Position numbers and translations under genes: made by a program
Shown here: positions 1 through 52,615 of the stretch, piece by piece
Layout: every line of letters begins with the position of its first letter
Numbering within the stretch: position 1 is the first letter of the stretch
Origin: Bacteroidetes bacterium HGW-Bacteroidetes-21
GTDB lineage: Bacteria; Bacteroidota; Bacteroidia; Bacteroidales; GWA2-32-17
Length of the DNA: 52,615 nt
Reading direction: 5' to 3'
Assembly (NCBI GenBank): GCA_002840935.1
Contig: PHDH01000002.1
Span: 1-52,615, forward strand
Notes under the pieces: model-generated
Seen by the model: the letters and a program-made list of their open reading frames with translations, nothing else
Told to the model about the DNA's origin: nothing
The model's database searches: none

Positions 1-75
1 AGTAAGAGTTTTGTCCTACTAGCAATGGTTAGATTAATGCTCAACAGAATTTAAAAGTGAATTTTAAACAACCTC
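1..75. mobile_element. Possible terminal segment of an IS (IS5-family-like inverted repeat end), running off the window
   Basis: The minus strand reads TTA|GAGGTTGTTTAAAATT from 75 leftward, resembling GAG-starting IS5/IS1031-group ends with a TWA target. It starts exactly where the neighbouring ORF stops looking like a protein. No transposase is visible. Confidence 0.35.
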
Positions 76-181
76 TAAATGTTCCTCCCTTAATTTCAAC
101 CCATTCTATAACTGGTTTGGTTTGACTAAAGGTTAATTGAAAAATAAATAGAAATAGTGTCGTTAAAAAGCTGAATTTCAT
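41..181 (-). pseudogene. Truncated 5' fragment of an exported FGE-sulfatase (SUMF1/formylglycine-generating enzyme-like) domain gene
   Basis: Manual translation: MKFSFLTTLFLFIFQLTFSQTKPVIEWVEIKGGTF|RGCLKFTFKFC*. A signal peptide is followed by the IEWVxIxGGTF start typical of FGE-sulfatase domains, where xMG would be expected next. TATATTTG promoter box at 238-245 (minus). Confidence 0.5.
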
Positions 182-441
182 AATTTTTCGTTTTTTTTAA
201 ACCTACTCTTTTAAGGCTTTTCGGCATACTCCATATGCAAATATATAAAAATTATTGTCATAATCATATACTTAAATAAAGAAATTGTAGAGGGTAAATT
301 AAATTTATAAAGTCTATAATTTGAGTTGGTTGTTTAGCCTATAATAGAACTAATCTAATTGCTGCAAAGTTTCATTTTAACTATCAAGTTTTAATCCTAC
401 TTAAAATGCCAAGATTGCATTCTTTTTCATTCATTAAAAGG

Positions 442-870
442 TCATTTAGTCCCGATTAAAACAACGATATCATAACCTTTCTTTTTTTTCACACTTAGAT
501 CAATACTATCCAATCTGATTGCTATTGTTATATCCTCAGTTTGTTTTGGGGTGAAGTCATAATGAGTGGGTGTACAGCCATACTCAGTTGTCCATATTGT
601 GTCTCCTTTATGTCCTGTCATTGTGACAGAAAAGGGAATAATGCATTTATATTCATAAACTACAACTCTATAACTTATATTCTGATCAAAAGTTTTTACG
701 AGTTTATCTTCCTTGCCAGGGAATATTGCTATACTATTCGGATAATGTGAATATGGATTATATTGCTCAAGCAAAGGATATCTTTGCATTTTGATATCAA
801 GTTGTAGCCTATGTTTGCAGGATAAACAAACTGTGCCAATTATAGCTATTGTAATGAGAATTCTTTTCAA
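442..870 (-). CDS. Hypothetical lipoprotein
   Basis: 142-aa ORF with TTG start and lipoprotein signal (MKRILITIAIIGTVCLS-C); TATATTTG box upstream at 965-972 (minus). Confidence 0.65.
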   Translation of the reverse strand: MKRILITIAIIGTVCLSCKHRLQLDIKMQRYPLLEQYNPYSHYPNSIAIFPGKEDKLVKTFDQNISYRVVVYEYKCIIPFSVTMTGHKGDTIWTTEYGCTPTHYDFTPKQTEDITIAIRLDSIDLSVKKKKGYDIVVLIGTK

Positions 871-1144
871 TGTATCACTAATGTTTTAATCTCTTTGTAA
901 TCTTGCTATGGGTGCTTGATAGTTTCTTATGGATTTTACCTTTAAATTTTCAATTTTCTTTCTACAAATATAAACTATTTTGATTTGTTGTGAAAAAGAT
1001 AAGGTAAAAGATCTGAGAAATTTCATATTTGCTGCCTTAGATGTTGTCATGGAAAATGGGTCAAAAGGCGATGACCTAATTAGGATGTTATAATGTTCAA
1101 GAACAACATTGATAAAAAACATATTTATTACGTTAGATTATCTT

Positions 1145-1152
1145 TACTTTTG
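1145..1152 (+). promoter_or_regulatory. Bacteroidota -7 promoter element for mutAB
   Basis: TACTTTTG matches TAnnTTTG, 20 nt upstream of ATG 1173. Confidence 0.6.
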
Positions 1153-1172
1153 CGAAAATTTAATTCTTGGTT

Positions 1173-3053
1173 ATGTCAGAACACAGTAAGGAAAAATTAT
1201 TTGATGAGTTTCCCCCAATTAGCGTAGAGCAATGGGAGGAAGTCATACTGAAAGACCTCAAAGGGGAAGATTACCGGAAAAAACTAATCTGGAATAGTCC
1301 CGAAGGAATTCCGGTTCGACCATTTTACACTAAAAATGATACGGCTGGAAAAGAAAAATTGAGTCAGGATTCCGTTATCCGTGGCAATGCAGATGCCGAT
1401 TGGGATATCTGCGAAGAGATTTATGTCGCCGACCTAAATAAAGCCAATGCAACTGCGATGGATGCTCTGGCCAAAGGAGCTACGGCCATCAATTTCATTC
1501 TTCAGGATAAGATTTGTGCTCAGCAGTCCGAAGTGATTTCTTCTAAGGAAGATCTGGCCACTTTACTGAAGGGTATTGATATTACAAAGACCACCATCAA
1601 CTTTATTTCCGGAAATAACACCCCGGTGCTTGTTTCTTTGTTTGATGAGTATTTTAAAGGTCAGGCTACTGAGGCTTCGAAAGTGAAAGTGAATTTTGAT
1701 TTCGACCCCATCGGACATCTGACACTCAATGGCAATTTCTTCTTTCCCCGTGAAACGGTTTTTAGTCAAACTGCTTCCTTATTAAAGTTCTCGTCCGAAG
1801 TTTTACCCGAAGCCAAAGTTCTGGGTATTAACGGATATTTTTTCCATAATGCAGCGGCTACCTCCGTTCAGGAACTTGCCTATTCGCTGGCTATTGCCGA
1901 CGATTACCTGTCACGCCTCACCGATTTGGGAATACCTGCTGCCGAAATTATCAAACGTTTTAAATTCACTTTTGGCGTGGGTTCAAATTATTTCATGGAA
2001 ATTGCCAAATTCAGGGCTTTCCGCTGGCTGTGGGCAAAAATAGCCGAACAATATCTGGGCAGTTCTGCAAGTCAATTTGTAGATATACATGTGGTAAATA
2101 GTAACTGGAATAAAACGGTGTATGATCCACATGTAAACATTTTGCGTGCTACCACCGAAGCCATGTCGGCTGTTCTGGGTGGTGCTAAATATCTCTCTAT
2201 ACGTCCTTTTGACGCCGTTTTTCATAGTCCTACCGATCAGTCCAGAAGAATTGCCCGTAACTTACAGATTGTGCTGAAAGAAGAAGCATACTTCAGCAAA
2301 GTTAACGATATTGCTGGCGGTTCTTATTATATCGAATCGCTCACCGAATCTCTGGCCCAGGAAGCCTGGAAACTTTTCCTCGAAGTCAACGAAAAAGGGG
2401 GTTACACCGAGTCTTTCCTTCGTGGCGAAATACAGCAGGCAATAAATGAATCGGCACAAAAACGCCGTCAGGCTGTTTCTTCTCGCCAAAACGTTCTATT
2501 GGGAACCAATCAGTATCCCAATCTTAACGAAAAGGTAAAAGAAAAAGTTTCTCCTTGCGCCATGTCATCACTGACACCGGCTGCAGATATGGAAATTGTG
2601 AAGCCTATTGAACTTTTCCGTGGCTCCGAAGCCTTCGAAAATTTACGTCTGACAGTAGAGTCAATGCCTCGTCGTCCCAAAGTATTTTTGCTGACTCACG
2701 GAAGTCTCGCTATGCGCAAAGCACGAGCCAGTTTCTCGACCAGCTTCTTTGGCTGTGCCGGGTATGAAGTGATAGACAATCTTGGTTTTGCTACCGTAAC
2801 CGAAGGTGCAGATGCTGCATTGGCAGCCAAATCTGATATCGTAGTGCTTTGCGGCAGTGACGATGATTATCCTGTAATGGTTCCTGAAGCACTGAAAGCT
2901 CTTAACGGAAAAGCAGTGGTCGTTCTGGCGGGATATCCTAAAGAGCAGATTGAAGCTTACAAAGAAATGGGCCTGAAACATTTTATTCATGTGAAAGCCA
3001 ACCTCCTTGATACGCTGACCATGTTCAACGAAGAGATGAAAGCACGGATGTAA
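1173..3053 (+). CDS. mutA: Methylmalonyl-CoA mutase small (beta) subunit
   Basis: LFDEFPP..W...I.KDLKG, YDPHVNILRATTEAMSA, GGSYYIESLT and LLGTNQYPN motifs. C-terminal B12-binding-like domain lacks DxHxxG. Adjacent to the large subunit. ATG 1173 preferred over TTG 1167. Confidence 0.93.
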   Translation: MSEHSKEKLFDEFPPISVEQWEEVILKDLKGEDYRKKLIWNSPEGIPVRPFYTKNDTAGKEKLSQDSVIRGNADADWDICEEIYVADLNKANATAMDALAKGATAINFILQDKICAQQSEVISSKEDLATLLKGIDITKTTINFISGNNTPVLVSLFDEYFKGQATEASKVKVNFDFDPIGHLTLNGNFFFPRETVFSQTASLLKFSSEVLPEAKVLGINGYFFHNAAATSVQELAYSLAIADDYLSRLTDLGIPAAEIIKRFKFTFGVGSNYFMEIAKFRAFRWLWAKIAEQYLGSSASQFVDIHVVNSNWNKTVYDPHVNILRATTEAMSAVLGGAKYLSIRPFDAVFHSPTDQSRRIARNLQIVLKEEAYFSKVNDIAGGSYYIESLTESLAQEAWKLFLEVNEKGGYTESFLRGEIQQAINESAQKRRQAVSSRQNVLLGTNQYPNLNEKVKEKVSPCAMSSLTPAADMEIVKPIELFRGSEAFENLRLTVESMPRRPKVFLLTHGSLAMRKARASFSTSFFGCAGYEVIDNLGFATVTEGADAALAAKSDIVVLCGSDDDYPVMVPEALKALNGKAVVVLAGYPKEQIEAYKEMGLKHFIHVKANLLDTLTMFNEEMKARM

Positions 3054-3068
3054 AACTTAAAATTTGCA

Positions 3069-5201
3069 ATGATGAAACCCGATTATAAAAAAGTAAACAT
3101 ATCCGAAATTCCCGCCTCCGGAAACAAACCTATGGCAGGTGAATGGAATACCCCCGAATTGATCAATGTGAAGAAAACCTTCACCGCTGAGGATCTGGCT
3201 AATATGGAGCATTTGAGTTATGCTGCCGGTTTGCCTCCTTTCCTTCGTGGTCCTTACAGTACTATGTATGTGCAGAAACCCTGGACCATTCGTCAGTATG
3301 CCGGTTTTTCGACAGCCGAAGAATCTAATGCTTTCTACCGTCGTAATATTGCCGCCGGACAGCAAGGTCTTTCTGTGGCTTTCGATTTAGCTACACACAG
3401 AGGTTATGACTCCGATCACGAAAGAGTAGTGGGAGACGTTGGAAAAGCCGGAGTTGCTGTCGATTCTATCCTCGACATGAAGATACTCTTCGATCAGATT
3501 CCCCTCAACAAAATTTCTGTGTCCATGACCATGAATGGCGCTGTATTGCCCGTTCTTGCTTTCTACATCGTTGCTGCTTTGGAACAGGGAGCCAAACTGG
3601 AAGAACTGGCCGGAACCATACAGAACGACATTCTGAAAGAGTTCATGGTTCGTAATACTTACATTTATCCGCCCGATGCTTCGATGAGGATTATTGCTGA
3701 TATTTTCCAGTTCACCTCACAGAAAATGCCCAAATTCAACAGCATTAGTATTTCAGGATACCACATGCAGGAAGCCGGCGCAACTGCAGATATCGAAATG
3801 GCCTACACTTTGGCCGATGGACTCGAATATCTTCGTACGGGAATCAAATCAGGACTGACCATTGATGAGTTCGCTCCCCGCCTGTCTTTCTTCTGGGCCA
3901 TTGGGATGAACCACTTCATGGAAATCGCCAAAATGCGCGCTGCCCGTATGCTTTGGGCTAAGATGGTGAAACAGTTTAATCCTAAAAACCCAAAATCTTT
4001 GGCGCTTAGAACTCATTCGCAGACTTCAGGATGGAGCCTCACCGAACAGGATCCTTATAATAACATCGCCAGAACTTGTATCGAAGCTATGGCTGCCGCA
4101 CTGGGTCATACTCAGTCGCTGCATACCAATGCGCTGGATGAAGCCATTGCTCTACCAACAGACTTCTCTGCACGTATCGCCCGTAACACACAGATTTATC
4201 TGCAGGAAGAAACCAACATTTGCAAGGTGGTCGACCCATGGGCAGGTTCCTATTATGTGGAATATCTGACCAACGAACTGGCGCATAAAGCATGGGAACT
4301 GATTAAAGAAGTAGAAGATTTGGGCGGTATGGCCAAAGCCATCGAGACAGGTATTCCCAAAATGCGTATCGAAGAAGCTGCTGCCCGCAAACAGGCACGC
4401 ATCGACTCCGGCAGAGATGCCATCGTGGGCGTGAATAAATATCGCCTCGAAAAAGAAGATCCCATCGATATTCTTGAAGTTGATAATACTGCCGTTCGTG
4501 AAGCTCAGTTGAGAAGATTGAAAGATCTGAAAGCCAATCGCAACAATGCTGAGGTACAGGCTGCTCTCGACGCCATTACCAAAGCTTGCGAAACCGGCGA
4601 AGGCAATCTGCTCGAGCTTTCGGTAGATGCTGCTGCCAAACGCGCCAGTTTGGGCGAAATTTCTTACGCAATTGAAAAAGTTTATGGGAGGTACAAAGCT
4701 GTGATACGTACAATTTCAGGGGTTTATGCTTCAGAAACCCACGGTAGCGACGAATTCAATAAAGCCAAAGAACTGGCCGACAAATTTGCCGCAAAAGAAG
4801 GACGTCGTCCTCGTATTATGATTGCTAAACTGGGCCAGGACGGTCACGATCGTGGAGCCAAAGTGGTAGCAACTGGTTATGCTGATATAGGCTTTGACGT
4901 GGATATGGGACCGCTGTTCCAGACACCCGCCGAAGCTGCCAAACAGGCGGTAGAAAATGACGTGCATGTACTGGGTATTTCCAGTCTCGCAGCAGGACAC
5001 AAAACCCTTGTGCCTCAGGTAATGCAGGAGCTTGCCAGTTTAGGAAGAGAAGATATTATGGTAATCGTGGGTGGTGTAATTCCCGCTCAGGACTATGACT
5101 TCCTCTACAAAGCCGGTGCTGCAGGTATTTTCGGACCCGGAACTTCAGTAGCTTTGGCTGCATCTAAAATTCTGGAAATACTGCTGGAAGGACAGGAATA
5201 A
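3069..5201 (+). CDS. mutB: Methylmalonyl-CoA mutase large (catalytic, B12-binding) subunit
   Basis: [31 protein letters not shown] and B12-binding GQDGHDRG motifs (scpA/mutB family). Confidence 0.97.
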
Positions 5202-5254
5202 AGTTTACTGTTAAGACGAGTTGTTACTTCTGATTTTTGAAATTAGGATATGAC

Positions 5255-5298
5255 AAAAAAATGAGTAAAACCGCCAATGTGGTTTTACTCATTTTTAT
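5255..5298. terminator. Bidirectional intrinsic terminator
   Basis: AAAAAAATGAGTAAAACCGC-CAAT-GTGGTTTTACTCATTTTTTT hairpin between convergent genes, with A/T tails on both sides. Confidence 0.85.
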
Positions 5299-5303
5299 TT
5301 ATT

Positions 5304-6302
5304 CTATTTTACAGGAAAATAGATTTCCGTAATCCATTTTGAAGTGTCCGGCTCAGTCATAGGATCGGTTACGTAAATTTCCCAAGGCCCACCATTCTGT
5401 TCGTATCCATTTTCTTTCATGTAGTAGTCGAGGTCGTTATATGCTTTCTCTGTTCCTTCGTAGGGCCCGGTGTAGATAATATAAACTACTTTACCGGCAT
5501 AGCTTTGTTTGAATTGTATGCGGCCTTCTGGTTTGATTTCTTTACTGACGGGTATAGCTGCTTCGAAATCCCAACTGGAAGGATCCCATGCATAGGAAAT
5601 AGCCATTGGAGCACCGGCGCATTCTACTTTCTGTTTTTTTAGTAAGCTCATTATTTCTCCAAAGTTTTTTCCCAGAACTTCGCTGGTTTCGTTCATAGAA
5701 ATAGTGTCTCTGATGGCTGCAATATTTAAAGCATCTACTGATTTTTCAAATATTGAATAAGAATATTCATAAGACTTTTCTTCAGCGACAGTCTTGATGT
5801 TTGCCAGACCTTTTTCGAAATCACTGCCCAGCATTTTATCAAAGCTTATAAATAGGGTCATCAACCGCCCCATGGGGTATGATAAACTTCCTTCATCGTA
5901 CCAAGTCAGTTCTGTTTTGTCATCATTAATTTTAACAATAAAACCTCCTTCGGAAGTGCTTTCCATTGGATCTAGGAATGTAAGCTGATATTTGATAAGG
6001 GTGTCATTAATTCCCGTTATTCTTAGTTTTCCTGAACCTACAATTTCACCTTCCCAAGACATCTCGGCATTCACTCCAATGGTATCGTTGTATGTGTATA
6101 TGGCTGCTGAATCGGCTGCTTTCCATGGTGACCATTTGTCCCACATTTTTAAGTCAGTTATCAGAGGTGCTATTTTTTCAAAGCTGGCATTTATTTCTGT
6201 TTTACGCTCTACTTTATATGAGGAGGGGAGAAAGGCTGCTATAATCAGTGCTATTGCAATAATTGAGATCAGTATAATCATTATCCATTTTAAGCTTTTC
6301 AT
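5304..6302 (-). CDS. Membrane-anchored SRPBCC (polyketide cyclase-like) + GyrI-like small-molecule-binding protein
   Basis: N-terminal TM helix; LPSSYKVER...WDKWSPW and G.DFEKGLANIK (SRPBCC); C-terminal YTGPYE...GPWEIYVTDP..W.TEIYFPV (GyrI-like). Own TATATTTG box at 6326-6333 (minus). Confidence 0.85.
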   Translation of the reverse strand: MKSLKWIMIILISIIAIALIIAAFLPSSYKVERKTEINASFEKIAPLITDLKMWDKWSPWKAADSAAIYTYNDTIGVNAEMSWEGEIVGSGKLRITGINDTLIKYQLTFLDPMESTSEGGFIVKINDDKTELTWYDEGSLSYPMGRLMTLFISFDKMLGSDFEKGLANIKTVAEEKSYEYSYSIFEKSVDALNIAAIRDTISMNETSEVLGKNFGEIMSLLKKQKVECAGAPMAISYAWDPSSWDFEAAIPVSKEIKPEGRIQFKQSYAGKVVYIIYTGPYEGTEKAYNDLDYYMKENGYEQNGGPWEIYVTDPMTEPDTSKWITEIYFPVK

Positions 6303-6337
6303 ATTTTTTTAAGTTTTAGATAAAGCAAATATAGAAA

Positions 6338-6952
6338 TTATTCTGCTTTCAAAAGTTCAATAATTTCGGATAATATCATGGCAGTTGCTCCCCATATGAT
6401 GTGACTATTAAAACGATAGCAGGGGATATTAAAAAGTTGATTTGCGTAATTAAGTTCGAAGTCTGACTTTGTCTCTGGGTCTAAAAGACGGGCAAAGGGA
6501 ATTTCAATAATCTCGTCAACTTCAATATCGTTTTTCGAAAAGTGGGGTCTGGATTCAAGCACACCCACAAAGGGGTGGACCATAAAATTACTTACAGGAA
6601 TAAACAAGGGAGATAGTCCTCCGGCAATTTCTCCAGATTTTATTTCTACTCCAATTTCTTCACGACATTCCCGAATGGCAGCTGCTTTTAAACTCGGATC
6701 TTCTTTTTCCATTTTTCCTCCGGGAAAGGCAATTTGTCCGCTGTGTGGACTTCTGTCTATTGTCCGTTTTATAAAGCATAAATTAAGCACATTGTCTATG
6801 GGGTAAAAAAGTGCCAACACACTACTGTTTACAGGAGGAGTTGAATGGGAAATTTTTAGAAACTCATAACGGGTTTCCGGCCACATATGCTTATGCGCCT
6901 TTTCGCCAGGAAGCGGCTGGCTTAAAGCATGTTGTATGCTTTCGAGTAGCAA
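6338..6952 (-). CDS. NUDIX hydrolase, CoA pyrophosphatase family
   Basis: HSGQIAFPGG, Nudix box AAIRECREEIG and IWGATA. Confidence 0.9.
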   Translation of the reverse strand: MLLESIQHALSQPLPGEKAHKHMWPETRYEFLKISHSTPPVNSSVLALFYPIDNVLNLCFIKRTIDRSPHSGQIAFPGGKMEKEDPSLKAAAIRECREEIGVEIKSGEIAGGLSPLFIPVSNFMVHPFVGVLESRPHFSKNDIEVDEIIEIPFARLLDPETKSDFELNYANQLFNIPCYRFNSHIIWGATAMILSEIIELLKAE

Positions 6953-6954
6953 GT

Positions 6955-8340
6955 TTATTTATGATACTTTCTGATAAAATCTTCGACTTCTTTCACGCCA
7001 CCCTGATAGATCAGATATCCATTGTACGGTTCGCGGGGAGTAATTTCGTCGTTGATAGGTGTGAGCATAATTTCTTTTACCTTTTCGGTATCGCTGGTCT
7101 GGCCCAAAGCCCAACCCAGTTTAATGTAGGCTGTTTCGGGCAACATGTTTTCAGCCGGAACAATACCTTTAGCCATTAAGTCGCGGCCGGTATCATAAAC
7201 GAACATATGTACATATCCCCAAAGGGTCTGAACTGTCATATAAATTACGACACCTTTTTGCACGGCTCTTTCGATGGCAGGATAAATGGGTTTGTTTACG
7301 TGACCCAGTCCGGTACCGATCATGATAATACCTTTATAACCATTGTCCACCATGCTGTCGATCATGTCGGGCTGCATGTTGGTGTAGTAATATAACATAC
7401 CCACTTTTTCTTCGAAATAAGGCATGATGGTTACATTTCTGTCTTTGCGACGTGGTTTGTAATCTAGTTTCTGTGGAACAACGCCTTTGCGGGTTACAGT
7501 GGCAACGGGAATATCTCCGATGGTACGAAAAGTCGAGCGGTAGGAAGAGTGCATTTTTCTGACACGGGTACCTTTGTGTAGAAAACCATATTCGTCTGAA
7601 GTGGGTCCGAACATACATACCATAACTTCGGCAATATCGCCATGACCAGCAGCTGTGGCAGCATGCATGAGGTTTAAGGCTGCGTCAGAGCTGGGGCGAT
7701 CGGATGAACGCTGTGAACCAACAAGTATGATGGGAACGGGTGAGTTCTGTACCATGAAAGTCAAGGCTGCTGCGGTATAATGCAGGGTGTCGGTACCGTG
7801 ACCGATAATAATACCATCAATGCCATTCTCAATTTCTTTACCAATGGCAATGGCCAGTTTTTTATATTGTTCTGGCCCCATATTTTCGCTGAAAACTGCA
7901 AAAAGTTTGTCGGTGGTCAGATTACATATATCGGCTAGTTCGGGTACTGCACCGTATAATTCGCCAGGAGTAAAAGCGGGAATTACAGCTCCGGTGCGGT
8001 AGTCGAGACGGGATGCAATGGTTCCTCCGGTTCCCAGTAGTTTTACTTTTGGCAACCCAGGTGTAGTAGGGAATTCCTTCTCGGGAATCTTATAATTTGC
8101 TTTTTTGTAACCGGTTTCTTTCATTCCGGTGATAGTTGTAACGTCAATTCCGATATTGTAACCGGTGATGATTTTTACCACAATGTGTTGGTCGTCATCA
8201 TTCTCTGACCGGGGTAAAACGGTGCCTTTGAATTCGCCACGGGTTGTGTTGATTTCGGCCTGACCCCATACTCTTACGTTATATTTTTTAAGCAATTCGA
8301 GTGATTGCCCTTTATAACCCTGAAAAAAATCTTCGCTCAT
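6955..8340 (-). CDS. gatD: Glutamyl-tRNA(Gln) amidotransferase subunit D
   Basis: GatD-specific N-terminal domain (GTVLPR...HIVVK..GYNIGI) plus asparaginase-like core TGGTIASRLDYRTGAV, HGTDT, GSQRSSDRPSSDA and RVRKMHSS; adjacent to gatE. Confidence 0.93.
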   Translation of the reverse strand: MSEDFFQGYKGQSLELLKKYNVRVWGQAEINTTRGEFKGTVLPRSENDDDQHIVVKIITGYNIGIDVTTITGMKETGYKKANYKIPEKEFPTTPGLPKVKLLGTGGTIASRLDYRTGAVIPAFTPGELYGAVPELADICNLTTDKLFAVFSENMGPEQYKKLAIAIGKEIENGIDGIIIGHGTDTLHYTAAALTFMVQNSPVPIILVGSQRSSDRPSSDAALNLMHAATAAGHGDIAEVMVCMFGPTSDEYGFLHKGTRVRKMHSSYRSTFRTIGDIPVATVTRKGVVPQKLDYKPRRKDRNVTIMPYFEEKVGMLYYYTNMQPDMIDSMVDNGYKGIIMIGTGLGHVNKPIYPAIERAVQKGVVIYMTVQTLWGYVHMFVYDTGRDLMAKGIVPAENMLPETAYIKLGWALGQTSDTEKVKEIMLTPINDEITPREPYNGYLIYQGGVKEVEDFIRKYHK

Positions 8341-8351
8341 TATTTCAAGTT

Positions 8352-10319
8352 TTAAGCTGATAAAATAATCTTTTTTAATTCACTGAGAGGAATGTTTCCT
8401 TCAGCCTGTGTGCGCAGTTGTCCCATGACCCAATTGGCTTCATTTTCTTTGTCCTTTATTCGGCCAATTTCTTTGTACTTGTCTTTCAAAAAGCCTATGG
8501 GTGCAGTAATCTCTTCTTTGCTGCGTTTTTTATAACGGAGTATTGTCAGGATGCTGTCGATATCCATGTTGGGGTGCATATATAATTCGGGAAGCATTTG
8601 CCATGCCAGTTCGTAATGTATGCCTTGTTGTTTCAGGAAAGCCAGTACATTATAAACTTTTTCAAAAGTAAATTCGGGAGATGCTGGATAATGTCCTTGT
8701 ATCCATTTAAGACGTTGAGATAAAAGGCGGGCAGTGAATGCAGGTGGAACACTCAGCTCTTTTTCGGCTTTTTCAATCATGGGAACCAGATTGTTGCGGA
8801 AAAGATAATGATGCAGATATTCGGAAACGCCCCATCCAAGTAGCTGTTTGTAACGGTCAATGACTTCCACAGGAAGGCTGTTACGTAGGTTTTCTATGTA
8901 ATCGTTTTCCAGAGGAATGGGTGCTGAGTCGGTGTCGGGATACATGCGGTCGGCTCCGGGAAGTACTCGTTCGAAAATGGTTGTGCCATCCACGAAAGAT
9001 TTTCTGGTTTCAAAGGGTATGCCCGTGAAGGCCATCAGACAGCGTTCCTGAATTACTTCAAGAGCCGTTTTTCTGTCGTTTTCGGGTCCCCAGAATATCA
9101 TCAGTGCGTCGTCGTCGCCGGCAGAAATCTGTGTTGCCAGTTTTTCCCATACTTCATTTTTAATGACGGGTTCGGGCATTTCACTATGAATCATGTTGGG
9201 CAGTTCGAGGCAAGCAATGACTTTCAGTCTTTCTTCAATTTCGTTGGCAAAACATTTTCCGGGCTGTGTGAAATGCGATAGAATGCCTTTGAATCCGGGC
9301 AATTTAACCAGAACAATCATGTGGTCCTGTCCTTTTCCTTTTTCAAGGGGCTCGTAGTCAGTGGTAAATTGCCCCTGATTAATATCCAAAGTTTCAATTT
9401 TCCATCCGGAAAAATCGGGGAAACGTTTCAGTAATTCGTCGCGGAGATGCAATAACGACCACTGGCGATAACATTCGTTATGTGTAAGTTCGGGAATCCA
9501 ACTGTTATGTGCTACTCCTTTGATTTCGATACGGGTGCCGCCTTTGCAGCTTACATTTACGTCTTCGCGACCAGCGCCAATACCGGTTCTTACTTTACCC
9601 GTACTGCGGTTCAGAAAACGTATATAGTTAGCGGCTTCTTTTACTTCGTCGGGATTGACCATGTCGGGATAAGTCACTGTTTCAATCAATGGCATGCCCA
9701 GTCGATCTGTCTTGTAAATACGTACATGGCCGATATCTGAAATTTCGCGACATGAATCTTCTTCAATACTCAGCTGAATGAGTCTTACTTTTTTATTTTT
9801 TAAAGGAATTTCGCCTTCAACACCTAGTATAGCGGTTCTTTGAAATCCTGTGGGAATACTGCCATCGAGATATTGTTTGCGGGTAATATGTACTTCACCT
9901 ACTACGTTCATTTTATTCAGAAGTGTGATTTCAAGAGCAATACCCAGCGCTTCACGATCGATTTTAAAGGGTGGGGTATCATCCACTTCATAAGTGCAAG
10001 CCGTTTCGTTTTTAATGCGGTAAACGATTTCCTTGCGGGTCTTAAATTCCATGAGGGCTGTGCCATCGTATTCGCCCAGTTCACTGAGGGTAGGACGCAT
10101 ATGTCGTACGATTTCGGCGTCATAATCGTCGCTGTGATTAAATTTTCCGGCAGGACAATGGCAAAAAAGCTTTTTCTTGGTCAGTAATTGCTGATGTACT
10201 TCAAGTCCAGACATAAAACCAATGCGATCGTAGTCGGCTTGAGTTGCTTTTTTACGCGGAACATATCCTATGATTTCACGCGTCTTGTCATAATTTTCTT
10301 TAGCATTAATCAATTTCAT
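8352..10319 (-). CDS. gatE: Glutamyl-tRNA(Gln) amidotransferase subunit E
   Basis: GLEVHQQL..KKLFCHCP, RPTLSELGEYD, DGSIPTGFQRT, EEDSCR, DRLGMPLIE, DVNVS..GG.RIEIKGV and PGADRMYPDTD motifs, plus a GAD-type insertion (LPGFKGIL...MIHSE) that GatB lacks. Confidence 0.94.
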   Translation of the reverse strand: MKLINAKENYDKTREIIGYVPRKKATQADYDRIGFMSGLEVHQQLLTKKKLFCHCPAGKFNHSDDYDAEIVRHMRPTLSELGEYDGTALMEFKTRKEIVYRIKNETACTYEVDDTPPFKIDREALGIALEITLLNKMNVVGEVHITRKQYLDGSIPTGFQRTAILGVEGEIPLKNKKVRLIQLSIEEDSCREISDIGHVRIYKTDRLGMPLIETVTYPDMVNPDEVKEAANYIRFLNRSTGKVRTGIGAGREDVNVSCKGGTRIEIKGVAHNSWIPELTHNECYRQWSLLHLRDELLKRFPDFSGWKIETLDINQGQFTTDYEPLEKGKGQDHMIVLVKLPGFKGILSHFTQPGKCFANEIEERLKVIACLELPNMIHSEMPEPVIKNEVWEKLATQISAGDDDALMIFWGPENDRKTALEVIQERCLMAFTGIPFETRKSFVDGTTIFERVLPGADRMYPDTDSAPIPLENDYIENLRNSLPVEVIDRYKQLLGWGVSEYLHHYLFRNNLVPMIEKAEKELSVPPAFTARLLSQRLKWIQGHYPASPEFTFEKVYNVLAFLKQQGIHYELAWQMLPELYMHPNMDIDSILTILRYKKRSKEEITAPIGFLKDKYKEIGRIKDKENEANWVMGQLRTQAEGNIPLSELKKIILSA

Positions 10320-10459
10320 GATAATTTCATTTCAGCTGTAAAGTGAGTTACAAAAATGGTGAAAATTGCGCAAATCTTTTCAAATTATCCTGTTTTTTTT
10401 AATAGCTTTGTAACGTTACGATTTTCAGCGCGTATAAGTAATAATAAAATGAAAAATTT

Positions 10460-11743
10460 ATGAAAAGTTTAATTTTTACTTTCTTTTTTTCTATGACTCT
10501 GACGGGTATTGTATTCTCGCAGGTAAGAACCCCAAGACCACAACTTGAAAGTTCGCCCAATATTAACAAAGGCGGATCTGTAGTTACTCTATTGTCAGAT
10601 CCAGAATCGTTTGTACAGGGTGAAATGTTTGGTCCTTGTGTCAATATTTCCAATGTACAGGTCACTTTTCCTGCTGGAAAATTATCAAACTCTATTGGCA
10701 TGTGGTCAGACTCTTTAAATCATATCGGAATTGATGAAGGGATGATAATCTCTACCGGATATGCTCTGTCAGCGATTGGTACTGTATCAGATTTTGCTTC
10801 AAATGATTTAATTGGGGCAGGTGATACTAATCTTACTGCATTATGTGGGGTTACAACATATGATGCCGTTAGTATTGAATTTGATTTTGTGCCTTTGGCT
10901 GATTCTATAGTTCCCTTTGAATTTGTTTTTGGCTCAGAGGAATATCCCGAATATGTGAATACTGGTTATAATGATGTGTTTGCCTTTTATGTAACGGGAA
11001 CAGGGTATACTGGGGCAGAAAACGTAGCGATTATTCCTGGAACAAATATCCCAATAGCCATTGATAATATTAATTCTGGGTCATATTCTCAGTACTTTAT
11101 AGATAACCAAGCAATAAATGGTAGTTTCTGGGTTTACGATGGCTACACGACTGTGTTCTCATTAAGTATACCTGTTGTTGCACTTGAATCGTACCATTTT
11201 AAAGCCGTTATTGCTGATGCCGGTGATGGTATTTATGATTCGGGTGTCGTTCTCAGAACGGGCAGTTTTGCCGGTAATATTATTGCTCCCGCACCTTCCT
11301 TCACCTATGAAGTGAATGGTAATGCTGTGACTTTTACAAATACAACGACCAACGGAATGAATTATTCCTGGGATTTTGGCGATGGAACTTTTTCTACAGA
11401 AGAAAATCCCGTTCATACTTATGCCGGAGCTGGTCCTTATACTCTCAAACTGACAGCTGCTAATCATTGCTATTCCGAAGAAATTGAAGTAGTGATGGAC
11501 CTGGCCACACAAGCAGGAACATTTCCTGTTCAGGAAGTGATGCTACATTCTATGAATCAACAAGGTTTGTATAATCTAAGTGGCTTGACCGGAAAAGAAA
11601 GCATTAGGCTCTGTGATATTACAGGAAAAACTATACAGTTTCAATTGAACGGTACAATGGCGGTAATTGATTTGAGTAATTTCCAGTCGGGAGTGTATAT
11701 CCTGAATGTGGATGGTAAGAGTTTTAAACTAATCAGACCCTAG
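10460..11743 (+). CDS. Choice-of-anchor L domain protein with PKD domain and T9SS C-terminal sorting domain
   Basis: Signal peptide; DAVSIEFDF, FVFGSEEYPEYV..GYNDVFAF and IADAGDGIYDSGV; PKD YSWDFGDG...NPVHTY; CTD-like end (SGVYIL...FKLI). Confidence 0.85.
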   Translation: MKSLIFTFFFSMTLTGIVFSQVRTPRPQLESSPNINKGGSVVTLLSDPESFVQGEMFGPCVNISNVQVTFPAGKLSNSIGMWSDSLNHIGIDEGMIISTGYALSAIGTVSDFASNDLIGAGDTNLTALCGVTTYDAVSIEFDFVPLADSIVPFEFVFGSEEYPEYVNTGYNDVFAFYVTGTGYTGAENVAIIPGTNIPIAIDNINSGSYSQYFIDNQAINGSFWVYDGYTTVFSLSIPVVALESYHFKAVIADAGDGIYDSGVVLRTGSFAGNIIAPAPSFTYEVNGNAVTFTNTTTNGMNYSWDFGDGTFSTEENPVHTYAGAGPYTLKLTAANHCYSEEIEVVMDLATQAGTFPVQEVMLHSMNQQGLYNLSGLTGKESIRLCDITGKTIQFQLNGTMAVIDLSNFQSGVYILNVDGKSFKLIRP

Positions 11744-11752
11744 TCGTTGTAC

Positions 11753-12178
11753 ATGCTAAAAGATGGTCGCGATTTATTGCGTTTTTTGGTCTTTGTGACT
11801 TCCCGAAGTTCGGGTCCAGGCGGACAGAATGTGAACAAAGTCAATACCAGGGTGGAACTTCGTTTTAATGTTCATGCCTGTGAATTATTGACAGATGCAG
11901 AAAAAATGCTTATTTCAGAAAAGCTGAAAAGGAAGATTAACTCCTACGGAGAATTTATTCTGGTCCGACAAACCGAACGGTCACAATTGAAAAATAAGGA
12001 AAAGTGCCTTCTTGCTTTTTACGAATTGATAAACCAAGCTCTAATCCCACCTAAAAAGCGTAAAAAAACAAAATTGTCGGTCGCTGTTAAAGTGCGTCGT
12101 TCCGAAGAAAAAAAACGGGCTGCCATGAAAAAAAAGGACAGAGGCTGGAGTAAAAATTCAGGACTGGAAGGCGAATAG
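11753..12178 (+). CDS. arfB: Alternative ribosome rescue factor B (peptidyl-tRNA hydrolase)
   Basis: SRSSGPGGQNVNKVNTRVELRF, RSQLKNKE and a basic C-terminal tail. The start could alternatively be TTG 11747. Confidence 0.92.
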   Translation: MLKDGRDLLRFLVFVTSRSSGPGGQNVNKVNTRVELRFNVHACELLTDAEKMLISEKLKRKINSYGEFILVRQTERSQLKNKEKCLLAFYELINQALIPPKKRKKTKLSVAVKVRRSEEKKRAAMKKKDRGWSKNSGLEGE

Positions 12179-12212
12179 AGGATTAATTTAAAGGCTTTGT
12201 GTGCCCTGAAAA

Positions 12213-15200
12213 CTATTTTGCCCAAATGCCAAAATCATTCTCAATATTTTCTTGTCGCATGGTAGGTTTTTGTTTGCCTCCGGTGAGTTTTTGCACGTTT
12301 TCGAGGATGTATTTTTGCAGTTCAGACACGGTAATCTGATGGTCTTTGTTCAGGTCGGCAAGTCCGGACAATAGCCCTTCGCGAAGCGAATAGGTAAATA
12401 CGCCATTTTTCCATTGTTCTCCCTCGAAAGCAAACTCGCCTCCCCCTGCCGAGGAGATCACCACAGCGCCCGTTCCTTTGCGAAGATCAGCGAAAAGCTC
12501 CTTCATAAGCTCAAACGAATTATTATAGCTGAGCGTTGTGTTAGACTGATAACCTCTGGGTTTCACGCCTCTGAATATGACATCTTTTTCGGTCGTTGTT
12601 TGTGCTACTATTTGCGTTTCTGCATCTTTATCCACTTCTCCGGAATGGCAGGCGTCGATGAGTAAAAGCTTTTCGCGTGCCGGGATGGAATCGAGTAGTC
12701 TGTCCAGTTCTTCGTATTTCAGACCGCCTTCTGAAGGCTTATTGAAATTTATGTTGTAAGTAGCCAGGTAATAATCAAGGTTCTCATCCAATAATCCATG
12801 CCCTGCATAAAAGACGAGTACTTTGTCGTCAACTTTTGTGTTGCTAAGTAATTCCTTTACTTTTTTAATATTTCCTATGGTTACATCTTTGTTAAGAATT
12901 ACGCGGGTAGTGATTTTCCCGTAGTTGTTCTTTTGGTTCTCAAAAAGCGAGATAACATCACTGGCATCCTTAGCGGCAAAAGAGAGATTCCACTCAGGAT
13001 CTGCGTATTCTGAAGCACCAATAGCAATGACATACAAATCCGGTTTTGCTTGTCCGGCACTGGTGCAGATGATTTCAACCGTTTCTCTCAGGCTTTCAAC
13101 CCCTTTTTCGTTCATGCATGAAACCCTGACTTTGTTTGTTCCTTGCGAAAGGGTCAGGGTTATTTCGCGGGAAAACTCTTTCAGGTTTTTATCGCGCAAC
13201 GAAAAACCTTGAGATCCGAAAACAGCAACGTCGTTTACCCAGACATTCATTCGGTCGAGATAATACTTGCTGTCTTTTGCCACGAGGGTGAATGTAAGTG
13301 ATGAATTTTCAGTAAGAACAGGAATTTTATCTGCTTCTGTAATCACTATTTCAGGAAGATGAAAATCGTTGGCAAACATTTCTTCTGTAAAACCACTTTT
13401 TTGTAGTCGTTTTGCATATGCCATATGTAGCGCTTTAACCATCTCTGGCGTGGCGCATCCAAGTCGTTCCATGACAATGTCGGGACGGTTGTATTGAAGA
13501 TCGAATTGTTCAAAGGGATAAAATTTTAGCCCGAATGTAAACCCAATTTCTTTTTTAGCATTTTTTGTTGAATAATAGAAATAATCGGGGGTCTTAATGA
13601 TAAAATCACTGTTGTTCATTGTAAATAAGGTGGCAATCTCTTTCCCGCTATTGATATCCCAAATTTTCATGGACCCATCTAGCGACGATGTGACTAACTG
13701 TTTTCCGCCAGTTATAAATGCTGCTCCAGTGAGAGAATCGCTGTGCCCCGTGTACTTACTTGTAATTTTTTGTTGCTCGATATCAAATTTGACCATGGAG
13801 TGGGTCTGATCCTGAAAAAGAAATGATTTTCCATCGGAAGCATAGAGTAAAGGTCCTTTTCCTGAAGTAATTACTTTAACAGAATCCCTTTTGTAGTCAA
13901 ATATAAGAATTTTATCTTTTTCATCAGCTATCAGCATAGTATCGTTAACAGGACTGAAGCAGAAAGATTTTATTTCGTATTGAAAATCAAATGTTTTAAT
14001 TGGTTTTGTCTGTTGTAAATCCCATATTTTTAATGAATTATATGAGTCGTAAAGAACCGTGTTTTGAGATAAAGTTTTTACTGCCAGATACATGCCCAGG
14101 ACAGGTACCAGAAGAGAAATCGCCATGTTTTTACTAAATTTTTTTGAAAGTGCAGGTGCTCCTGTCTTATAATCTCGTCCACTACAGGCAAAAATGGAAG
14201 AATTATAATTAAAACCGATGCAATCTATAGATTTGTAATGTGCGCCAATAACTTTTTCTTTCTTTAATTCTGCAGTGTTAATTAGATGGATGGGGAAAAT
14301 ACGGGGTGCGAAAAATCGATAAAGAATGCCTTTGTTGAATCCTTTTCCCCCTGAAGCATAATATTTTCGATTGGGTGAAACGGCTGATACATCTTGTGAT
14401 TCGAAATTTCCCCACAGGAATTTTCGGGCATAATCAAAGGAAGTTATAGTATTAAGAAAAACCGTGTACAAAGGTGCATTTGCGATAGCATTATACCACC
14501 TGGGATTATGATTTCCTTTAATCTTTGCTGTGGAGCCCGTTTTCATATTGGAAAAAGCAATACGATTATCACTGCCTGAGGAAACCAACATCGTATCGGA
14601 GACGAAATGCATTCCGGTGACTTTACCCTGATGCCCGGAAAAGCCCATAATAGAAATTTTGTTATCAAGGAAAATGGAACTAATAAAGTGATCGCTTCCT
14701 CCCAGGGCAATATAGCTGCCTTCGGGATTGACCGCCATTTGAACAATAGGATGGATGCCACTTTCGAGCTTGCGAACGATTTGATTATTGCTAATGTCAA
14801 TGACAACAACATCCCCCGACTTGTTTCCTGCAATTAGAATGTTTTTATGCAGTGGATGAAAAACCACTGAAGTATAAATATTGAGAGGATCTGCAAATAT
14901 TTGCAGAAAGGCTCCTGAGCTTTTCCATTTGTAAATATTTCCATCTTCATTTACAGCTGTTAGAATGGAATCGTTAGCATTTAAAGAGATACTAATGAAA
15001 TTCTTTTTTCTAAAATCGCCTGAACGAGTATAGGTGACTTTTTCTTTTATTGGATCGAAGCAAGATATTCTAGATGGAACACAGGATATAAATAGTTTTG
15101 CTTTTTCTATTTTATGGTAGATAATATTTGCTTTGCATGGGATAGTCATTTTCTCGGAGCCATCCCACGAGAGCATTTTTGTGTCAAAATAGGAAAAGAA

Positions 15201-15878
15201 ATTATAGCCCGATAATAAGGAAATGGCCCTTGCAGCAATAATTTCTGTCTCGTTGGATCCAAAAACAACCGAAACGCCAGCGGGTATTGGCTTGTATATT
15301 TGGGAAAACATGGACATCAATTTCCCTGTTTTTTTATAACTCTTTTTTATTCCGCTTTTTTTAAGGAGAGTCTCAAAATATTTAATACTATCAGCTGATG
15401 ACCACAGGGTAATATCCTTGTCGAAAACAATTTTTTCAGAAATTTTCCAACATCTAATAAAAGAAAAAATCCCCGTGGCTATTAGATGTGCATCGTTTTC
15501 ACTGATGTCAAAAGATAAAACGGGCTGTTTCATTTGAATGGATTCTTTGATACTCCCTTCCTCGATATTCCAGAACAGAATCTGACCATCATTGCCGGCA
15601 GAAATAAGTTGATTGTTATGGTGTAGAAACTGAATTGCATTAATCTTCTGGCTATGTCCTTTTAAAACTTTTAACTGCTTTCCCAACCTGAAATCCCAAA
15701 TGATAATAATGTTATCGGCACCAGCTGTAGCCAACAGGGTTCCATCTTGATTAAAAGCCATTGTAGTCACGGGAGCCGAGTGGCCCGTTTGCAACGTGAG
15801 TTCTGGGTTTTGTCCCCAAAGAATGGGAGTAGCCAGGACAAACAACAAAAGCAATAACTGTTTTTTTATCATTGCCAT
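12213..15878 (-). CDS. Exported WD40-repeat protein with C-terminal caspase-like (peptidase C14) domain
   Basis: Signal peptide; WD40 repeats (GHSAPVTTMAF...IIIWD); catalytic dyad FYAGHG and IDACHSG; W.NGVFTY and GKQKP. Confidence 0.9.
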   Translation of the reverse strand: MAMIKKQLLLLLFVLATPILWGQNPELTLQTGHSAPVTTMAFNQDGTLLATAGADNIIIIWDFRLGKQLKVLKGHSQKINAIQFLHHNNQLISAGNDGQILFWNIEEGSIKESIQMKQPVLSFDISENDAHLIATGIFSFIRCWKISEKIVFDKDITLWSSADSIKYFETLLKKSGIKKSYKKTGKLMSMFSQIYKPIPAGVSVVFGSNETEIIAARAISLLSGYNFFSYFDTKMLSWDGSEKMTIPCKANIIYHKIEKAKLFISCVPSRISCFDPIKEKVTYTRSGDFRKKNFISISLNANDSILTAVNEDGNIYKWKSSGAFLQIFADPLNIYTSVVFHPLHKNILIAGNKSGDVVVIDISNNQIVRKLESGIHPIVQMAVNPEGSYIALGGSDHFISSIFLDNKISIMGFSGHQGKVTGMHFVSDTMLVSSGSDNRIAFSNMKTGSTAKIKGNHNPRWYNAIANAPLYTVFLNTITSFDYARKFLWGNFESQDVSAVSPNRKYYASGGKGFNKGILYRFFAPRIFPIHLINTAELKKEKVIGAHYKSIDCIGFNYNSSIFACSGRDYKTGAPALSKKFSKNMAISLLVPVLGMYLAVKTLSQNTVLYDSYNSLKIWDLQQTKPIKTFDFQYEIKSFCFSPVNDTMLIADEKDKILIFDYKRDSVKVITSGKGPLLYASDGKSFLFQDQTHSMVKFDIEQQKITSKYTGHSDSLTGAAFITGGKQLVTSSLDGSMKIWDINSGKEIATLFTMNNSDFIIKTPDYFYYSTKNAKKEIGFTFGLKFYPFEQFDLQYNRPDIVMERLGCATPEMVKALHMAYAKRLQKSGFTEEMFANDFHLPEIVITEADKIPVLTENSSLTFTLVAKDSKYYLDRMNVWVNDVAVFGSQGFSLRDKNLKEFSREITLTLSQGTNKVRVSCMNEKGVESLRETVEIICTSAGQAKPDLYVIAIGASEYADPEWNLSFAAKDASDVISLFENQKNNYGKITTRVILNKDVTIGNIKKVKELLSNTKVDDKVLVFYAGHGLLDENLDYYLATYNINFNKPSEGGLKYEELDRLLDSIPAREKLLLIDACHSGEVDKDAETQIVAQTTTEKDVIFRGVKPRGYQSNTTLSYNNSFELMKELFADLRKGTGAVVISSAGGGEFAFEGEQWKNGVFTYSLREGLLSGLADLNKDHQITVSELQKYILENVQKLTGGKQKPTMRQENIENDFGIWAK

Positions 15879-15881
15879 GGC

Positions 15882-16973
15882 TTATTTTATAAAAAAGTTA
15901 AAAGGTACTTCCACGGTTTCTTGCTCAAAATCAGTATTCAGCATAATTCTTAAGCCGGAAGTATAAGAGCAGCCATTATAAAATTCGGGACTTGGACTTT
16001 CAAGTGTCATTACGACTTCAAAGCAATCAAACCCACCTTGCATCATTTCTGGTATTTTTCCTGAAATCTGAAGGAAGTCCATGGGTAATTCCCCGTCATC
16101 GTAATTATAATCAAAGCTGTAGGGTGGTTTGTAATAGATGCCTTGGGTACCGGCATTAAGTCTCTCCAGAAAACCATGAATATTATTATTGCTCCATGTA
16201 TAAGGTTCTGTAAATTCTAAAAAATGACAAATGACTTTACTTTGAAGCGCTTTATTCATCAGGCTATATAGATTGATTTCCTGCCAGTAATTTTTTCGTC
16301 TCGTCATAAAGATAAACAAATGCTGGTTTTCGTAAGTCGATTTTGCGTTGAGGTAATCCAGCATAGAGTCTATGGCTGTTAGCAGCCGAAGTGTGTCGAA
16401 TGCTTCGGTATTACCTGTATGAAAAAATTGGGAAATAATCTGGTCTGTTTCGCCAGGATTAGAGATAAATCCGTTACTCAAAAGTTCAATAGGCATTTGT
16501 TTATCGCCTACTTTTGCCAGAAGTATCTCATTGGAAGGTAGTGAACCATGAATAATTTTTCGAACGGTTGGTTCCATTCTATCAAAAATGCCATTCATGT
16601 TGATGGTGACGTCTAGTCCATTACTCATTAATATAGCGGCCGAATAATTCCCTTTCTCCGGAGTCGTAATACGCTTTAAACTATCAATCGCACCTGAGTA
16701 GTCGCCTGACAGTGAGATTCTCCCGTTTATATCGAAACGAACCAGACCGTCGGCATTGGATTTGTCCAGTACAAAGAAGCGAACTTTAACAACTGACTTT
16801 AAATTTGTATAACTCAGTACTTCGTTGGATAAAATCCCTACTGAATAATAGTTTTTAATGATTTTCTCTTCCTCTTTTTTGCAAGATGGCAGGATTATCA
16901 GTACTGAAAAAAGACAGACAGCTAAAGCTTTGAAACTGAAAGAAAATACTATGTGGTTGTTTCTTTTTTTCAT
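15882..16973 (-). CDS. Lipoprotein, possible degenerate VWA-like domain
   Basis: Lipobox ILPS-CKKEEE; alpha/beta pattern (YSAAILMS..., LLTAIDSMLDYL, HLFIFMT) reminiscent of VWA but without a DxSxS motif. Confidence 0.6.
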   Translation of the reverse strand: MKKRNNHIVFSFSFKALAVCLFSVLIILPSCKKEEEKIIKNYYSVGILSNEVLSYTNLKSVVKVRFFVLDKSNADGLVRFDINGRISLSGDYSGAIDSLKRITTPEKGNYSAAILMSNGLDVTINMNGIFDRMEPTVRKIIHGSLPSNEILLAKVGDKQMPIELLSNGFISNPGETDQIISQFFHTGNTEAFDTLRLLTAIDSMLDYLNAKSTYENQHLFIFMTRRKNYWQEINLYSLMNKALQSKVICHFLEFTEPYTWSNNNIHGFLERLNAGTQGIYYKPPYSFDYNYDDGELPMDFLQISGKIPEMMQGGFDCFEVVMTLESPSPEFYNGCSYTSGLRIMLNTDFEQETVEVPFNFFIK

Positions 16974-17707
16974 GAGCTGGGGTTTGACTTTTTAATCCAA
17001 GGGTTGAATAATGTAAAACTATAGCAAACTCTTATCATTATAAGGTCCTTATAATTTGCATTGTACAAAAAAGTTTCTTTGTTAAGTTCTGTAATATTTT
17101 TTTCAAACCGGATATCAAGTGCATTACTATAGTACGAAAAACCTATTCCTCCTATGATGTCCATGTAATAATTGTTGAATTTCTTCATTAGCTCATCTTT
17201 TCTCGTCGCATCGGCATAATAATAATAATTCTGATTTGAGTTTTGATCCGTTACGAGAGTTATTGAAGAGAAAAATACGGTTCTGAATCGACCAATACGG
17301 TTATTTATTCCTCCAAAGAATCTGATTTTGACAAGGCTGCCAGGATTAATTGTAAGCCCACAAAAAAGAGGAACTTCCAGCGCCGAATAAGTAAAGTATT
17401 TATCTCGGGAGGTCTTCCAGTCAGGAATGTTTTTCCTGAATTTATTTTCAAAAAAATTAACTTCGCCCTGAAAATATATGTGGGGCATTCTATATCTTAC
17501 AAAAACCCCTGTAGACAATCCTGTGAGATAAGTGTGATACTTATTATCACCGGCAGTAAGTGAGGTATAATCTTTAAAAATGATGTATTCTTTATCAAAA
17601 GTAAGTTTGCTGAATAATAAAGGGGAGTATACAATACCGGTTTCCATTTTCTGGGCAAAAAGGCTTGCATAAATGCACATGAATCCTATGATGAGCAACT
17701 TTCTCAT
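16970..17707 (-). CDS. Putative outer-membrane beta-barrel protein
   Basis: Signal peptide; amphipathic strands (GVFVRY, YFQGEVNF, LEVPLFCG, IRFFGG, LDIRFE); ATGA overlaps with both neighbours. Confidence 0.65.
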   Translation of the reverse strand: MRKLLIIGFMCIYASLFAQKMETGIVYSPLLFSKLTFDKEYIIFKDYTSLTAGDNKYHTYLTGLSTGVFVRYRMPHIYFQGEVNFFENKFRKNIPDWKTSRDKYFTYSALEVPLFCGLTINPGSLVKIRFFGGINNRIGRFRTVFFSSITLVTDQNSNQNYYYYADATRKDELMKKFNNYYMDIIGGIGFSYYSNALDIRFEKNITELNKETFLYNANYKDLIMIRVCYSFTLFNPWIKKSNPSS

Positions 17708-18360
17708 TCGTAGCTTATCCTTTTTATCTGATTCGGTGGAGTGCTAACAAGTATAGGGAAAGCTACACCGATTTTTATTTCATAAAAACTGGAGATCTGA
17801 AAACTATCGTATTCCATTTTGTCTGCACGGTTGCATCTGGATAATGTACAGGTTATGGGTGTATTTCCCAGTTTGAAAATCGTATTAATGCCAGTTCTTA
17901 GAGTAAAGACGCTTGCTGAAATATCATAGGCAGAGCCATATATTCTAATATAAGGATCTTTATTATATGTGGCATTGTGACTGAATATTGTGATTCCAAA
18001 TTCAGGAGCAATTTTCAACTTCTCTGATTTGCTTCGGATTACATCGTAAGAAATTCCAAAGTCGAAGGTATTGCCTCCGCCCCGCGCATTTACTTTAACG
18101 GACTTATAATCAAATTCATCAAAACTATAGTTTCTCACGGTTCCATAATAATTTTTTGGTACATAATAATTCATTCCAAAGTATATACCGAATCTATTTA
18201 AAAGGAAAGTATATTGCCAGGAAGCGCCATAAAAATAGAAGGGTTTATTATCAAAGGCAGGAAGGTAAATCTGACTACTGCCTATAGACAAGCGATATGA
18301 CTGGGAAAAAGAAGTCAAAGACAAGAATGCAAAGGCGAAAAACAGTAGTAGTTTTCTCAT
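17704..18360 (-). CDS. Putative outer-membrane beta-barrel protein
   Basis: Start at ATG 18360 (MRKLLLFF, ATGA overlap with upstream stop); signal peptide; aromatic alternating strands ending YEIKIGVAF. Confidence 0.6.
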   Translation of the reverse strand: MRKLLLFFAFAFLSLTSFSQSYRLSIGSSQIYLPAFDNKPFYFYGASWQYTFLLNRFGIYFGMNYYVPKNYYGTVRNYSFDEFDYKSVKVNARGGGNTFDFGISYDVIRSKSEKLKIAPEFGITIFSHNATYNKDPYIRIYGSAYDISASVFTLRTGINTIFKLGNTPITCTLSRCNRADKMEYDSFQISSFYEIKIGVAFPILVSTPPNQIKRISYE

Positions 18361-18824
18361 AAACCATCTGGATTTAATCTGGTCGTCCAATGGCTTCTGT
18401 CGAAATAATCATAGACGTAAAAATAGTACCCGGTCCATGAGTTGAGAATTGCTTCATCGTCTTTTACGCACAAATTTTTAATAGTTAACGTATAATATAC
18501 ATCTTCTTCTCTCTGCTCGAATTCCCCCATATATTCGTGGATATGCAAGTCGGTATAATCGAATTCATCGTATAATAATTCTGATGTCCAGTCTTTGATT
18601 TGATATTTGACTACATGGAATAAATCGTATTTTATTTCGACATATTCGTTTGCTTGATAGAATTTTCCATCAACAGGTATGCTACCGGATGCGTCAAAGA
18701 TTTGTAGGTTTTTAATCGTGGTATCTGCTGGGGGGATGACACGCAAAAAACATAAGCCGTTTTCTTTTTTGCAGGAGAAGAAAACCGTCAGTAAAACTAT
18801 TATTACTAACCCTTTTTGCCGCAT
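18357..18824 (-). CDS. Hypothetical lipoprotein
   Basis: Lipobox VFFS-CKKE; first gene of an overlapping five-gene run. Confidence 0.7.
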   Translation of the reverse strand: MRQKGLVIIVLLTVFFSCKKENGLCFLRVIPPADTTIKNLQIFDASGSIPVDGKFYQANEYVEIKYDLFHVVKYQIKDWTSELLYDEFDYTDLHIHEYMGEFEQREEDVYYTLTIKNLCVKDDEAILNSWTGYYFYVYDYFDRSHWTTRLNPDGL

Positions 18825-18846
18825 TATTTGCTTAGAAATCTCCTTA

Positions 18847-18854
18847 CAAATGTA
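18847..18854 (-). promoter_or_regulatory. Bacteroidota -7 promoter element for the 18824-12213 operon
   Basis: TACATTTG on the minus strand, 22 nt upstream of ATG 18824. Confidence 0.6.
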
Positions 18855-18970
18855 AGAAAATTAATGATACTCGTTTTTTGAAAGCGTAATTTTTGCAAGA
18901 ATTGAGAATTTACTTTTTATGGGAAAAAATGAGTTTTGTATGTGTCAGTTAATGAGAGCAAAACGACAAA

Positions 18971-21160
18971 TTAGTAGACATTCATTATTTCGCGGTATTT
19001 TGGTAAAGTCCATGTTTCATCATCTACAAGTAGCTCTATTTTGTCGGCTTCATATCTTATCAGCGCAAAATATGGAAATACTAATTTACAATAAGCAGAA
19101 GCCTTTTCTTCTGCTGAATCGAGGGAATTTGCTTTTTTTCGGGCTTCGGTCATGGCAGTTACGTTGTCTTTGATGGACGAAATTCTTTCGGCAATTTCTT
19201 CAATTATTTGCATCTGCATTTTGGCCAGTTTACGGAATTCTTTGTCTGGATATATCTCTTTTAATCCTCTTACATTTTCTATAAGCAAATGCTGGTAGTT
19301 GAGTGCCACTGGAATGATATGATTAAGAGCGATGTCGCCTAATACACGTGACTCAATCTGTATGATTTTATAATATTTTTCCAGTTTAATCTCGTAACGG
19401 GCTTCCAACTCTCTTTCAGTTAAAATATTATTGTTTTTGAAAAGCTTAATTGTATTGGCATTGATATATGTTTTTAGTGCTTCGGGGGCATTGTTAATAT
19501 TTGATAATCCACGTTTTTTAGCTTCTGAGATCCAGTCGCATGAGTACCCGTTGCCATCGAAAATTCTTTGTTTGGAAGCTTTATAGGTTTCTTTCAGTAC
19601 GATATACATAGCTTCGTCTTTTTCGAAACCTTTATTTAAGAGTTTGTCGACATCCTTTTTGAACTGAACTAGTTGACCGGCAACAGCAGTGTTGAGGGCT
19701 ATCATAGCCGCAGCGCAATTCTCTGACGAACCCACCGATCTGAACTCAAATTTATTGCCGGTGAAAGCGAAAGGTGAAGTCCGGTTTCTGTCGGTATTGT
19801 CGATGAGGATGGGGGGGATTTTGATAATATTGAGTTTGAGTGCTGTTTTTTGCTCCGGTGTAAATTTGTTACTACTTACTTTTTTGCAAAAATCTTCGAG
19901 CATGTTGGTTAGATAGCTTCCCGCAAAGACAGACATGATGGCCGGAGGGGCTTCGTTGGCTCCCAGTCGGTGATCGTTGGAGGCAGAGGCGATGGAACCC
20001 CGTAACAGGTCAGCATGATCGTGAAAGGCTTTGATGGTATTTATGAAAATGGTTAAGAACAGTAGGTTGGATTTTGGATTTTTACCAGGAGATAAGAGAT
20101 TGCGCCCTGTGTCAGTGGCCAGTGACCAGTTGTTGTGTTTGCCAGAACCATTTACTCCGGCAAAAGGCTTTTCGTGAAAGAGTACTTTAAAGTGATGTTT
20201 CTTTGCAGATCTTTGCATAAGGAACATCATGAGCTGATTGTGGTCGTTTGCCAGATTTGCCTCCTCGTACTGAGCCGCTAATTCGTACTGATTGGGGGCG
20301 ACTTCGTTATGGCGGGTCCTGACGGGTATTCCTAATCTCCAGGCATCGTGCTCATAATCGTCCATAAAACTACGAATGCGATCGGGGATAGACCCAAAGT
20401 AATGATCTTCGAGTTGCTGGCCTTTGGCTGCTTCGTGACCAAACAGTGTGCGTCCGGTGAGTGCTAGATCGGGGCGGGCATTATATAAAGCTTCATCAAT
20501 GAGAAAGTATTCTTGTTCCCATCCCAGGGTAACGTATACTCGGTTAATATTTTTATCAATGTATTGACAGATATCAGTCGCCGCTTTGTCAATAGCAGAA
20601 AGTGATTTGATGAGTGGGACTTTAAAATCGAGGGCTTCGCCGGTGTACGAAATAAAGATGGTGGGAATACATAAAGTATTGTCAATAATAAAAGCAGGTG
20701 AAGAAGGGTCCCAGGCAGAGTATCCTCTGGCTTCGAATGTGTTTCGGATGCCCCCGCTGGGAAAGCTCGATGCATCGGGTTCCTGTTGAACCAGATTTTC
20801 ACCGGCCATGATTTCTATGGGCTGTCCTGCTTCGTTAAGTTGCAGGAAAGTGTCGTGTTTTTCGGCAGTACCTCCTGTGAGAGGTTGAAACCAATGGGTG
20901 AAATGTGTCGCACCATGAGATACAGCCCAGTTTTTCATGCCCGAAGCTACCATGTCAGCAATGTCTCTGTCTATCTGCTTGCCTTGTGAAACGGAGTTTT
21001 CAATCATTTCTACTACATGAAGTGGAAGAAATTCTTTCATTCTGCTCATTGTAAATACATGGGTAGAGAAAATGGCGGATGGGTTTTCCTTTTTTGGAGC
21101 CTGAAAGGTATTGGAACGACGTCCAATAATTTCTAATGCAAGTTTTCTGAATGATGACAT
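18971..21160 (-). CDS. glnA: Glutamine synthetase type III
   Basis: THFTHWFQPLTG.TAEKHD, EPDASSFPSGGIRNTFEARGY, HEKPFAGVNGSGKHNNWS and DRNRTSPFAFTGNKFEFR. ATG 21160 gives 729 aa and lies just downstream of a TACATTTG box. Confidence 0.96.
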   Translation of the reverse strand: MSSFRKLALEIIGRRSNTFQAPKKENPSAIFSTHVFTMSRMKEFLPLHVVEMIENSVSQGKQIDRDIADMVASGMKNWAVSHGATHFTHWFQPLTGGTAEKHDTFLQLNEAGQPIEIMAGENLVQQEPDASSFPSGGIRNTFEARGYSAWDPSSPAFIIDNTLCIPTIFISYTGEALDFKVPLIKSLSAIDKAATDICQYIDKNINRVYVTLGWEQEYFLIDEALYNARPDLALTGRTLFGHEAAKGQQLEDHYFGSIPDRIRSFMDDYEHDAWRLGIPVRTRHNEVAPNQYELAAQYEEANLANDHNQLMMFLMQRSAKKHHFKVLFHEKPFAGVNGSGKHNNWSLATDTGRNLLSPGKNPKSNLLFLTIFINTIKAFHDHADLLRGSIASASNDHRLGANEAPPAIMSVFAGSYLTNMLEDFCKKVSSNKFTPEQKTALKLNIIKIPPILIDNTDRNRTSPFAFTGNKFEFRSVGSSENCAAAMIALNTAVAGQLVQFKKDVDKLLNKGFEKDEAMYIVLKETYKASKQRIFDGNGYSCDWISEAKKRGLSNINNAPEALKTYINANTIKLFKNNNILTERELEARYEIKLEKYYKIIQIESRVLGDIALNHIIPVALNYQHLLIENVRGLKEIYPDKEFRKLAKMQMQIIEEIAERISSIKDNVTAMTEARKKANSLDSAEEKASAYCKLVFPYFALIRYEADKIELLVDDETWTLPKYREIMNVY

Positions 21161-21174
21161 GGTGTTTTTTGGGG

Positions 21175-21182
21175 CAAATGTA
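21175..21182 (-). promoter_or_regulatory. Bacteroidota -7 promoter element for glnA
   Basis: TACATTTG on the minus strand, 14 nt upstream of ATG 21160. Confidence 0.6.
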
Positions 21183-21342
21183 AATATAAAATGAAAATAA
21201 TAATTAAATTGTGTGAAAAATATGGGTAAATATTCAAAACAAAACAAAATATGAAATTTTATATTTCATTTTTGGTGACTTGAAGAAAAATAAAAAATTT
21301 ATTTGGTATTATTCTTGTAAATCTGTTCACAAATCGATAGAT

Positions 21343-21843
21343 ATGAAAACAACTTTATTCGCATTTTTTCCTCTGGTTTTTCTTTTTAGTTTTTTCAATT
21401 CGAATTTGAATGATATTTCTAAAATGCCAATTAATCAGGTGGATGCTTCGGATACGCTTCTTCCGCCAGCCATTATTAGCCCTATTAATGGAAGTTATAT
21501 GGATGGGAAGAATGTGGCATTCATGTGGACAAAAACCGGTCAAAAGCATGTATACGAAATTATGATTTCTACATCACCAGATTTTATCAATGCGAAAAGT
21601 TTTGGTGTGAAAGATACGTCTTATAGTTTTCCTGCAAATGAATTAACAAAGAATGCAAACTACTATTGGAAAGTCAGAGCTTTTGCCTCAAAAAAAATAT
21701 TCAGTGAATGGTCTCCTGTGTATCAGTTTTATTATGGAATAATGCCAGTTCAGGTAAGATCAGGTTGCGACCATAATTGTGGTTCGTGTACGCATCCTTG
21801 CGGAAGAAGACCTCCTCCCGTTTACGATATAAAAGCCGAATAA
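21343..21843 (+). CDS. Exported FN3/Ig-like domain protein with Cys-rich C-terminal tail
   Basis: Signal peptide from ATG 21343; P.IISPING...F.W...YEIMIST.PDF...YYWKVRA...SEWS (FN3-like); tail GCDHNCGSCTHPCGRR. Confidence 0.7.
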   Translation: MKTTLFAFFPLVFLFSFFNSNLNDISKMPINQVDASDTLLPPAIISPINGSYMDGKNVAFMWTKTGQKHVYEIMISTSPDFINAKSFGVKDTSYSFPANELTKNANYYWKVRAFASKKIFSEWSPVYQFYYGIMPVQVRSGCDHNCGSCTHPCGRRPPPVYDIKAE

Positions 21844-21963
21844 GCAGCAACTTTTTGATATTTTTTTAGTTATTATCCTCATTTAGTTAGATTCTATATT
21901 ATACTGGTAATTTAAATGCCTGTGTTTAATCTATAGCTTAAAATAGAAATAGTTGAATAAAAA

Positions 21964-21996
21964 TTTGACGTGGATTGCTAAAATTTCTTATGTTTG
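21964..21996 (+). promoter_or_regulatory. Bacteroidota -33/-7 promoter
   Basis: TTTG (21964-21967), 21-nt spacer, TATGTTTG (21989-21996); supports ATG 22025. Confidence 0.65.
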
Positions 21997-22024
21997 CATC
22001 CTTAATCATTTAATATTTAACTTT

Positions 22025-23626
22025 ATGAAAAGAATCATGTTTTTATCTTTCCTATTATTTATGGGGATAGGGACTATGCTTTATAGTCAAACTATAGAGG
22101 TCCAAAATACCTATGAAATTACCGGAAAAGCAAAAAGAGGTGCCTTAGGTCATGTGGAGTATGATCAGGCTTCAGGTGTTTATACATTAGTATATGTCAC
22201 AAAATCTAACGAGAAGAAGGCAAAATTTCAGGTCTATACTTTCGACCGAGATTTCAAGTTTCTCAATATGGTTGAAGATGAAATTGAATTTGATAAGGCC
22301 AAAACGAAATATACCTGGTTTAAGTATAATGGTGAATTATATTCTGTTACAGGAAATTATGTAGAGCCAAATCTCGTAGGGACATTAGTGCTGAAAAAAA
22401 AGAAAATTACCTATAAGTATGATTGGTTGTTATTAGGCTATTATAAAACGGTTGAAATTCTTGAAAAAGTTAAACCTAAAACAGATGATGGTAGAAAATT
22501 ATTTTATTTGAAACATGCTGAAGATGATAGAACTGGAGATATTTATGTCTTGTGTGGAGTGAAAGCAAATATGAAAGATGCAAAAGATGATAATGCTGCT
22601 GCCTATCGTCATCAGATGGATATTCACTTGCTGAAATTTAATGCTGATCTTGATATTGTTGGAGATATTCCTGTAAAATTTGATTTTCCACAGCAAGTGG
22701 CTTTTGGAACAACCATAACAAAGATGTATGAAGATGATCCTGATAATCCGGGTATTTCTGGTATTGTTTTCGTTACAGTTCCCATGGGTGGTCCGGGTAT
22801 GAATAAATTTGCAGACCCTAAAATGAATAATTATACTTACCTTCGTTTTAATACAGAGGGAACACCATCACTAAAAGAAAGGATTTCTTTTGAATCTCCT
22901 GCAATTTATTGGAGAATGGATGAAATGGTGGTTGCTGATGATGCTGTTTACATTTTTGGAGTATCGGCTCCAGGTAAAGAAAAGTATTACAACATGATAA
23001 CCAATGTGACTAAGTTTAAAGGGGTCCAGCTCATGAAAATTGCTGGTGGAAAAGTAGAATATCTGACAGAAACAACGTTAGAAGATTTTGCCGCGAAAGT
23101 AAAATTTCCTCCTTCCCAGAAGAAGATTGAAGCATATGAAGGGAAAAGGTTTCATTTTGCCAATTACTATGTGTCTGACAATGGTGATTTCTTTGTACTT
23201 GGTCAGAAATTTGATGAAGCAAAGGAAGGGAACAAATATAAAGATGTACTTACCTTCCATTTTGATAACAAAGGAGTGTTGAAATCACAATATGCTGTCG
23301 ATTTATTGGAGTCTAATCAATATTCCAAAGCTGCCGGTTGTCCTCAGGATTTGATTGAAGGGAACAAATCAATGTATTGGCTGATGATGGAGATAAAAGG
23401 AGTAACCATGTGGAATCCTAAACCCCTTACTTATCCCCGAATTGGCAAAATTGATATTAATACAGGTACTATCTCAGATCCTGCTGCCTTTGGTAAAATT
23501 GAAAAAGCGGATTATTATCTTGATCCCAAGTTTCCCTTTTTACAAACCGACGGAGGTAATAAAATTGTATTTTTTGGATCTGATAAAAGTGGTAAAACTA
23601 TTTGGTTCTGCCGTGTAGCTTTATAA
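22025..23626 (+). CDS. Exported hypothetical protein (beta-rich)
   Basis: Long ORF with signal peptide MKRIMFLSFLLFMGIGTMLYS-Q; no family recognised. Confidence 0.8.
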   Translation: MKRIMFLSFLLFMGIGTMLYSQTIEVQNTYEITGKAKRGALGHVEYDQASGVYTLVYVTKSNEKKAKFQVYTFDRDFKFLNMVEDEIEFDKAKTKYTWFKYNGELYSVTGNYVEPNLVGTLVLKKKKITYKYDWLLLGYYKTVEILEKVKPKTDDGRKLFYLKHAEDDRTGDIYVLCGVKANMKDAKDDNAAAYRHQMDIHLLKFNADLDIVGDIPVKFDFPQQVAFGTTITKMYEDDPDNPGISGIVFVTVPMGGPGMNKFADPKMNNYTYLRFNTEGTPSLKERISFESPAIYWRMDEMVVADDAVYIFGVSAPGKEKYYNMITNVTKFKGVQLMKIAGGKVEYLTETTLEDFAAKVKFPPSQKKIEAYEGKRFHFANYYVSDNGDFFVLGQKFDEAKEGNKYKDVLTFHFDNKGVLKSQYAVDLLESNQYSKAAGCPQDLIEGNKSMYWLMMEIKGVTMWNPKPLTYPRIGKIDINTGTISDPAAFGKIEKADYYLDPKFPFLQTDGGNKIVFFGSDKSGKTIWFCRVAL

Positions 23627-23646
23627 TATTTTCTTAGAAAACTAAA

Positions 23647-23677
23647 GAGAGGCTGTCTGAAAAGGCAGCCTTTTTTT
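23647..23677. terminator. Intrinsic terminator between convergent genes
   Basis: AGGCTGTC-TGAAAA-GGCAGCCT followed by a T run. Confidence 0.85.
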
Positions 23678-23697
23678 GTTTGGTCGACTGATTATAC

Positions 23698-26600
23698 TTA
23701 CCATATCCTAAAATCAAACTCCAAATTTTCTCTTCGTGTAGTTGGTCGTTGTTTTCCACCGGAAAGTTCTTCTACTTTTTTGTAGACGTAGTTTTCAATT
23801 TCACTGAGCAATATGATTCCGTCTTTGTTCAGGTCAGACGATTTTTCTTTTAAGCCAGAGAGAAGACAATATGTAAATAAACCATTGTTCCAGGCCTTTC
23901 CTTCCATGGCGAATTCAGCCCCTCCCGCCGAGGATATTATCGTGGTTCCGGTTCCCCTCCTAAGATCAGCAAATAGATCGGATGCGAGTTGTGCTGATTG
24001 AGACAACCCAAAACCATTTTTTGCAACCGTAGTAACAGCACCTGCATTACGAAACTTGACTTCAGATGTTTCTGTTTTTGTGTTGTCGGCAATGGAATAC
24101 TCATCCAAATCCAGTTCGCCAGAGTGACAAGAGTCCATCAGGAAAAGCTTTTTGATAGGCTTAATGCCATCCAACAATAGTTCCAGATCCTCGTACGCAA
24201 TTCCTCCCGAAATAGGATTATTGAAATCCATATCGTAAGTTCCAAAAAAGTAATTAAGATCAGTATCTAAAACTCCATGACCTGCAACAAAAATAATAAC
24301 CACATCTTTCGTTTGAGCCTGACTTAGAAAATTGTTTTTAAGATCAAGAATTGCATTTTTTGTGGCTTGTTCGTTGGTCAGTGTTTTTATAAATACTTTG
24401 TTGTATTGGTCAGATTTTTTAAAGAATTCTGCCACATCACCAGCATCTTTTGCGGCATAATTTAAATTAAACTTTTCGTTTTTATACTTCGAAACACCTA
24501 TCGAAACTAAGTATAAATCTGGTTTTGTAATATTTTTATTTAAAATGTTAAATGTTTCTTTGAGTGATTCGGCTCCTTTTGTATTTAATGCAGAAACTTG
24601 AATTTTATTCTTGCCTGGGCAAAGTGGAATATTCAATTCTGTATTGAAGTTTTTTGTTGATTTGTCTTTAATGGATAATCCTTGGGTACCGTATACGGGA
24701 ACATCGTTAACAAAAATATTTAATCGGTCTAATTCGTATTTGCTGTCGATGGCAGAAAGTTGGATTTTGACTTCTTGTTTAGTCTCATCATAATTTTGAT
24801 TTTTTATCAGGATTTCAGGCAGGTGAATATCGTCAGACAATTGGGTCTCGTCCATTCCCATTCTCTTTAATCGTTTTTGATAAGCGAGATAGTAAGCATT
24901 AATGACATCTTGATTCACCATACTCAGATCTTTAAGTATGATATCAGGACGGTTGTATTTCAAATCAAATTGTTCGAATGGATAATATTTTGCTTCTTTT
25001 TCCTTTCCTTGATTGACATGATAACCAACATATTTGCTTCCTTTTTTGGAACTGGTAAAGTAGCCATCTTCATTCCATATAATCCAGTCTCCGTTTTCAT
25101 CAATAAAAACCGAAACCACGGGGTAAATTTCATTACTATATATTTCCGAAAAGTGATTTTTAAAAGACGAACATCGATAATCGTTTTCTACCATTGTATT
25201 AATAACTTTTAACCAAGCTTCCTTTGTAGCAATTTGGGATTCAGCACTTACGCCTATGATTTTAAATACTTTATTAAATGTCGGATAGATTTTCATACGT
25301 TTACAAAATTCTGTAACGGATTCAGGTGATTTGGGGTTAACAGTGGCCCCTAACTCATTCAACGGCCATATTTTTATAGTACGATCGTTACTGGCAGTAA
25401 TTAGTTTTTTGCCGTCATCCGAGATACTTAGACCTTCAATATCTCCAATATGTCCAATAAACTGTGATATCTCAACGCCTTGATAATTATATGCTTTAAG
25501 CGTTCCGTAAGATGCTCCGGAAATAATGCTATTGTTAACGAATGAAAAGGAACGGTGTTCACTGCCGTTCCAATATTCTAGGGGTATGGAATCGTGAATG
25601 GCTTTATTTTTATAAATATAAAGACCGCCGTTAAGAGCATCGCCACGGCGATATCTTTCGATACTCATATTTCCATTTGTTTTTACAGGCCGTTTCCAGG
25701 CAATTGACATGTCGGGGCTTTCTATCGTTTTCGAAATGAGGTCGAATTGTTTATTAAACTTCGAGTATCCGAAATTTTCAGTCCATTGGTCGGCAAACGC
25801 AATTTTTGAACCAGAAAGAGCTGCAGAAAACATAATATTACCTTTTCCAGTCATTCTTTGAATAACCTCAGGCTTTTCATTCATCCCCTTCAATCTAATT
25901 ACAATTACTTCATCTTTGCTTCCTCCCGAAATGGCAAATGTTTCATTGTCAATGAAGGCTCCTGCAATGACTGAATTATCAACGTCTTCAAAATCCGCAT
26001 AGGGCGTCCAACCCTCAGTTTCCAGACTTAATACCGAAACCGTATGTTTGCTTCCCCTTCCAGTACAACCGAAGAGAATTTTTTTGCTGTCGGGAGAAAA
26101 GGCTGCGAAAATAAATTCCATATCACCTGTTGCTTCTGCTATTGGTTTGTAGGTCTCATCATAGATTGTCATAAATGTGTCAACTACCGCAACAGTATAT
26201 TTTCCGTCGGGCGACCAGGCAACACCATCTCCAGCAATTTGTTCGTAATAATGGTCGCAATACAAACTATCTTTTTTATTTATGTTCCACCATTTAATTC
26301 TTCCATATTGATCGGTTGTAATAAATTGATTGTCGTGAACGGCAATGTCCATTATATCATCATCTTGGCCAAGTCCAAGATTTTTGTCGTGATGATTGTA
26401 TTTTTGAATAATTTTTTGACCCTCAACATCCCAAAGAAAAAGTTCGTTTTCTGCGTCTCCAGATAGTAGCTTTTTCCCATCGGGAGTGAAAGCTAATGCA
26501 TGAATGACATTTCTGTGACCTTTTAGTAAAAAAAGAAGTTTCCCGCTTTTAAAATCATAAATTCGAATGTCTCCAATAACCTCCGATTCATCGTGTTTGC

Positions 26601-26910
26601 CAAACCAGCCTCCTGTGGCGAGGTATTTATTGTCGGGCGAAAGAGCCATAGAATAGACCATCCCGTTGCTTCCGGGGCCTATTTCGCCGAGTATTTCCCT
26701 GACCATTTCTCCTGACTCAACGTCCCAAACTTTTATTGTTTTATCAAAGCTCCCAGTAATAATTTGTTTTTTGTCGGAAGTTACAAGTAGAGCCCTTATT
26801 TGCCCTTTATGTCCCGCCGGATTTATCACCAACAAGGGTCTGCTTTCCTGGGCAAAAATCCCTGTATATGTCAAAAAAGTTATAAATGTACCTATAAGTA
26901 ACTTGTTCAT
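23698..26910 (-). CDS. Exported WD40-repeat protein with C-terminal caspase-like (peptidase C14) domain, paralog of 12213-15878
   Basis: Signal peptide; WD40 repeats (GHKGQIRAL...TGSFDKTIKVWD); FVAGHG and MDSCHSG dyad; shares YPFEQFDLxYNRPDI and DxHLPEI with the other copy. Confidence 0.9.
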   Translation of the reverse strand: MNKLLIGTFITFLTYTGIFAQESRPLLVINPAGHKGQIRALLVTSDKKQIITGSFDKTIKVWDVESGEMVREILGEIGPGSNGMVYSMALSPDNKYLATGGWFGKHDESEVIGDIRIYDFKSGKLLFLLKGHRNVIHALAFTPDGKKLLSGDAENELFLWDVEGQKIIQKYNHHDKNLGLGQDDDIMDIAVHDNQFITTDQYGRIKWWNINKKDSLYCDHYYEQIAGDGVAWSPDGKYTVAVVDTFMTIYDETYKPIAEATGDMEFIFAAFSPDSKKILFGCTGRGSKHTVSVLSLETEGWTPYADFEDVDNSVIAGAFIDNETFAISGGSKDEVIVIRLKGMNEKPEVIQRMTGKGNIMFSAALSGSKIAFADQWTENFGYSKFNKQFDLISKTIESPDMSIAWKRPVKTNGNMSIERYRRGDALNGGLYIYKNKAIHDSIPLEYWNGSEHRSFSFVNNSIISGASYGTLKAYNYQGVEISQFIGHIGDIEGLSISDDGKKLITASNDRTIKIWPLNELGATVNPKSPESVTEFCKRMKIYPTFNKVFKIIGVSAESQIATKEAWLKVINTMVENDYRCSSFKNHFSEIYSNEIYPVVSVFIDENGDWIIWNEDGYFTSSKKGSKYVGYHVNQGKEKEAKYYPFEQFDLKYNRPDIILKDLSMVNQDVINAYYLAYQKRLKRMGMDETQLSDDIHLPEILIKNQNYDETKQEVKIQLSAIDSKYELDRLNIFVNDVPVYGTQGLSIKDKSTKNFNTELNIPLCPGKNKIQVSALNTKGAESLKETFNILNKNITKPDLYLVSIGVSKYKNEKFNLNYAAKDAGDVAEFFKKSDQYNKVFIKTLTNEQATKNAILDLKNNFLSQAQTKDVVIIFVAGHGVLDTDLNYFFGTYDMDFNNPISGGIAYEDLELLLDGIKPIKKLFLMDSCHSGELDLDEYSIADNTKTETSEVKFRNAGAVTTVAKNGFGLSQSAQLASDLFADLRRGTGTTIISSAGGAEFAMEGKAWNNGLFTYCLLSGLKEKSSDLNKDGIILLSEIENYVYKKVEELSGGKQRPTTRRENLEFDFRIW

Positions 26911-27246
26911 AGTTTGCTTTTTTTTGCTAAATTATAGTATTCTTCGTTACAATTTATCTATTCAAAATAAAATGATTTATTTTTTATTCTTATCGTTTAC
27001 GATATTTTTTTCGCAATTTGACTCTTAATTGTTTTTTGTGAGTAGGTAATAATGTTATGAAAATAAGCAATATATATTCGTATCTCGAGTTGTTCTTGTT
27101 GTTCCCCTAAGATTCTAAAAATTTATCGTAAGATTATCCTTCGTAATGAGCATAAATACAGGGCGTTGTTGTCTGTGATAAAGAAGTTGACACATATGTT
27201 AAAATAATATATTTTTGCTCCTTCTAAAAACTAAAAATTATTTTGT

Positions 27247-30012
27247 ATGATAAAACGAATACTATTATTTTTTGTTCTTTTAGTAAATTCAGTGTTACTG
27301 TTTGCTCAAACGGGTGATGAGTATTTTACAAAAAAAGAATATGCCAGTGCAATTGCAAGATATGAACAGGAAATTAAATCAAAACCTGAAAAGTATTTCA
27401 ATCTGGCTAAAGCGTATTTTGCAATTAAAGAATTTGATAAATCAATTGCAGCACTTGAAAATTATAAAAAATTGTACACTTCAGCAGATATTGCTCTAGC
27501 TGATAAATGGATAACTCTACTGAAGAGAGACGATGAGTATATTGAAGTAAATAACTCTGGAGAATTGTTAAACTCGCCTCAATCTGATTATTTTCCGTAT
27601 GTATCAAAAGATGGTAATACATTGTATTTTACGACAAAAGACCGTGCTAATGGATTTGGTGGAGAAGATATCTGGTTTTGCGAAAGAAATTCGGATGGCA
27701 CTTGGGGAAAAGCCCAGAATATCAATACACAACTTAATACAAAGAGTCATGAGTGTATGATGTCTATGTCGGGAGATGGCAACGTTTCTATCCTATTTGG
27801 TAATTATGAAGGTTCATTCGGTGGTGGCGATTTATTCTATTCTGTTAAAACGGAAAAGGGATGGACTATGCCTTGTAACCTGGGAGGAACAATCAATTCG
27901 AAAAACTGGCAGTCGCAAGCAAGTTTAGCTGCTGATGGAAAAACTTTATTGTTTATCAGTGATGTTGAAGGCGGTTTTGGGGGTGGGGCTGATATTTATG
28001 TGTCAGTCTTATCAGAAGAAGGTTGGAGCAAACCGGTGAATTTGGGCCCTAAGATTAATACTCCTGGGTTCGAAGGCTGGCCTTTCCTTGCCGCTGACGG
28101 CAAAACTTTGTATTTTTTCAGTGATGGTCATTTTGGGTTTGGCGGTCATGATATCTTTATGGCTAAAAAAATCGGTGAATCCTGGACAGATTGGAGCGAA
28201 CCTGTGAATATGGGTAAATACATTAATACATTAGATGATGATAAGTATTTATCTATTCCATCATCCGGAATCAAGGCATATACAGTTAGAACAAATCAGC
28301 CCGAAGGATATGGTGAGTCGGATATTTATGAATTTATCATTCCTCCCAGTATGCGCCCCGAAATTGTAATTAATGTGTATGGTTATGTTACAGATGAGAA
28401 TAAAGCTCCCGTTGGAGCCGTTGTTCGTTTTTATGACTCAGTAACAGGTGTTGAGCAGGCATCGGCTAGTAGTAATTTTACGGATGGCTTATATCGGGTG
28501 TCTTTACCTCCATTAAAAAAATACAATGTTGTCATCGATATGAAAGGATATCTTTATCTGACCGATGTAATTGATCTTACTGATTTGTCGAAGTTTACTA
28601 AGGTCGAATATATGAATGAAAGATTAGCAGAGCAACTTCCTGAAATTAAGGCAATGCAAGAAAAACTGACAGCACTTAATAATCAGCTATTCTCAGTGAT
28701 TAACGAAAACTCTACAAATATTGATAATGCTTTTAAAAATTATGATGATATTATTAAAGCATATAGGACAAATCTTAATAGTTTAGACCTCTCTATTAAA
28801 AAATCAAAACTCGCATGGATGTCTAAAGAAGATAAAATTATGGATGTCCGTAAAGATTTTCAATTGCAAACAATTCGTGTAGGGGCAACTTTCGAACTAA
28901 AAAATATTTTCTTCGATTCCGGTAAGGCTACCCTTCGTGAAGAATCAAAAACTGAGCTTGATAAACTGGTGGATATAATGAAGAAAAGCGAAATCGTTAT
29001 TGAGCTAGGAGGACATACCGATAGCATTGGTACAGATGAGTCAAATATTAAACTTTCGCAAGAGAGGGTAAATTCTGTTATGCAGTATTTGATTGATAAT
29101 CAAATTAAACCTGAACGTATCAAAGCAGTGGGATATGGCGAGTCTCAACCTTTAGCCTCTAATAGTACAGACGAAGGACGTCAGAAAAATCGTCGTGTAG
29201 AAGTTAAAATTCTTCAGTTACAACTTGCAAGAGAAGGACAGGATGTGTATACGGATCAGCCCAAAGAAGTGAAGCCTGAAGAAAAATTTGATTTTCTTTC
29301 AACACTGCAAAATGCGGCACAAAAAGGAGGATTGCCTTCTAACAGCCCATGCTCTAACGAAGTTAAATATCTGACGGATATTGTGCCCACAACAACTACC
29401 ACAGATCCTCAGTATACTACACCAACACGCACACCCCGTTCAACATATAGCGAAGTCGAAAGGGATAATTTTGTTTACAAAACATTTAACCCTTATCTTA
29501 AAAACTTAAGTCTTGCTGAGCAAAATGTTAATGGAGCAAATATTTATGAAGGATCTTCTTTAGGAGTTGGAGTGAATTTTGTTAGCGAGAAACTTAGGGA
29601 AACAACCTTTGAGTACTATTTTGTTAATGATGATAGTATTAAGTGGATGGGGTATTTTAACTTTAATTATAACTGGCAGTTTTTTAAATCTCTCGATTTG
29701 CCTTTATTGACAATTTTTGGTGTTAATACTCATTTCTGGCAGCATACTTCTAATATTAATGGTTCAGACGGTGCAATTATTCTAAATATGCCTATAGGAT
29801 TCCGTTATAATATTGAAATTTCTGATGACTTGTATGCGGCTCCTATGATAAAGTATAGTTTTGGTACTTCATTAAAAGATATAAATGATGTAAGTTCAAA
29901 ATACTTTACAGTTGGGGTAGATGCACGGTATAAATTTATACAAGGAGGATTAAATTATAATAGTGGCGAACTAATTAAATATCTAGGATTTAGAATCGGA
30001 TTTGCATTCTGA
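27247..30012 (+). CDS. OmpA-family protein: TPR + PD40 propeller + carboxypeptidase-regulatory-like + OmpA_C, with extra C-terminal putative beta-barrel
   Basis: Signal peptide; TPR; PD40 repeats (P.LAADGKTLYF.S..H.GFGG.DI); OmpA motifs NIFFDSGK, IELGGHTDSIG, NIKLSQER and GRQKNRRVE; ends YLGFRIGFAF. TATTTTTG box at 27210-27217. Confidence 0.88.
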   Translation: MIKRILLFFVLLVNSVLLFAQTGDEYFTKKEYASAIARYEQEIKSKPEKYFNLAKAYFAIKEFDKSIAALENYKKLYTSADIALADKWITLLKRDDEYIEVNNSGELLNSPQSDYFPYVSKDGNTLYFTTKDRANGFGGEDIWFCERNSDGTWGKAQNINTQLNTKSHECMMSMSGDGNVSILFGNYEGSFGGGDLFYSVKTEKGWTMPCNLGGTINSKNWQSQASLAADGKTLLFISDVEGGFGGGADIYVSVLSEEGWSKPVNLGPKINTPGFEGWPFLAADGKTLYFFSDGHFGFGGHDIFMAKKIGESWTDWSEPVNMGKYINTLDDDKYLSIPSSGIKAYTVRTNQPEGYGESDIYEFIIPPSMRPEIVINVYGYVTDENKAPVGAVVRFYDSVTGVEQASASSNFTDGLYRVSLPPLKKYNVVIDMKGYLYLTDVIDLTDLSKFTKVEYMNERLAEQLPEIKAMQEKLTALNNQLFSVINENSTNIDNAFKNYDDIIKAYRTNLNSLDLSIKKSKLAWMSKEDKIMDVRKDFQLQTIRVGATFELKNIFFDSGKATLREESKTELDKLVDIMKKSEIVIELGGHTDSIGTDESNIKLSQERVNSVMQYLIDNQIKPERIKAVGYGESQPLASNSTDEGRQKNRRVEVKILQLQLAREGQDVYTDQPKEVKPEEKFDFLSTLQNAAQKGGLPSNSPCSNEVKYLTDIVPTTTTTDPQYTTPTRTPRSTYSEVERDNFVYKTFNPYLKNLSLAEQNVNGANIYEGSSLGVGVNFVSEKLRETTFEYYFVNDDSIKWMGYFNFNYNWQFFKSLDLPLLTIFGVNTHFWQHTSNINGSDGAIILNMPIGFRYNIEISDDLYAAPMIKYSFGTSLKDINDVSSKYFTVGVDARYKFIQGGLNYNSGELIKYLGFRIGFAF

Positions 30013-30023
30013 TTAATGATATC

Positions 30024-30055
30024 AAAAAAAGGCTGAGGAAACTCAGCCTTTTTTT
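30024..30055. terminator. Bidirectional intrinsic terminator
   Basis: AAAAAAAGGCTGAG-GAAA-CTCAGCCTTTTTTT, a perfect hairpin with GAAA tetraloop between convergent genes. Confidence 0.92.
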
Positions 30056-30071
30056 ATGACTACTAATATCA

Positions 30072-32429
30072 CTAAAACATTCCCTTGGTTTTCTTTTCAG
30101 TATCCAGTTCAATGTTTTTTTCAATCTTAGTTACAGTTTTACCTTTATTGAAACGATAGCTTATTTCGACCATAATCATGTTTTTCAGGAAGCCAATATC
30201 GTTGAACTTACTTTCGGAATATCCCGAAGTTTGAATAAAACTACCCTGATTAAAATCGACACCCCATGTAATAGGTGTAAAGTAAAGCAACATGACAGTC
30301 AGTTGTTTTTTTAGGAAAGGTTGTTGGATAAACGCAATCCAAAAGTCGTTGTCGCCTTTATTGTAGCCCTGGGATGTGATGAACTTCCTTAAATTATTCT
30401 GATACTGAATTCCAACAACGGTTCCATGGGCTTGGTTGACATAAATAAACTGATTAGACATGGACCAGTCATTTAAACTGTATTCGTTGCCTGAATAGGT
30501 GACACTGCTTTTGTAAAAGTCGAAGTCTGATTGAAGAAATATTGACTTCCCGAAAGGAATCGTCATCCTGGCCTCGAGACCGTAGTTCTGATAAAATCCT
30601 GTGTTGGCATAGTTGTATTCGAAAATGCTGTCGGAGCGTAAAGTGCCGATTTCTGCAATGTAATTGTTGGAAAAATGATAATAGGGTTCTATGGTTAAAA
30701 GTCCTCCAAGTATATTGGTTTGCATCGAAATTTTATGTGTGACTTCTGGTGTTAGATAGGGGTTTCCTGTTCGGACGCTCTGTAAGTCAAGCATGTATGT
30801 AAAGGGGTTGGATTGTCCGATACCGGGATAATTGGAGGCAGAACGGTATTTTACCTTAAAATCAATTTTTTCGTTGGGTTTATATTTAAAATCGCCGTAG
30901 GGCTGGAAAATGAGGTAGTTGTTTTTTCTTCCATCTGCTACCGGAGCGCTGGTTTCGGCTGCACAACCGAGTTTCATGCCTAGTTTTTTAGTGAACTGTA
31001 AGGAGTAATAACTGTAAAGTTTATTTCTGATATCAGAATATTCAAAATTATTTGTGGTTGTTTCAACAGTATAAGTGTTATTGCTTTGAACCCATGTATT
31101 GCCGTAACCAAACTGAATGCCTGATTTGCTGTTGATAGTATGGTTGTATTCGAAATAAAATTTAGTACTACTTCTGTTGTTGTCTCCGTTTTCAGTCCGA
31201 ATATCAACATCGTTTTCATTGTATGTATTGGTGTAGTTGTCAGCGTATTGAGCAAAAACGAAATTGGAATTAAACGTATTATTTTCGTTGATTTTTCCAT
31301 TATAAAACAATGAACTGTAATAGCTTTTTGACCCTGTCTGATTTTTATACAAAGTGTTTAGATGATTAACTAAACTGCCGTTTGATAAGTAATTCACGCT
31401 GTAATTTTCTTCCGTCTTATTGATATTGTAGGGTTGAGTCATTATATTGTTTTCCATGCTGATGGTGTGTTTGGGGTTGATGTAATAATCCGCGCCTACA
31501 GTAATTCCATTATAAAGTTGCTTCACTCTGGTATTTATATCGTCGCCTTCTGGAACGCTTTCAATTATAAACCCATTTTGATATTCCTTTAGATTTGTTG
31601 AGATTAAATTGAAATTATTGAAGTTACTACTATATTTCCCGTAGATATTTACTTTATTGTATACATAGTTGAGGGTGGCAGAAGCACCGTTCTGAACCGG
31701 TATATATTCCTTTTTTTGGGGATCGGTGTCCAGCATTCCTCTTTCGCTGATAAAAATTTCGGTGCCCTGATAATCTTTTTTCAGAATAATATTAATGACA
31801 GACGAATATCCTTCAAGCGCATACCTTCCGCCCGGATCGCGTATAACTTCAATTTTCTTTAAACGGTCGGGGGCCAGATTTTTAATGTATTCCTGATCTT
31901 TTTCAAGTCCGTCGACCAGAATTATTACTTTGCTGTCGTTGTCTACTTTTATGGAATTGTTATATCTATCGTAGGTTACGCCGTTTACTTTCTCAAGAAC
32001 CTCTTTGGTGTTGCTGGCTCCGGCTTTCATTTTATCCGTTACAATCTGGACATCCCTATCGAGCAGGTTTTCACTCGAATTGGTTTTAATGTTCACTTCA
32101 CTAATAAAGTTAACATCTTGAACGAGGTTTATTACGCCCACAAATTTATTGCTCCCCACCATCGTCATTTCTGAAGTGTCTGTTACATATCCTATGAAAC
32201 TATAGACAAAACGATAGGCTCCGGGATTTAGAGAAATAGTAAAAAAACCTTTTTGATCGGTCACCGTTCCGGACACTATTTCTTTCGCTGGATTTTGAAC
32301 AGATACAGAGCAAAACTCTAACGCATCTTTGGTTATAGCATCTTTAACCTGCCCTGTGACTTCGACTTTATTTTGCGAAAATAATGCTGTGCTTAAGGAT
32401 ATAAACAGTACAAGTAATACTTTATTCAT
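30072..32429 (-). CDS. TonB-dependent receptor-like outer-membrane beta-barrel protein
   Basis: Signal peptide; N-terminal carboxypeptidase-regulatory-like domain (VTGQVKD...SFIGY); plug (IEVIRDPGGRY...VINIILKK); GNPYLTPE; ISYRFNKGK end. Confidence 0.85.
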   Translation of the reverse strand: MNKVLLVLFISLSTALFSQNKVEVTGQVKDAITKDALEFCSVSVQNPAKEIVSGTVTDQKGFFTISLNPGAYRFVYSFIGYVTDTSEMTMVGSNKFVGVINLVQDVNFISEVNIKTNSSENLLDRDVQIVTDKMKAGASNTKEVLEKVNGVTYDRYNNSIKVDNDSKVIILVDGLEKDQEYIKNLAPDRLKKIEVIRDPGGRYALEGYSSVINIILKKDYQGTEIFISERGMLDTDPQKKEYIPVQNGASATLNYVYNKVNIYGKYSSNFNNFNLISTNLKEYQNGFIIESVPEGDDINTRVKQLYNGITVGADYYINPKHTISMENNIMTQPYNINKTEENYSVNYLSNGSLVNHLNTLYKNQTGSKSYYSSLFYNGKINENNTFNSNFVFAQYADNYTNTYNENDVDIRTENGDNNRSSTKFYFEYNHTINSKSGIQFGYGNTWVQSNNTYTVETTTNNFEYSDIRNKLYSYYSLQFTKKLGMKLGCAAETSAPVADGRKNNYLIFQPYGDFKYKPNEKIDFKVKYRSASNYPGIGQSNPFTYMLDLQSVRTGNPYLTPEVTHKISMQTNILGGLLTIEPYYHFSNNYIAEIGTLRSDSIFEYNYANTGFYQNYGLEARMTIPFGKSIFLQSDFDFYKSSVTYSGNEYSLNDWSMSNQFIYVNQAHGTVVGIQYQNNLRKFITSQGYNKGDNDFWIAFIQQPFLKKQLTVMLLYFTPITWGVDFNQGSFIQTSGYSESKFNDIGFLKNMIMVEISYRFNKGKTVTKIEKNIELDTEKKTKGMF

Positions 32430-32486
32430 AAAAAGAATTTTGCTTAAAACGGTGCAAGAAAGAGAAAGTTACAGTAAAAAACAGAA

Positions 32487-33323
32487 TTAAATAAACCCCA
32501 GTTTTAAAAACGACTGTATAGTGATGTCTGTCCGTATTTTTGGAAACATGTCCATGTTAAAGGCTTCGTTGGGTTCGATGTTTACTGCCACAAAGTATAC
32601 TTTTCTGTCTTTTTCAATATATCCCACAAACCATCCGATATTGTTTTCGTTTCTGATAGCCCATCCGGTTTTTCCGCTGAAAACATATGCGCCGCTTTTA
32701 TCGATAATCATCATTCTTTTCATGATGTCGTATGTTTTGTTGGAAATGGGAAGTTGTTTATTGAAAAATCGTTGTAAAAAACTAATTTGTTCAAACTGGG
32801 TGATTTTTGATTCTCCTTCGAGCCAGAATAGATCTATGGTTGTTGAGTCAAAAATCATATGTCCATAATCAAAATCGGTAAGATATTTCTTCATTCTTTC
32901 GACACCAATCTTCCTTGCAACATCCTGATAACATGGTACGCAAGAAACATAAAAAGCTTCACTGAAATACAGGTTTTGTTCCCATACCGGAAGTCTTCTT
33001 TTTTTGCCATCCCATGTAAAAAGGGTACTGTCGTTTTCAACAATACCTGTTTCCAAAGCAATGAGTGAGTTGGGGATTTTAAAAGTAGATGCTGGCAGAA
33101 ACCCCTGACTACATCTGTCGAAGTTATTTGAATACCATGTTTTTGATTGTGGATCGTAAATCAGGATGGAGCCTGTCACATCTGCCGAATCGAGTATGAT
33201 TTGCAGGTCGTTTGAAACCACTCGGGTGCTGTCGGGTTGTGTTACAACTTCTTTTTTCGTTTCCTGATTTTCTGAACAAGAGAAAAGAAACAGTACAGAG
33301 ATTAAGTAAAAAAGTTTATTCAT
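32487..33323 (-). CDS. blaOXA: Class D beta-lactamase (OXA-like), lipoprotein
   Basis: PASTFKIPN (SxxK), SCV (SxV), YGH (YGN position), FWLEG and KTGW motifs; lipobox LFS-C. Confidence 0.88.
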   Translation of the reverse strand: MNKLFYLISVLFLFSCSENQETKKEVVTQPDSTRVVSNDLQIILDSADVTGSILIYDPQSKTWYSNNFDRCSQGFLPASTFKIPNSLIALETGIVENDSTLFTWDGKKRRLPVWEQNLYFSEAFYVSCVPCYQDVARKIGVERMKKYLTDFDYGHMIFDSTTIDLFWLEGESKITQFEQISFLQRFFNKQLPISNKTYDIMKRMMIIDKSGAYVFSGKTGWAIRNENNIGWFVGYIEKDRKVYFVAVNIEPNEAFNMDMFPKIRTDITIQSFLKLGFI

Positions 33324-34287
33324 ACTGTAGTTTTAAATCTGTCATTATAATAGCTGCCACTGCTTCCAGAATAACAGGAACACGAAGGGCAATGCAAGTG
33401 TCGTGACGCCCTTTAATTTCTAGGGTTTCTGCTTTTCCGGATTTAATATTGAGTGTTTTTTGACTTTTGGCAATACTGGAAGTTGGTTTAACCGCTACTC
33501 TGAAAACAAGTTCGTTACCATTCGTTATTCCTCCATTGATACCTCCTGAGTTATTTGTTTTTGTTTTACCGGAGGCTTCAATAATGGCGTCATTGTGTTC
33601 GCTGCCCTTCATGGAAGCTGCCGAAAAGCCAGCACCGAATTCTATTCCTTTAATCGCTGGAATGGAAAAAGCAAGGTGACTGATTAAGGATTCTGCCGAA
33701 TCGAAAAAGGGTTCGCCCAACCCTGCTGACAGTCCTAGTATGCGACACTCAACGATACCTCCGATGGAGTCTTTTTCTGCAAGTGCTTTTTCTAGTGCTT
33801 TTTCAATATTTTTCATCCCTCCGGCTTCTATTAGTTTTGCTTCGAAATGCACATCCTGACTTATTTTTTTTGCTACCACACCCGCAGCAACCAACGCCAA
33901 AGTAAGACGTCCCGAGAAATGCCCTCCGCCACGATAATCAGCGAAACCACCAAATTTTATCTGTGCCGTATAATCAGCATGTCCCGGACGGGGTGTGTCG
34001 ACCAATTTGCTGTAATCGGATGATTTAATGTTGTTATTTGTGAAAAGTATGGTTATCGGAGCGCCGGTAGTGTGACCGTTGAAAGTGCCACTGATAATTT
34101 CAGGTATGTCGTCTTCAATCCGCTGACTTGTCCCTTTGGCTCCGCTTTTACGACGGAGTATATCGTCAATAAAATCTTCTTCTTTCAATGGTATGCCAAA
34201 GGGACAACCGTCAATTACAACGCCGATTGCCTTTCCGTGAGATTCGCCGAAAATACTGATTCTGAATTTTGTGCCAAAGGAATTCAT
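33316..34287 (-). CDS. aroC: Chorismate synthase
   Basis: MNSFG...FGESHG, RPGHAD, GGGHFSGR, GGINGGITNG, KPTSSI and GRHD.C motifs. Confidence 0.96.
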   Translation of the reverse strand: MNSFGTKFRISIFGESHGKAIGVVIDGCPFGIPLKEEDFIDDILRRKSGAKGTSQRIEDDIPEIISGTFNGHTTGAPITILFTNNNIKSSDYSKLVDTPRPGHADYTAQIKFGGFADYRGGGHFSGRLTLALVAAGVVAKKISQDVHFEAKLIEAGGMKNIEKALEKALAEKDSIGGIVECRILGLSAGLGEPFFDSAESLISHLAFSIPAIKGIEFGAGFSAASMKGSEHNDAIIEASGKTKTNNSGGINGGITNGNELVFRVAVKPTSSIAKSQKTLNIKSGKAETLEIKGRHDTCIALRVPVILEAVAAIIMTDLKLQYE

Positions 34288-34398
34288 TTGTAGATGTATT
34301 TGAAATGTAAAAGTAGTAAATATTTACTCCGTAAGAATATCTGTGGGGATAACTTACATTCAATCGGAAATAAAATATGAGAAGAATTTAATTGAATG

Positions 34399-34428
34399 TT
34401 TGGGGTGATTTTGCTTTTCATATATTTG
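34399..34428 (+). promoter_or_regulatory. Bacteroidota -33/-7 promoter for the TPR-CHAT gene
   Basis: TTTG (34399-34402), 18-nt spacer, TATATTTG (34421-34428). Confidence 0.5.
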
Positions 34429-34454
34429 TAATTCAATTGTGAATCAATAAGAAG

Positions 34455-37400
34455 ATGAAATTGATATTTACTTCATTGGTACTAATACTTTTCTCGATTG
34501 CTGTTTGTGCTCAGACACAGGAAGAAACGCTGAACAGTTTTTATCAGGAGTATCAGGCGCAGAATTTTACGTCGGCCGTCACCGCAGGTAATCAGTATTT
34601 GCAGAAATCCACTATTAAGGATACAACCTATTTAGACGTTCTGCGATATCTGGCATTTAGCTATTACAACTTGCAGGATTATCCTATGGCGGTCGAGAAA
34701 TACGAACAATGTCAAAAACTTTGCGCGGATCTTAAAGGTAAGGAGAACTACGAATATATCATGGCAACTTTCAATCTGGCAGTCAATTATACTTATGTAA
34801 AAAAGTATTCGTTGGCTTTTCCGTTGATGGAAGAAGTCATGGCTTTTATAGAGAAAGATCAGACGAAACACAGCATGGATTACATTAATACGGGCATACA
34901 GCAGGCTAATATTTACAATCTTGCCGGAAGTTTCGATTTGGCAGCCTCTGTGTACGAAGATATTTTTTCGGTCGTTAAAAGCGAATACACGGAGACCGAT
35001 TCTCTGTATCAGCAAATGGTGAATATTATTGCCCCTTTTTACCTTCAGAATGGTCGTTACGATAAAGCTGAACCTTTTTATGTCAGCGCTGTTAGTATTA
35101 TGGAAAATGTGTATGGGAAAAAGCACGTTTATTATTTGCTGACATTAAACAGTCTGGGCGAGTTTTATCTCTATGCCGGGATGTATGCGAAAATGGAAAA
35201 AGTCTTTGCTGAATCGGTAACTATATGCCTTGATATGTATGGAAAAAACTCAGCCGATTATGCAACTGCACTCAACAATCTGGCTGTTTCTTATGAAAAG
35301 CAAGGAAAAAACAAGGAGGCTGAGGAATTATATCTTCAGTGTCTGAAAATAAAAGCCAAAGTGTATAAAAAAGAGAGCGACTATTATGCTTTGTCGTTAT
35401 CCAATCTTGCAGTACTGTACGATAATATGGGTCGTAATGAGGAAGCCGGAAAACTTCTCGAAGAAGCCATTCGTATTTATTCAAAAGTATACGACGAATC
35501 CAATCCGAATTATGCTGTTGCGCTGAGTAATATGGCTTCTGTCTATTCGGGATCGGGGAAGTATCTTCGGGCAATGGAGTTATTGCTAAAAGCGGGAGAG
35601 ATACAACAAAAAAACTATGGCGAAAAATATGTTGGGTATATTAATACACTTCATAATCTGGCTACCATTCATGAAGAATTGGGTGATTACAATATGGCAG
35701 AATCTATCTATGAAAAAGTTGCAGCGTTGAAAAAAGAAGTTCTGGGAGCAAGTCATACCGATTATGCCACAACTTTAGTCAGTTTGGCTCATATAAAGAC
35801 AGTTAGGGGAAAATATAGTGAGGCAGAAAAATTACTGACTGAAGCTTTGGCAATTCAGCGACAAGCTGTAGGCGAGAATCATGCTTCTTATCTCACTTGT
35901 CTCAACAGTCTTGCCGGATTGTACAGTTACATGGGAAATTATCAGTTGTCGGGCGAGTTGTATCAGCAATGTAAGATAGGTTTTGAGTTGACTTTTGGCG
36001 ATATGCATCCCGAGTATGCTACTTTTTTGAATAATATGGGACTCTATTATTTTGAGTCGGGTCAGTATAATGAAGCAGAGAATGCGCTAAAAAAGTCGCT
36101 CGACATTCAACAGAAAGCCTATGGAAAAGATCATCCGGATAATGTGAATATGCTTACCAATCTGGCTAATGTAATGATGAAAATAGGTAACAATAGAATG
36201 GCCGAAGAATATCTGATGGAATCGAATCGCATAGTTCAGGAAAAATTGGGACTTGAGCATCCAAGTTATGTTACATCGATTCTATCTTTGGGTGTTTTTA
36301 ATTTCGAGACAGGGAATTACGAAAAAGCCGAAAATTTTTATCTGGAAGCATTAGAGAAATCGAAAGCACTGAAAGGTGAAGTAACTGAAGAATATGCAAC
36401 CATACTTAGTAATCTGGGAGCTCTTTATCTGGCAAAAATAATGGTCGAGGAAAATGAAACAAAAGCAGTTGTCTTGGCAAAAACGGCCGAGTCCTATTTA
36501 TTGAGTTCGCTTCGCATTGATAGCCTTTTATATGGTAGCGATCATCCCGATTATATTTCGCATTTGAATAATCTGGCAGAGTTTTACAGAAATACCAATC
36601 AGTTCGAACAAGCAGAAAAACTTTATCTCAAAGTTATAGAAGCTGAACGAAAGAAATTCGGCGAAAGTTTTCCGCCGTTAGCCGTGATATATCACAATCT
36701 GGGGCTGCTTTACAATGGGGCTGGCATGAACGAAAAAGCGGAGGATTTTTGCAAAAAGTCGTTGGCACTTAAAAAAGAGGTATATGGCGAAAACTCCACG
36801 GCTTGCTCTGATGTATTGTCGAGTCTGGCTTATGTTTACGAAAGTTCAGGAAACTTTAAGGATGCCGAAGCATGTTACAAAAAGGCGCTGAAACTAAACT
36901 ATGAAATGGTACGACAGAACTTTGCTTTCTTATCCGAGGAAGAAAAAACCAATTACCTCACAACATTGGCTCATTATAACGATATGTTTGCCGCTTTTGT
37001 TTTAAAAAACAAAGCACTTAATCCCTCTGCTACCAGTGATTTGTATAGTAATTTACTGATCAATAAAGGAATACTTTTACGTTCTTCGGGGGAGATGAAA
37101 AACAAGGTGTTTAAAAGTAATGATAAGGCACTTATACAAAAATATAATGAATGGATAGGCTTCAGGCAGCAGTTGGCAAAGCTATATACGATGCCCGAAA
37201 AGGATCGTTTTGAATCAGTGTCTGAAGTAGAAGAAAAAGCAAACCGGCTTGAAAAAGAACTAGTAGCAGTTACTTCCGATCCTAACGACGAAAACGAATC
37301 GTTCTATCGCGATGGGCAAACAGTTCAGAAATCATTAAAGGAAAAAGAAGCAGCCATTGAGTTTGGTCATTTTAAGCGATTAGAAAAAGATAACACTTAC

Positions 37401-38516
37401 AGCGATAACTATTACGCCTTAATTGTTCGGTCCGATCAGCCTTATCCATTGATGCTAGAATTATTTAATGTCGAGGCTTTTGCTAAAGTATTTGGCACTT
37501 ACAAGGGAAATAATTTGAATTACATTTCTGGTCTGTATTTTACTCCAGATCTGTATCGGTTAATATGGCAGCTGCTGGAGCCTTACCTGAACGGTATTTT
37601 TACGTTGTATATCGCTCCGGATGGATTATTGCATAAGGTAGCATTTGCTTCGGTAAAAACGCCAAAAAACCTGTATTTGTCAGATATGTATTCGCTGAAT
37701 ATTGTTTCGTCTACTTTCCAGGTCTGCAATAAAAATGAAGGTAATGTAATGGCAGGTAATCCCGATGCGGCCATTTTTGGAGGAGCGCTATACAGTAGCG
37801 GTGAAGCGCCTGCTGAAGGCTGGAAATATCTAGAAGGAACGTTGACGGAAGCACAGCAAATACAAAAAATATGTAGCAGCCAGAAAGTGCAAAATAAAGT
37901 CTTTACTGGTGAGCAAGCGAGTGAGGAGAACATAAAGGCGTTAGTCGGGAAAAGTGCGCCGACAATACTGCACATTGCAACCCATGGTTTTTTCTATCCA
38001 GATCCCAATGAAACCAACGTGAAAGATGAAAACGAAGCCCCTGTTCTGGCCGAAGTTACATTTCGTGGCGGAACGGGTTCTGAGGCCATTTTATCTTTCC
38101 TCAATAATCCTAATCCGCTTTTGCGTTCAGGTCTTGCATTGTCAGGTGCAAATAGTGTTTGGACTTCCACCTCCGGGTTGGCTGAAGATGGTATTTTAAC
38201 GGCTTACGAAGTATCAAATATTAATCTGTCGAAAGTTCGGCTAGTTGTTCTCTCAGCCTGCGAAACCGGTCTGGGCGATATCAAGGGAAGTGAGGGGGTT
38301 TACGGTCTGCAACGTGCTTTTAAAATGGCGGGAGTTAAATACATCGTAATGAGTTTATGGCAGGTGCCGGACAAAGAAACCGTCGAGTTTATGGAAACAT
38401 TTTACACCAAACTTTTAAAATCAAAAGACATTCGAAAATCGTTTTCGGATACACAAAAAGAAATGCGGAAGAAATATGATCCGTATTATTGGGCTGCCTT
38501 TGTGTTGGTAGAGTAG
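34455..38516 (+). CDS. Exported TPR-repeat protein with C-terminal CHAT protease domain
   Basis: Signal peptide; many 42-aa TPRs (HPDY...LNNLA); CHAT motifs APDGLLH, LHIATHGFF, DGILTAYEV, LSACETGLG, SLWQVPD and PYYWAAFVL. Confidence 0.93.
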   Translation: MKLIFTSLVLILFSIAVCAQTQEETLNSFYQEYQAQNFTSAVTAGNQYLQKSTIKDTTYLDVLRYLAFSYYNLQDYPMAVEKYEQCQKLCADLKGKENYEYIMATFNLAVNYTYVKKYSLAFPLMEEVMAFIEKDQTKHSMDYINTGIQQANIYNLAGSFDLAASVYEDIFSVVKSEYTETDSLYQQMVNIIAPFYLQNGRYDKAEPFYVSAVSIMENVYGKKHVYYLLTLNSLGEFYLYAGMYAKMEKVFAESVTICLDMYGKNSADYATALNNLAVSYEKQGKNKEAEELYLQCLKIKAKVYKKESDYYALSLSNLAVLYDNMGRNEEAGKLLEEAIRIYSKVYDESNPNYAVALSNMASVYSGSGKYLRAMELLLKAGEIQQKNYGEKYVGYINTLHNLATIHEELGDYNMAESIYEKVAALKKEVLGASHTDYATTLVSLAHIKTVRGKYSEAEKLLTEALAIQRQAVGENHASYLTCLNSLAGLYSYMGNYQLSGELYQQCKIGFELTFGDMHPEYATFLNNMGLYYFESGQYNEAENALKKSLDIQQKAYGKDHPDNVNMLTNLANVMMKIGNNRMAEEYLMESNRIVQEKLGLEHPSYVTSILSLGVFNFETGNYEKAENFYLEALEKSKALKGEVTEEYATILSNLGALYLAKIMVEENETKAVVLAKTAESYLLSSLRIDSLLYGSDHPDYISHLNNLAEFYRNTNQFEQAEKLYLKVIEAERKKFGESFPPLAVIYHNLGLLYNGAGMNEKAEDFCKKSLALKKEVYGENSTACSDVLSSLAYVYESSGNFKDAEACYKKALKLNYEMVRQNFAFLSEEEKTNYLTTLAHYNDMFAAFVLKNKALNPSATSDLYSNLLINKGILLRSSGEMKNKVFKSNDKALIQKYNEWIGFRQQLAKLYTMPEKDRFESVSEVEEKANRLEKELVAVTSDPNDENESFYRDGQTVQKSLKEKEAAIEFGHFKRLEKDNTYSDNYYALIVRSDQPYPLMLELFNVEAFAKVFGTYKGNNLNYISGLYFTPDLYRLIWQLLEPYLNGIFTLYIAPDGLLHKVAFASVKTPKNLYLSDMYSLNIVSSTFQVCNKNEGNVMAGNPDAAIFGGALYSSGEAPAEGWKYLEGTLTEAQQIQKICSSQKVQNKVFTGEQASEENIKALVGKSAPTILHIATHGFFYPDPNETNVKDENEAPVLAEVTFRGGTGSEAILSFLNNPNPLLRSGLALSGANSVWTSTSGLAEDGILTAYEVSNINLSKVRLVVLSACETGLGDIKGSEGVYGLQRAFKMAGVKYIVMSLWQVPDKETVEFMETFYTKLLKSKDIRKSFSDTQKEMRKKYDPYYWAAFVLVE

Positions 38517-38523
38517 TTTGTAT

Positions 38524-38801
38524 GTACTCTGTGAAATTATCTCCCGCAGATCTCGCTGATGTTCGCAGATTCGATTCTGATTAATTAGTGAATTTTCATC
38601 TGTGTAAATCTGTGTAATCTGTGGCAAATGTATTTGTATTGATATATCCTCATTGGTACTCTGTGAAATTATCTCCCGCAGATCCCGCGGATGTTCGCAG
38701 ATTCGATTCTGATTAATTAATGAATTTTCATCTGTGTAAATCTGTGTAATCTGTGGCAAATGTATTTGTATTCAAATATCCTCCGTGTTACTCTGTGAAA
38801 T
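38524..38801. repeat. 132-bp tandem direct repeat (two copies plus start of a third), each with an internal imperfect inverted repeat
   Basis: GTACTCTGTGAAATTATCTCCCGCAGAT... starts at 38524 and 38656, with TACTCTGTGAAAT again at 38789. The copies differ at only a few positions. Confidence 0.92.
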
Positions 38802-38808
38802 AACTTCT

Positions 38809-39273
38809 CTACACAACGGGTTTGACCCTAAAAGCGTGCACCGTTCCGATAATTGTAAATGCCAACATAAATAGTCCGTAGGCGACCCAGCCCAAGCCTG
38901 TTTCGTCGAATGAAATGTGACTGGGTGACGATATCATGAGTCCGTCCCATAATATCATTATGAAGGATAATGAAAGACCTATGATAGAAAAGACTTTTAC
39001 CGTTTTGGTTTTAAGTTTCACCAACGACAAAATAAATAATACTGTAAAACCCAGAAAAAACATCATGGTCACTACACCGGCTTCTTCGGTAATATCATCG
39101 TCATTGTCATAGGCAGAGTATGAATTATAGCCAGAATAATCGTAAGGATCCGAATTGTATGTGTCGTAGTAACTACTGTAACGGGCACTGGACACTTCTT
39201 CCATGTAATAGAAATCAGCTATAATGAAGCCCAGACTCAGTGCCATGGCGATAATAAATAAAACTCGCATCAT
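38809..39273 (-). CDS. Hypothetical membrane protein (about 4 TM) with Tyr/Ser/Asp-rich loop
   Basis: Four hydrophobic segments; low-complexity loop YSSYYDTYNSDPYDYSGYNSYSAYDNDDD. Confidence 0.75.
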   Translation of the reverse strand: MMRVLFIIAMALSLGFIIADFYYMEEVSSARYSSYYDTYNSDPYDYSGYNSYSAYDNDDDITEEAGVVTMMFFLGFTVLFILSLVKLKTKTVKVFSIIGLSLSFIMILWDGLMISSPSHISFDETGLGWVAYGLFMLAFTIIGTVHAFRVKPVV

Positions 39274-39481
39274 AATATATTGGTTTTGGTTAATAAATGA
39301 GTTGTCTATAAATTTTTTACGACCCTGAACGAAAATAGTTTGTGAAAAGGGAGTGTTTTTTTACAGAAGTTTTAAAAATCATTTTCCATATGTATTGTTT
39401 TTTATCAACCCATTTCATAGCAAAAATTCAAATTTTCAATCTGGTACGATTTTCGTATATTTACCTGCCTAATTTTATTGA

Positions 39482-40045
39482 ATGAAAAGTATAGTTAAAA
39501 TATTTTTAGTTGTAATTATCCTTATAGGTGCATATGCTAATCTCAAGGCTCAGAAAGGATGGGGTGTAGGAGCCAGCGGGATTTACAATTTCAACACCAA
39601 AGAGCCGGGGATAGGTGCCAGAGTCCTTATCCCGGTAAAAGACAAAGGTTATGGAATACCCTATGTTTATTATTATTTTCCAAGTAATAATTTTTCAGGT
39701 GGACTTGCTGGAATGTATACTTTTTACAAAACCGGACCTTTTTCTTTTTATGCCATTGTTACCGGGACTTTCAGGGGGAGTGTAAGTGTCTCGGTAAACG
39801 ATTCTACAGCTAGCAACGAAAAATCATATGAGGCTGAAGGCGAGGCTGGTGCCGGGGTGTGGATTGGCCGGGGTTGTCTTAAAGGAATGATAGAGCCCCG
39901 TTATGCCGTGGTTAGTGAAGAAGTTACTTTACGGGCTGGGTTTGTTTTATTTTTCTCTTGTAAACATAAGAAAAAAGGAGGAAAAAGCAGAGCTAGTTAT
40001 CGGGGTATGTCAAGTAAAAAGCCCATTTGTCCCGCTTACGAATAA
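39482..40045 (+). CDS. Small outer-membrane beta-barrel protein with basic, Cys-bounded C-terminal tail
   Basis: Signal peptide (ANLKA-Q); about 8 amphipathic strands; tail CKHKKKGGKSRASYRGMSSKKPICPAYE. Confidence 0.7.
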   Translation: MKSIVKIFLVVIILIGAYANLKAQKGWGVGASGIYNFNTKEPGIGARVLIPVKDKGYGIPYVYYYFPSNNFSGGLAGMYTFYKTGPFSFYAIVTGTFRGSVSVSVNDSTASNEKSYEAEGEAGAGVWIGRGCLKGMIEPRYAVVSEEVTLRAGFVLFFSCKHKKKGGKSRASYRGMSSKKPICPAYE

Positions 40046-40108
40046 TTTCTTCTGAAAATGCTACATCTTTAATCAAAACAGTTTATTTTTGCTTAAAATT
40101 AAGGTCTT

Positions 40109-40918
40109 ATGAAAACAACAGCCATTCTGATTATTCTGATTACATTTTTTCTGCATTCGTTTGCTCAGAATCCGTTTAAAGTGATCAGTGTTAACGGTGA
40201 GATATTAGCTAAAAAAGCCAATGTGAATTTGCAGAGTGGGTTGGAAGTGAAAAGCGACGATAATTTCGCCTTTATCAAACCAAATTCTCGGGCAGCATTA
40301 ATTAATCCCGACTTAGGTAGAGTAATCTTAACTGAACAGAACTCCTCCAATGCGTTTAATAAAGCGGCTTTTGCACCGGCTATGAGCTCTGTTAGTACAC
40401 GTGGTACAAGCAGTAATGTTATGTTTACAAAAGATCAGGTGTCTACCTATTTTAGCGAAAAACTTCTGGTAGTCGACAGACTCGAGATAAAAATCAGCAA
40501 CAAGGTTTTTCCCATGAATTCCAACGCCTATTTCTTCATCCGTTATATGTACAACGGCGACGAAATAAATAAACGTTTATCCTATAAATCGGATACTTTA
40601 ATTATTGATAAGTCCGAATTATATGCAATTGATGGCAAGCCCATTCCCAATCCCGAAATTGATGAAATGAAACTATATTATTACGAAATTAATGGGGATA
40701 ATTCTAAAGCTACTTTCATCAGTTCATTTAATCTGGTTTTTATTCCTAATGAACAACTGAAAAGCGAAGTACAGCTTATACTCGATGCCTGCAAAAAACA
40801 GTCGTACGAAAGAAAATTCTCTGAAGTTTATGATTTTTTGACTTCCTTTTACGGCGCCATCGATCAGACCTATGTCGAATCATGGTTAGATATAACTTTC
40901 GGATTAAAGAAAAAATAG
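40109..40918 (+). CDS. Exported hypothetical protein
   Basis: Signal peptide (LHSFA-Q); N-terminal beta-rich FecR-like start (FKVISVNGEI); TATTTTTG box at 40084-40091; 41 nt upstream of the PP2C sensor. Confidence 0.75.
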   Translation: MKTTAILIILITFFLHSFAQNPFKVISVNGEILAKKANVNLQSGLEVKSDDNFAFIKPNSRAALINPDLGRVILTEQNSSNAFNKAAFAPAMSSVSTRGTSSNVMFTKDQVSTYFSEKLLVVDRLEIKISNKVFPMNSNAYFFIRYMYNGDEINKRLSYKSDTLIIDKSELYAIDGKPIPNPEIDEMKLYYYEINGDNSKATFISSFNLVFIPNEQLKSEVQLILDACKKQSYERKFSEVYDFLTSFYGAIDQTYVESWLDITFGLKKK

Positions 40919-40959
40919 TTTGATCGTATCTGTTTTGAACTTACAAAGCCTTCTTTAAA

Positions 40960-43900
40960 ATGAGAAAAACCTTCCTGATTTTATGTTGTTTTTTTTCGTT
41001 TATCTCATGTTTTTCTCAGTTCGATAGGCAGACTGTTACTAATTTCTCACCAAGGGATTACGGTCAGAATTATTCCAACTATACACAAGCTGTCACTGAA
41101 GACGCGCAGGGTTTAATCTATGTGGGAACAGCCTACGGAATTCTGCAATATGACGGATATTCATGGCAGTTTATTCCAGTGAAAGCCGGTGCTTTTGTCA
41201 CTTCGCTGGCCTGTTTTGATAAGACTATTTATGTGGGTAGTCAGGGGGATTTTGGTTATCTGTCGCCCGACGCAAATGGAAAGCTGACGTATATCTCACT
41301 GCTGGAGCAAGTGGCCGAAGAAGATAAAGGATTCACGTCGATATGGAGGACTTTGGTATATGACAATAAGGTTGTCTTTCAGGCCGACGAAAGAATATTC
41401 CTATATGAAAACCAAAAAATAAAAGTTGTACGTCCTCAGACGAGTTTTCATTTGGCTTTTACCGATGGGACATCCCTTTATGCAAGACAAAGAGAAGTCG
41501 GATTGACTGCCTTTTCCGGGAATGGCTTTCAACTGGTGGATGGAGGTGCACAATTCGCCGATACTGGGATTTTTGCCATACTTCCCTACGAAAAGAATTC
41601 AAAACTAGTTGTTTCTCAGGAAGCGGGTCTCTTTGTGTGGACAGATTCTGTCTTCGTTCCCCTCCATATTAGATTGAAAGATCGTCTCCAAAAATCTATG
41701 ATTATTGGAGCACGCAAACTTTCTGACGGAAATTATGCATTGTACGGACTGAAAGATGGGATTATCGTTATTAATGCAGAAGGACAAATCTTGTCTGTAT
41801 ATGGAAGTGGGGCAGGATTGAGGTCATCAGAGATTCATGAAATCTGGCAGGATAGGTATGGTAATATCTGGGCTGCGACACAAAAAGGTGTTAGCAGAAT
41901 ACAATATAATTCTCCCCTGTCTGTATATGGTGAATCATCGGGTTTGTCGGGCAATGTTCAGGCTGTAGCTTCTTATGGGTCATTGCTCTATGTAGGAACA
42001 ACAGAGGGGTTGTACTATAATGGTTTGTCGGGATCGAAAGTCTTTGCCGAGGTTAATGAGATGAAGGGCAGTGTGTGGGTCCTCAGTCAAAATGAACGTG
42101 GGGTTTTTGCCGGGGGCGAGAGTGGTGTCTGGTTTACTGATGGAACAAGGATGGTTCAGATTTCTAAAGCGCAATGTTCAGGAATGCTCTTGGTGCCCGA
42201 AAAAAAATGGCTGATTGTCGCCGGAAATGCAGGGGTTCGCTTTTATAATTCCGAGACATTTACCCTGCTTCTAGATTTACCCGAAGTAATGCTTGACGCC
42301 TATGGAATTGCCTGTCAAACGACGTCGGAAAACGCCTGCGAAATTTGGTTGGGTTCGAAAACGCAAGGGGTAAGTCAGATTATAGTAACAGATGACCTCA
42401 AGTATCAGGTTGATTTTTATATGGGCATGGAAGATGGATTGCCCAACGACTGGGTTTGTGCTTTTCAGGCAAAAAACAAGGTGTTGTTTGGAACATCGTT
42501 GGGAATGCTACGCTTTATAAGTTCCAGTGAAATATCCGAACTGACTCATGATACAACGGCAGTCAGAGGTTATTTCGATATTACCGATTTTCCCAAAGGC
42601 TCTTCTGGCCAGTCGGTGACCAGTTTTGTATATAACGATGCGTTGTCGTTTGCGGCACTTGATAATTTTGTATATCAAATCGATTTGAAAGACAGTACAA
42701 TGAATAATTCTTTCTTCAAAACATTGCAACTGGGTCGGTTCAACGTGATTTATAAGCAACAACAAAATATTTGGATAGGCGGTGACGATGGATTGGCCCT
42801 TTATGATGCCAGAAAAGCCAGTACAATTCAGAAGATGTCTCCCGAGATGGGCATTCGAAGGATCACCGTAGGTAAAGATTCTGTTATATGGTCAGGAGAT
42901 ATTCCTTATTCTGGAAAAGAAATTGTGTTGCCTTTTACGCAGAATTCATTACGCATTGACTTGTTTTCTCTCTTTTCCGACAATGGTTTTCGACTCCGGT
43001 ACTCGTGGAAACTTGAAGGTATGAGTGATGAGTTTTCTGATTGGAGCAATGACCATATTATAACTTTCTCTCACCTTCGCGAAGGGAGCTATGTTTTACA
43101 TGTTAAGGCGGTTACTCCCGGTGATCAGGAGACCGACGAAACGCTATTGTATTTCCAGATTTTACCTCCATGGTACCGTTCCTGGTGGGCGTATGTAATT
43201 TATGGAATAGGCTTGATTTTCTTCATTTATATTTTAATCCTTTTAAACACTCGTCGTTTGAAGGAGAAGAACCGCAAACTGGAGGAAATTGTGAAAATTA
43301 GAACACAGGAAGTGGTTGCCCAGAAACATGAAATTGAAATTCAGAAAGAAACCATACTGGAGATTCTTAACGATCTTAATGCAAGTATCACATACGCTCA
43401 GCGAATACAAGAAGCCATCCTGCCCAGCAAAGAATTACTGAAACATTGTTTTCCTGAGCATTTCATTTTATACAAACCCAGAAATGTTGTTAGTGGCGAT
43501 TATTACTGGGCAAGTCAGGTAGGCGACTGGACCGTGATAACCGTTGCCGATTGCACAGGACACGGTGTGCCCGGCGCATTTATGTCCATGCTGGGAATAT
43601 CATTCCTCAATGAAATTGTGCGCAAGAAGGAAGTTACAGCACCCGATAAAATCCTCAATGCTCTTCGCGATGCCGTTATTGAAGCTCTCAGACAGTCGTT
43701 AACTGAAGGCAAACAAAAAGATGGTATGGATATTTCCCTTTGCGCAATTAATATAAAGACAATGCAATGCCTGTGGGCCGGGGCAAATAATTCGCTGTAT
43801 ATTATTAGAAATGCAGCTAACAGCCAATTAGTTGAGTTCAAAGCTGACAAAATGCCCATCGGCATTCACGTTAAAATGTATCCTTTTACCTGTCACGAAG

Positions 43901-44142
43901 TGAAATTAGAATCGGGGGATTGTTTGTACATGACTTCGGATGGTTATCCCGATCAGTTTGGAGGTGAAAAAGGCAAGAAGTTTATGTCGAAAAATTTGAA
44001 AGAACTGCTGACCGAAAACGCGGCATTGCCTATGGAAAGTCAAAAAGCTGCATTAGAAAAAGCCTTGGACGAATGGATGAACGGACATGAGGAAAAACAT
44101 GCACAAGTAGACGATATCACCATTATGGGTATCAGGGTGTAA
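40960..44142 (+). CDS. Membrane sensor: beta-propeller + Y_Y_Y domain + TM + SpoIIE/PP2C phosphatase
   Basis: Signal peptide; Reg_prop-like repeats; YSWKLEG...LREGSYVLHVKA; ILPPWYRSWWAY TM; PP2C motifs VSGDYYW, ADCTGHGVPGAFMS, DGMD, SDGYPDQFGG and QVDDI. Confidence 0.92.
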   Translation: MRKTFLILCCFFSFISCFSQFDRQTVTNFSPRDYGQNYSNYTQAVTEDAQGLIYVGTAYGILQYDGYSWQFIPVKAGAFVTSLACFDKTIYVGSQGDFGYLSPDANGKLTYISLLEQVAEEDKGFTSIWRTLVYDNKVVFQADERIFLYENQKIKVVRPQTSFHLAFTDGTSLYARQREVGLTAFSGNGFQLVDGGAQFADTGIFAILPYEKNSKLVVSQEAGLFVWTDSVFVPLHIRLKDRLQKSMIIGARKLSDGNYALYGLKDGIIVINAEGQILSVYGSGAGLRSSEIHEIWQDRYGNIWAATQKGVSRIQYNSPLSVYGESSGLSGNVQAVASYGSLLYVGTTEGLYYNGLSGSKVFAEVNEMKGSVWVLSQNERGVFAGGESGVWFTDGTRMVQISKAQCSGMLLVPEKKWLIVAGNAGVRFYNSETFTLLLDLPEVMLDAYGIACQTTSENACEIWLGSKTQGVSQIIVTDDLKYQVDFYMGMEDGLPNDWVCAFQAKNKVLFGTSLGMLRFISSSEISELTHDTTAVRGYFDITDFPKGSSGQSVTSFVYNDALSFAALDNFVYQIDLKDSTMNNSFFKTLQLGRFNVIYKQQQNIWIGGDDGLALYDARKASTIQKMSPEMGIRRITVGKDSVIWSGDIPYSGKEIVLPFTQNSLRIDLFSLFSDNGFRLRYSWKLEGMSDEFSDWSNDHIITFSHLREGSYVLHVKAVTPGDQETDETLLYFQILPPWYRSWWAYVIYGIGLIFFIYILILLNTRRLKEKNRKLEEIVKIRTQEVVAQKHEIEIQKETILEILNDLNASITYAQRIQEAILPSKELLKHCFPEHFILYKPRNVVSGDYYWASQVGDWTVITVADCTGHGVPGAFMSMLGISFLNEIVRKKEVTAPDKILNALRDAVIEALRQSLTEGKQKDGMDISLCAINIKTMQCLWAGANNSLYIIRNAANSQLVEFKADKMPIGIHVKMYPFTCHEVKLESGDCLYMTSDGYPDQFGGEKGKKFMSKNLKELLTENAALPMESQKAALEKALDEWMNGHEEKHAQVDDITIMGIRV

Positions 44143-44210
44143 TCTGCAACAAATCGCTAAGCTTTGCTGACAGCAAGCTGATAAATGCTAATTCATTTAA
44201 GTTTTATTTG

Positions 44211-44261
44211 AAAAAAGGCTAAAGTAAAGGTCAGGTCTAATTCTGATCCCTCACTTTAGCC
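44211..44261 (-). terminator. Probable intrinsic terminator for the TM2 gene
   Basis: GGCTAAAGT...ACTTTAGCC stem (44217-44261) with imperfect inner pairing, followed by a T run on the minus strand. Confidence 0.55.
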
Positions 44262-44304
44262 AAACAGTTATTTTATTAGGACTAATTGCTATTATCTTTT
44301 CAGC

Positions 44305-44952
44305 CTACCAACCCGGGCCGAGATCGCCAACGATTAAGCGAATGAAGTCGATCAATACCCATATTTCGAGAATGATCAAAATCACGAAGCCTATTAAAAT
44401 TATTGAAGTAATAATTCCTACAAGAAACATTACGAGCTGCCAAATTCCTTTTTTTGTGTTTCCTAGAAAAAAACTGTGAATGCCTAGATATCCAAGGAAA
44501 AAGCAAAGTGCCAAAGCAATAATCTGAGTGTATTCGCCAGCAGGAGATGAAGGAGAAGCTACGCCATACGATATGTCTTTATTCAATTCACTATTTCTTA
44601 AACTATGCTTAATGGTTTTCTTTTCTTTAGCAATTTGTATCTCAGAAGTGGAATTTACATTTGTTGAAGTTGTTTTTTTACTAACTAAAGGATTATCTTT
44701 AGAAGAGGTAGATGCCTGAAGTTGATCATTTTTCACAACAGCTGTTGTTGTATTTTCTTCTGTAATCTGCTGTTTATCATTAGTTTTAATGGCAACATTT
44801 GTCTGCTGAGCTGTTGACGGTTTTTCGTTTGCGGTTTTTGTTTTATTTTCAACATGAAATCCCGGCATGTATTTTCTTCTTTCGATAGAGCAGGATGTAA
44901 AAATAAAGACCGAAATAAGGGTCATTAAAAAAGTAAATTTTAATGTTTTCAT
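44305..44952 (-). CDS. TM2-domain lipoprotein
   Basis: Lipobox IFTS-C; polar low-complexity linker; TM2 motif ALCFFLGYLGIHSFFLG...W.LIDFIRL. TATATTTG box at 44981-44988 (minus). Confidence 0.85.
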   Translation of the reverse strand: MKTLKFTFLMTLISVFIFTSCSIERRKYMPGFHVENKTKTANEKPSTAQQTNVAIKTNDKQQITEENTTTAVVKNDQLQASTSSKDNPLVSKKTTSTNVNSTSEIQIAKEKKTIKHSLRNSELNKDISYGVASPSSPAGEYTQIIALALCFFLGYLGIHSFFLGNTKKGIWQLVMFLVGIITSIILIGFVILIILEIWVLIDFIRLIVGDLGPGW

Positions 44953-44996
44953 AGGCGTTTTTTTATTTTTGTTAATTATTCAAATATAATCAAAAA

Positions 44997-46250
44997 TCAG
45001 TGTTTTGATTCGTTAAAGTCCGAAAAAAAATCAGGATACGATTTATTGACTGTTTCGTAATGCTCAATTTCGACCGGCATTTTTGCGTTTAACGACATTA
45101 ATGCCAGCGCCATAGCAATACGATGATCATTATGCGAATTGACACTTCCTCCTGTAATTTTTCCCCCGGTAATATGCATTTCGTTCTCTGAAAGTTTGAT
45201 TTGTATTCCCAGTTTTTGAAATTCACTTTGCAGGGAAAGTGCTCTGTTGCTTTCTTTTTGCGTCAGTCGTTGTGTGCCGGTGATGACAGAAGTGCCTTTG
45301 CAGTGTGCGGCAAGGGCTGCCAGAGGTGGGAAGAGGTCGGGGTACATGGTTGCATCGAAGTGAAAGTCATGGAGGTCACTTTTAATGACCGTGACTGCTT
45401 CGTCTGAAAGTGTGACAAGAGCTCCGGCTGACTTTAAAACATCGCAAATTATCCGGTCGCCTTGTGCAGAAGTTGGGTTTAGCCCTTTGATGCATACGTG
45501 TCCGCTGATAGCGGCAGCCGCCATGTGAAAAGCTGCACCACTCCAGTCGCCTTCGACCTGATATTGTAAAGGCTTAAAATGTTGATTACCACGAATGAAA
45601 AAATCGCTAAAATTTTTATGCTGAATAGACACGCCAGCTTTTTCGAGCATTTCCAAAGTCATTGCAATATATGGCTGACTGCAAAGGTTGTGTACATGCA
45701 GGGTCGTATCTCCTTTTGCCAAAGGAAGAGCAATGAGTAAACCTGTAAGCAACTGGGAAGTCTCCGAAGCATCGATCGTGATTTTACCGGGTTGTAATTT
45801 TCCGCTAATATGTAAAGGAAGAAATCCATTTTGGCTGACAACGGTTTTTCCCAGTAACTGAAGGGCTTGTTCAACCATGTGCATGGGGCGGTTGAGAAGG
45901 GAACCCCGACCTTCTATCACTACGCTGTTGTTGTAAAGGGTCGAAATACCTCCGAACATTCTTGCTGCCAGACCCGATTCTCCGCTATGTAAATGAACTG
46001 GAAGATCGTACTGAGACAACCCTTTAATGTGAATGGTATCTCCCTGTATATTGACTTCTGCCCCTATGCTTTTAACTAAGCCGAGAACAGCGTCGGTGTC
46101 GTTGTTAGCTTTGTAGCCAGTTATGACTGACGTTTCGGGGCATAGCGAAGCAAAGGCAACAGCCCTTTGTAAATAGCTTTTTGAGGGCGGAGCGGTAAGG
46201 GTTCCGTAGTATACGCCGGGACTTAGTTTAATGTATGATGTTGGTTCCAA
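44997..46250 (-). CDS. aroA: 3-phosphoshikimate 1-carboxyvinyltransferase (EPSP synthase)
   Basis: PPSKSYLQRA, GESGLAAR, SLLNRPM, SQLLTGLL, EGDWSGAAF, KESNR, HNDHRIAM and KSYPDFF. TTG start; TATTTTTG box at 46274-46281 (minus). Confidence 0.95.
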   Translation of the reverse strand: MEPTSYIKLSPGVYYGTLTAPPSKSYLQRAVAFASLCPETSVITGYKANNDTDAVLGLVKSIGAEVNIQGDTIHIKGLSQYDLPVHLHSGESGLAARMFGGISTLYNNSVVIEGRGSLLNRPMHMVEQALQLLGKTVVSQNGFLPLHISGKLQPGKITIDASETSQLLTGLLIALPLAKGDTTLHVHNLCSQPYIAMTLEMLEKAGVSIQHKNFSDFFIRGNQHFKPLQYQVEGDWSGAAFHMAAAAISGHVCIKGLNPTSAQGDRIICDVLKSAGALVTLSDEAVTVIKSDLHDFHFDATMYPDLFPPLAALAAHCKGTSVITGTQRLTQKESNRALSLQSEFQKLGIQIKLSENEMHITGGKITGGSVNSHNDHRIAMALALMSLNAKMPVEIEHYETVNKSYPDFFSDFNESKH

Positions 46251-46526
46251 AATCTATATGCAGGGTTATAAAGCAAAAATAGTCAAAATATAAAGACCTT
46301 TACGTGCCATGTGACAAAAATCCAGATTTTTAAAAACCTAGGATTTCAGAGTGAGATATTTATTTTTTCTATTTCTCAAATTGTTGGGGGTTGGTGTGTA
46401 AATTAAAAAAATGAAAAACGTAAGTTATTTTACAATAATTTCGAACTCTGTTTTCAAAAGCAAATAATTTATACTTTTGTTAAGTTATTATGCTAACTGC
46501 TTTATTTCAGTATTGAAAAACGAACG

Positions 46527-47987
46527 ATGAAAAATATACTTTTATTAATAATTTTTCTTGGAATTACGTCTCAAATCAAATCTCAGACAAATGAATGTTT
46601 GAAAGACTTTGATTTTTTAGTCAAGAAAATTAAAGCCGATTATCCTGGATATCAGGATAAAGTGACAAAGGAATCTGTTGAGGAATTAAACCAATTGGAA
46701 CAAAAAATTCGAGAGCAAATCCGGTTATATCCAGATTCATGTGGCAAATTTCTGTCTTTTTATACCGACTGGTTTAAAGACAATCATTTACGAATTCAGC
46801 GAATATGGCCTTCTTCAGGTTCAAATAAATCAAAAACTTCAAATCACATTTTCTTCACTGGGAATGTCGATACAATTCTTAGTCAAACAAGTGATTCATT
46901 AGAGGGAATTTGGCATTCGTTCGGGGGTGATGTCGCAATAGCTTACAATGCTGATTCGCAGGAGTATTCTGGCATTTCGATTTCTTATCGGGGCTATGAA
47001 AAAAATCAGCTTGTCTTCAAGCTTTCAAATCGATTGGGAAATGAGTTTCAGCTGATATCCTATCCATATTACAATGACTTTCTTCCCGCAAACGGGAAAG
47101 CCTCCATACACATACAAAATAAAGTGCTTGAGCTGCATGAGGATACTCGATTTGTAAAAAAAACGAATTCAACAGTTTCCGACAATGCTCTTTTGTATTC
47201 GTATATCCCTGAATTTCCTAATGGGTCGAATGTTTATCCCGTGGCACTTTCATTGGACGACAGTACATTTTATCTCCGTATTCCCTCCTTTATGGGTGAT
47301 GTTGCAGATGTGCTTGTAAAGAAACATTGGGATGAAATAATGTCGAAGCCAAACCTGATAATAGATATTAGGAACAATGGTGGAGGACAGGATAATTATT
47401 TTCAAATACTAACCGATTTGATTTACAATACTCCATATGTAAGCAAAGGGGTAGAGTGGTATGCCACTGAAAACAACATCCGTATGTTTGAAAAGGCATT
47501 AGAAGATGGCGAAATCCGTAATGGCGAGGAAGGTATCGAATGGACTAAGAGTCTCGTTAAAGAAATGAAAAAAAGTAAAGGAAAATTTGTAATTCATCCA
47601 TTAATGGGGTCCGACAAAACGATTAAAAATGATACTATCTACAAATATCCTTCAAGAGTTGGAATTATTATTAACGAAGGGAATGCGTCATCTGCTGAAC
47701 AGTTTCTGATACAAGCTAAAATGAGTACAAAAACTATATTGTTTGGGAATTCAAATACTGCCGGAGTTTTAGATTATTCTAATGCCATTAGTGAAAATTT
47801 GCCATCAAATAAGTTCAAACTCATTTTTCCCATGACTCGTTCTCGCAGATTGCCTGAATATCCGATAGACAATATCGGGATTTCGCCAGATGTAATGATT
47901 CCCTTTCCATCCAATCCTCAACTTTACGATAGACTTGACCAGTGGGTTTATTTTGTAAAAAACTATTTGGAATTGATGAATAATTAA
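46527..47987 (+). CDS. S41-family peptidase
   Basis: Signal peptide; YLRIPSF, IIDIRNNGGG, ASSAEQF, TAGVLDY and GISPDV. TACTTTTG box at 46472-46479. Confidence 0.9.
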   Translation: MKNILLLIIFLGITSQIKSQTNECLKDFDFLVKKIKADYPGYQDKVTKESVEELNQLEQKIREQIRLYPDSCGKFLSFYTDWFKDNHLRIQRIWPSSGSNKSKTSNHIFFTGNVDTILSQTSDSLEGIWHSFGGDVAIAYNADSQEYSGISISYRGYEKNQLVFKLSNRLGNEFQLISYPYYNDFLPANGKASIHIQNKVLELHEDTRFVKKTNSTVSDNALLYSYIPEFPNGSNVYPVALSLDDSTFYLRIPSFMGDVADVLVKKHWDEIMSKPNLIIDIRNNGGGQDNYFQILTDLIYNTPYVSKGVEWYATENNIRMFEKALEDGEIRNGEEGIEWTKSLVKEMKKSKGKFVIHPLMGSDKTIKNDTIYKYPSRVGIIINEGNASSAEQFLIQAKMSTKTILFGNSNTAGVLDYSNAISENLPSNKFKLIFPMTRSRRLPEYPIDNIGISPDVMIPFPSNPQLYDRLDQWVYFVKNYLELMNN

Positions 47988-48064
47988 TAAAACAAGTTCA
48001 ATATTTATATTCGCATTATAAATTAAACAAAATAGTCCAGGAATGTAAGAATAGAATACAGAAT

Positions 48065-48640
48065 ATGAGCTTAGGTTATAAATTTTCGTGGTCTGAAATG
48101 GACCTTCTGGCGCAAAGATGGGAGAATTTCGCAATAAAGCATGCAGGCGAATTTAAGATTATTAATTCCCATTCCTTTTCAAATATTTCAGATCCTACTC
48201 TAAGAAAATTCGAGTTGAAAATTCCATTCGAGAATGGACAAATTACCTTTTTAACAACTGAGATAAAACCTCTAAAAGTAAGCTATTCGTTTAATCGAAT
48301 TATTCCCAATGAGTTTTTAATCTATAACGAGGACTATTTCGATAAAATCTTGAAACATTTTGGATTAAATGAACTTGAAATTGGCGATCCTGATTTTGAT
48401 AATAAATTTATTATCAAGGGAAACAATGAGTTTTTATTGAGAAAAATATTGACAAAAGAATGGAAGACATTTTTACAAAGTAATTATTTAGCAAATTTCA
48501 AATTAGAAAAAGTTGAAGTTTGCTCTGTTCTTGAATTAAATATTTCGATAAATGAGTTAGAGGTTTCGAACTTAGCGAAAATAGCGGAGCTATTTAAAGA
48601 CATTATATCAATAATACAATACAAGTGTGAAATAGAATAA
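48065..48640 (+). CDS. Hypothetical protein
   Basis: 191-aa ORF with a KHFG..ELEIGDPDFDNKFIIKGN segment typical of a conserved uncharacterised family. Confidence 0.7.
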   Translation: MSLGYKFSWSEMDLLAQRWENFAIKHAGEFKIINSHSFSNISDPTLRKFELKIPFENGQITFLTTEIKPLKVSYSFNRIIPNEFLIYNEDYFDKILKHFGLNELEIGDPDFDNKFIIKGNNEFLLRKILTKEWKTFLQSNYLANFKLEKVEVCSVLELNISINELEVSNLAKIAELFKDIISIIQYKCEIE

Positions 48641-48729
48641 TTATCATTGAATTTGTATTGCAATATGAAAACAATTGAAATTATTTTGTGAAAAAGTACG
48701 ATGAAGGATCAACTAATAAAAACACTGAG

Positions 48730-49164
48730 ATGAAAGACAAATCTAAAGAACTCGACACATCCCTTACATTAATCAATGATAAACTAAATTTCATTGGATC
48801 TAACGGGTACAATGATCCCATTTCAATAGATTATCTGCCACCTTTAGGTGATAATTTGGGATATACATCACTTGAGCTACTTCTTCTAAGTTTATCTTCG
48901 TGTATAGGGAGTGCTGTTTTGACATTTTTAAGGAAGATGAACAGAGAAATATCTTTTTGTAAAATCAATGCAAAAGGTTTAAGAAGAGAGGAGCACCCAA
49001 CATGTTTTTCAAAAATTATTGTTGAGATAAGCGTAGGTTCTTCCAATGTGACTGACGAAGATATGGCCAAGGTTATTCAACTCTCAGAAGATAAATATTG
49101 TCCTGTTTATGCTATGATTAAGGGGAATGCGGAAATCAATATTGAATACAAAATTGAAAACTGA
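48730..49164 (+). CDS. OsmC/YhfA-family protein
   Basis: G...LELLLLSLSSC, R.EEHPT.F..I and LSEDKYCPV (two conserved Cys). ATG 48730 preferred over GTG 48688. Confidence 0.88.
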   Translation: MKDKSKELDTSLTLINDKLNFIGSNGYNDPISIDYLPPLGDNLGYTSLELLLLSLSSCIGSAVLTFLRKMNREISFCKINAKGLRREEHPTCFSKIIVEISVGSSNVTDEDMAKVIQLSEDKYCPVYAMIKGNAEINIEYKIEN

Positions 49165-49247
49165 GAAATTTTAAAGTAATCCTAAAGATTTTCGAATTTC
49201 GAGCTTGCCATTTCTATGTTTTTTATATTGGATAGATTTTTAAGTCA

Positions 49248-50579
49248 CTAATTTATTTTTCTTACAACGAGTTTCTGAATTCTTGTTGTTGAACCATCGG
49301 TCATTTTTATTAGATAAAAGCCATTTTGAATGGATGAAATGTTAACATTATTTTTTGTGCTATTCATATGTTGAATTAAAGTGCCATCAATGCTGTAAAT
49401 TTCTATTGTAGAAGGAATAAAGTCAGTATTGAAATATAAATAATCAGTGGCAGGGTTGGGGTAGAAATTGGGTTTGTTTGATATATCATCGTTGTTGATC
49501 ATTTCAGTTAGAAAGTCAAAGCCAATTTCAAATGGAATCCCGTAAATTTCATAAGCATCATTGCCAGAAAATGCTTCGTTAGTGAAGTTTACACTGACGT
49601 TAGGCAAATCGTAATTATGGGCAATGGCTGCACCAAGTATACGAACACTGATTAAGGTGTCATTTATGAGTATTAGTTCGGGAGTAATACCTTGATGAAG
49701 AGTTGAAAAGGTCACTTTTTCCGTTTGATAAAAGTCCTCTCCTATTGTACCCGAAAAGGTTTCGCCGCCATACCTGTTCAATTTGATATATTTGGCAACT
49801 GAATTATCAATGGTGCCGTCATTCGTGCTGTTTTCATAAAACCAGTAGAAATTCTTCGAAACATTGGGTTGCTTAAAATTAATGCTAATATTTTGAAAAG
49901 AATTGTTTTGAACAAGTAGGGAGTCGCCTATTGTGGTTGCATTATTGTGAAGACAGATACCAATATTATAAACTGAATTAATGACTTTGTGAAAAAGGGC
50001 ATTCCCCGCAAAACTTACTTCCAGCAGACTGTCATTGATTTTTACAACTTGCATTGTAAGACCTTCTGGAACATTAGAGCCTGTGGCTTTACCCTGTGAA
50101 ATATAGTCATCATTTTCATTGCCTGTAAAACTTTGTCCATTGATACTTCTCATGATGATTTTCACCGAATAATCTAAAGAAATACTTCCTGAGTTGGAAT
50201 TATCTTCCTGATAGCTATAATTCTGCCATAATAGATTTGGGTAATCAGACCAAACCTGTGGGGCAGGGAAAATACTGCCGGAATAGCAAGTGACTTGCCA
50301 GTTGTCTATTGGGGGAAGTTCTATCCAATCGTAGTTTTTGTAAATCATTGTATCGACATTCATGATGACCCATTTAGGCATACATCCAATTTCATTCGTA
50401 AAATGGAGAGAATAATTGCCAAAAGTCCAGTTGGGATAACCATTTATCTCGCCAGAATACACATATGTTCCATTTGCATCGGCATGTCCTGCGCCAATTA
50501 CATGATAATTTTGTGAGGATAAATGTATCGTGATAGATATTAATATAAGAAGAAGAAAAGTTCTCATATACTTTGTCAT
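49248..50579 (-). CDS. T9SS type A sorting domain-containing secreted protein with two internal repeat domains
   Basis: Signal peptide; C-terminal FYPNPATD...IYSIDG...GFYLIK...QKLVV. A TATTTTTG box at 50589-50596 (minus) favours a start at 50579 or 50567. Confidence 0.85.
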   Translation of the reverse strand: MTKYMRTFLLLILISITIHLSSQNYHVIGAGHADANGTYVYSGEINGYPNWTFGNYSLHFTNEIGCMPKWVIMNVDTMIYKNYDWIELPPIDNWQVTCYSGSIFPAPQVWSDYPNLLWQNYSYQEDNSNSGSISLDYSVKIIMRSINGQSFTGNENDDYISQGKATGSNVPEGLTMQVVKINDSLLEVSFAGNALFHKVINSVYNIGICLHNNATTIGDSLLVQNNSFQNISINFKQPNVSKNFYWFYENSTNDGTIDNSVAKYIKLNRYGGETFSGTIGEDFYQTEKVTFSTLHQGITPELILINDTLISVRILGAAIAHNYDLPNVSVNFTNEAFSGNDAYEIYGIPFEIGFDFLTEMINNDDISNKPNFYPNPATDYLYFNTDFIPSTIEIYSIDGTLIQHMNSTKNNVNISSIQNGFYLIKMTDGSTTRIQKLVVRKIN

Positions 50580-50713
50580 AATATTAATCAAAAATAAGTA
50601 AAATTCATGAAATTAAAAACCTTATTGTGGGAATGTGAAAAAGATCAATTACAATTATGGGAAAACAAGAGTAATATTATTACATATTCGTATTTCATTA
50701 CTATTTTTGCTCC

Positions 50714-51454
50714 ATGAAAATTTATATTGGCATTGATGATACCGATAATCTGGAGTCGAGGGGAACCGGTTACAGATCGAGACAATTAGCTGCAGAACTT
50801 AATGTATCTGGGTTTGGAAAAGTCGTAGGAATTACCCGGCATCAGCTGTTTTTTAATTCGGCGATACCTTATACATCACACAACAGTTCGGCTTGTCTTG
50901 AAGTGATAGCCGGAGTGAGAGAAAAGCTTATTGAAATCTCACGACAACATATGATTACGTTTGGAGAGCCCGGTTCTGATGTGGGTTTGTGTGTAGCAGA
51001 TGAAACTCAGGTAAACGAAACCGTGATGAAGTGGGGACAAAGGGCAAAAGTTGAAGTGCTGACCATGGAAGAAGCTTATCAATTGGCAAAGTCAACCGGC
51101 ATTTATCTCGAAGGTTTAACGGGCTTGCATACCGGAATTATTGGCTCAATGGCAGGAGTAGGCCTTCGTGTCACGGGTACGGATGGCCGTCTTATTTGGT
51201 TGCCTGGAAAGGATTTCAGAGAAATCAAGGGAGTGTTATCTAAAAAGGAATTGCTGGATCAGTCGCTGGCAAAAAACATACTAAATCTAGCCAACATGAA
51301 ACCCGTTGATGATTTTGCATTGATCGATACAGGAGAATGGATGCGCCCCGTAATGCATGAAAATCAGGCGGTAATCCTTGTAGAATCAGAGAATGTTGAA
51401 AAAAACACATGGAAAGTGCCTGAAAAAGCAAAAATAAAGATGCTATCCGATTAA
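50714..51454 (+). CDS. Stand-alone homolog of the TiaS (agmatidine synthetase) N-terminal region
   Basis: IYIGIDDTD...GTG, RHQL...IPYTSHNSSACL, GSDVGLCV and GIIGSMAGVG. Only 246 aa, with no OB-fold or Zn-ribbon. Confidence 0.75.
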   Translation: MKIYIGIDDTDNLESRGTGYRSRQLAAELNVSGFGKVVGITRHQLFFNSAIPYTSHNSSACLEVIAGVREKLIEISRQHMITFGEPGSDVGLCVADETQVNETVMKWGQRAKVEVLTMEEAYQLAKSTGIYLEGLTGLHTGIIGSMAGVGLRVTGTDGRLIWLPGKDFREIKGVLSKKELLDQSLAKNILNLANMKPVDDFALIDTGEWMRPVMHENQAVILVESENVEKNTWKVPEKAKIKMLSD

Positions 51455-51494
51455 AAAATTATAATTTTGCGACTTGAATTAATTTTCATATCAC

Positions 51495-51872
51495 ATGGCC
51501 GGACCTAAAGGATCAAAATATTATAATATTTTTCTGAGATACAAAATATCCTTGTCGTCGGTAGATGATAATAGTATTATTGATGTCGAGTTATTTAATG
51601 TTCTCAACGAAATTAAAAACGAGGGATCTATTGTCAGTGCAGCAGGAAAGGCCGGCATTAGTTTTCGTAAAGCTTGGAATAAAATTAAGAAAGCCGAAAG
51701 GATGTTGGGTTTTAATATTGTCGAGAGAACAAGAGGTGGAGTATCTGGAGGGCATAGTGAACTATCAGAAGAAGGCCTAAAGTTGCTGGCGGCATACGAC
51801 GAACTGGTAGTAGAGTTCGACAAATCAATCTATAGTGTAACAAAAAAGTTTTTCAGAACCATAAACGCATAA
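51495..51872 (+). CDS. ModE N-terminal-like winged-helix transcriptional regulator (no molybdate-binding TOBE domains)
   Basis: I..EGSIVSAA...GISFRKAW..I...E..LGF.IVER.RGG..GG.S.LS.EG..LL..Y pattern. TAATTTTG box at 51462-51469. Confidence 0.85.
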   Translation: MAGPKGSKYYNIFLRYKISLSSVDDNSIIDVELFNVLNEIKNEGSIVSAAGKAGISFRKAWNKIKKAERMLGFNIVERTRGGVSGGHSELSEEGLKLLAAYDELVVEFDKSIYSVTKKFFRTINA

Positions 51873-51877
51873 ATTTC

Positions 51878-52414
51878 ATGACGACAAATAGTATTTTCGC
51901 TACCAAATCAATCAGCAAAACAATTACAGAAGTTTTGTTGCTTTTTGTCATTGGCTTTTTTGCCGCCTTCTTACATGCAAAACTTCGCATTCCTTTAAAA
52001 ATGCCCGGACATCACGGCCTGGAGTTTATGCTAATTATCATGTCAGGAAGAACCTTGTCTAAACTCGGTGCGGCTTCTACATTATCTTCGCTTGGTGCAT
52101 CAGCATTTTTTCTCATGCCTTTTGCCGGCATAAAAGATCCTATCATGCCCATCGCTATCCTTTTACCGGGAATCATGATCGATTTGTTTTATTATGTCAC
52201 ACCCAAAATAAAGACTTCTGTAGTTTTTATAGGACTACTTGCAGGTATCGCTTATGCCATGATTCCCATGGTACGCTTCATCTTCAGCTTAACAACGGGC
52301 TATGTTTATACTAATATGGCTGGAGGTTTGGCTTATCCGCTTATCTCTCATTTTATATGGGGTACAGCTGGAGGAATGCTGGCATACGGAATTATCAAAG
52401 TCGTTAAAAAGTAA
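51878..52414 (+). CDS. Integral membrane protein, ECF transporter S-component-like
   Basis: 178 aa with about 5-6 TM helices; PLKMPGHHGL, G..IDL and H..WG..GG patterns. Confidence 0.6.
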   Translation: MTTNSIFATKSISKTITEVLLLFVIGFFAAFLHAKLRIPLKMPGHHGLEFMLIIMSGRTLSKLGAASTLSSLGASAFFLMPFAGIKDPIMPIAILLPGIMIDLFYYVTPKIKTSVVFIGLLAGIAYAMIPMVRFIFSLTTGYVYTNMAGGLAYPLISHFIWGTAGGMLAYGIIKVVKK

Positions 52415-52457
52415 ATTGTAACCAGAACGCTCTTTTAAAATGAATTAGAATTACGAT

Positions 52458-52615
52458 ATGAAAAAATTTGCAAGTCGAACTTTAATATGGCTCTTGCTTG
52501 TGCTATTGATTTTTCCTTTCCAAGCTTGTAAGAAAGATGAGCCATCGGATGTCAGTCCAGGGATTAGTTTTGATCTGCAATATGTAAATGCAGATACTTC
52601 TTTGCCAGCTGGTAC
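52458..52615 (+). CDS. Lipoprotein, 5' partial (runs off window)
   Basis: Manual translation MKKFASRTLIWLLLVLLIFPFQA-CKKDEPSDVSPGISFDLQYVNADTSLPAG; open to the end of the window. Confidence 0.7.
   Translation, partial: MKKFASRTLIWLLLVLLIFPFQACKKDEPSDVSPGISFDLQYVNADTSLPAG

What the first reader, a model, noticed from the sequence alone, without database searches (positions are those of the whole stretch)
6955..10319. Complete archaeal-type GatDE amidotransferase operon in a Bacteroidota chromosome
Seen: full-length gatE and gatD, 11 nt apart, with intact catalytic motifs, the GatD N-terminal domain and the GatE GAD insertion. They are translationally close to a bacterial-type CoA NUDIX gene and surrounded by Bacteroidota promoters and T9SS cargo. 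Established: GatDE is the textbook archaeal route to Gln-tRNA(Gln), whereas bacteria use GlnRS or GatCAB. Inference: an old archaea-to-bacteria transfer or an unrecognised bacterial lineage of the enzyme. It either supplies Gln-tRNA(Gln), which needs a non-discriminating GluRS and recognition of bacterial tRNA(Gln), or has been repurposed. No mobility genes flank it. Bacterial homologs may already be auto-annotated in databases, but I know of no functional characterisation.
Basis: partly seen in the sequence, partly recalled or inferred. Interest (0 to 1): 0.85.

Follow-up and report, generated by a model that had tools for sequence, protein, structure and literature searches.

The report
Archaeal-type GatDE amidotransferase in bacteria
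A Bacteroidota genome carries an intact copy of GatDE, a tRNA-modifying enzyme that textbooks call archaea-only; it belongs to a large bacterial branch of that enzyme and may make asparagine rather than glutamine on tRNA.

Summary
gatE (8352-10319, -) and gatD (6955-8340, -) are full-length, 11 nt apart and score above NCBIfam's GatE and GatD equivalog cut-offs. Catalytic residues are conserved, and the modelled GatE fold matches archaeal GatE (TM 0.82), not GatB. It is not an assembly artefact: gatE is in 66 of 151 genomes sampled across the order.

A 71-row bacterial clade spanning many phyla sits beside Heimdallarchaeota and some Thermoplasmatota copies. Reviews of 2008, 2021 and 2022 still call GatDE archaea-only, and six literature searches found no paper on a bacterial one. 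Databases already auto-annotate it.

The textbook role is unlikely to be essential here. The genome has GlnRS, AsnRS, a type III glutamine synthetase and no GatCAB. Its single GluRS carries the Arg that I recall as marking discriminating enzymes.

GatDE is strongly complementary to the asparagine synthetases: 53 of 67 GatE+ genomes lack both AsnA and AsnB, against 23 of 84 GatE- genomes. Five GatE+ genomes of other phyla also lack both.

Best reading (about 0.5): tRNA-dependent asparagine synthesis, as GatCAB does in Bdellovibrio, Thermus and Deinococcus. Main rival (0.25): a second Gln-tRNA(Gln) route. No biochemistry exists.

The parts
8352..10319 (-). gatE: tRNA-dependent kinase/amidotransferase subunit, 655 aa
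   Evidence: NF003107 470.6 bits (cut-off 456) and TIGR00134 407.3 (cut-off 319.55). Best PDB sequence hits are archaeal GatE 2d6f_C (E 1.9e-84) and 1zq1_C. H42, E186 and E213 align to the Mg ligands. The AF2 model has pLDDT 91. Foldseek gives 1zq1_C and 2d6f_D at TMt 0.82, against GatB chains at 0.56-0.72.
6955..8340 (-). gatD: asparaginase-type glutaminase subunit with GatD N-terminal domain, 461 aa
   Evidence: NF003217 494.4 bits (cut-off 310) and TIGR02153 493.8 (cut-off 324). Pfam finds GatD_N, Asparaginase and Asparaginase_C. Best PDB hits are GatD 1zq1_A (E 3.1e-116) and 2d6f_A. Active-site motifs lie at 103-110, 181-185 and 260-264. Identity to relatives' GatD is 77-84%.
8341..8351 (-). 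11-nt spacer between gatE stop and gatD start
   Evidence: The gatE-then-gatD order is kept directly in 8 of 10 larger loci of relatives. In G040 one 410-aa ORF lies between them. In G038 gatD is not within the fetched locus.
10320..10459 (.). 140-nt intergenic region between gatE and the divergent T9SS-cargo gene; presumed promoter region, not verified
   Evidence: Sequence read. I found no exact match to the Bacteroidota -7 element (recalled as TAnnTTTG) by eye.
6338..6952 (-). NUDIX hydrolase (CoA pyrophosphatase-like) directly downstream; a syntenic neighbour, not shown to belong to the system
   Evidence: NF007980 95.8 bits, below its cut-off of 134; Pfam NUDIX. It lies downstream of gatD on the same strand in 5 same-family genomes (G003, G004, G007, G009, G011). 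In G035 it is convergent. It is absent next to gatDE in G020, G028, G038 and G040. It is not among the gene clusters that recur over 80 loci of other phyla.

Best explanation
gatE-gatD encodes an intact, expressed-as-a-pair GatDE-type tRNA-dependent amidotransferase. It belongs to a large, mostly vertically kept bacterial branch of the family that descends from, or shares an origin with, Asgard/Thermoplasmatota-like archaeal GatDE.

The chemistry is inferred by homology. GatE binds a mischarged aminoacyl-tRNA and phosphorylates the side-chain carboxylate with ATP. GatD hydrolyses glutamine (or asparagine) to ammonia. The ammonia travels through the intersubunit tunnel and amidates the activated intermediate.

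In this genome the enzyme is not needed to charge tRNA(Gln), because GlnRS, a discriminating-type GluRS and a glutamine synthetase are present. The most likely job is tRNA-dependent asparagine biosynthesis. The single bacterial-type AspRS would also aspartylate tRNA(Asn), and GatDE would convert Asp-tRNA(Asn) to Asn-tRNA(Asn). That would replace the missing asparagine synthetases AsnA and AsnB, exactly as GatCAB does in Bdellovibrio, Thermus and Deinococcus.

Shown: identity, integrity, distribution and genomic context. Inferred: the substrate and the relaxed AspRS.
For: - Identity and integrity.
- Conservation: GatD 77-84% and GatE 59-68% identical among relatives of the order. gatE is over cut-off in 21 of 41 relatives and 66 of 151 order genomes.
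- No need for a Gln route:
  - GlnRS scores 734.5 bits in the own genome and is present in 40 of 41 relatives.
  - GatB is in 0 of 41, and GatA is not found in the own genome.
  - There is one GluRS per genome.
  - Arg sits at the T. thermophilus Arg358 position in 38 of 38 GluRS, in GatE+ and GatE- genomes alike.
  - GSIII lies in the window at 18971-21247.
- Asn gap:
  - The own genome has AsnRS but no AsnA.
  - Its three TIGR01536 paralogues score 282-312 bits on the AsnB equivalog NF006949, whose cut-off is 499.
  - G020, G028 and G030 have gatE and no TIGR01536 or AsnA hit at all.
- Complementary profile over 151 genomes of about 140 families:

| | AsnA or AsnB present | neither |
|---|---|---|
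| GatE+ (67) | 14 | 53 |
| GatE- (84) | 61 | 23 |

  - The odds ratio is 0.10.
  - With a binary trait simulated on the AspRS tree, the observed phi of -0.546 was reached in at most 0.03% of 3000 runs one-sided, at each of 3 rates.
  - Control: GSIII shows no such pattern (48 of 67 against 70 of 84, p 0.11).
- Replication outside the phylum:
  - All 5 GatE+ genomes tested lack AsnA and canonical AsnB and have AsnRS. They are Phycisphaerales, an unnamed bacterium, Ignavibacteriales, Aminicenantes and Caldisericia.
  - Two of them (Ignavibacteriales, Aminicenantes) have the same GlnRS+, GatB- set-up as this genome.
- Precedent: PMC4206432 (passages read).
[quoted passage not shown] A switch of tRNA is therefore plausible.
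- The tRNA-binding parts have drifted in the bacterial clade. GatB_Yqey is labelled in 4 of 120 and 0 of 120 bacterial relatives, against 120 of 120 archaeal ones. Tail identity is 14-17%.
Against: - No biochemistry exists. Archaeal GatDE is described as Glu-specific (PMC2330236).
- The conservative paired test on the AspRS tree is not significant. It had 9 independent pairs on supported branches. Asn-synthetase state went the opposite way in about 2.7, the same way in 0.1, and did not differ in 6.2 (p about 0.25).
- Several sister genomes differ in gatE without any change in AsnA or AsnB (families f3, f10, f22).
- 14 of 67 GatE+ genomes do have AsnA or AsnB, and 23 of 84 GatE- genomes have neither.
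- The own genome has three TIGR01536-class asparagine synthase paralogues above that model's cut-off, which could make asparagine.
- AspRS shows no clean sequence signature that tracks gatE (best column 0.34 bits), so a non-discriminating AspRS is not shown.
- tRNA(Asn) is missing from the 88%-complete assembly, so its identity elements could not be read.
- In three GatE+ genomes of other phyla GatCAB is also present and could do either job.
- Habitat (host-associated versus environmental lineages) could drive both traits.
- The tree used is a single-gene proxy for the species tree.
Confidence: 0.5

Rival explanations
1. Canonical role: GatDE amidates Glu-tRNA(Gln) and gives a second, indirect route to Gln-tRNAGln beside GlnRS. 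It would serve as a backup when free glutamine is scarce, or as a repair enzyme that rescues tRNA(Gln) mischarged by GluRS.
For: - Both subunits pass the GatD and GatE equivalog models, which are trained on Glu-AdT enzymes.
- The active sites are conserved.
- The own tRNA(Gln) genes are present. Both have U1-A72 and short D-loops.
- In 3 of 5 GatE+ genomes of other phyla GlnRS is absent and the indirect pathway is in use anyway, through GatCAB. An archaeal-style division of labour (GatDE for Gln, GatCAB for Asn) is therefore possible there.
Against: - GlnRS is present in 20 of the 21 GatE+ relatives.
- In none of the 26 GatE+ genomes checked for GlnRS and GatB is GatDE clearly the sole route. 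The only one lacking both, G022, is 82% complete.
- GluRS carries Arg at the Arg358 position in all 38, with no difference between GatE+ and GatE- genomes.
- Glutamine synthetase is present.
- GatE presence does not track GSIII absence but does track AsnA/AsnB absence.
- The tRNA(Gln) here has U1-A72, not the A1-U72 that archaeal GatDE reads.
- PMC4206432 states that no bacterium is known to encode both Gln-tRNA(Gln) routes.
Confidence: 0.25
2. A different substrate or role. The enzyme keeps kinase/amidotransferase chemistry but acts on another acyl-tRNA or tRNA-like molecule, for example for a non-ribosomal product, or it serves mainly as a regulated asparaginase/glutaminase.
For: - The helical and tail domains are only 14-18% identical even within the bacterial clade.
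- The Pfam YqeY and GAD labels are mostly lost in bacterial members.
- The gene is dispensable across the order, found in 66-67 of 151 genomes.
- Six positions are fixed differently from archaeal GatE, among them C190 beside the Mg-binding EED motif.
Against: - No conserved third gene accompanies gatDE in 80 loci of many phyla, so nothing points to another pathway.
- Both subunits are kept together and under strong constraint.
- The complementary pattern with AsnA/AsnB already gives a simpler account.
Confidence: 0.13
3. Artefact: a mis-binned archaeal fragment, an assembly chimera or a decaying pseudogene pair.
For: The genome is a MAG of 326 contigs, 88% complete with 1.4% contamination. GC of the two genes (0.42-0.46) is above the window's typical 0.35-0.40.
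Against: - The 52.6-kb contig carries Bacteroidota-type genes on both sides: T9SS cargo, GSIII and methylmalonyl-CoA mutase. Those conserved genes show the same raised GC.
- The pair recurs in 66 of 151 genomes of the order, with family-level synteny.
- Contigs of run X1 bridge both junctions at an even depth of about 6 with no differences. That run is probably the source, so it is not independent.
- The frames are open and the catalytic residues intact.
Confidence: 0.01

Closest known systems
Archaeal GatDE (Methanothermobacter thermautotrophicus 2D6F, Pyrococcus abyssi 1ZQ1)
   Same: - It has the same two subunits and the same gene pair.
- GatD keeps its N-terminal domain plus the asparaginase fold.
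- GatE has the cradle, the AspRS-like insertion and a helical C-terminus.
- The Mg ligands and asparaginase motifs are conserved.
- Fold TM is 0.82.
- Both subunits score above the equivalog cut-offs.
   Different: - The host is a bacterium that has GlnRS, a discriminating-type GluRS and tRNA(Gln) with U1-A72 instead of A1-U72.
- Sequence identity is only 30-35%.
- The YqeY tail and GAD insertion no longer reach the Pfam thresholds.
- Six positions are fixed differently.
- It forms a separate clade.
- Its distribution is complementary to the Asn synthetases.
Bacterial GatCAB used for tRNA-dependent asparagine synthesis in organisms that have AsnRS and GlnRS (Bdellovibrio bacteriovorus, Thermus thermophilus, Deinococcus radiodurans; PMC4206432)
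   Same: The genomic logic is the same: AsnRS and GlnRS present, an amidotransferase kept, and AsnA and AsnB absent. As in Bdellovibrio there is a single bacterial-type AspRS.
   Different: The amidotransferase is GatDE, not GatCAB. GatB is in 0 of 41 relatives, and GatA is not found in the own genome. The glutaminase is an asparaginase homologue, not an amidase. Asp-AdT activity has never been reported for a GatDE (reviews).
GatB subunit of GatCAB
   Same: It is a paralogous catalytic cradle: the Pfam GatB_N domain matches and Foldseek TMt is 0.56-0.72.
   Different: It scores 105.5 bits against the 314.8 cut-off of TIGR00133. It has the roughly 160-residue insertion that GatB lacks. It pairs with GatD rather than GatA/GatC.

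Membership tests
GatE (Glu-tRNA(Gln) amidotransferase subunit E) | Score above the curated equivalog cut-offs | tested here: met
   NF003107 470.6 against 456; TIGR00134 407.3 against 319.55.
GatE | Three Mg-coordinating residues of the kinase site (His15, Glu157, Glu184 of M. thermautotrophicus GatE; PMC2330236) | tested here: met
   They align to H42, E186 and E213. They are invariant in the 45-sequence alignment A2.
GatE | AspRS-like (GAD) insertion domain that GatB lacks | tested here: met
   The 277-position GatB_N model spans residues 37-476. Pfam GAD is sub-threshold only (E 0.074, 334-414). The fold matches GatE chains at TMt 0.82 and GatB chains at 0.56-0.72.
GatE | C-terminal YqeY-like tRNA-binding tail | tested here: inconclusive
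   There is no GatB_Yqey hit even at E<=10. The region aligns weakly to the 1zq1_C tail up to residue 641 and is modelled as helices with pLDDT 84-95. The solved GatE chains matched cover only 485-522 residues.
GatE | Encoded with and bound to GatD | tested here: met
   The genes are adjacent and are kept adjacent in relatives. A GatD gene lies within 4 kb in 53 of the 80 loci of other phyla. Physical binding was not tested.
GatE | Amidates Glu-tRNA(Gln) made by a non-discriminating GluRS, in an organism without GlnRS | tested here: not met
   The context fails: GlnRS is present, and the GluRS has Arg at the Arg358 position (the meaning of this marker is recalled). The enzymatic activity itself cannot be tested with these tools.
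GatE | Restricted to Archaea ('archaeal signature protein', PMC2330236) | tested here: not met
   73 of the 80 best genome loci carry bacterial titles. gatE is over cut-off in 66 of 151 genomes of this bacterial order.
GatD (subunit D) | Equivalog score, GatD N-terminal domain, asparaginase N and C domains | tested here: met
   NF003217 494.4 against 310; TIGR02153 493.8 against 324; PF18195 41.3 against 25.7; PF00710 and PF17763.
GatD | Thr nucleophile and Thr-Lys-Asp triad of asparaginases (PMC2330236) | tested here: met
   GTGGTIAS 103-110, HGTDT 181-185 and VRKMH 260-264 are identical or near-identical to P. abyssi and M. thermautotrophicus GatD. Which residue plays which role is recalled from asparaginase literature.
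Free-standing type I L-asparaginase | Asparaginase core without the GatD N-terminal domain and without a GatE partner | tested here: not met
   TIGR00519 is matched (376.4 against 260.5), but the GatD equivalogs score higher. The N-terminal domain and an adjacent gatE are present.
GatB | Equivalog score; partners GatA and GatC | tested here: not met
   105.5 against 314.8 bits. No GatA was found in the genome. The only GatB-model hits in the genome are gatE itself.
tRNA-dependent asparagine biosynthesis (Bdellovibrio/Thermus/Deinococcus type) | AsnRS present together with an amidotransferase while AsnA and AsnB are absent | tested here: met
   Own genome: AsnRS 638 bits, no AsnA, no protein over the AsnB equivalog cut-off. 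Caveat: there are three TIGR01536-class paralogues, and the assembly is 88% complete.
tRNA-dependent asparagine biosynthesis | Non-discriminating AspRS | tested here: inconclusive
   There is one bacterial-type AspRS, cut by a contig end, and no archaeal-type copy. Over 144 AspRS sequences, no column separates GatE+ from GatE- genomes cleanly.
tRNA-dependent asparagine biosynthesis | tRNA(Asn) with the identity elements read by the amidotransferase | not tested
   No tRNA(Asn) gene is in the assembly: aragorn found 30 tRNAs and none for Asn.
tRNA-dependent asparagine biosynthesis | Asp-tRNA(Asn) to Asn-tRNA(Asn) conversion by this enzyme | not testable with these tools
   This needs an in vitro transamidation assay.

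The most novel reading that the evidence does not exclude
Bacterial GatDE is an Asp-tRNA(Asn) amidotransferase (or a dual Asp/Glu enzyme), the first GatDE with that specificity. It would be the only asparagine-making route in nearly half of the families of this Bacteroidota order and in members of many other phyla (Ignavibacteriota, Acidobacteriota and others). GatDE would then not be an archaeal signature, and tRNA-dependent asparagine synthesis would be far commoner in bacteria than counts based on GatCAB suggest.
Probability: 0.45. Interest if true: 0.85.

Novelty: new variant of a known kind. Interest (0 to 1): 0.72.

Why it matters
GatDE is taught as an archaea-only enzyme. It is used as an argument in scenarios for how Gln and Asn entered the genetic code and for why archaea never acquired GlnRS (reviews read).

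A large bacterial GatDE clade that is kept under constraint changes that distribution. It sits in genomes that already have GlnRS or GatCAB, and it gives a directly testable case of an amidotransferase changing its tRNA or amino-acid substrate after crossing domains.

If the asparagine reading is right, many environmental Bacteroidota and other bacteria that are predicted to be asparagine auxotrophs are not. Metabolic reconstructions that score Asn synthesis only by AsnA, AsnB or GatCAB would then be wrong for them.

Tried and rejected
- **Earlier findings and cluster look-ups.** I named clades instead through the search for homologous proteins, the Atlas and the search for related loci.
- **Paper not held.** Sheppard & Soll 2008 on GatCAB/GatDE evolution (PMC2366055) is not held. 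It may bear on the claim that bacterial GatDE is undescribed. Supplements of PMC4206432 (its genome tables) were not seen.
- **Conserved third gene.** Clustering all ORFs of 80 loci gave only GatE (72 loci) and GatD (53). The next cluster recurs in 7 loci and I did not follow it up.
- **NUDIX link.** It is family-level synteny only.
- **AspRS specificity signature.** None was found.
- **Paired comparative test.** It was not significant. I then ran a simulation of my own on the same single-gene tree. Its null model is simple (two states, midpoint root, three chosen rates).
- **GatD tree.** The AU test rejected 'Bacteria plus query as one clade' (p 0.0002). The five rows held outside included two with no domain label, so I draw no conclusion from it beyond 'Thermoplasmatota copies L028/L031 sit among bacterial ones'.
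- **Promoter.** I found no exact Bacteroidota -7 motif by eye in 10320-10459. scan_promoters_terminators was not run because it covers sigma-70 consensus only.
- **Expression.** No RNA holder was listed.
- **Read support.** Only contigs of one run, probably the source sample, could be laid.
- **Complex prediction.** Complex prediction was not used, because GatD-GatE is a textbook pair with solved structures.
- **tRNA(Asn) identity elements.** They were not examined. The gene is not in the assembly and none lay in the fetched loci. I considered searching relatives with an anticodon-arm motif recalled from memory and did not run it.
- **Glutamine synthetase control.** It covered type III only, not type I.

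Full report
**What is there.**
On the minus strand lie gatE (8352-10319, 655 aa) and gatD (6955-8340, 461 aa). They are 11 nt apart. A NUDIX ORF (6338-6952) follows 2 nt after the gatD stop.

Both proteins exceed NCBIfam's equivalog cut-offs for the archaeal-type amidotransferase:

| Protein | Model | Bits | Cut-off |
|---|---|---|---|
| GatD | NF003217 | 494.4 | 310 |
| GatD | TIGR02153 | 493.8 | 324 |
| GatE | NF003107 | 470.6 | 456 |
| GatE | TIGR00134 | 407.3 | 319.55 |
| GatE | GatB TIGR00133 | 105.5 | 314.8 |

Pfam finds GatD_N plus both asparaginase domains in GatD. In GatE it finds a GatB_N domain stretched over residues 37-476, which means an insertion is present.

Against solved structures the best sequence matches are the GatE and GatD chains of Methanothermobacter thermautotrophicus (2D6F) and Pyrococcus abyssi (1ZQ1). 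The three Mg ligands named for M. thermautotrophicus GatE in PMC2330236 (passages read) align to H42, E186 and E213. The GatD motifs GTGGTIAS, HGTDT and VRKMH are kept.

An AlphaFold2 model of GatE, built on a 45-sequence alignment, has mean pLDDT 91 and pTM 0.88. Foldseek ranks 1zq1_C and 2d6f_D first (TM 0.82 on the target), well above GatB chains at 0.56-0.72.

The GAD insertion reaches only E 0.074 in Pfam, and the YqeY-like tail gives no hit even at E<=10.

**It is not an artefact.**
The window is a whole 52.6-kb contig of a 3.9-Mb MAG (326 contigs, 88% complete, 1.4% contamination). Flanking genes are ordinary for Bacteroidota:
- a choice-of-anchor-L protein with a T9SS sorting domain;
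- ArfB;
- two methylmalonyl-CoA mutase subunits;
- a type III glutamine synthetase;
- a WD40-caspase protein.

None of the 14 of the 16 ORFs in 1-22 kb that were scanned matched a transposase or integrase family (6 by NCBIfam and Pfam at E<=0.001; 10 by Pfam at E<=1e-5); five of them matched nothing at all.

Separately assembled contigs of one public run cover 5200-11800 at an even depth of about 6, without differences. One contig spans 8120-11745 and another spans 6605-8130, so both gene junctions are bridged. That run is labelled a groundwater metagenome and is probably the source, so this is not independent support.

Above all, the pair recurs. gatE is over cut-off in 21 of 41 close relatives, and in 15 of 17 genomes of the same family there is a match. 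It is over cut-off in 66 of 151 genomes of at least 90% completeness drawn evenly from about 140 families of the order.

gatD follows gatE directly in 8 of 10 larger loci. In G040 one ORF lies between them, and in G038 gatD is elsewhere. GatD is 77-84% and GatE 59-68% identical among these relatives.

**How wide the bacterial clade is.**
- The nearest database proteins (64-78% identical) are already labelled GatE in MAGs named Bacteroidota, Bacteroidales, Lentimicrobium, Marinilabiliales and Bacteroidia.
- A profile-free scan of 1.84 billion representatives gives 598 clusters at E<=1e-30.
- A 51%-identical representative (P0124) belongs to Fermentibacterota, Aegiribacteria and Krumholzibacteriota.
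Of the 80 best loci, 73 carry bacterial titles. These include Planctomycetota/Phycisphaerae, Ignavibacteriota, Acidobacteriota/Aminicenantes, Myxococcota, Gemmatimonadota, Cloacimonadota, Calditrichota, Caldisericota, Chlorobiota, Rhodothermota, Marinimicrobia and others. The other 7 are archaeal: one Heimdallarchaeota, one Njordarchaeota and five Thermoplasmatota.

In an IQ-TREE (LG+G4, quick search) of 110 GatE rows:
- the 71 bacterial rows form one group (SH-aLRT 94);
- that group lies inside a 76-row clade (100) that also holds two small Thermoplasmatota groups;
- the Heimdallarchaeota copy is sister (97);
- 32 unnamed representatives plus the Njordarchaeota copy form the other side.

One of those unnamed representatives (P0171) has only archaeal named relatives: Asgard groups, Thermoprotei, Nezhaarchaeales and Pyrolobus.

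The query and its nearest representative sit on a long stem (0.73) near the Fermentibacterota, Krumholzibacteriota and Gemmatimonadota copies. The picture is one old exchange between Archaea and Bacteria followed by spread among bacterial phyla. The direction is not proven, and the Thermoplasmatota copies may be secondary.

**What the literature says.**
[quoted passage not shown] I read passages of each.

Six full-text searches found no paper that describes a bacterial GatDE. The 2008 paper on GatCAB/GatDE evolution is not held. The clade is therefore known to annotation pipelines but, as far as I could search, not to the literature.

**Is it needed for Gln-tRNA(Gln)?**
Evidence from the own genome:
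- It has GlnRS (734.5 bits).
- It has one bacterial GluRS.
- It has no GatB other than gatE itself, and no GatA was found.
- A glutamine synthetase lies 9 kb from gatDE.

Evidence from relatives and other phyla:
- Across 41 relatives GlnRS is in 40, GatB in 0, and each has one GluRS. Of the 21 GatE+ relatives, 20 have GlnRS.
- In five GatE+ genomes of other phyla, two have GlnRS and no GatB (Ignavibacteriales, Aminicenantes). Three have GatB and no GlnRS (Phycisphaerales, an unnamed bacterium, Caldisericia).
- So in none of the 26 GatE+ genomes checked for GlnRS and GatB is GatDE clearly the only route. The only one lacking both, G022, is 82% complete.

The GluRS of 38 of 38 relatives has Arg at the position of Thermus thermophilus Arg358, in GatE+ and GatE- genomes alike. 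I recall this residue as the marker of discriminating GluRS, replaced in non-discriminating enzymes. That meaning comes from memory, not from a call.

Both tRNA(Gln) genes have U1-A72. Archaeal GatDE reads A1-U72.

**A complementary pattern with asparagine synthetases.**
AsnRS is present in the own genome, in 38 of 41 relatives, and in 5 of 5 other-phylum genomes. So GatDE is not needed to charge tRNA(Asn) either.

The own genome, however, has no AsnA. Its three TIGR01536 paralogues resemble XrtA-type amidotransferases and score 282-312 bits on the AsnB equivalog NF006949 (cut-off 499). True AsnB of two relatives scores 933-944.

Over the 151 order genomes:

| | AsnA or AsnB present | neither |
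|---|---|---|
| GatE+ (67) | 14 | 53 |
| GatE- (84) | 61 | 23 |

The odds ratio is 0.10. Fisher p is 2e-10, which overstates the case because kin are not independent.

I fetched 144 AspRS genes as a tree proxy. On it gatE changes state at least 24 times and AsnA/AsnB 21 times.

The conservative paired test is not significant. It found 9 pairs on supported branches. The Asn synthetases went the opposite way in about 2.7, the same way in 0.1, and were unchanged in 6.2 (p about 0.25).

In a simulation of a binary trait on the same tree, the observed phi of -0.546 was reached in at most 0.03% of 3000 runs one-sided, at each of three rates.

As a control, type III glutamine synthetase shows no comparable pattern: 48 of 67 against 70 of 84, p 0.11.

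Outside the phylum, all five GatE+ genomes lack AsnA and canonical AsnB. Three GatE+ relatives (G020, G028, G030) have no TIGR01536-class gene at all.

**Mechanism proposed.**
This is the constellation described for Bdellovibrio: AsnRS, GlnRS and an amidotransferase, but no AsnA or AsnB. There a single bacterial AspRS also charges tRNA(Asn), and GatCAB makes asparagine on the tRNA. Thermus and Deinococcus do the same with a second AspRS (PMC4206432, passages read).

Here GatCAB is absent and GatDE is the only amidotransferase. I therefore propose the following:
1. The lone bacterial-type AspRS is relaxed and forms Asp-tRNA(Asn). This AspRS is partial at a contig end, and no archaeal-type copy was found.
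2. GatE phosphorylates Asp-tRNA(Asn).
3. Ammonia released by GatD amidates the intermediate, giving Asn-tRNA(Asn).

That a GatDE could switch is plausible. The archaeal enzyme separates its substrate from Asp-tRNA(Asn) by tRNA features (first base pair, D-loop positions 19/20). The tRNA-reading parts have also drifted in the bacterial clade:
- The GatB_Yqey and GAD labels are present in 120 of 120 archaeal relatives of P0171.
- GatB_Yqey is labelled in only 4 of 120 Bacteroidota-type relatives, and GAD in none. Among Fermentibacterota-type relatives the counts are 0 and 1 of 120.
- The helical and tail regions are 14-18% identical to other members.

**What weakens it.**
- No assay exists.
- The paired test is not significant.
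- 14 GatE+ genomes keep AsnA or AsnB, and 23 GatE- genomes lack both.
- The TIGR01536 paralogues may make asparagine.
- AspRS shows no signature that tracks gatE (best column 0.34 bits).
- tRNA(Asn) is not in the assembly.
- Habitat could confound the pattern.

I put the asparagine reading at about 0.5. A parallel Gln-tRNA(Gln) route stands at 0.25, another substrate or role at 0.13, and an artefact at 0.01.

**Verdict.**
The gene pair is a member of an unrecognised but very large bacterial GatDE lineage, auto-annotated yet undescribed in the papers I could search. Its genomic context argues against the textbook function and for a testable new one.

It is a new variant of a known kind. Interest is 0.72.

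Noticed in passing
window 18971-21247 (-): A type III glutamine synthetase (GSIII_N, Gln-synt_C and Gln-synt_C-ter domains) lies 9 kb from gatDE. I used it as context only.
   Followed up: partly
window 12213-18824 (-): A 1221-aa protein with WD40 repeats and a caspase (Peptidase_C14) domain is followed by four ORFs (15882-18824) with no Pfam hit at E<=1e-5. This may be a conflict or signalling cassette.
   Followed up: no
own genome G000:C267:81-173: Aragorn calls a 93-nt 'tRNA-Stop(tta)'. It is 31% GC with mismatches in the acceptor stem and a weak T arm, so it is probably a false call. A regular-looking tRNA-SeC(tca) lies at C62:7655-7749.
   Followed up: partly
L030:3726-3802: In one MAG titled only 'bacterium', a tRNA-Glu(ctc) gene lies about 200 nt upstream of gatE. 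This is the only tRNA for Asn, Gln, Asp or Glu found in any fetched locus.
   Followed up: no
L028, L031, L042, L043, L096 (Thermoplasmatota MAGs): Their GatE copies, and for L028 and L031 also GatD, group with the bacterial clade rather than with the other archaeal GatE. The cause could be transfer back into archaea, an ancestral position, or a binning error.
   Followed up: partly
L017 (G040:C28) 7279-8511: In one relative a 410-aa ORF is inserted between gatE and gatD. I did not annotate it.
   Followed up: no
L033:3717-7022 and six other loci: The third-largest neighbour cluster over the 80 loci (7 loci, median 440 aa) includes a roughly 1100-aa ORF right after gatE in a Planctomycetota MAG. 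I did not annotate it.
   Followed up: no
GatE residues 53, 55, 108 and 190: Cys53, Cys55 and Cys108 are invariant across bacterial and archaeal GatE in alignment A2. Cys190, beside the Mg-binding EED motif, is fixed in the bacterial clade where archaeal GatE has Ala. Their meaning is unknown.
   Followed up: no

Follow-up and report, generated by a model that had tools for sequence, protein, structure and literature searches.

Do caspase-like proteases act on one another in the bacterial envelope, and can the site at which they would do so be read from their genes? To our knowledge, understanding of bacterial caspase-like and CHAT proteases comes almost wholly from cytoplasmic anti-phage systems. 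A stretch of 52,615 nucleotides from Bacteroidetes bacterium HGW-Bacteroidetes-21 (contig PHDH01000002.1; hereafter the window) raises this question, as it encodes three predicted exported proteases of two families that share a short, arginine-containing motif. A sequence-only reading of the window had described this motif as [DE]-V-x-F-R-[GN] and proposed that it is a cleavage site in a proteolytic cascade.

Three predicted envelope proteases

Two of the proteins, assigned by open reading frame and Pfam match (and, for protein 1, translation), are WD40/Peptidase_C14 proteins encoded on the minus strand: protein 1 (1221 aa, 12213..15878) and protein 2 (1070 aa, 23698..26910). The third, assigned likewise by open reading frame and Pfam, is a TPR-CHAT protein of 1353 aa encoded on the plus strand (34455..38516). 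PF00656 matches the C14 (caspase-fold) domain of protein 1 at residues 951-1215 (12234..13028, minus) and that of protein 2 at 23710-24501 (minus), with 49.4 and 63.1 bits, respectively, against a cut-off of 21.4, and it covers profile positions 5-231 and 7-232 of 233. The CHAT domain (37551-38510, plus) matches PF12770 with 203.7 bits (cut-off 24), and the TPR array matches TPR_12 with 363.5 bits. The catalytic residues are His1027 (codon 12798-12800) and Cys1077 (12648-12650) in protein 1, Cys928 (24127-24129) in protein 2, and His1177 (37983-37985) and Cys1269 (38259-38261) in the CHAT protein. The His/Cys dyads, which the sequence-only reading had held to be kept, are invariant in 121/121 aligned C14 homologs and 120/120 CHAT homologs. 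Meta-, para-, and orthocaspases owe their basic P1 specificity to an acidic S1 pocket; in the C14 family here, an Asp at Cys -2 and several Glu/Asp residues are invariant. At E ≤ 0.001, the two families comprise at least 7989 and 2963 database clusters.

AlphaFold2 (AF2) models of the C14 and CHAT regions have mean pLDDT values of 84.6 and 86.0. Foldseek matched the C14 model best to MALT1 (2.0e-10), followed by GSU0716 (1.3e-9) and metacaspases (1e-8 to 1e-6), and it matched the CHAT model best to Csx29 (2.8e-10), followed by DdvA (2.3e-8), SAVED-CHAT (8.6e-6), and separase (1.9e-5), with RgpB among the weaker matches. The closest folds include Arg-specific relatives, namely, MALT1 and metacaspases for the C14 model and Csx29, DdvA, and separase for the CHAT model. 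Searches of PDB sequences yielded no caspase alignment. By family-model match, His-Cys dyad, and modeled caspase/haemoglobinase fold, proteins 1 and 2 fit peptidase family C14; match, dyad, fold, and N-terminal TPR array likewise fit the third protein to the CHAT proteases of the separase/Csx29/HetF kind. The WD40 arrays are also N-terminal, and a module of about 160 residues that has no name stands before the protease domain of the WD40-C14 proteins. The idea that the WD40 and TPR arrays act as sensors is a guess.

Both families are predicted to be exported to the periplasm. In the three proteins and in most homologs, the N-terminus has a hydrophobic stretch and then small-x-small-Gln, which is the Q-rule pattern of Bacteroidetes signal peptides (PMC5837995, available text), in keeping with the signal peptides proposed earlier; the calls come from a crude heuristic rather than SignalP, and the same heuristic flags 399/1509 control ORFs. 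The predicted signal peptides are residues 1-22 of protein 1 (15813..15878, minus; ILWG/QNPE), 26851-26910 (minus) in protein 2, and 19 residues (34455-34511, plus) in the CHAT protein.

The three protease genes of the window are not an operon: the genes for protein 2 and the CHAT protein lie on opposite strands, 7.5 kb apart, with housekeeping genes between them. Upstream of the gene for protein 1 are four tightly packed genes (15882..18824, minus) whose ORF ends overlap or abut and which probably form one operon with it. Two encode lipoprotein-like and two encode outer-membrane-barrel-like products, none of which matched a Pfam or NCBIfam family. The same four genes precede a C14 gene in identical order in three other loci (L002, L003, and L185).

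A conserved arginine core in two variable loops

Translation of the ORFs placed the three hexamers where the sequence-only reading had put them. DVIFRG (protein 1 residues 1099-1104; 12567..12584, minus) and EVKFRN (protein 2 residues 950-955; 24046..24063, minus) lie in the linker that follows the catalytic Cys (loop L4 in protein 1), with the motif starting at Cys +22 and its conserved Arg at Cys +26 in both proteins. EVTFRG (residues 1200-1205; 38052..38069, plus) lies in a long loop of the CHAT protein, between His1177 and Cys1269. Loop exposure had been suggested as a check, and in the models both motif loops look exposed and flexible, as judged from low AF2 confidence: pLDDT is <50 at model residues 191-208 of the CHAT model, which hold the motif loop, and at 303-317 of the C14 model, where the adjoining motif block reaches about 50-59. 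In the C14 model, AF2 assigns VIFR to a short strand.

Conservation of VxFR[GN], which had been suggested as a check, was confirmed only in a relaxed form. The strict pattern [DE]-V-x-F-R-[GN] is present in just 36/119 CHAT and 9/121 C14 homologs; the conserved unit is, by alignment, the core [DE]-[VIL]-x-F-R-[GAS]. In both families this core is a conserved island in variable acidic loops, the columns flanking it having about 3 bits of entropy. With the Arg designated P1, that residue is kept in 119/120 CHAT sequences, where P4 is V57/I30/L27, P2 is F113, and P1' is G114 (n = 120), and in 119/121 C14 sequences, where P4 is V70/I49 and P2 is F87/S19. Shortened patterns capture most sequences: [VIL]xFR[GS] occurs in 109/119 CHAT homologs, and [VIL]x[FS]R occurs in 105/121 C14 homologs. 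A V-K-S-R-G variant of the C14 linker, found in 19/121 homologs, resembles the preference of MALT1 for hydrophobic-x-Ser-Arg followed by Gly.

The sharing of the motif across the two families is not chance, to judge from profile comparisons. The strict pattern has 6 occurrences in the 870,162 residues of genome ORFs of ≥300 aa, and 3 of these 6 are the sites of the window. Six-column profiles were built from other organisms' homologs, leaving out the window's own sequences, and used to rank the 1,036,730 hexamers from genome ORFs of ≥200 aa. EVTFRG comes 2nd under the C14 profile, and DVIFRG and EVKFRN come 4th and 101st, respectively, under the CHAT profile. Applied to full-length proteins, the CHAT profile scores the linker site highest in 80/121 C14 proteins and among the top 3 hexamers in 110, and the CHAT loop is selected by the C14 profile in 106/120 CHAT proteins. 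It is extremely improbable, in our estimation, that the likeness is a coincidence of two unrelated conserved loop features. Such a coincidence would have to span only six positions, of which one is free, and the motif was found post hoc; against it stand the three ranks, obtained with the window's sequences excluded, the location of both sites beside the active site, and the independent genomic association described below.

In a tree computed with the loop masked, the FRG rows group in a single clade (46 FRG of 54 rows, SH-aLRT 97), and the exceptions retain an Arg. The FRG loop marks one CHAT clade. Short-loop CHAT relatives have [FY]-[RQKH]-x-S-[DE]-N-P at the equivalent place, with the Arg not kept, and so the Phe-Arg pair may be partly inherited structure.

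Genomic association of the two families

Co-occurrence, clustering, and co-variation at P2 lend indirect support to a functional link between the families. In an unbiased sample of 200 genomes from the same order (CHAT threshold, E ≤ 1e-30), CHAT was found in 34, C14 in 23, and both in 14 (Fisher 3.7e-7, a value that, like the other Fisher and Poisson figures given here, overstates the association because related genomes are not independent). Strict FRG-CHAT occurs in 6/200 genomes, and 5/6 of these also have C14, versus 23/200 overall (7e-5); counted by family, the co-occurrence is 4/5 (0.0017). A CHAT gene is present in 4 C14 loci versus 0.27 expected (Poisson 1.8e-4).

CHAT and C14 genes are <10 kb apart in several genomes, with two apparent operons. 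Locus L008 has C14 and, after an 88-bp gap, FRG-CHAT on one strand, and L035 has CHAT, CHAT, and C14 separated by 12 and 79 bp. In genome G355 the two are convergent neighbors 136 bp apart, in G333 three FRG-CHAT genes lie <9 kb from a C14 gene, in L002 CHAT and C14 genes are clustered, and L017 is a clan-CD gene island holding three C14 genes and a single CHAT gene. The P2 residue co-varies as well: the C14 linker is [VIL]xFR in 6/6 FRG-CHAT genomes versus 2/14 others (7e-4) and, in a second genome set, in 9/10 versus 12/30 (0.007), where loops in the second set and in lower-ranked matches of the order sample were read for the best CHAT hits only.

Nevertheless, the C14 family often occurs without an FRG-type CHAT, so a cascade would not be obligatory. 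FR-type C14 is frequent in genomes without FRG-CHAT (the 12/30 and 2/14 above), and in a phylum-wide sample 1/7 C14 genomes had a CHAT match (E ≤ 1e-20), with FRG in none of those CHATs. Genome G128 has an FRG-CHAT, but its C14 linkers are of TR/AR type; in G193, which also has an FRG-CHAT, the query did not find this C14 family, and other PF00656 proteins are present. Neighborhoods are heterogeneous and include a TonB-like receptor, CHASE2, thioredoxin, and sensor kinases. Neighbors that recur are limited to an exported protein of 269 aa and the four-gene envelope set, and a genome-wide motif scan found no wider substrate set.

A possible relay, its alternatives, and known systems

Given their co-occurrence, clustering, and co-variation at P2, we read the two families as a linked periplasmic pair with one specificity. 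We propose, tentatively and with somewhat less than even confidence, that the core is an Arg cleavage site common to two linked periplasmic clan-CD proteases, the simplest version being that C14 cuts both itself and the CHAT loop. A protease would recognize and cut this core, spanning P5 to P1', on a flexible loop that adjoins the active site in secreted zymogens. In the WD40-C14 proteins, cleavage after the Arg of the L4 site would most likely be how the enzyme matures itself. One TPR-CHAT clade would have acquired a longer His-Cys loop showing the same site, and the Arg-specific C14 enzyme, in cutting itself and this loop, would relieve autoinhibition. Cutting of the site, the enzyme that cuts it, activation by the cut, and a downstream target are all steps that we infer. 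A bolder form, which we regard as possible but doubtful, is a two-tier extracytoplasmic relay in Bacteroidota and Ignavibacteriota in which WD40-C14 switches on the CHAT clade that copied its [VI]-x-F-R site.

Were this relay real, it would place in the periplasm an equivalent of initiator and executioner caspases, would mean that caspase-type zymogen cascades operate in the bacterial envelope too, and would show the activation site of one protease family evolving in another. The conserved Arg site predicts which bond would be cut, which residues to mutate, and a candidate peptide substrate, V-x-F-R, and the genomic association names a candidate partner protease. No such motif or exported C14/CHAT pair was described in the literature searched, which was limited to papers outside subscription journals.

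Each family may instead process only itself, with the shared consensus reflecting convergent subsite preferences and the association reflecting lifestyle or clustering of envelope proteases. The C14 Arg is family-wide, including in many genomes without FRG-CHAT; orthocaspases and C11 enzymes normally self-process; separase, with a CHAT fold, also cleaves after Arg (cited in the available text of PMC11506125); and the neighborhoods are heterogeneous, with clan-CD islands such as L017 in existence. We consider this rather unlikely, as it leaves unexplained why P2 = Phe tracks FRG-CHAT in both genome sets, why the CHAT site ranks second proteome-wide under the C14 profile, and why there are tight same-strand pairs with gaps of 12 to 88 bp. 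It is distinctly less probable that the island stays uncut, as a pseudo-substrate latch or docking motif whose Arg would sit in an acidic pocket or on a common partner (WD40 or TPR array) for reversible regulation. The island is conserved from P4 to P1', its Arg precedes a small residue, and its P3 is free, which is a protease-site pattern; the loops are of low confidence in both models; and effector caspases and C11 enzymes are, in the sources available, cut at exactly these two loop positions. Still, an uncut loop residue autoinhibits MALT1 and TbMCA2, and MALT1 requires no L4 cleavage (PMC4357240, available text); the short strand over VIFR and the short-loop CHATs, in which an aromatic residue is kept and the Arg is sometimes absent, point the same way.

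Maturation of both families by a third Arg-specific envelope protease would suit G193, where the C14 family was not found, and G128, with its other P2 residue, and Bacteroidota own other Arg-specific clan-CD enzymes, of which RgpB is a weaker fold match. Nevertheless, the recurring neighbors include no candidate gene conserved alongside, and the motif scan showed no wider set of substrates, making this very unlikely.

The reading that we favor, C14 cutting itself and CHAT, has its nearest precedent in Haliangium ochraceum type III-B CRISPR-Cas, in which SAVED-CHAT cuts and activates PCaspase (10.1101/2023.06.23.546230, a preprint, available text). There, too, CHAT-fold and caspase-fold proteases are encoded together; here, the genes are adjacent in L008, L035, and G355 and clustered in G333, L002, and L017. 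That system is cytoplasmic, CRISPR linked, and triggered by cyclic oligoadenylate via SAVED, whereas the proteins here have signal peptides and WD40 or TPR arrays. Membership in it was rejected because the N-termini are signal-peptide-like and because neither the three proteins nor the 20 neighboring ORFs scanned matched a SAVED or Cas family. The direction may also be reversed, from C14 to CHAT, and if the relay is real, it arose independently of the CRISPR-linked cascade. The available text of the preprint makes no mention of a shared loop motif.

The sequence-only reading had called the well-studied caspase and CHAT defense systems cytoplasmic, to which there is one published exception, the periplasmic TPR-CHAT protein DdvA (PMC11506125, available text). 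DdvA shares with the CHAT protein here an extracytoplasmic TPR-CHAT architecture and, by Foldseek, its fold. According to the same text, DdvA is membrane anchored, has a zinc anti-sigma domain on the cytoplasmic side, partners an ECF sigma factor, and has a CHAT core without three helices, and its autoproteolysis is proposed to occur in the membrane linker, outside any His-Cys loop and unlike the FRG site. Only a cleavable 19-residue signal peptide is predicted before the TPR array here. A DdvA-type anti-sigma role was rejected, as there is no zinc anti-sigma domain, transmembrane helix, or nearby sigma partner gene, with no sigma-70 family among the 20 neighboring ORFs scanned.

Effector caspases, type II metacaspases, and the orthocaspase MaOC1, which autoprocesses (PMC5756287), share with the C14 proteins a caspase fold, a His-Cys dyad, and a maturation cut past the catalytic Cys region, the cut being predicted here. 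The proteins here differ in being exported and in their N-terminal WD40 arrays and ~160-residue module. Meta- and orthocaspases cleave after Arg or Lys, and MALT1, the best structural neighbor of the C14 model, is not cut in L4 (PMC4357240 and PMC5756287 for the former and PMC4357240 for the latter, available text). For the CHAT loop, the closest parallel in position comes from the C11 family, clan-CD enzymes with basic P1 whose cut loop corresponds topologically to the FRG loop, although that family is another one, lacks TPR, and is represented neither by the Pfam match of the CHAT protein nor among the Foldseek matches listed for its model. The activity of PmC11 requires a cut at Lys147, which lies between His133 and Cys179; in clostripain the cuts fall at Arg181 and Arg190; and in both the cut in the His-Cys loop relieves steric autoinhibition (PMC4850288). 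The S1 residue of PmC11 is Asp177, two residues before Cys179 (PMC4850288), a position matched by the invariant Asp of the C14 family here.

The loop motif in two protease families

The window encodes three caspase-superfamily proteases. C14 protein 1 (12213-15878, minus strand; 1,221 aa) combines WD40 repeats with a Peptidase_C14 domain, C14 protein 2 (23698-26910, minus strand; 1,070 aa) has the same architecture, and the CHAT protein (34455-38516, plus strand; 1,353 aa) joins about 800 residues of TPR to a CHAT domain. The Pfam scores of all three far exceed the cut-offs, and by this measure the proteins are ordinary members of the C14 and CHAT families. The genome carrying them (3.9 Mb in 326 contigs, 88% complete) has two C14 matches, both in the window, and four CHAT genes, one of them in the window. 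The window looks Bacteroidota-like: in a database search, the nearest relatives of the C14 proteins came from metagenome-assembled genomes of uncultured Bacteroidales and Bacteroidota, and a T9SS sorting domain is encoded close by.

Translation exactly reproduces the hexamers DVIFRG, EVKFRN (C14 proteins 1 and 2), and EVTFRG (CHAT protein) as the sequence-only reading had written them and where it had placed them. The motif starts 22 residues past the catalytic Cys in both C14 proteins and lies between His1177 and Cys1269 in the CHAT protein. AlphaFold2 models bear out the placement of the two motifs in different loops of a common caspase fold: the CHAT motif is flanked by the His and Cys strands, and the C14 motif comes after the Cys strand and before the helix that follows it.

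Conservation was assessed by aligning the best 120 relatives of each protease region, taken from at least 7,989 CHAT-region and 2,963 C14-region database matches; the CHAT alignment has 120 rows (49 to 60% identity to the query), and the C14 alignment has 121 (45 to 72%). Numbering the motif from P5 to P1', with the Arg as P1, P1 is Arg in 119 rows of either alignment. P2 is Phe in 113 CHAT rows and Phe (87) or Ser (19) in C14 rows, and P1' is Gly in 114 CHAT rows and Gly (53), Ala (25), or Ser (20) in C14 rows. P4 is Val (57), Ile (30), or Leu (27) in CHAT and Val (70) or Ile (49) in C14; P5 is most often Glu (48) or Asp (23) in CHAT and Asp (40), Asn (22), or Glu (18) in C14. P3 is free in both families (3.1 bits in CHAT), and the flanking loop columns of both alignments are gap-rich, with entropies near 3 bits. 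The strict hexamer, [DE]-V-x-F-R-[GN], occurs in just 36/119 CHAT and 9/121 C14 sequences, versus 109/119 CHAT sequences for [VIL]xFR[GS], 105/121 C14 sequences for [VIL]x[FS]R, and 118/121 for [VIL]xxR with a small residue next. Judged by these counts, what is conserved is a site running from P4 to P1' in which P3 is free; the proposal of a motif conserved against a variable loop thus holds for this core in both families and fails for the literal hexamer. The catalytic His and Cys are invariant across both homolog sets, and on that criterion neither is a set of pseudo-enzymes.

The other three CHAT paralogs of the genome lack the motif, so it is not shared by CHAT proteins in general. In a phylum-wide sample of 120 other genomes, the FRG loop was found in none of the seven with a CHAT match at an E value of ≤1e-20. 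In a tree built from 103 CHAT domains after excision of the loop (IQ-TREE quick search), the rows with the loop, which we call FRG-CHAT, fall in a single group of 54 (46 FRG; SH-aLRT, 97), and the non-FRG rows inside it retain an Arg with a small residue after it. Short-loop CHAT relatives carry [FY]-[RQKH]-x-S-[DE]-N-P at the same position, and the Phe-Arg pair may predate the loop insertion; outside the FRG clade, the Arg is not fixed. TPR-CHAT genes are frequently arrayed in tandem, with three in a row on one contig (C2) of G059 (L081, L091, and L088) and two on contig C19 of G333 (L187), and G121 has 17 TPR-CHAT matches, which suggests rapid paralog turnover.

Cross-family likeness, folds, and export

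A six-column profile built from one family only was run along the full-length proteins of the other (C14 median, 1,119 aa). The CHAT profile found the linker site as its best match in 80 of 121 C14 proteins and among its top three in 110, and the C14 profile picked out the loop site as best match in 106 of 120 CHAT proteins and among the top three in 114. Among the 1,036,730 hexamers of genome ORFs of ≥200 aa, profiles made without the window's own sequences ranked DVIFRG 4th and EVKFRN 101st (CHAT profile) and EVTFRG 2nd (C14 profile). The strict pattern occurs six times in the 870,162 residues of genome ORFs of ≥300 aa, and three of the six are the window sites. A wider substrate set was also sought by genome-wide motif scan and set aside: the 20 broad-pattern matches in ORFs of ≥200 aa comprise the 3 known sites and a remainder of scattered, unrelated proteins.

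AlphaFold2 modeled the CHAT domain with a mean pLDDT of 86.0, falling below 50 at residues 191 to 208, which include the motif. The C14 model, built on a 69-row subset of the 121-row alignment, has a mean pLDDT of 84.6 and falls below 50 at residues 303 to 317; its motif, at block means of about 50 to 59, is modeled as a short strand. By Foldseek, the CHAT model matches Csx29 (2.8e-10), the periplasmic TPR-CHAT of DdvA (2.3e-8), SAVED-CHAT (8.6e-6), and separase (1.9e-5), and the C14 model matches MALT1 (2.0e-10), GSU0716 (1.3e-9), and metacaspases. MALT1 and metacaspases are described as cleaving after basic residues (PMC4357240). A PDB sequence search with the single C14 domain gave no match at an E value of ≤0.01, and WD40 matches dominated the C14 profile search. 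After its WD40 arrays and ahead of the C14 domain, C14 protein 1 also has a conserved, roughly 160-residue module (YPFEQFDLxYNRPDI...; residues 780 to 940, window 13060-13541, minus strand) that recurs in C14 protein 2, has no Pfam family, and is modeled confidently by AlphaFold2, with helices first and then a beta sandwich.

All three proteins begin with a basic and hydrophobic stretch, a small-x-small end, and then Gln, which is the Q-rule pattern described for signal peptidase I substrates of Bacteroidetes (PMC5837995). The signal peptides claimed for the three are predicted by a crude heuristic, which scored the pattern in 101/115 Met-starting CHAT homologs and 86/111 Met-starting C14 homologs and also in 399/1,509 control ORFs. 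The three N-termini have no lipobox, and Pfam found no T9SS tail on the proteins; on these grounds, a soluble periplasmic location is the simplest guess.

Genomic association and candidate processing order

Among the 120 genomes of the phylum sample, seven have C14, seven have CHAT, and one has both. Among 200 genomes of the order, 34 have CHAT (E ≤ 1e-30), 23 have C14 (E ≤ 1e-20), and 14 have both (Fisher, 3.7e-7), and five of the six with strict FRG-CHAT have the C14 family (Fisher, 7e-5), with related genomes counted and not independent in either test. The sixth, G193, has other PF00656 proteins. By taxonomic family, C14 occurs in 4/5 FRG-CHAT families versus 22/148 overall (0.0017). In 40 C14-bearing genomes, whose retrieved C14 loci total 602,305 bases, four loci hold at least one CHAT gene versus 0.27 CHAT genes expected from each genome's CHAT count (Poisson, 1.8e-4; relatives not independent). 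L008 runs on one strand from a TonB-like receptor through C14 (GDVKFRGF) and an 88-bp gap to FRG-CHAT (NDVVFRGG); L035, from Ignavibacteriaceae, reads CHAT, 12 bp, CHAT, 79 bp, C14 (GEVLFRN). G355, from the same family as the window genome, has the four-gene envelope set (two lipoprotein-like and two outer-membrane-barrel-like genes), C14, and then a convergent FRG-CHAT at 136 bp; in G333, three FRG-CHAT genes lie no more than 9 kb from the C14 gene, and L002 has the C14-CHAT spacing of the window, 7.5 kb.

The motifs also covary. Among genomes of the order sample whose C14 linker could be read, [VIL]xFR occurs in 6/6 with FRG-CHAT versus 2/14 without (7e-4), and in the 40-genome set, which was selected for presence of C14, it occurs in 9/10 versus 12/30 (0.007); these statistics count related genomes, which are not independent, and CHAT loops were read from best matches only in the 40-genome set and among lower-ranked order-sample matches.

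The aliphatic P4, free P3, Phe or Ser P2, near-invariant Arg P1, and small P1', on a predicted flexible loop adjoining an intact active site, together make up a putative cleavage site. In the C14 family, the position in L4, the linker after the catalytic Cys, and a basic P1 would fit a maturation cut of the kind described for effector caspases, type II metacaspases, and the orthocaspase MaOC1 (PMC4357240, PMC5756287). In the CHAT clade, the loop position, between His and Cys, corresponds to that of the C11 activation cut: PmC11 is reported to be cut at Lys147, between His133 and Cys179, freeing a blocked active site, and clostripain at Arg181 and Arg190 (PMC4850288). Against a cleavage reading, MALT1, the closest structure to the C14 model, is not cut in L4 as PMC4357240 describes it.

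We favor a version in which the C14 enzyme would cleave both its own linker and the CHAT loop, because the C14 Arg is family-wide and the CHAT loop is derived within one clade, because FR-type C14 often occurs without FRG-CHAT and FRG-CHAT rarely without the C14 family, and because the C14 fold groups with Arg-specific enzymes. The main rival is that each family processes itself independently, and two observations count against a linked pair: in G128, FRG-CHAT is paired with TR/AR-type C14 linkers, and the genes in the window are separated by those for a PorE-like OmpA protein, an outer-membrane barrel, a penicillin-binding protein, chorismate synthase, and glutamine synthetase. The reverse order, with CHAT cutting the caspase homolog, is possible and has a reported cytoplasmic precedent in SAVED-CHAT, which cuts PCaspase (preprint 10.1101/2023.06.23.546230). 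The window proteins do not belong to that CRISPR-linked cascade: they are predicted to be exported, and a SAVED domain and Cas genes are absent from the three proteins and the 20 neighboring ORFs scanned. Nor is the CHAT protein of the DdvA anti-sigma kind, since it lacks an anti-sigma domain and a membrane anchor and has no sigma gene among those neighbors. A literature search of main texts turned up no description of the common motif or of C14 and CHAT proteins exported as a pair, and the main text of a survey of prokaryotic metacaspases (PMC3501461) nowhere contains "CHAT."

Neighboring genes

Genes for SpoIIE (PP2C) sensors repeatedly neighbor those for CHAT and C14; with about 33 of them in the window genome and an occurrence in 6/79 C14 loci, they were treated as background, except for conserved synteny with G355. 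The window's own example (40960-44142, plus strand) has Reg_prop, Y_Y_Y, and SpoIIE domains and belongs to a large expansion, about 33 genes (40 matches) in 3.9 Mb. An exported 269-aa protein (40109-40918, plus strand), single copy in the genome and without a Pfam or NCBIfam family, has homologs in 5/79 C14 loci spread over several families (L022, L025, L035, L046, and L071) and, in G355, next to the CHAT ortholog (L188), and it may be a third partner. In L035, a CHASE2 membrane-sensor protein (11357-12598, plus strand) directly follows the CHAT-CHAT-C14 run and precedes the 269-aa homolog. Cultured carriers of the C14 family include Winogradskyella thalassocola DSM 15363 and Reichenbachiella agariperforans DSM 26134. 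W. thalassocola has a clan-CD island of adjacent genes (L017, 6182-20775) for WD40-C14 (1,712 aa), C14-TPR (996 aa), TPR-CHAT without FR (1,031 aa), and C14 (659 aa).

Elsewhere in the window, a 921-aa PD40/CarboxypepD_reg/OmpA protein (27247-30012, plus strand) with many paralogs in the genome resembles PorE and CHU_0125-type OmpA, scoring below both curated cut-offs. Two adjacent genes at 6955-10319 (minus strand) exceed the NCBIfam curated cut-offs for archaeal-type Glu-tRNA(Gln) amidotransferase subunits, one for GatD at 494 bits (cut-off, 310) and the other for GatE at 471 bits (cut-off, 456), which is unexpected for a Bacteroidota-like genome.
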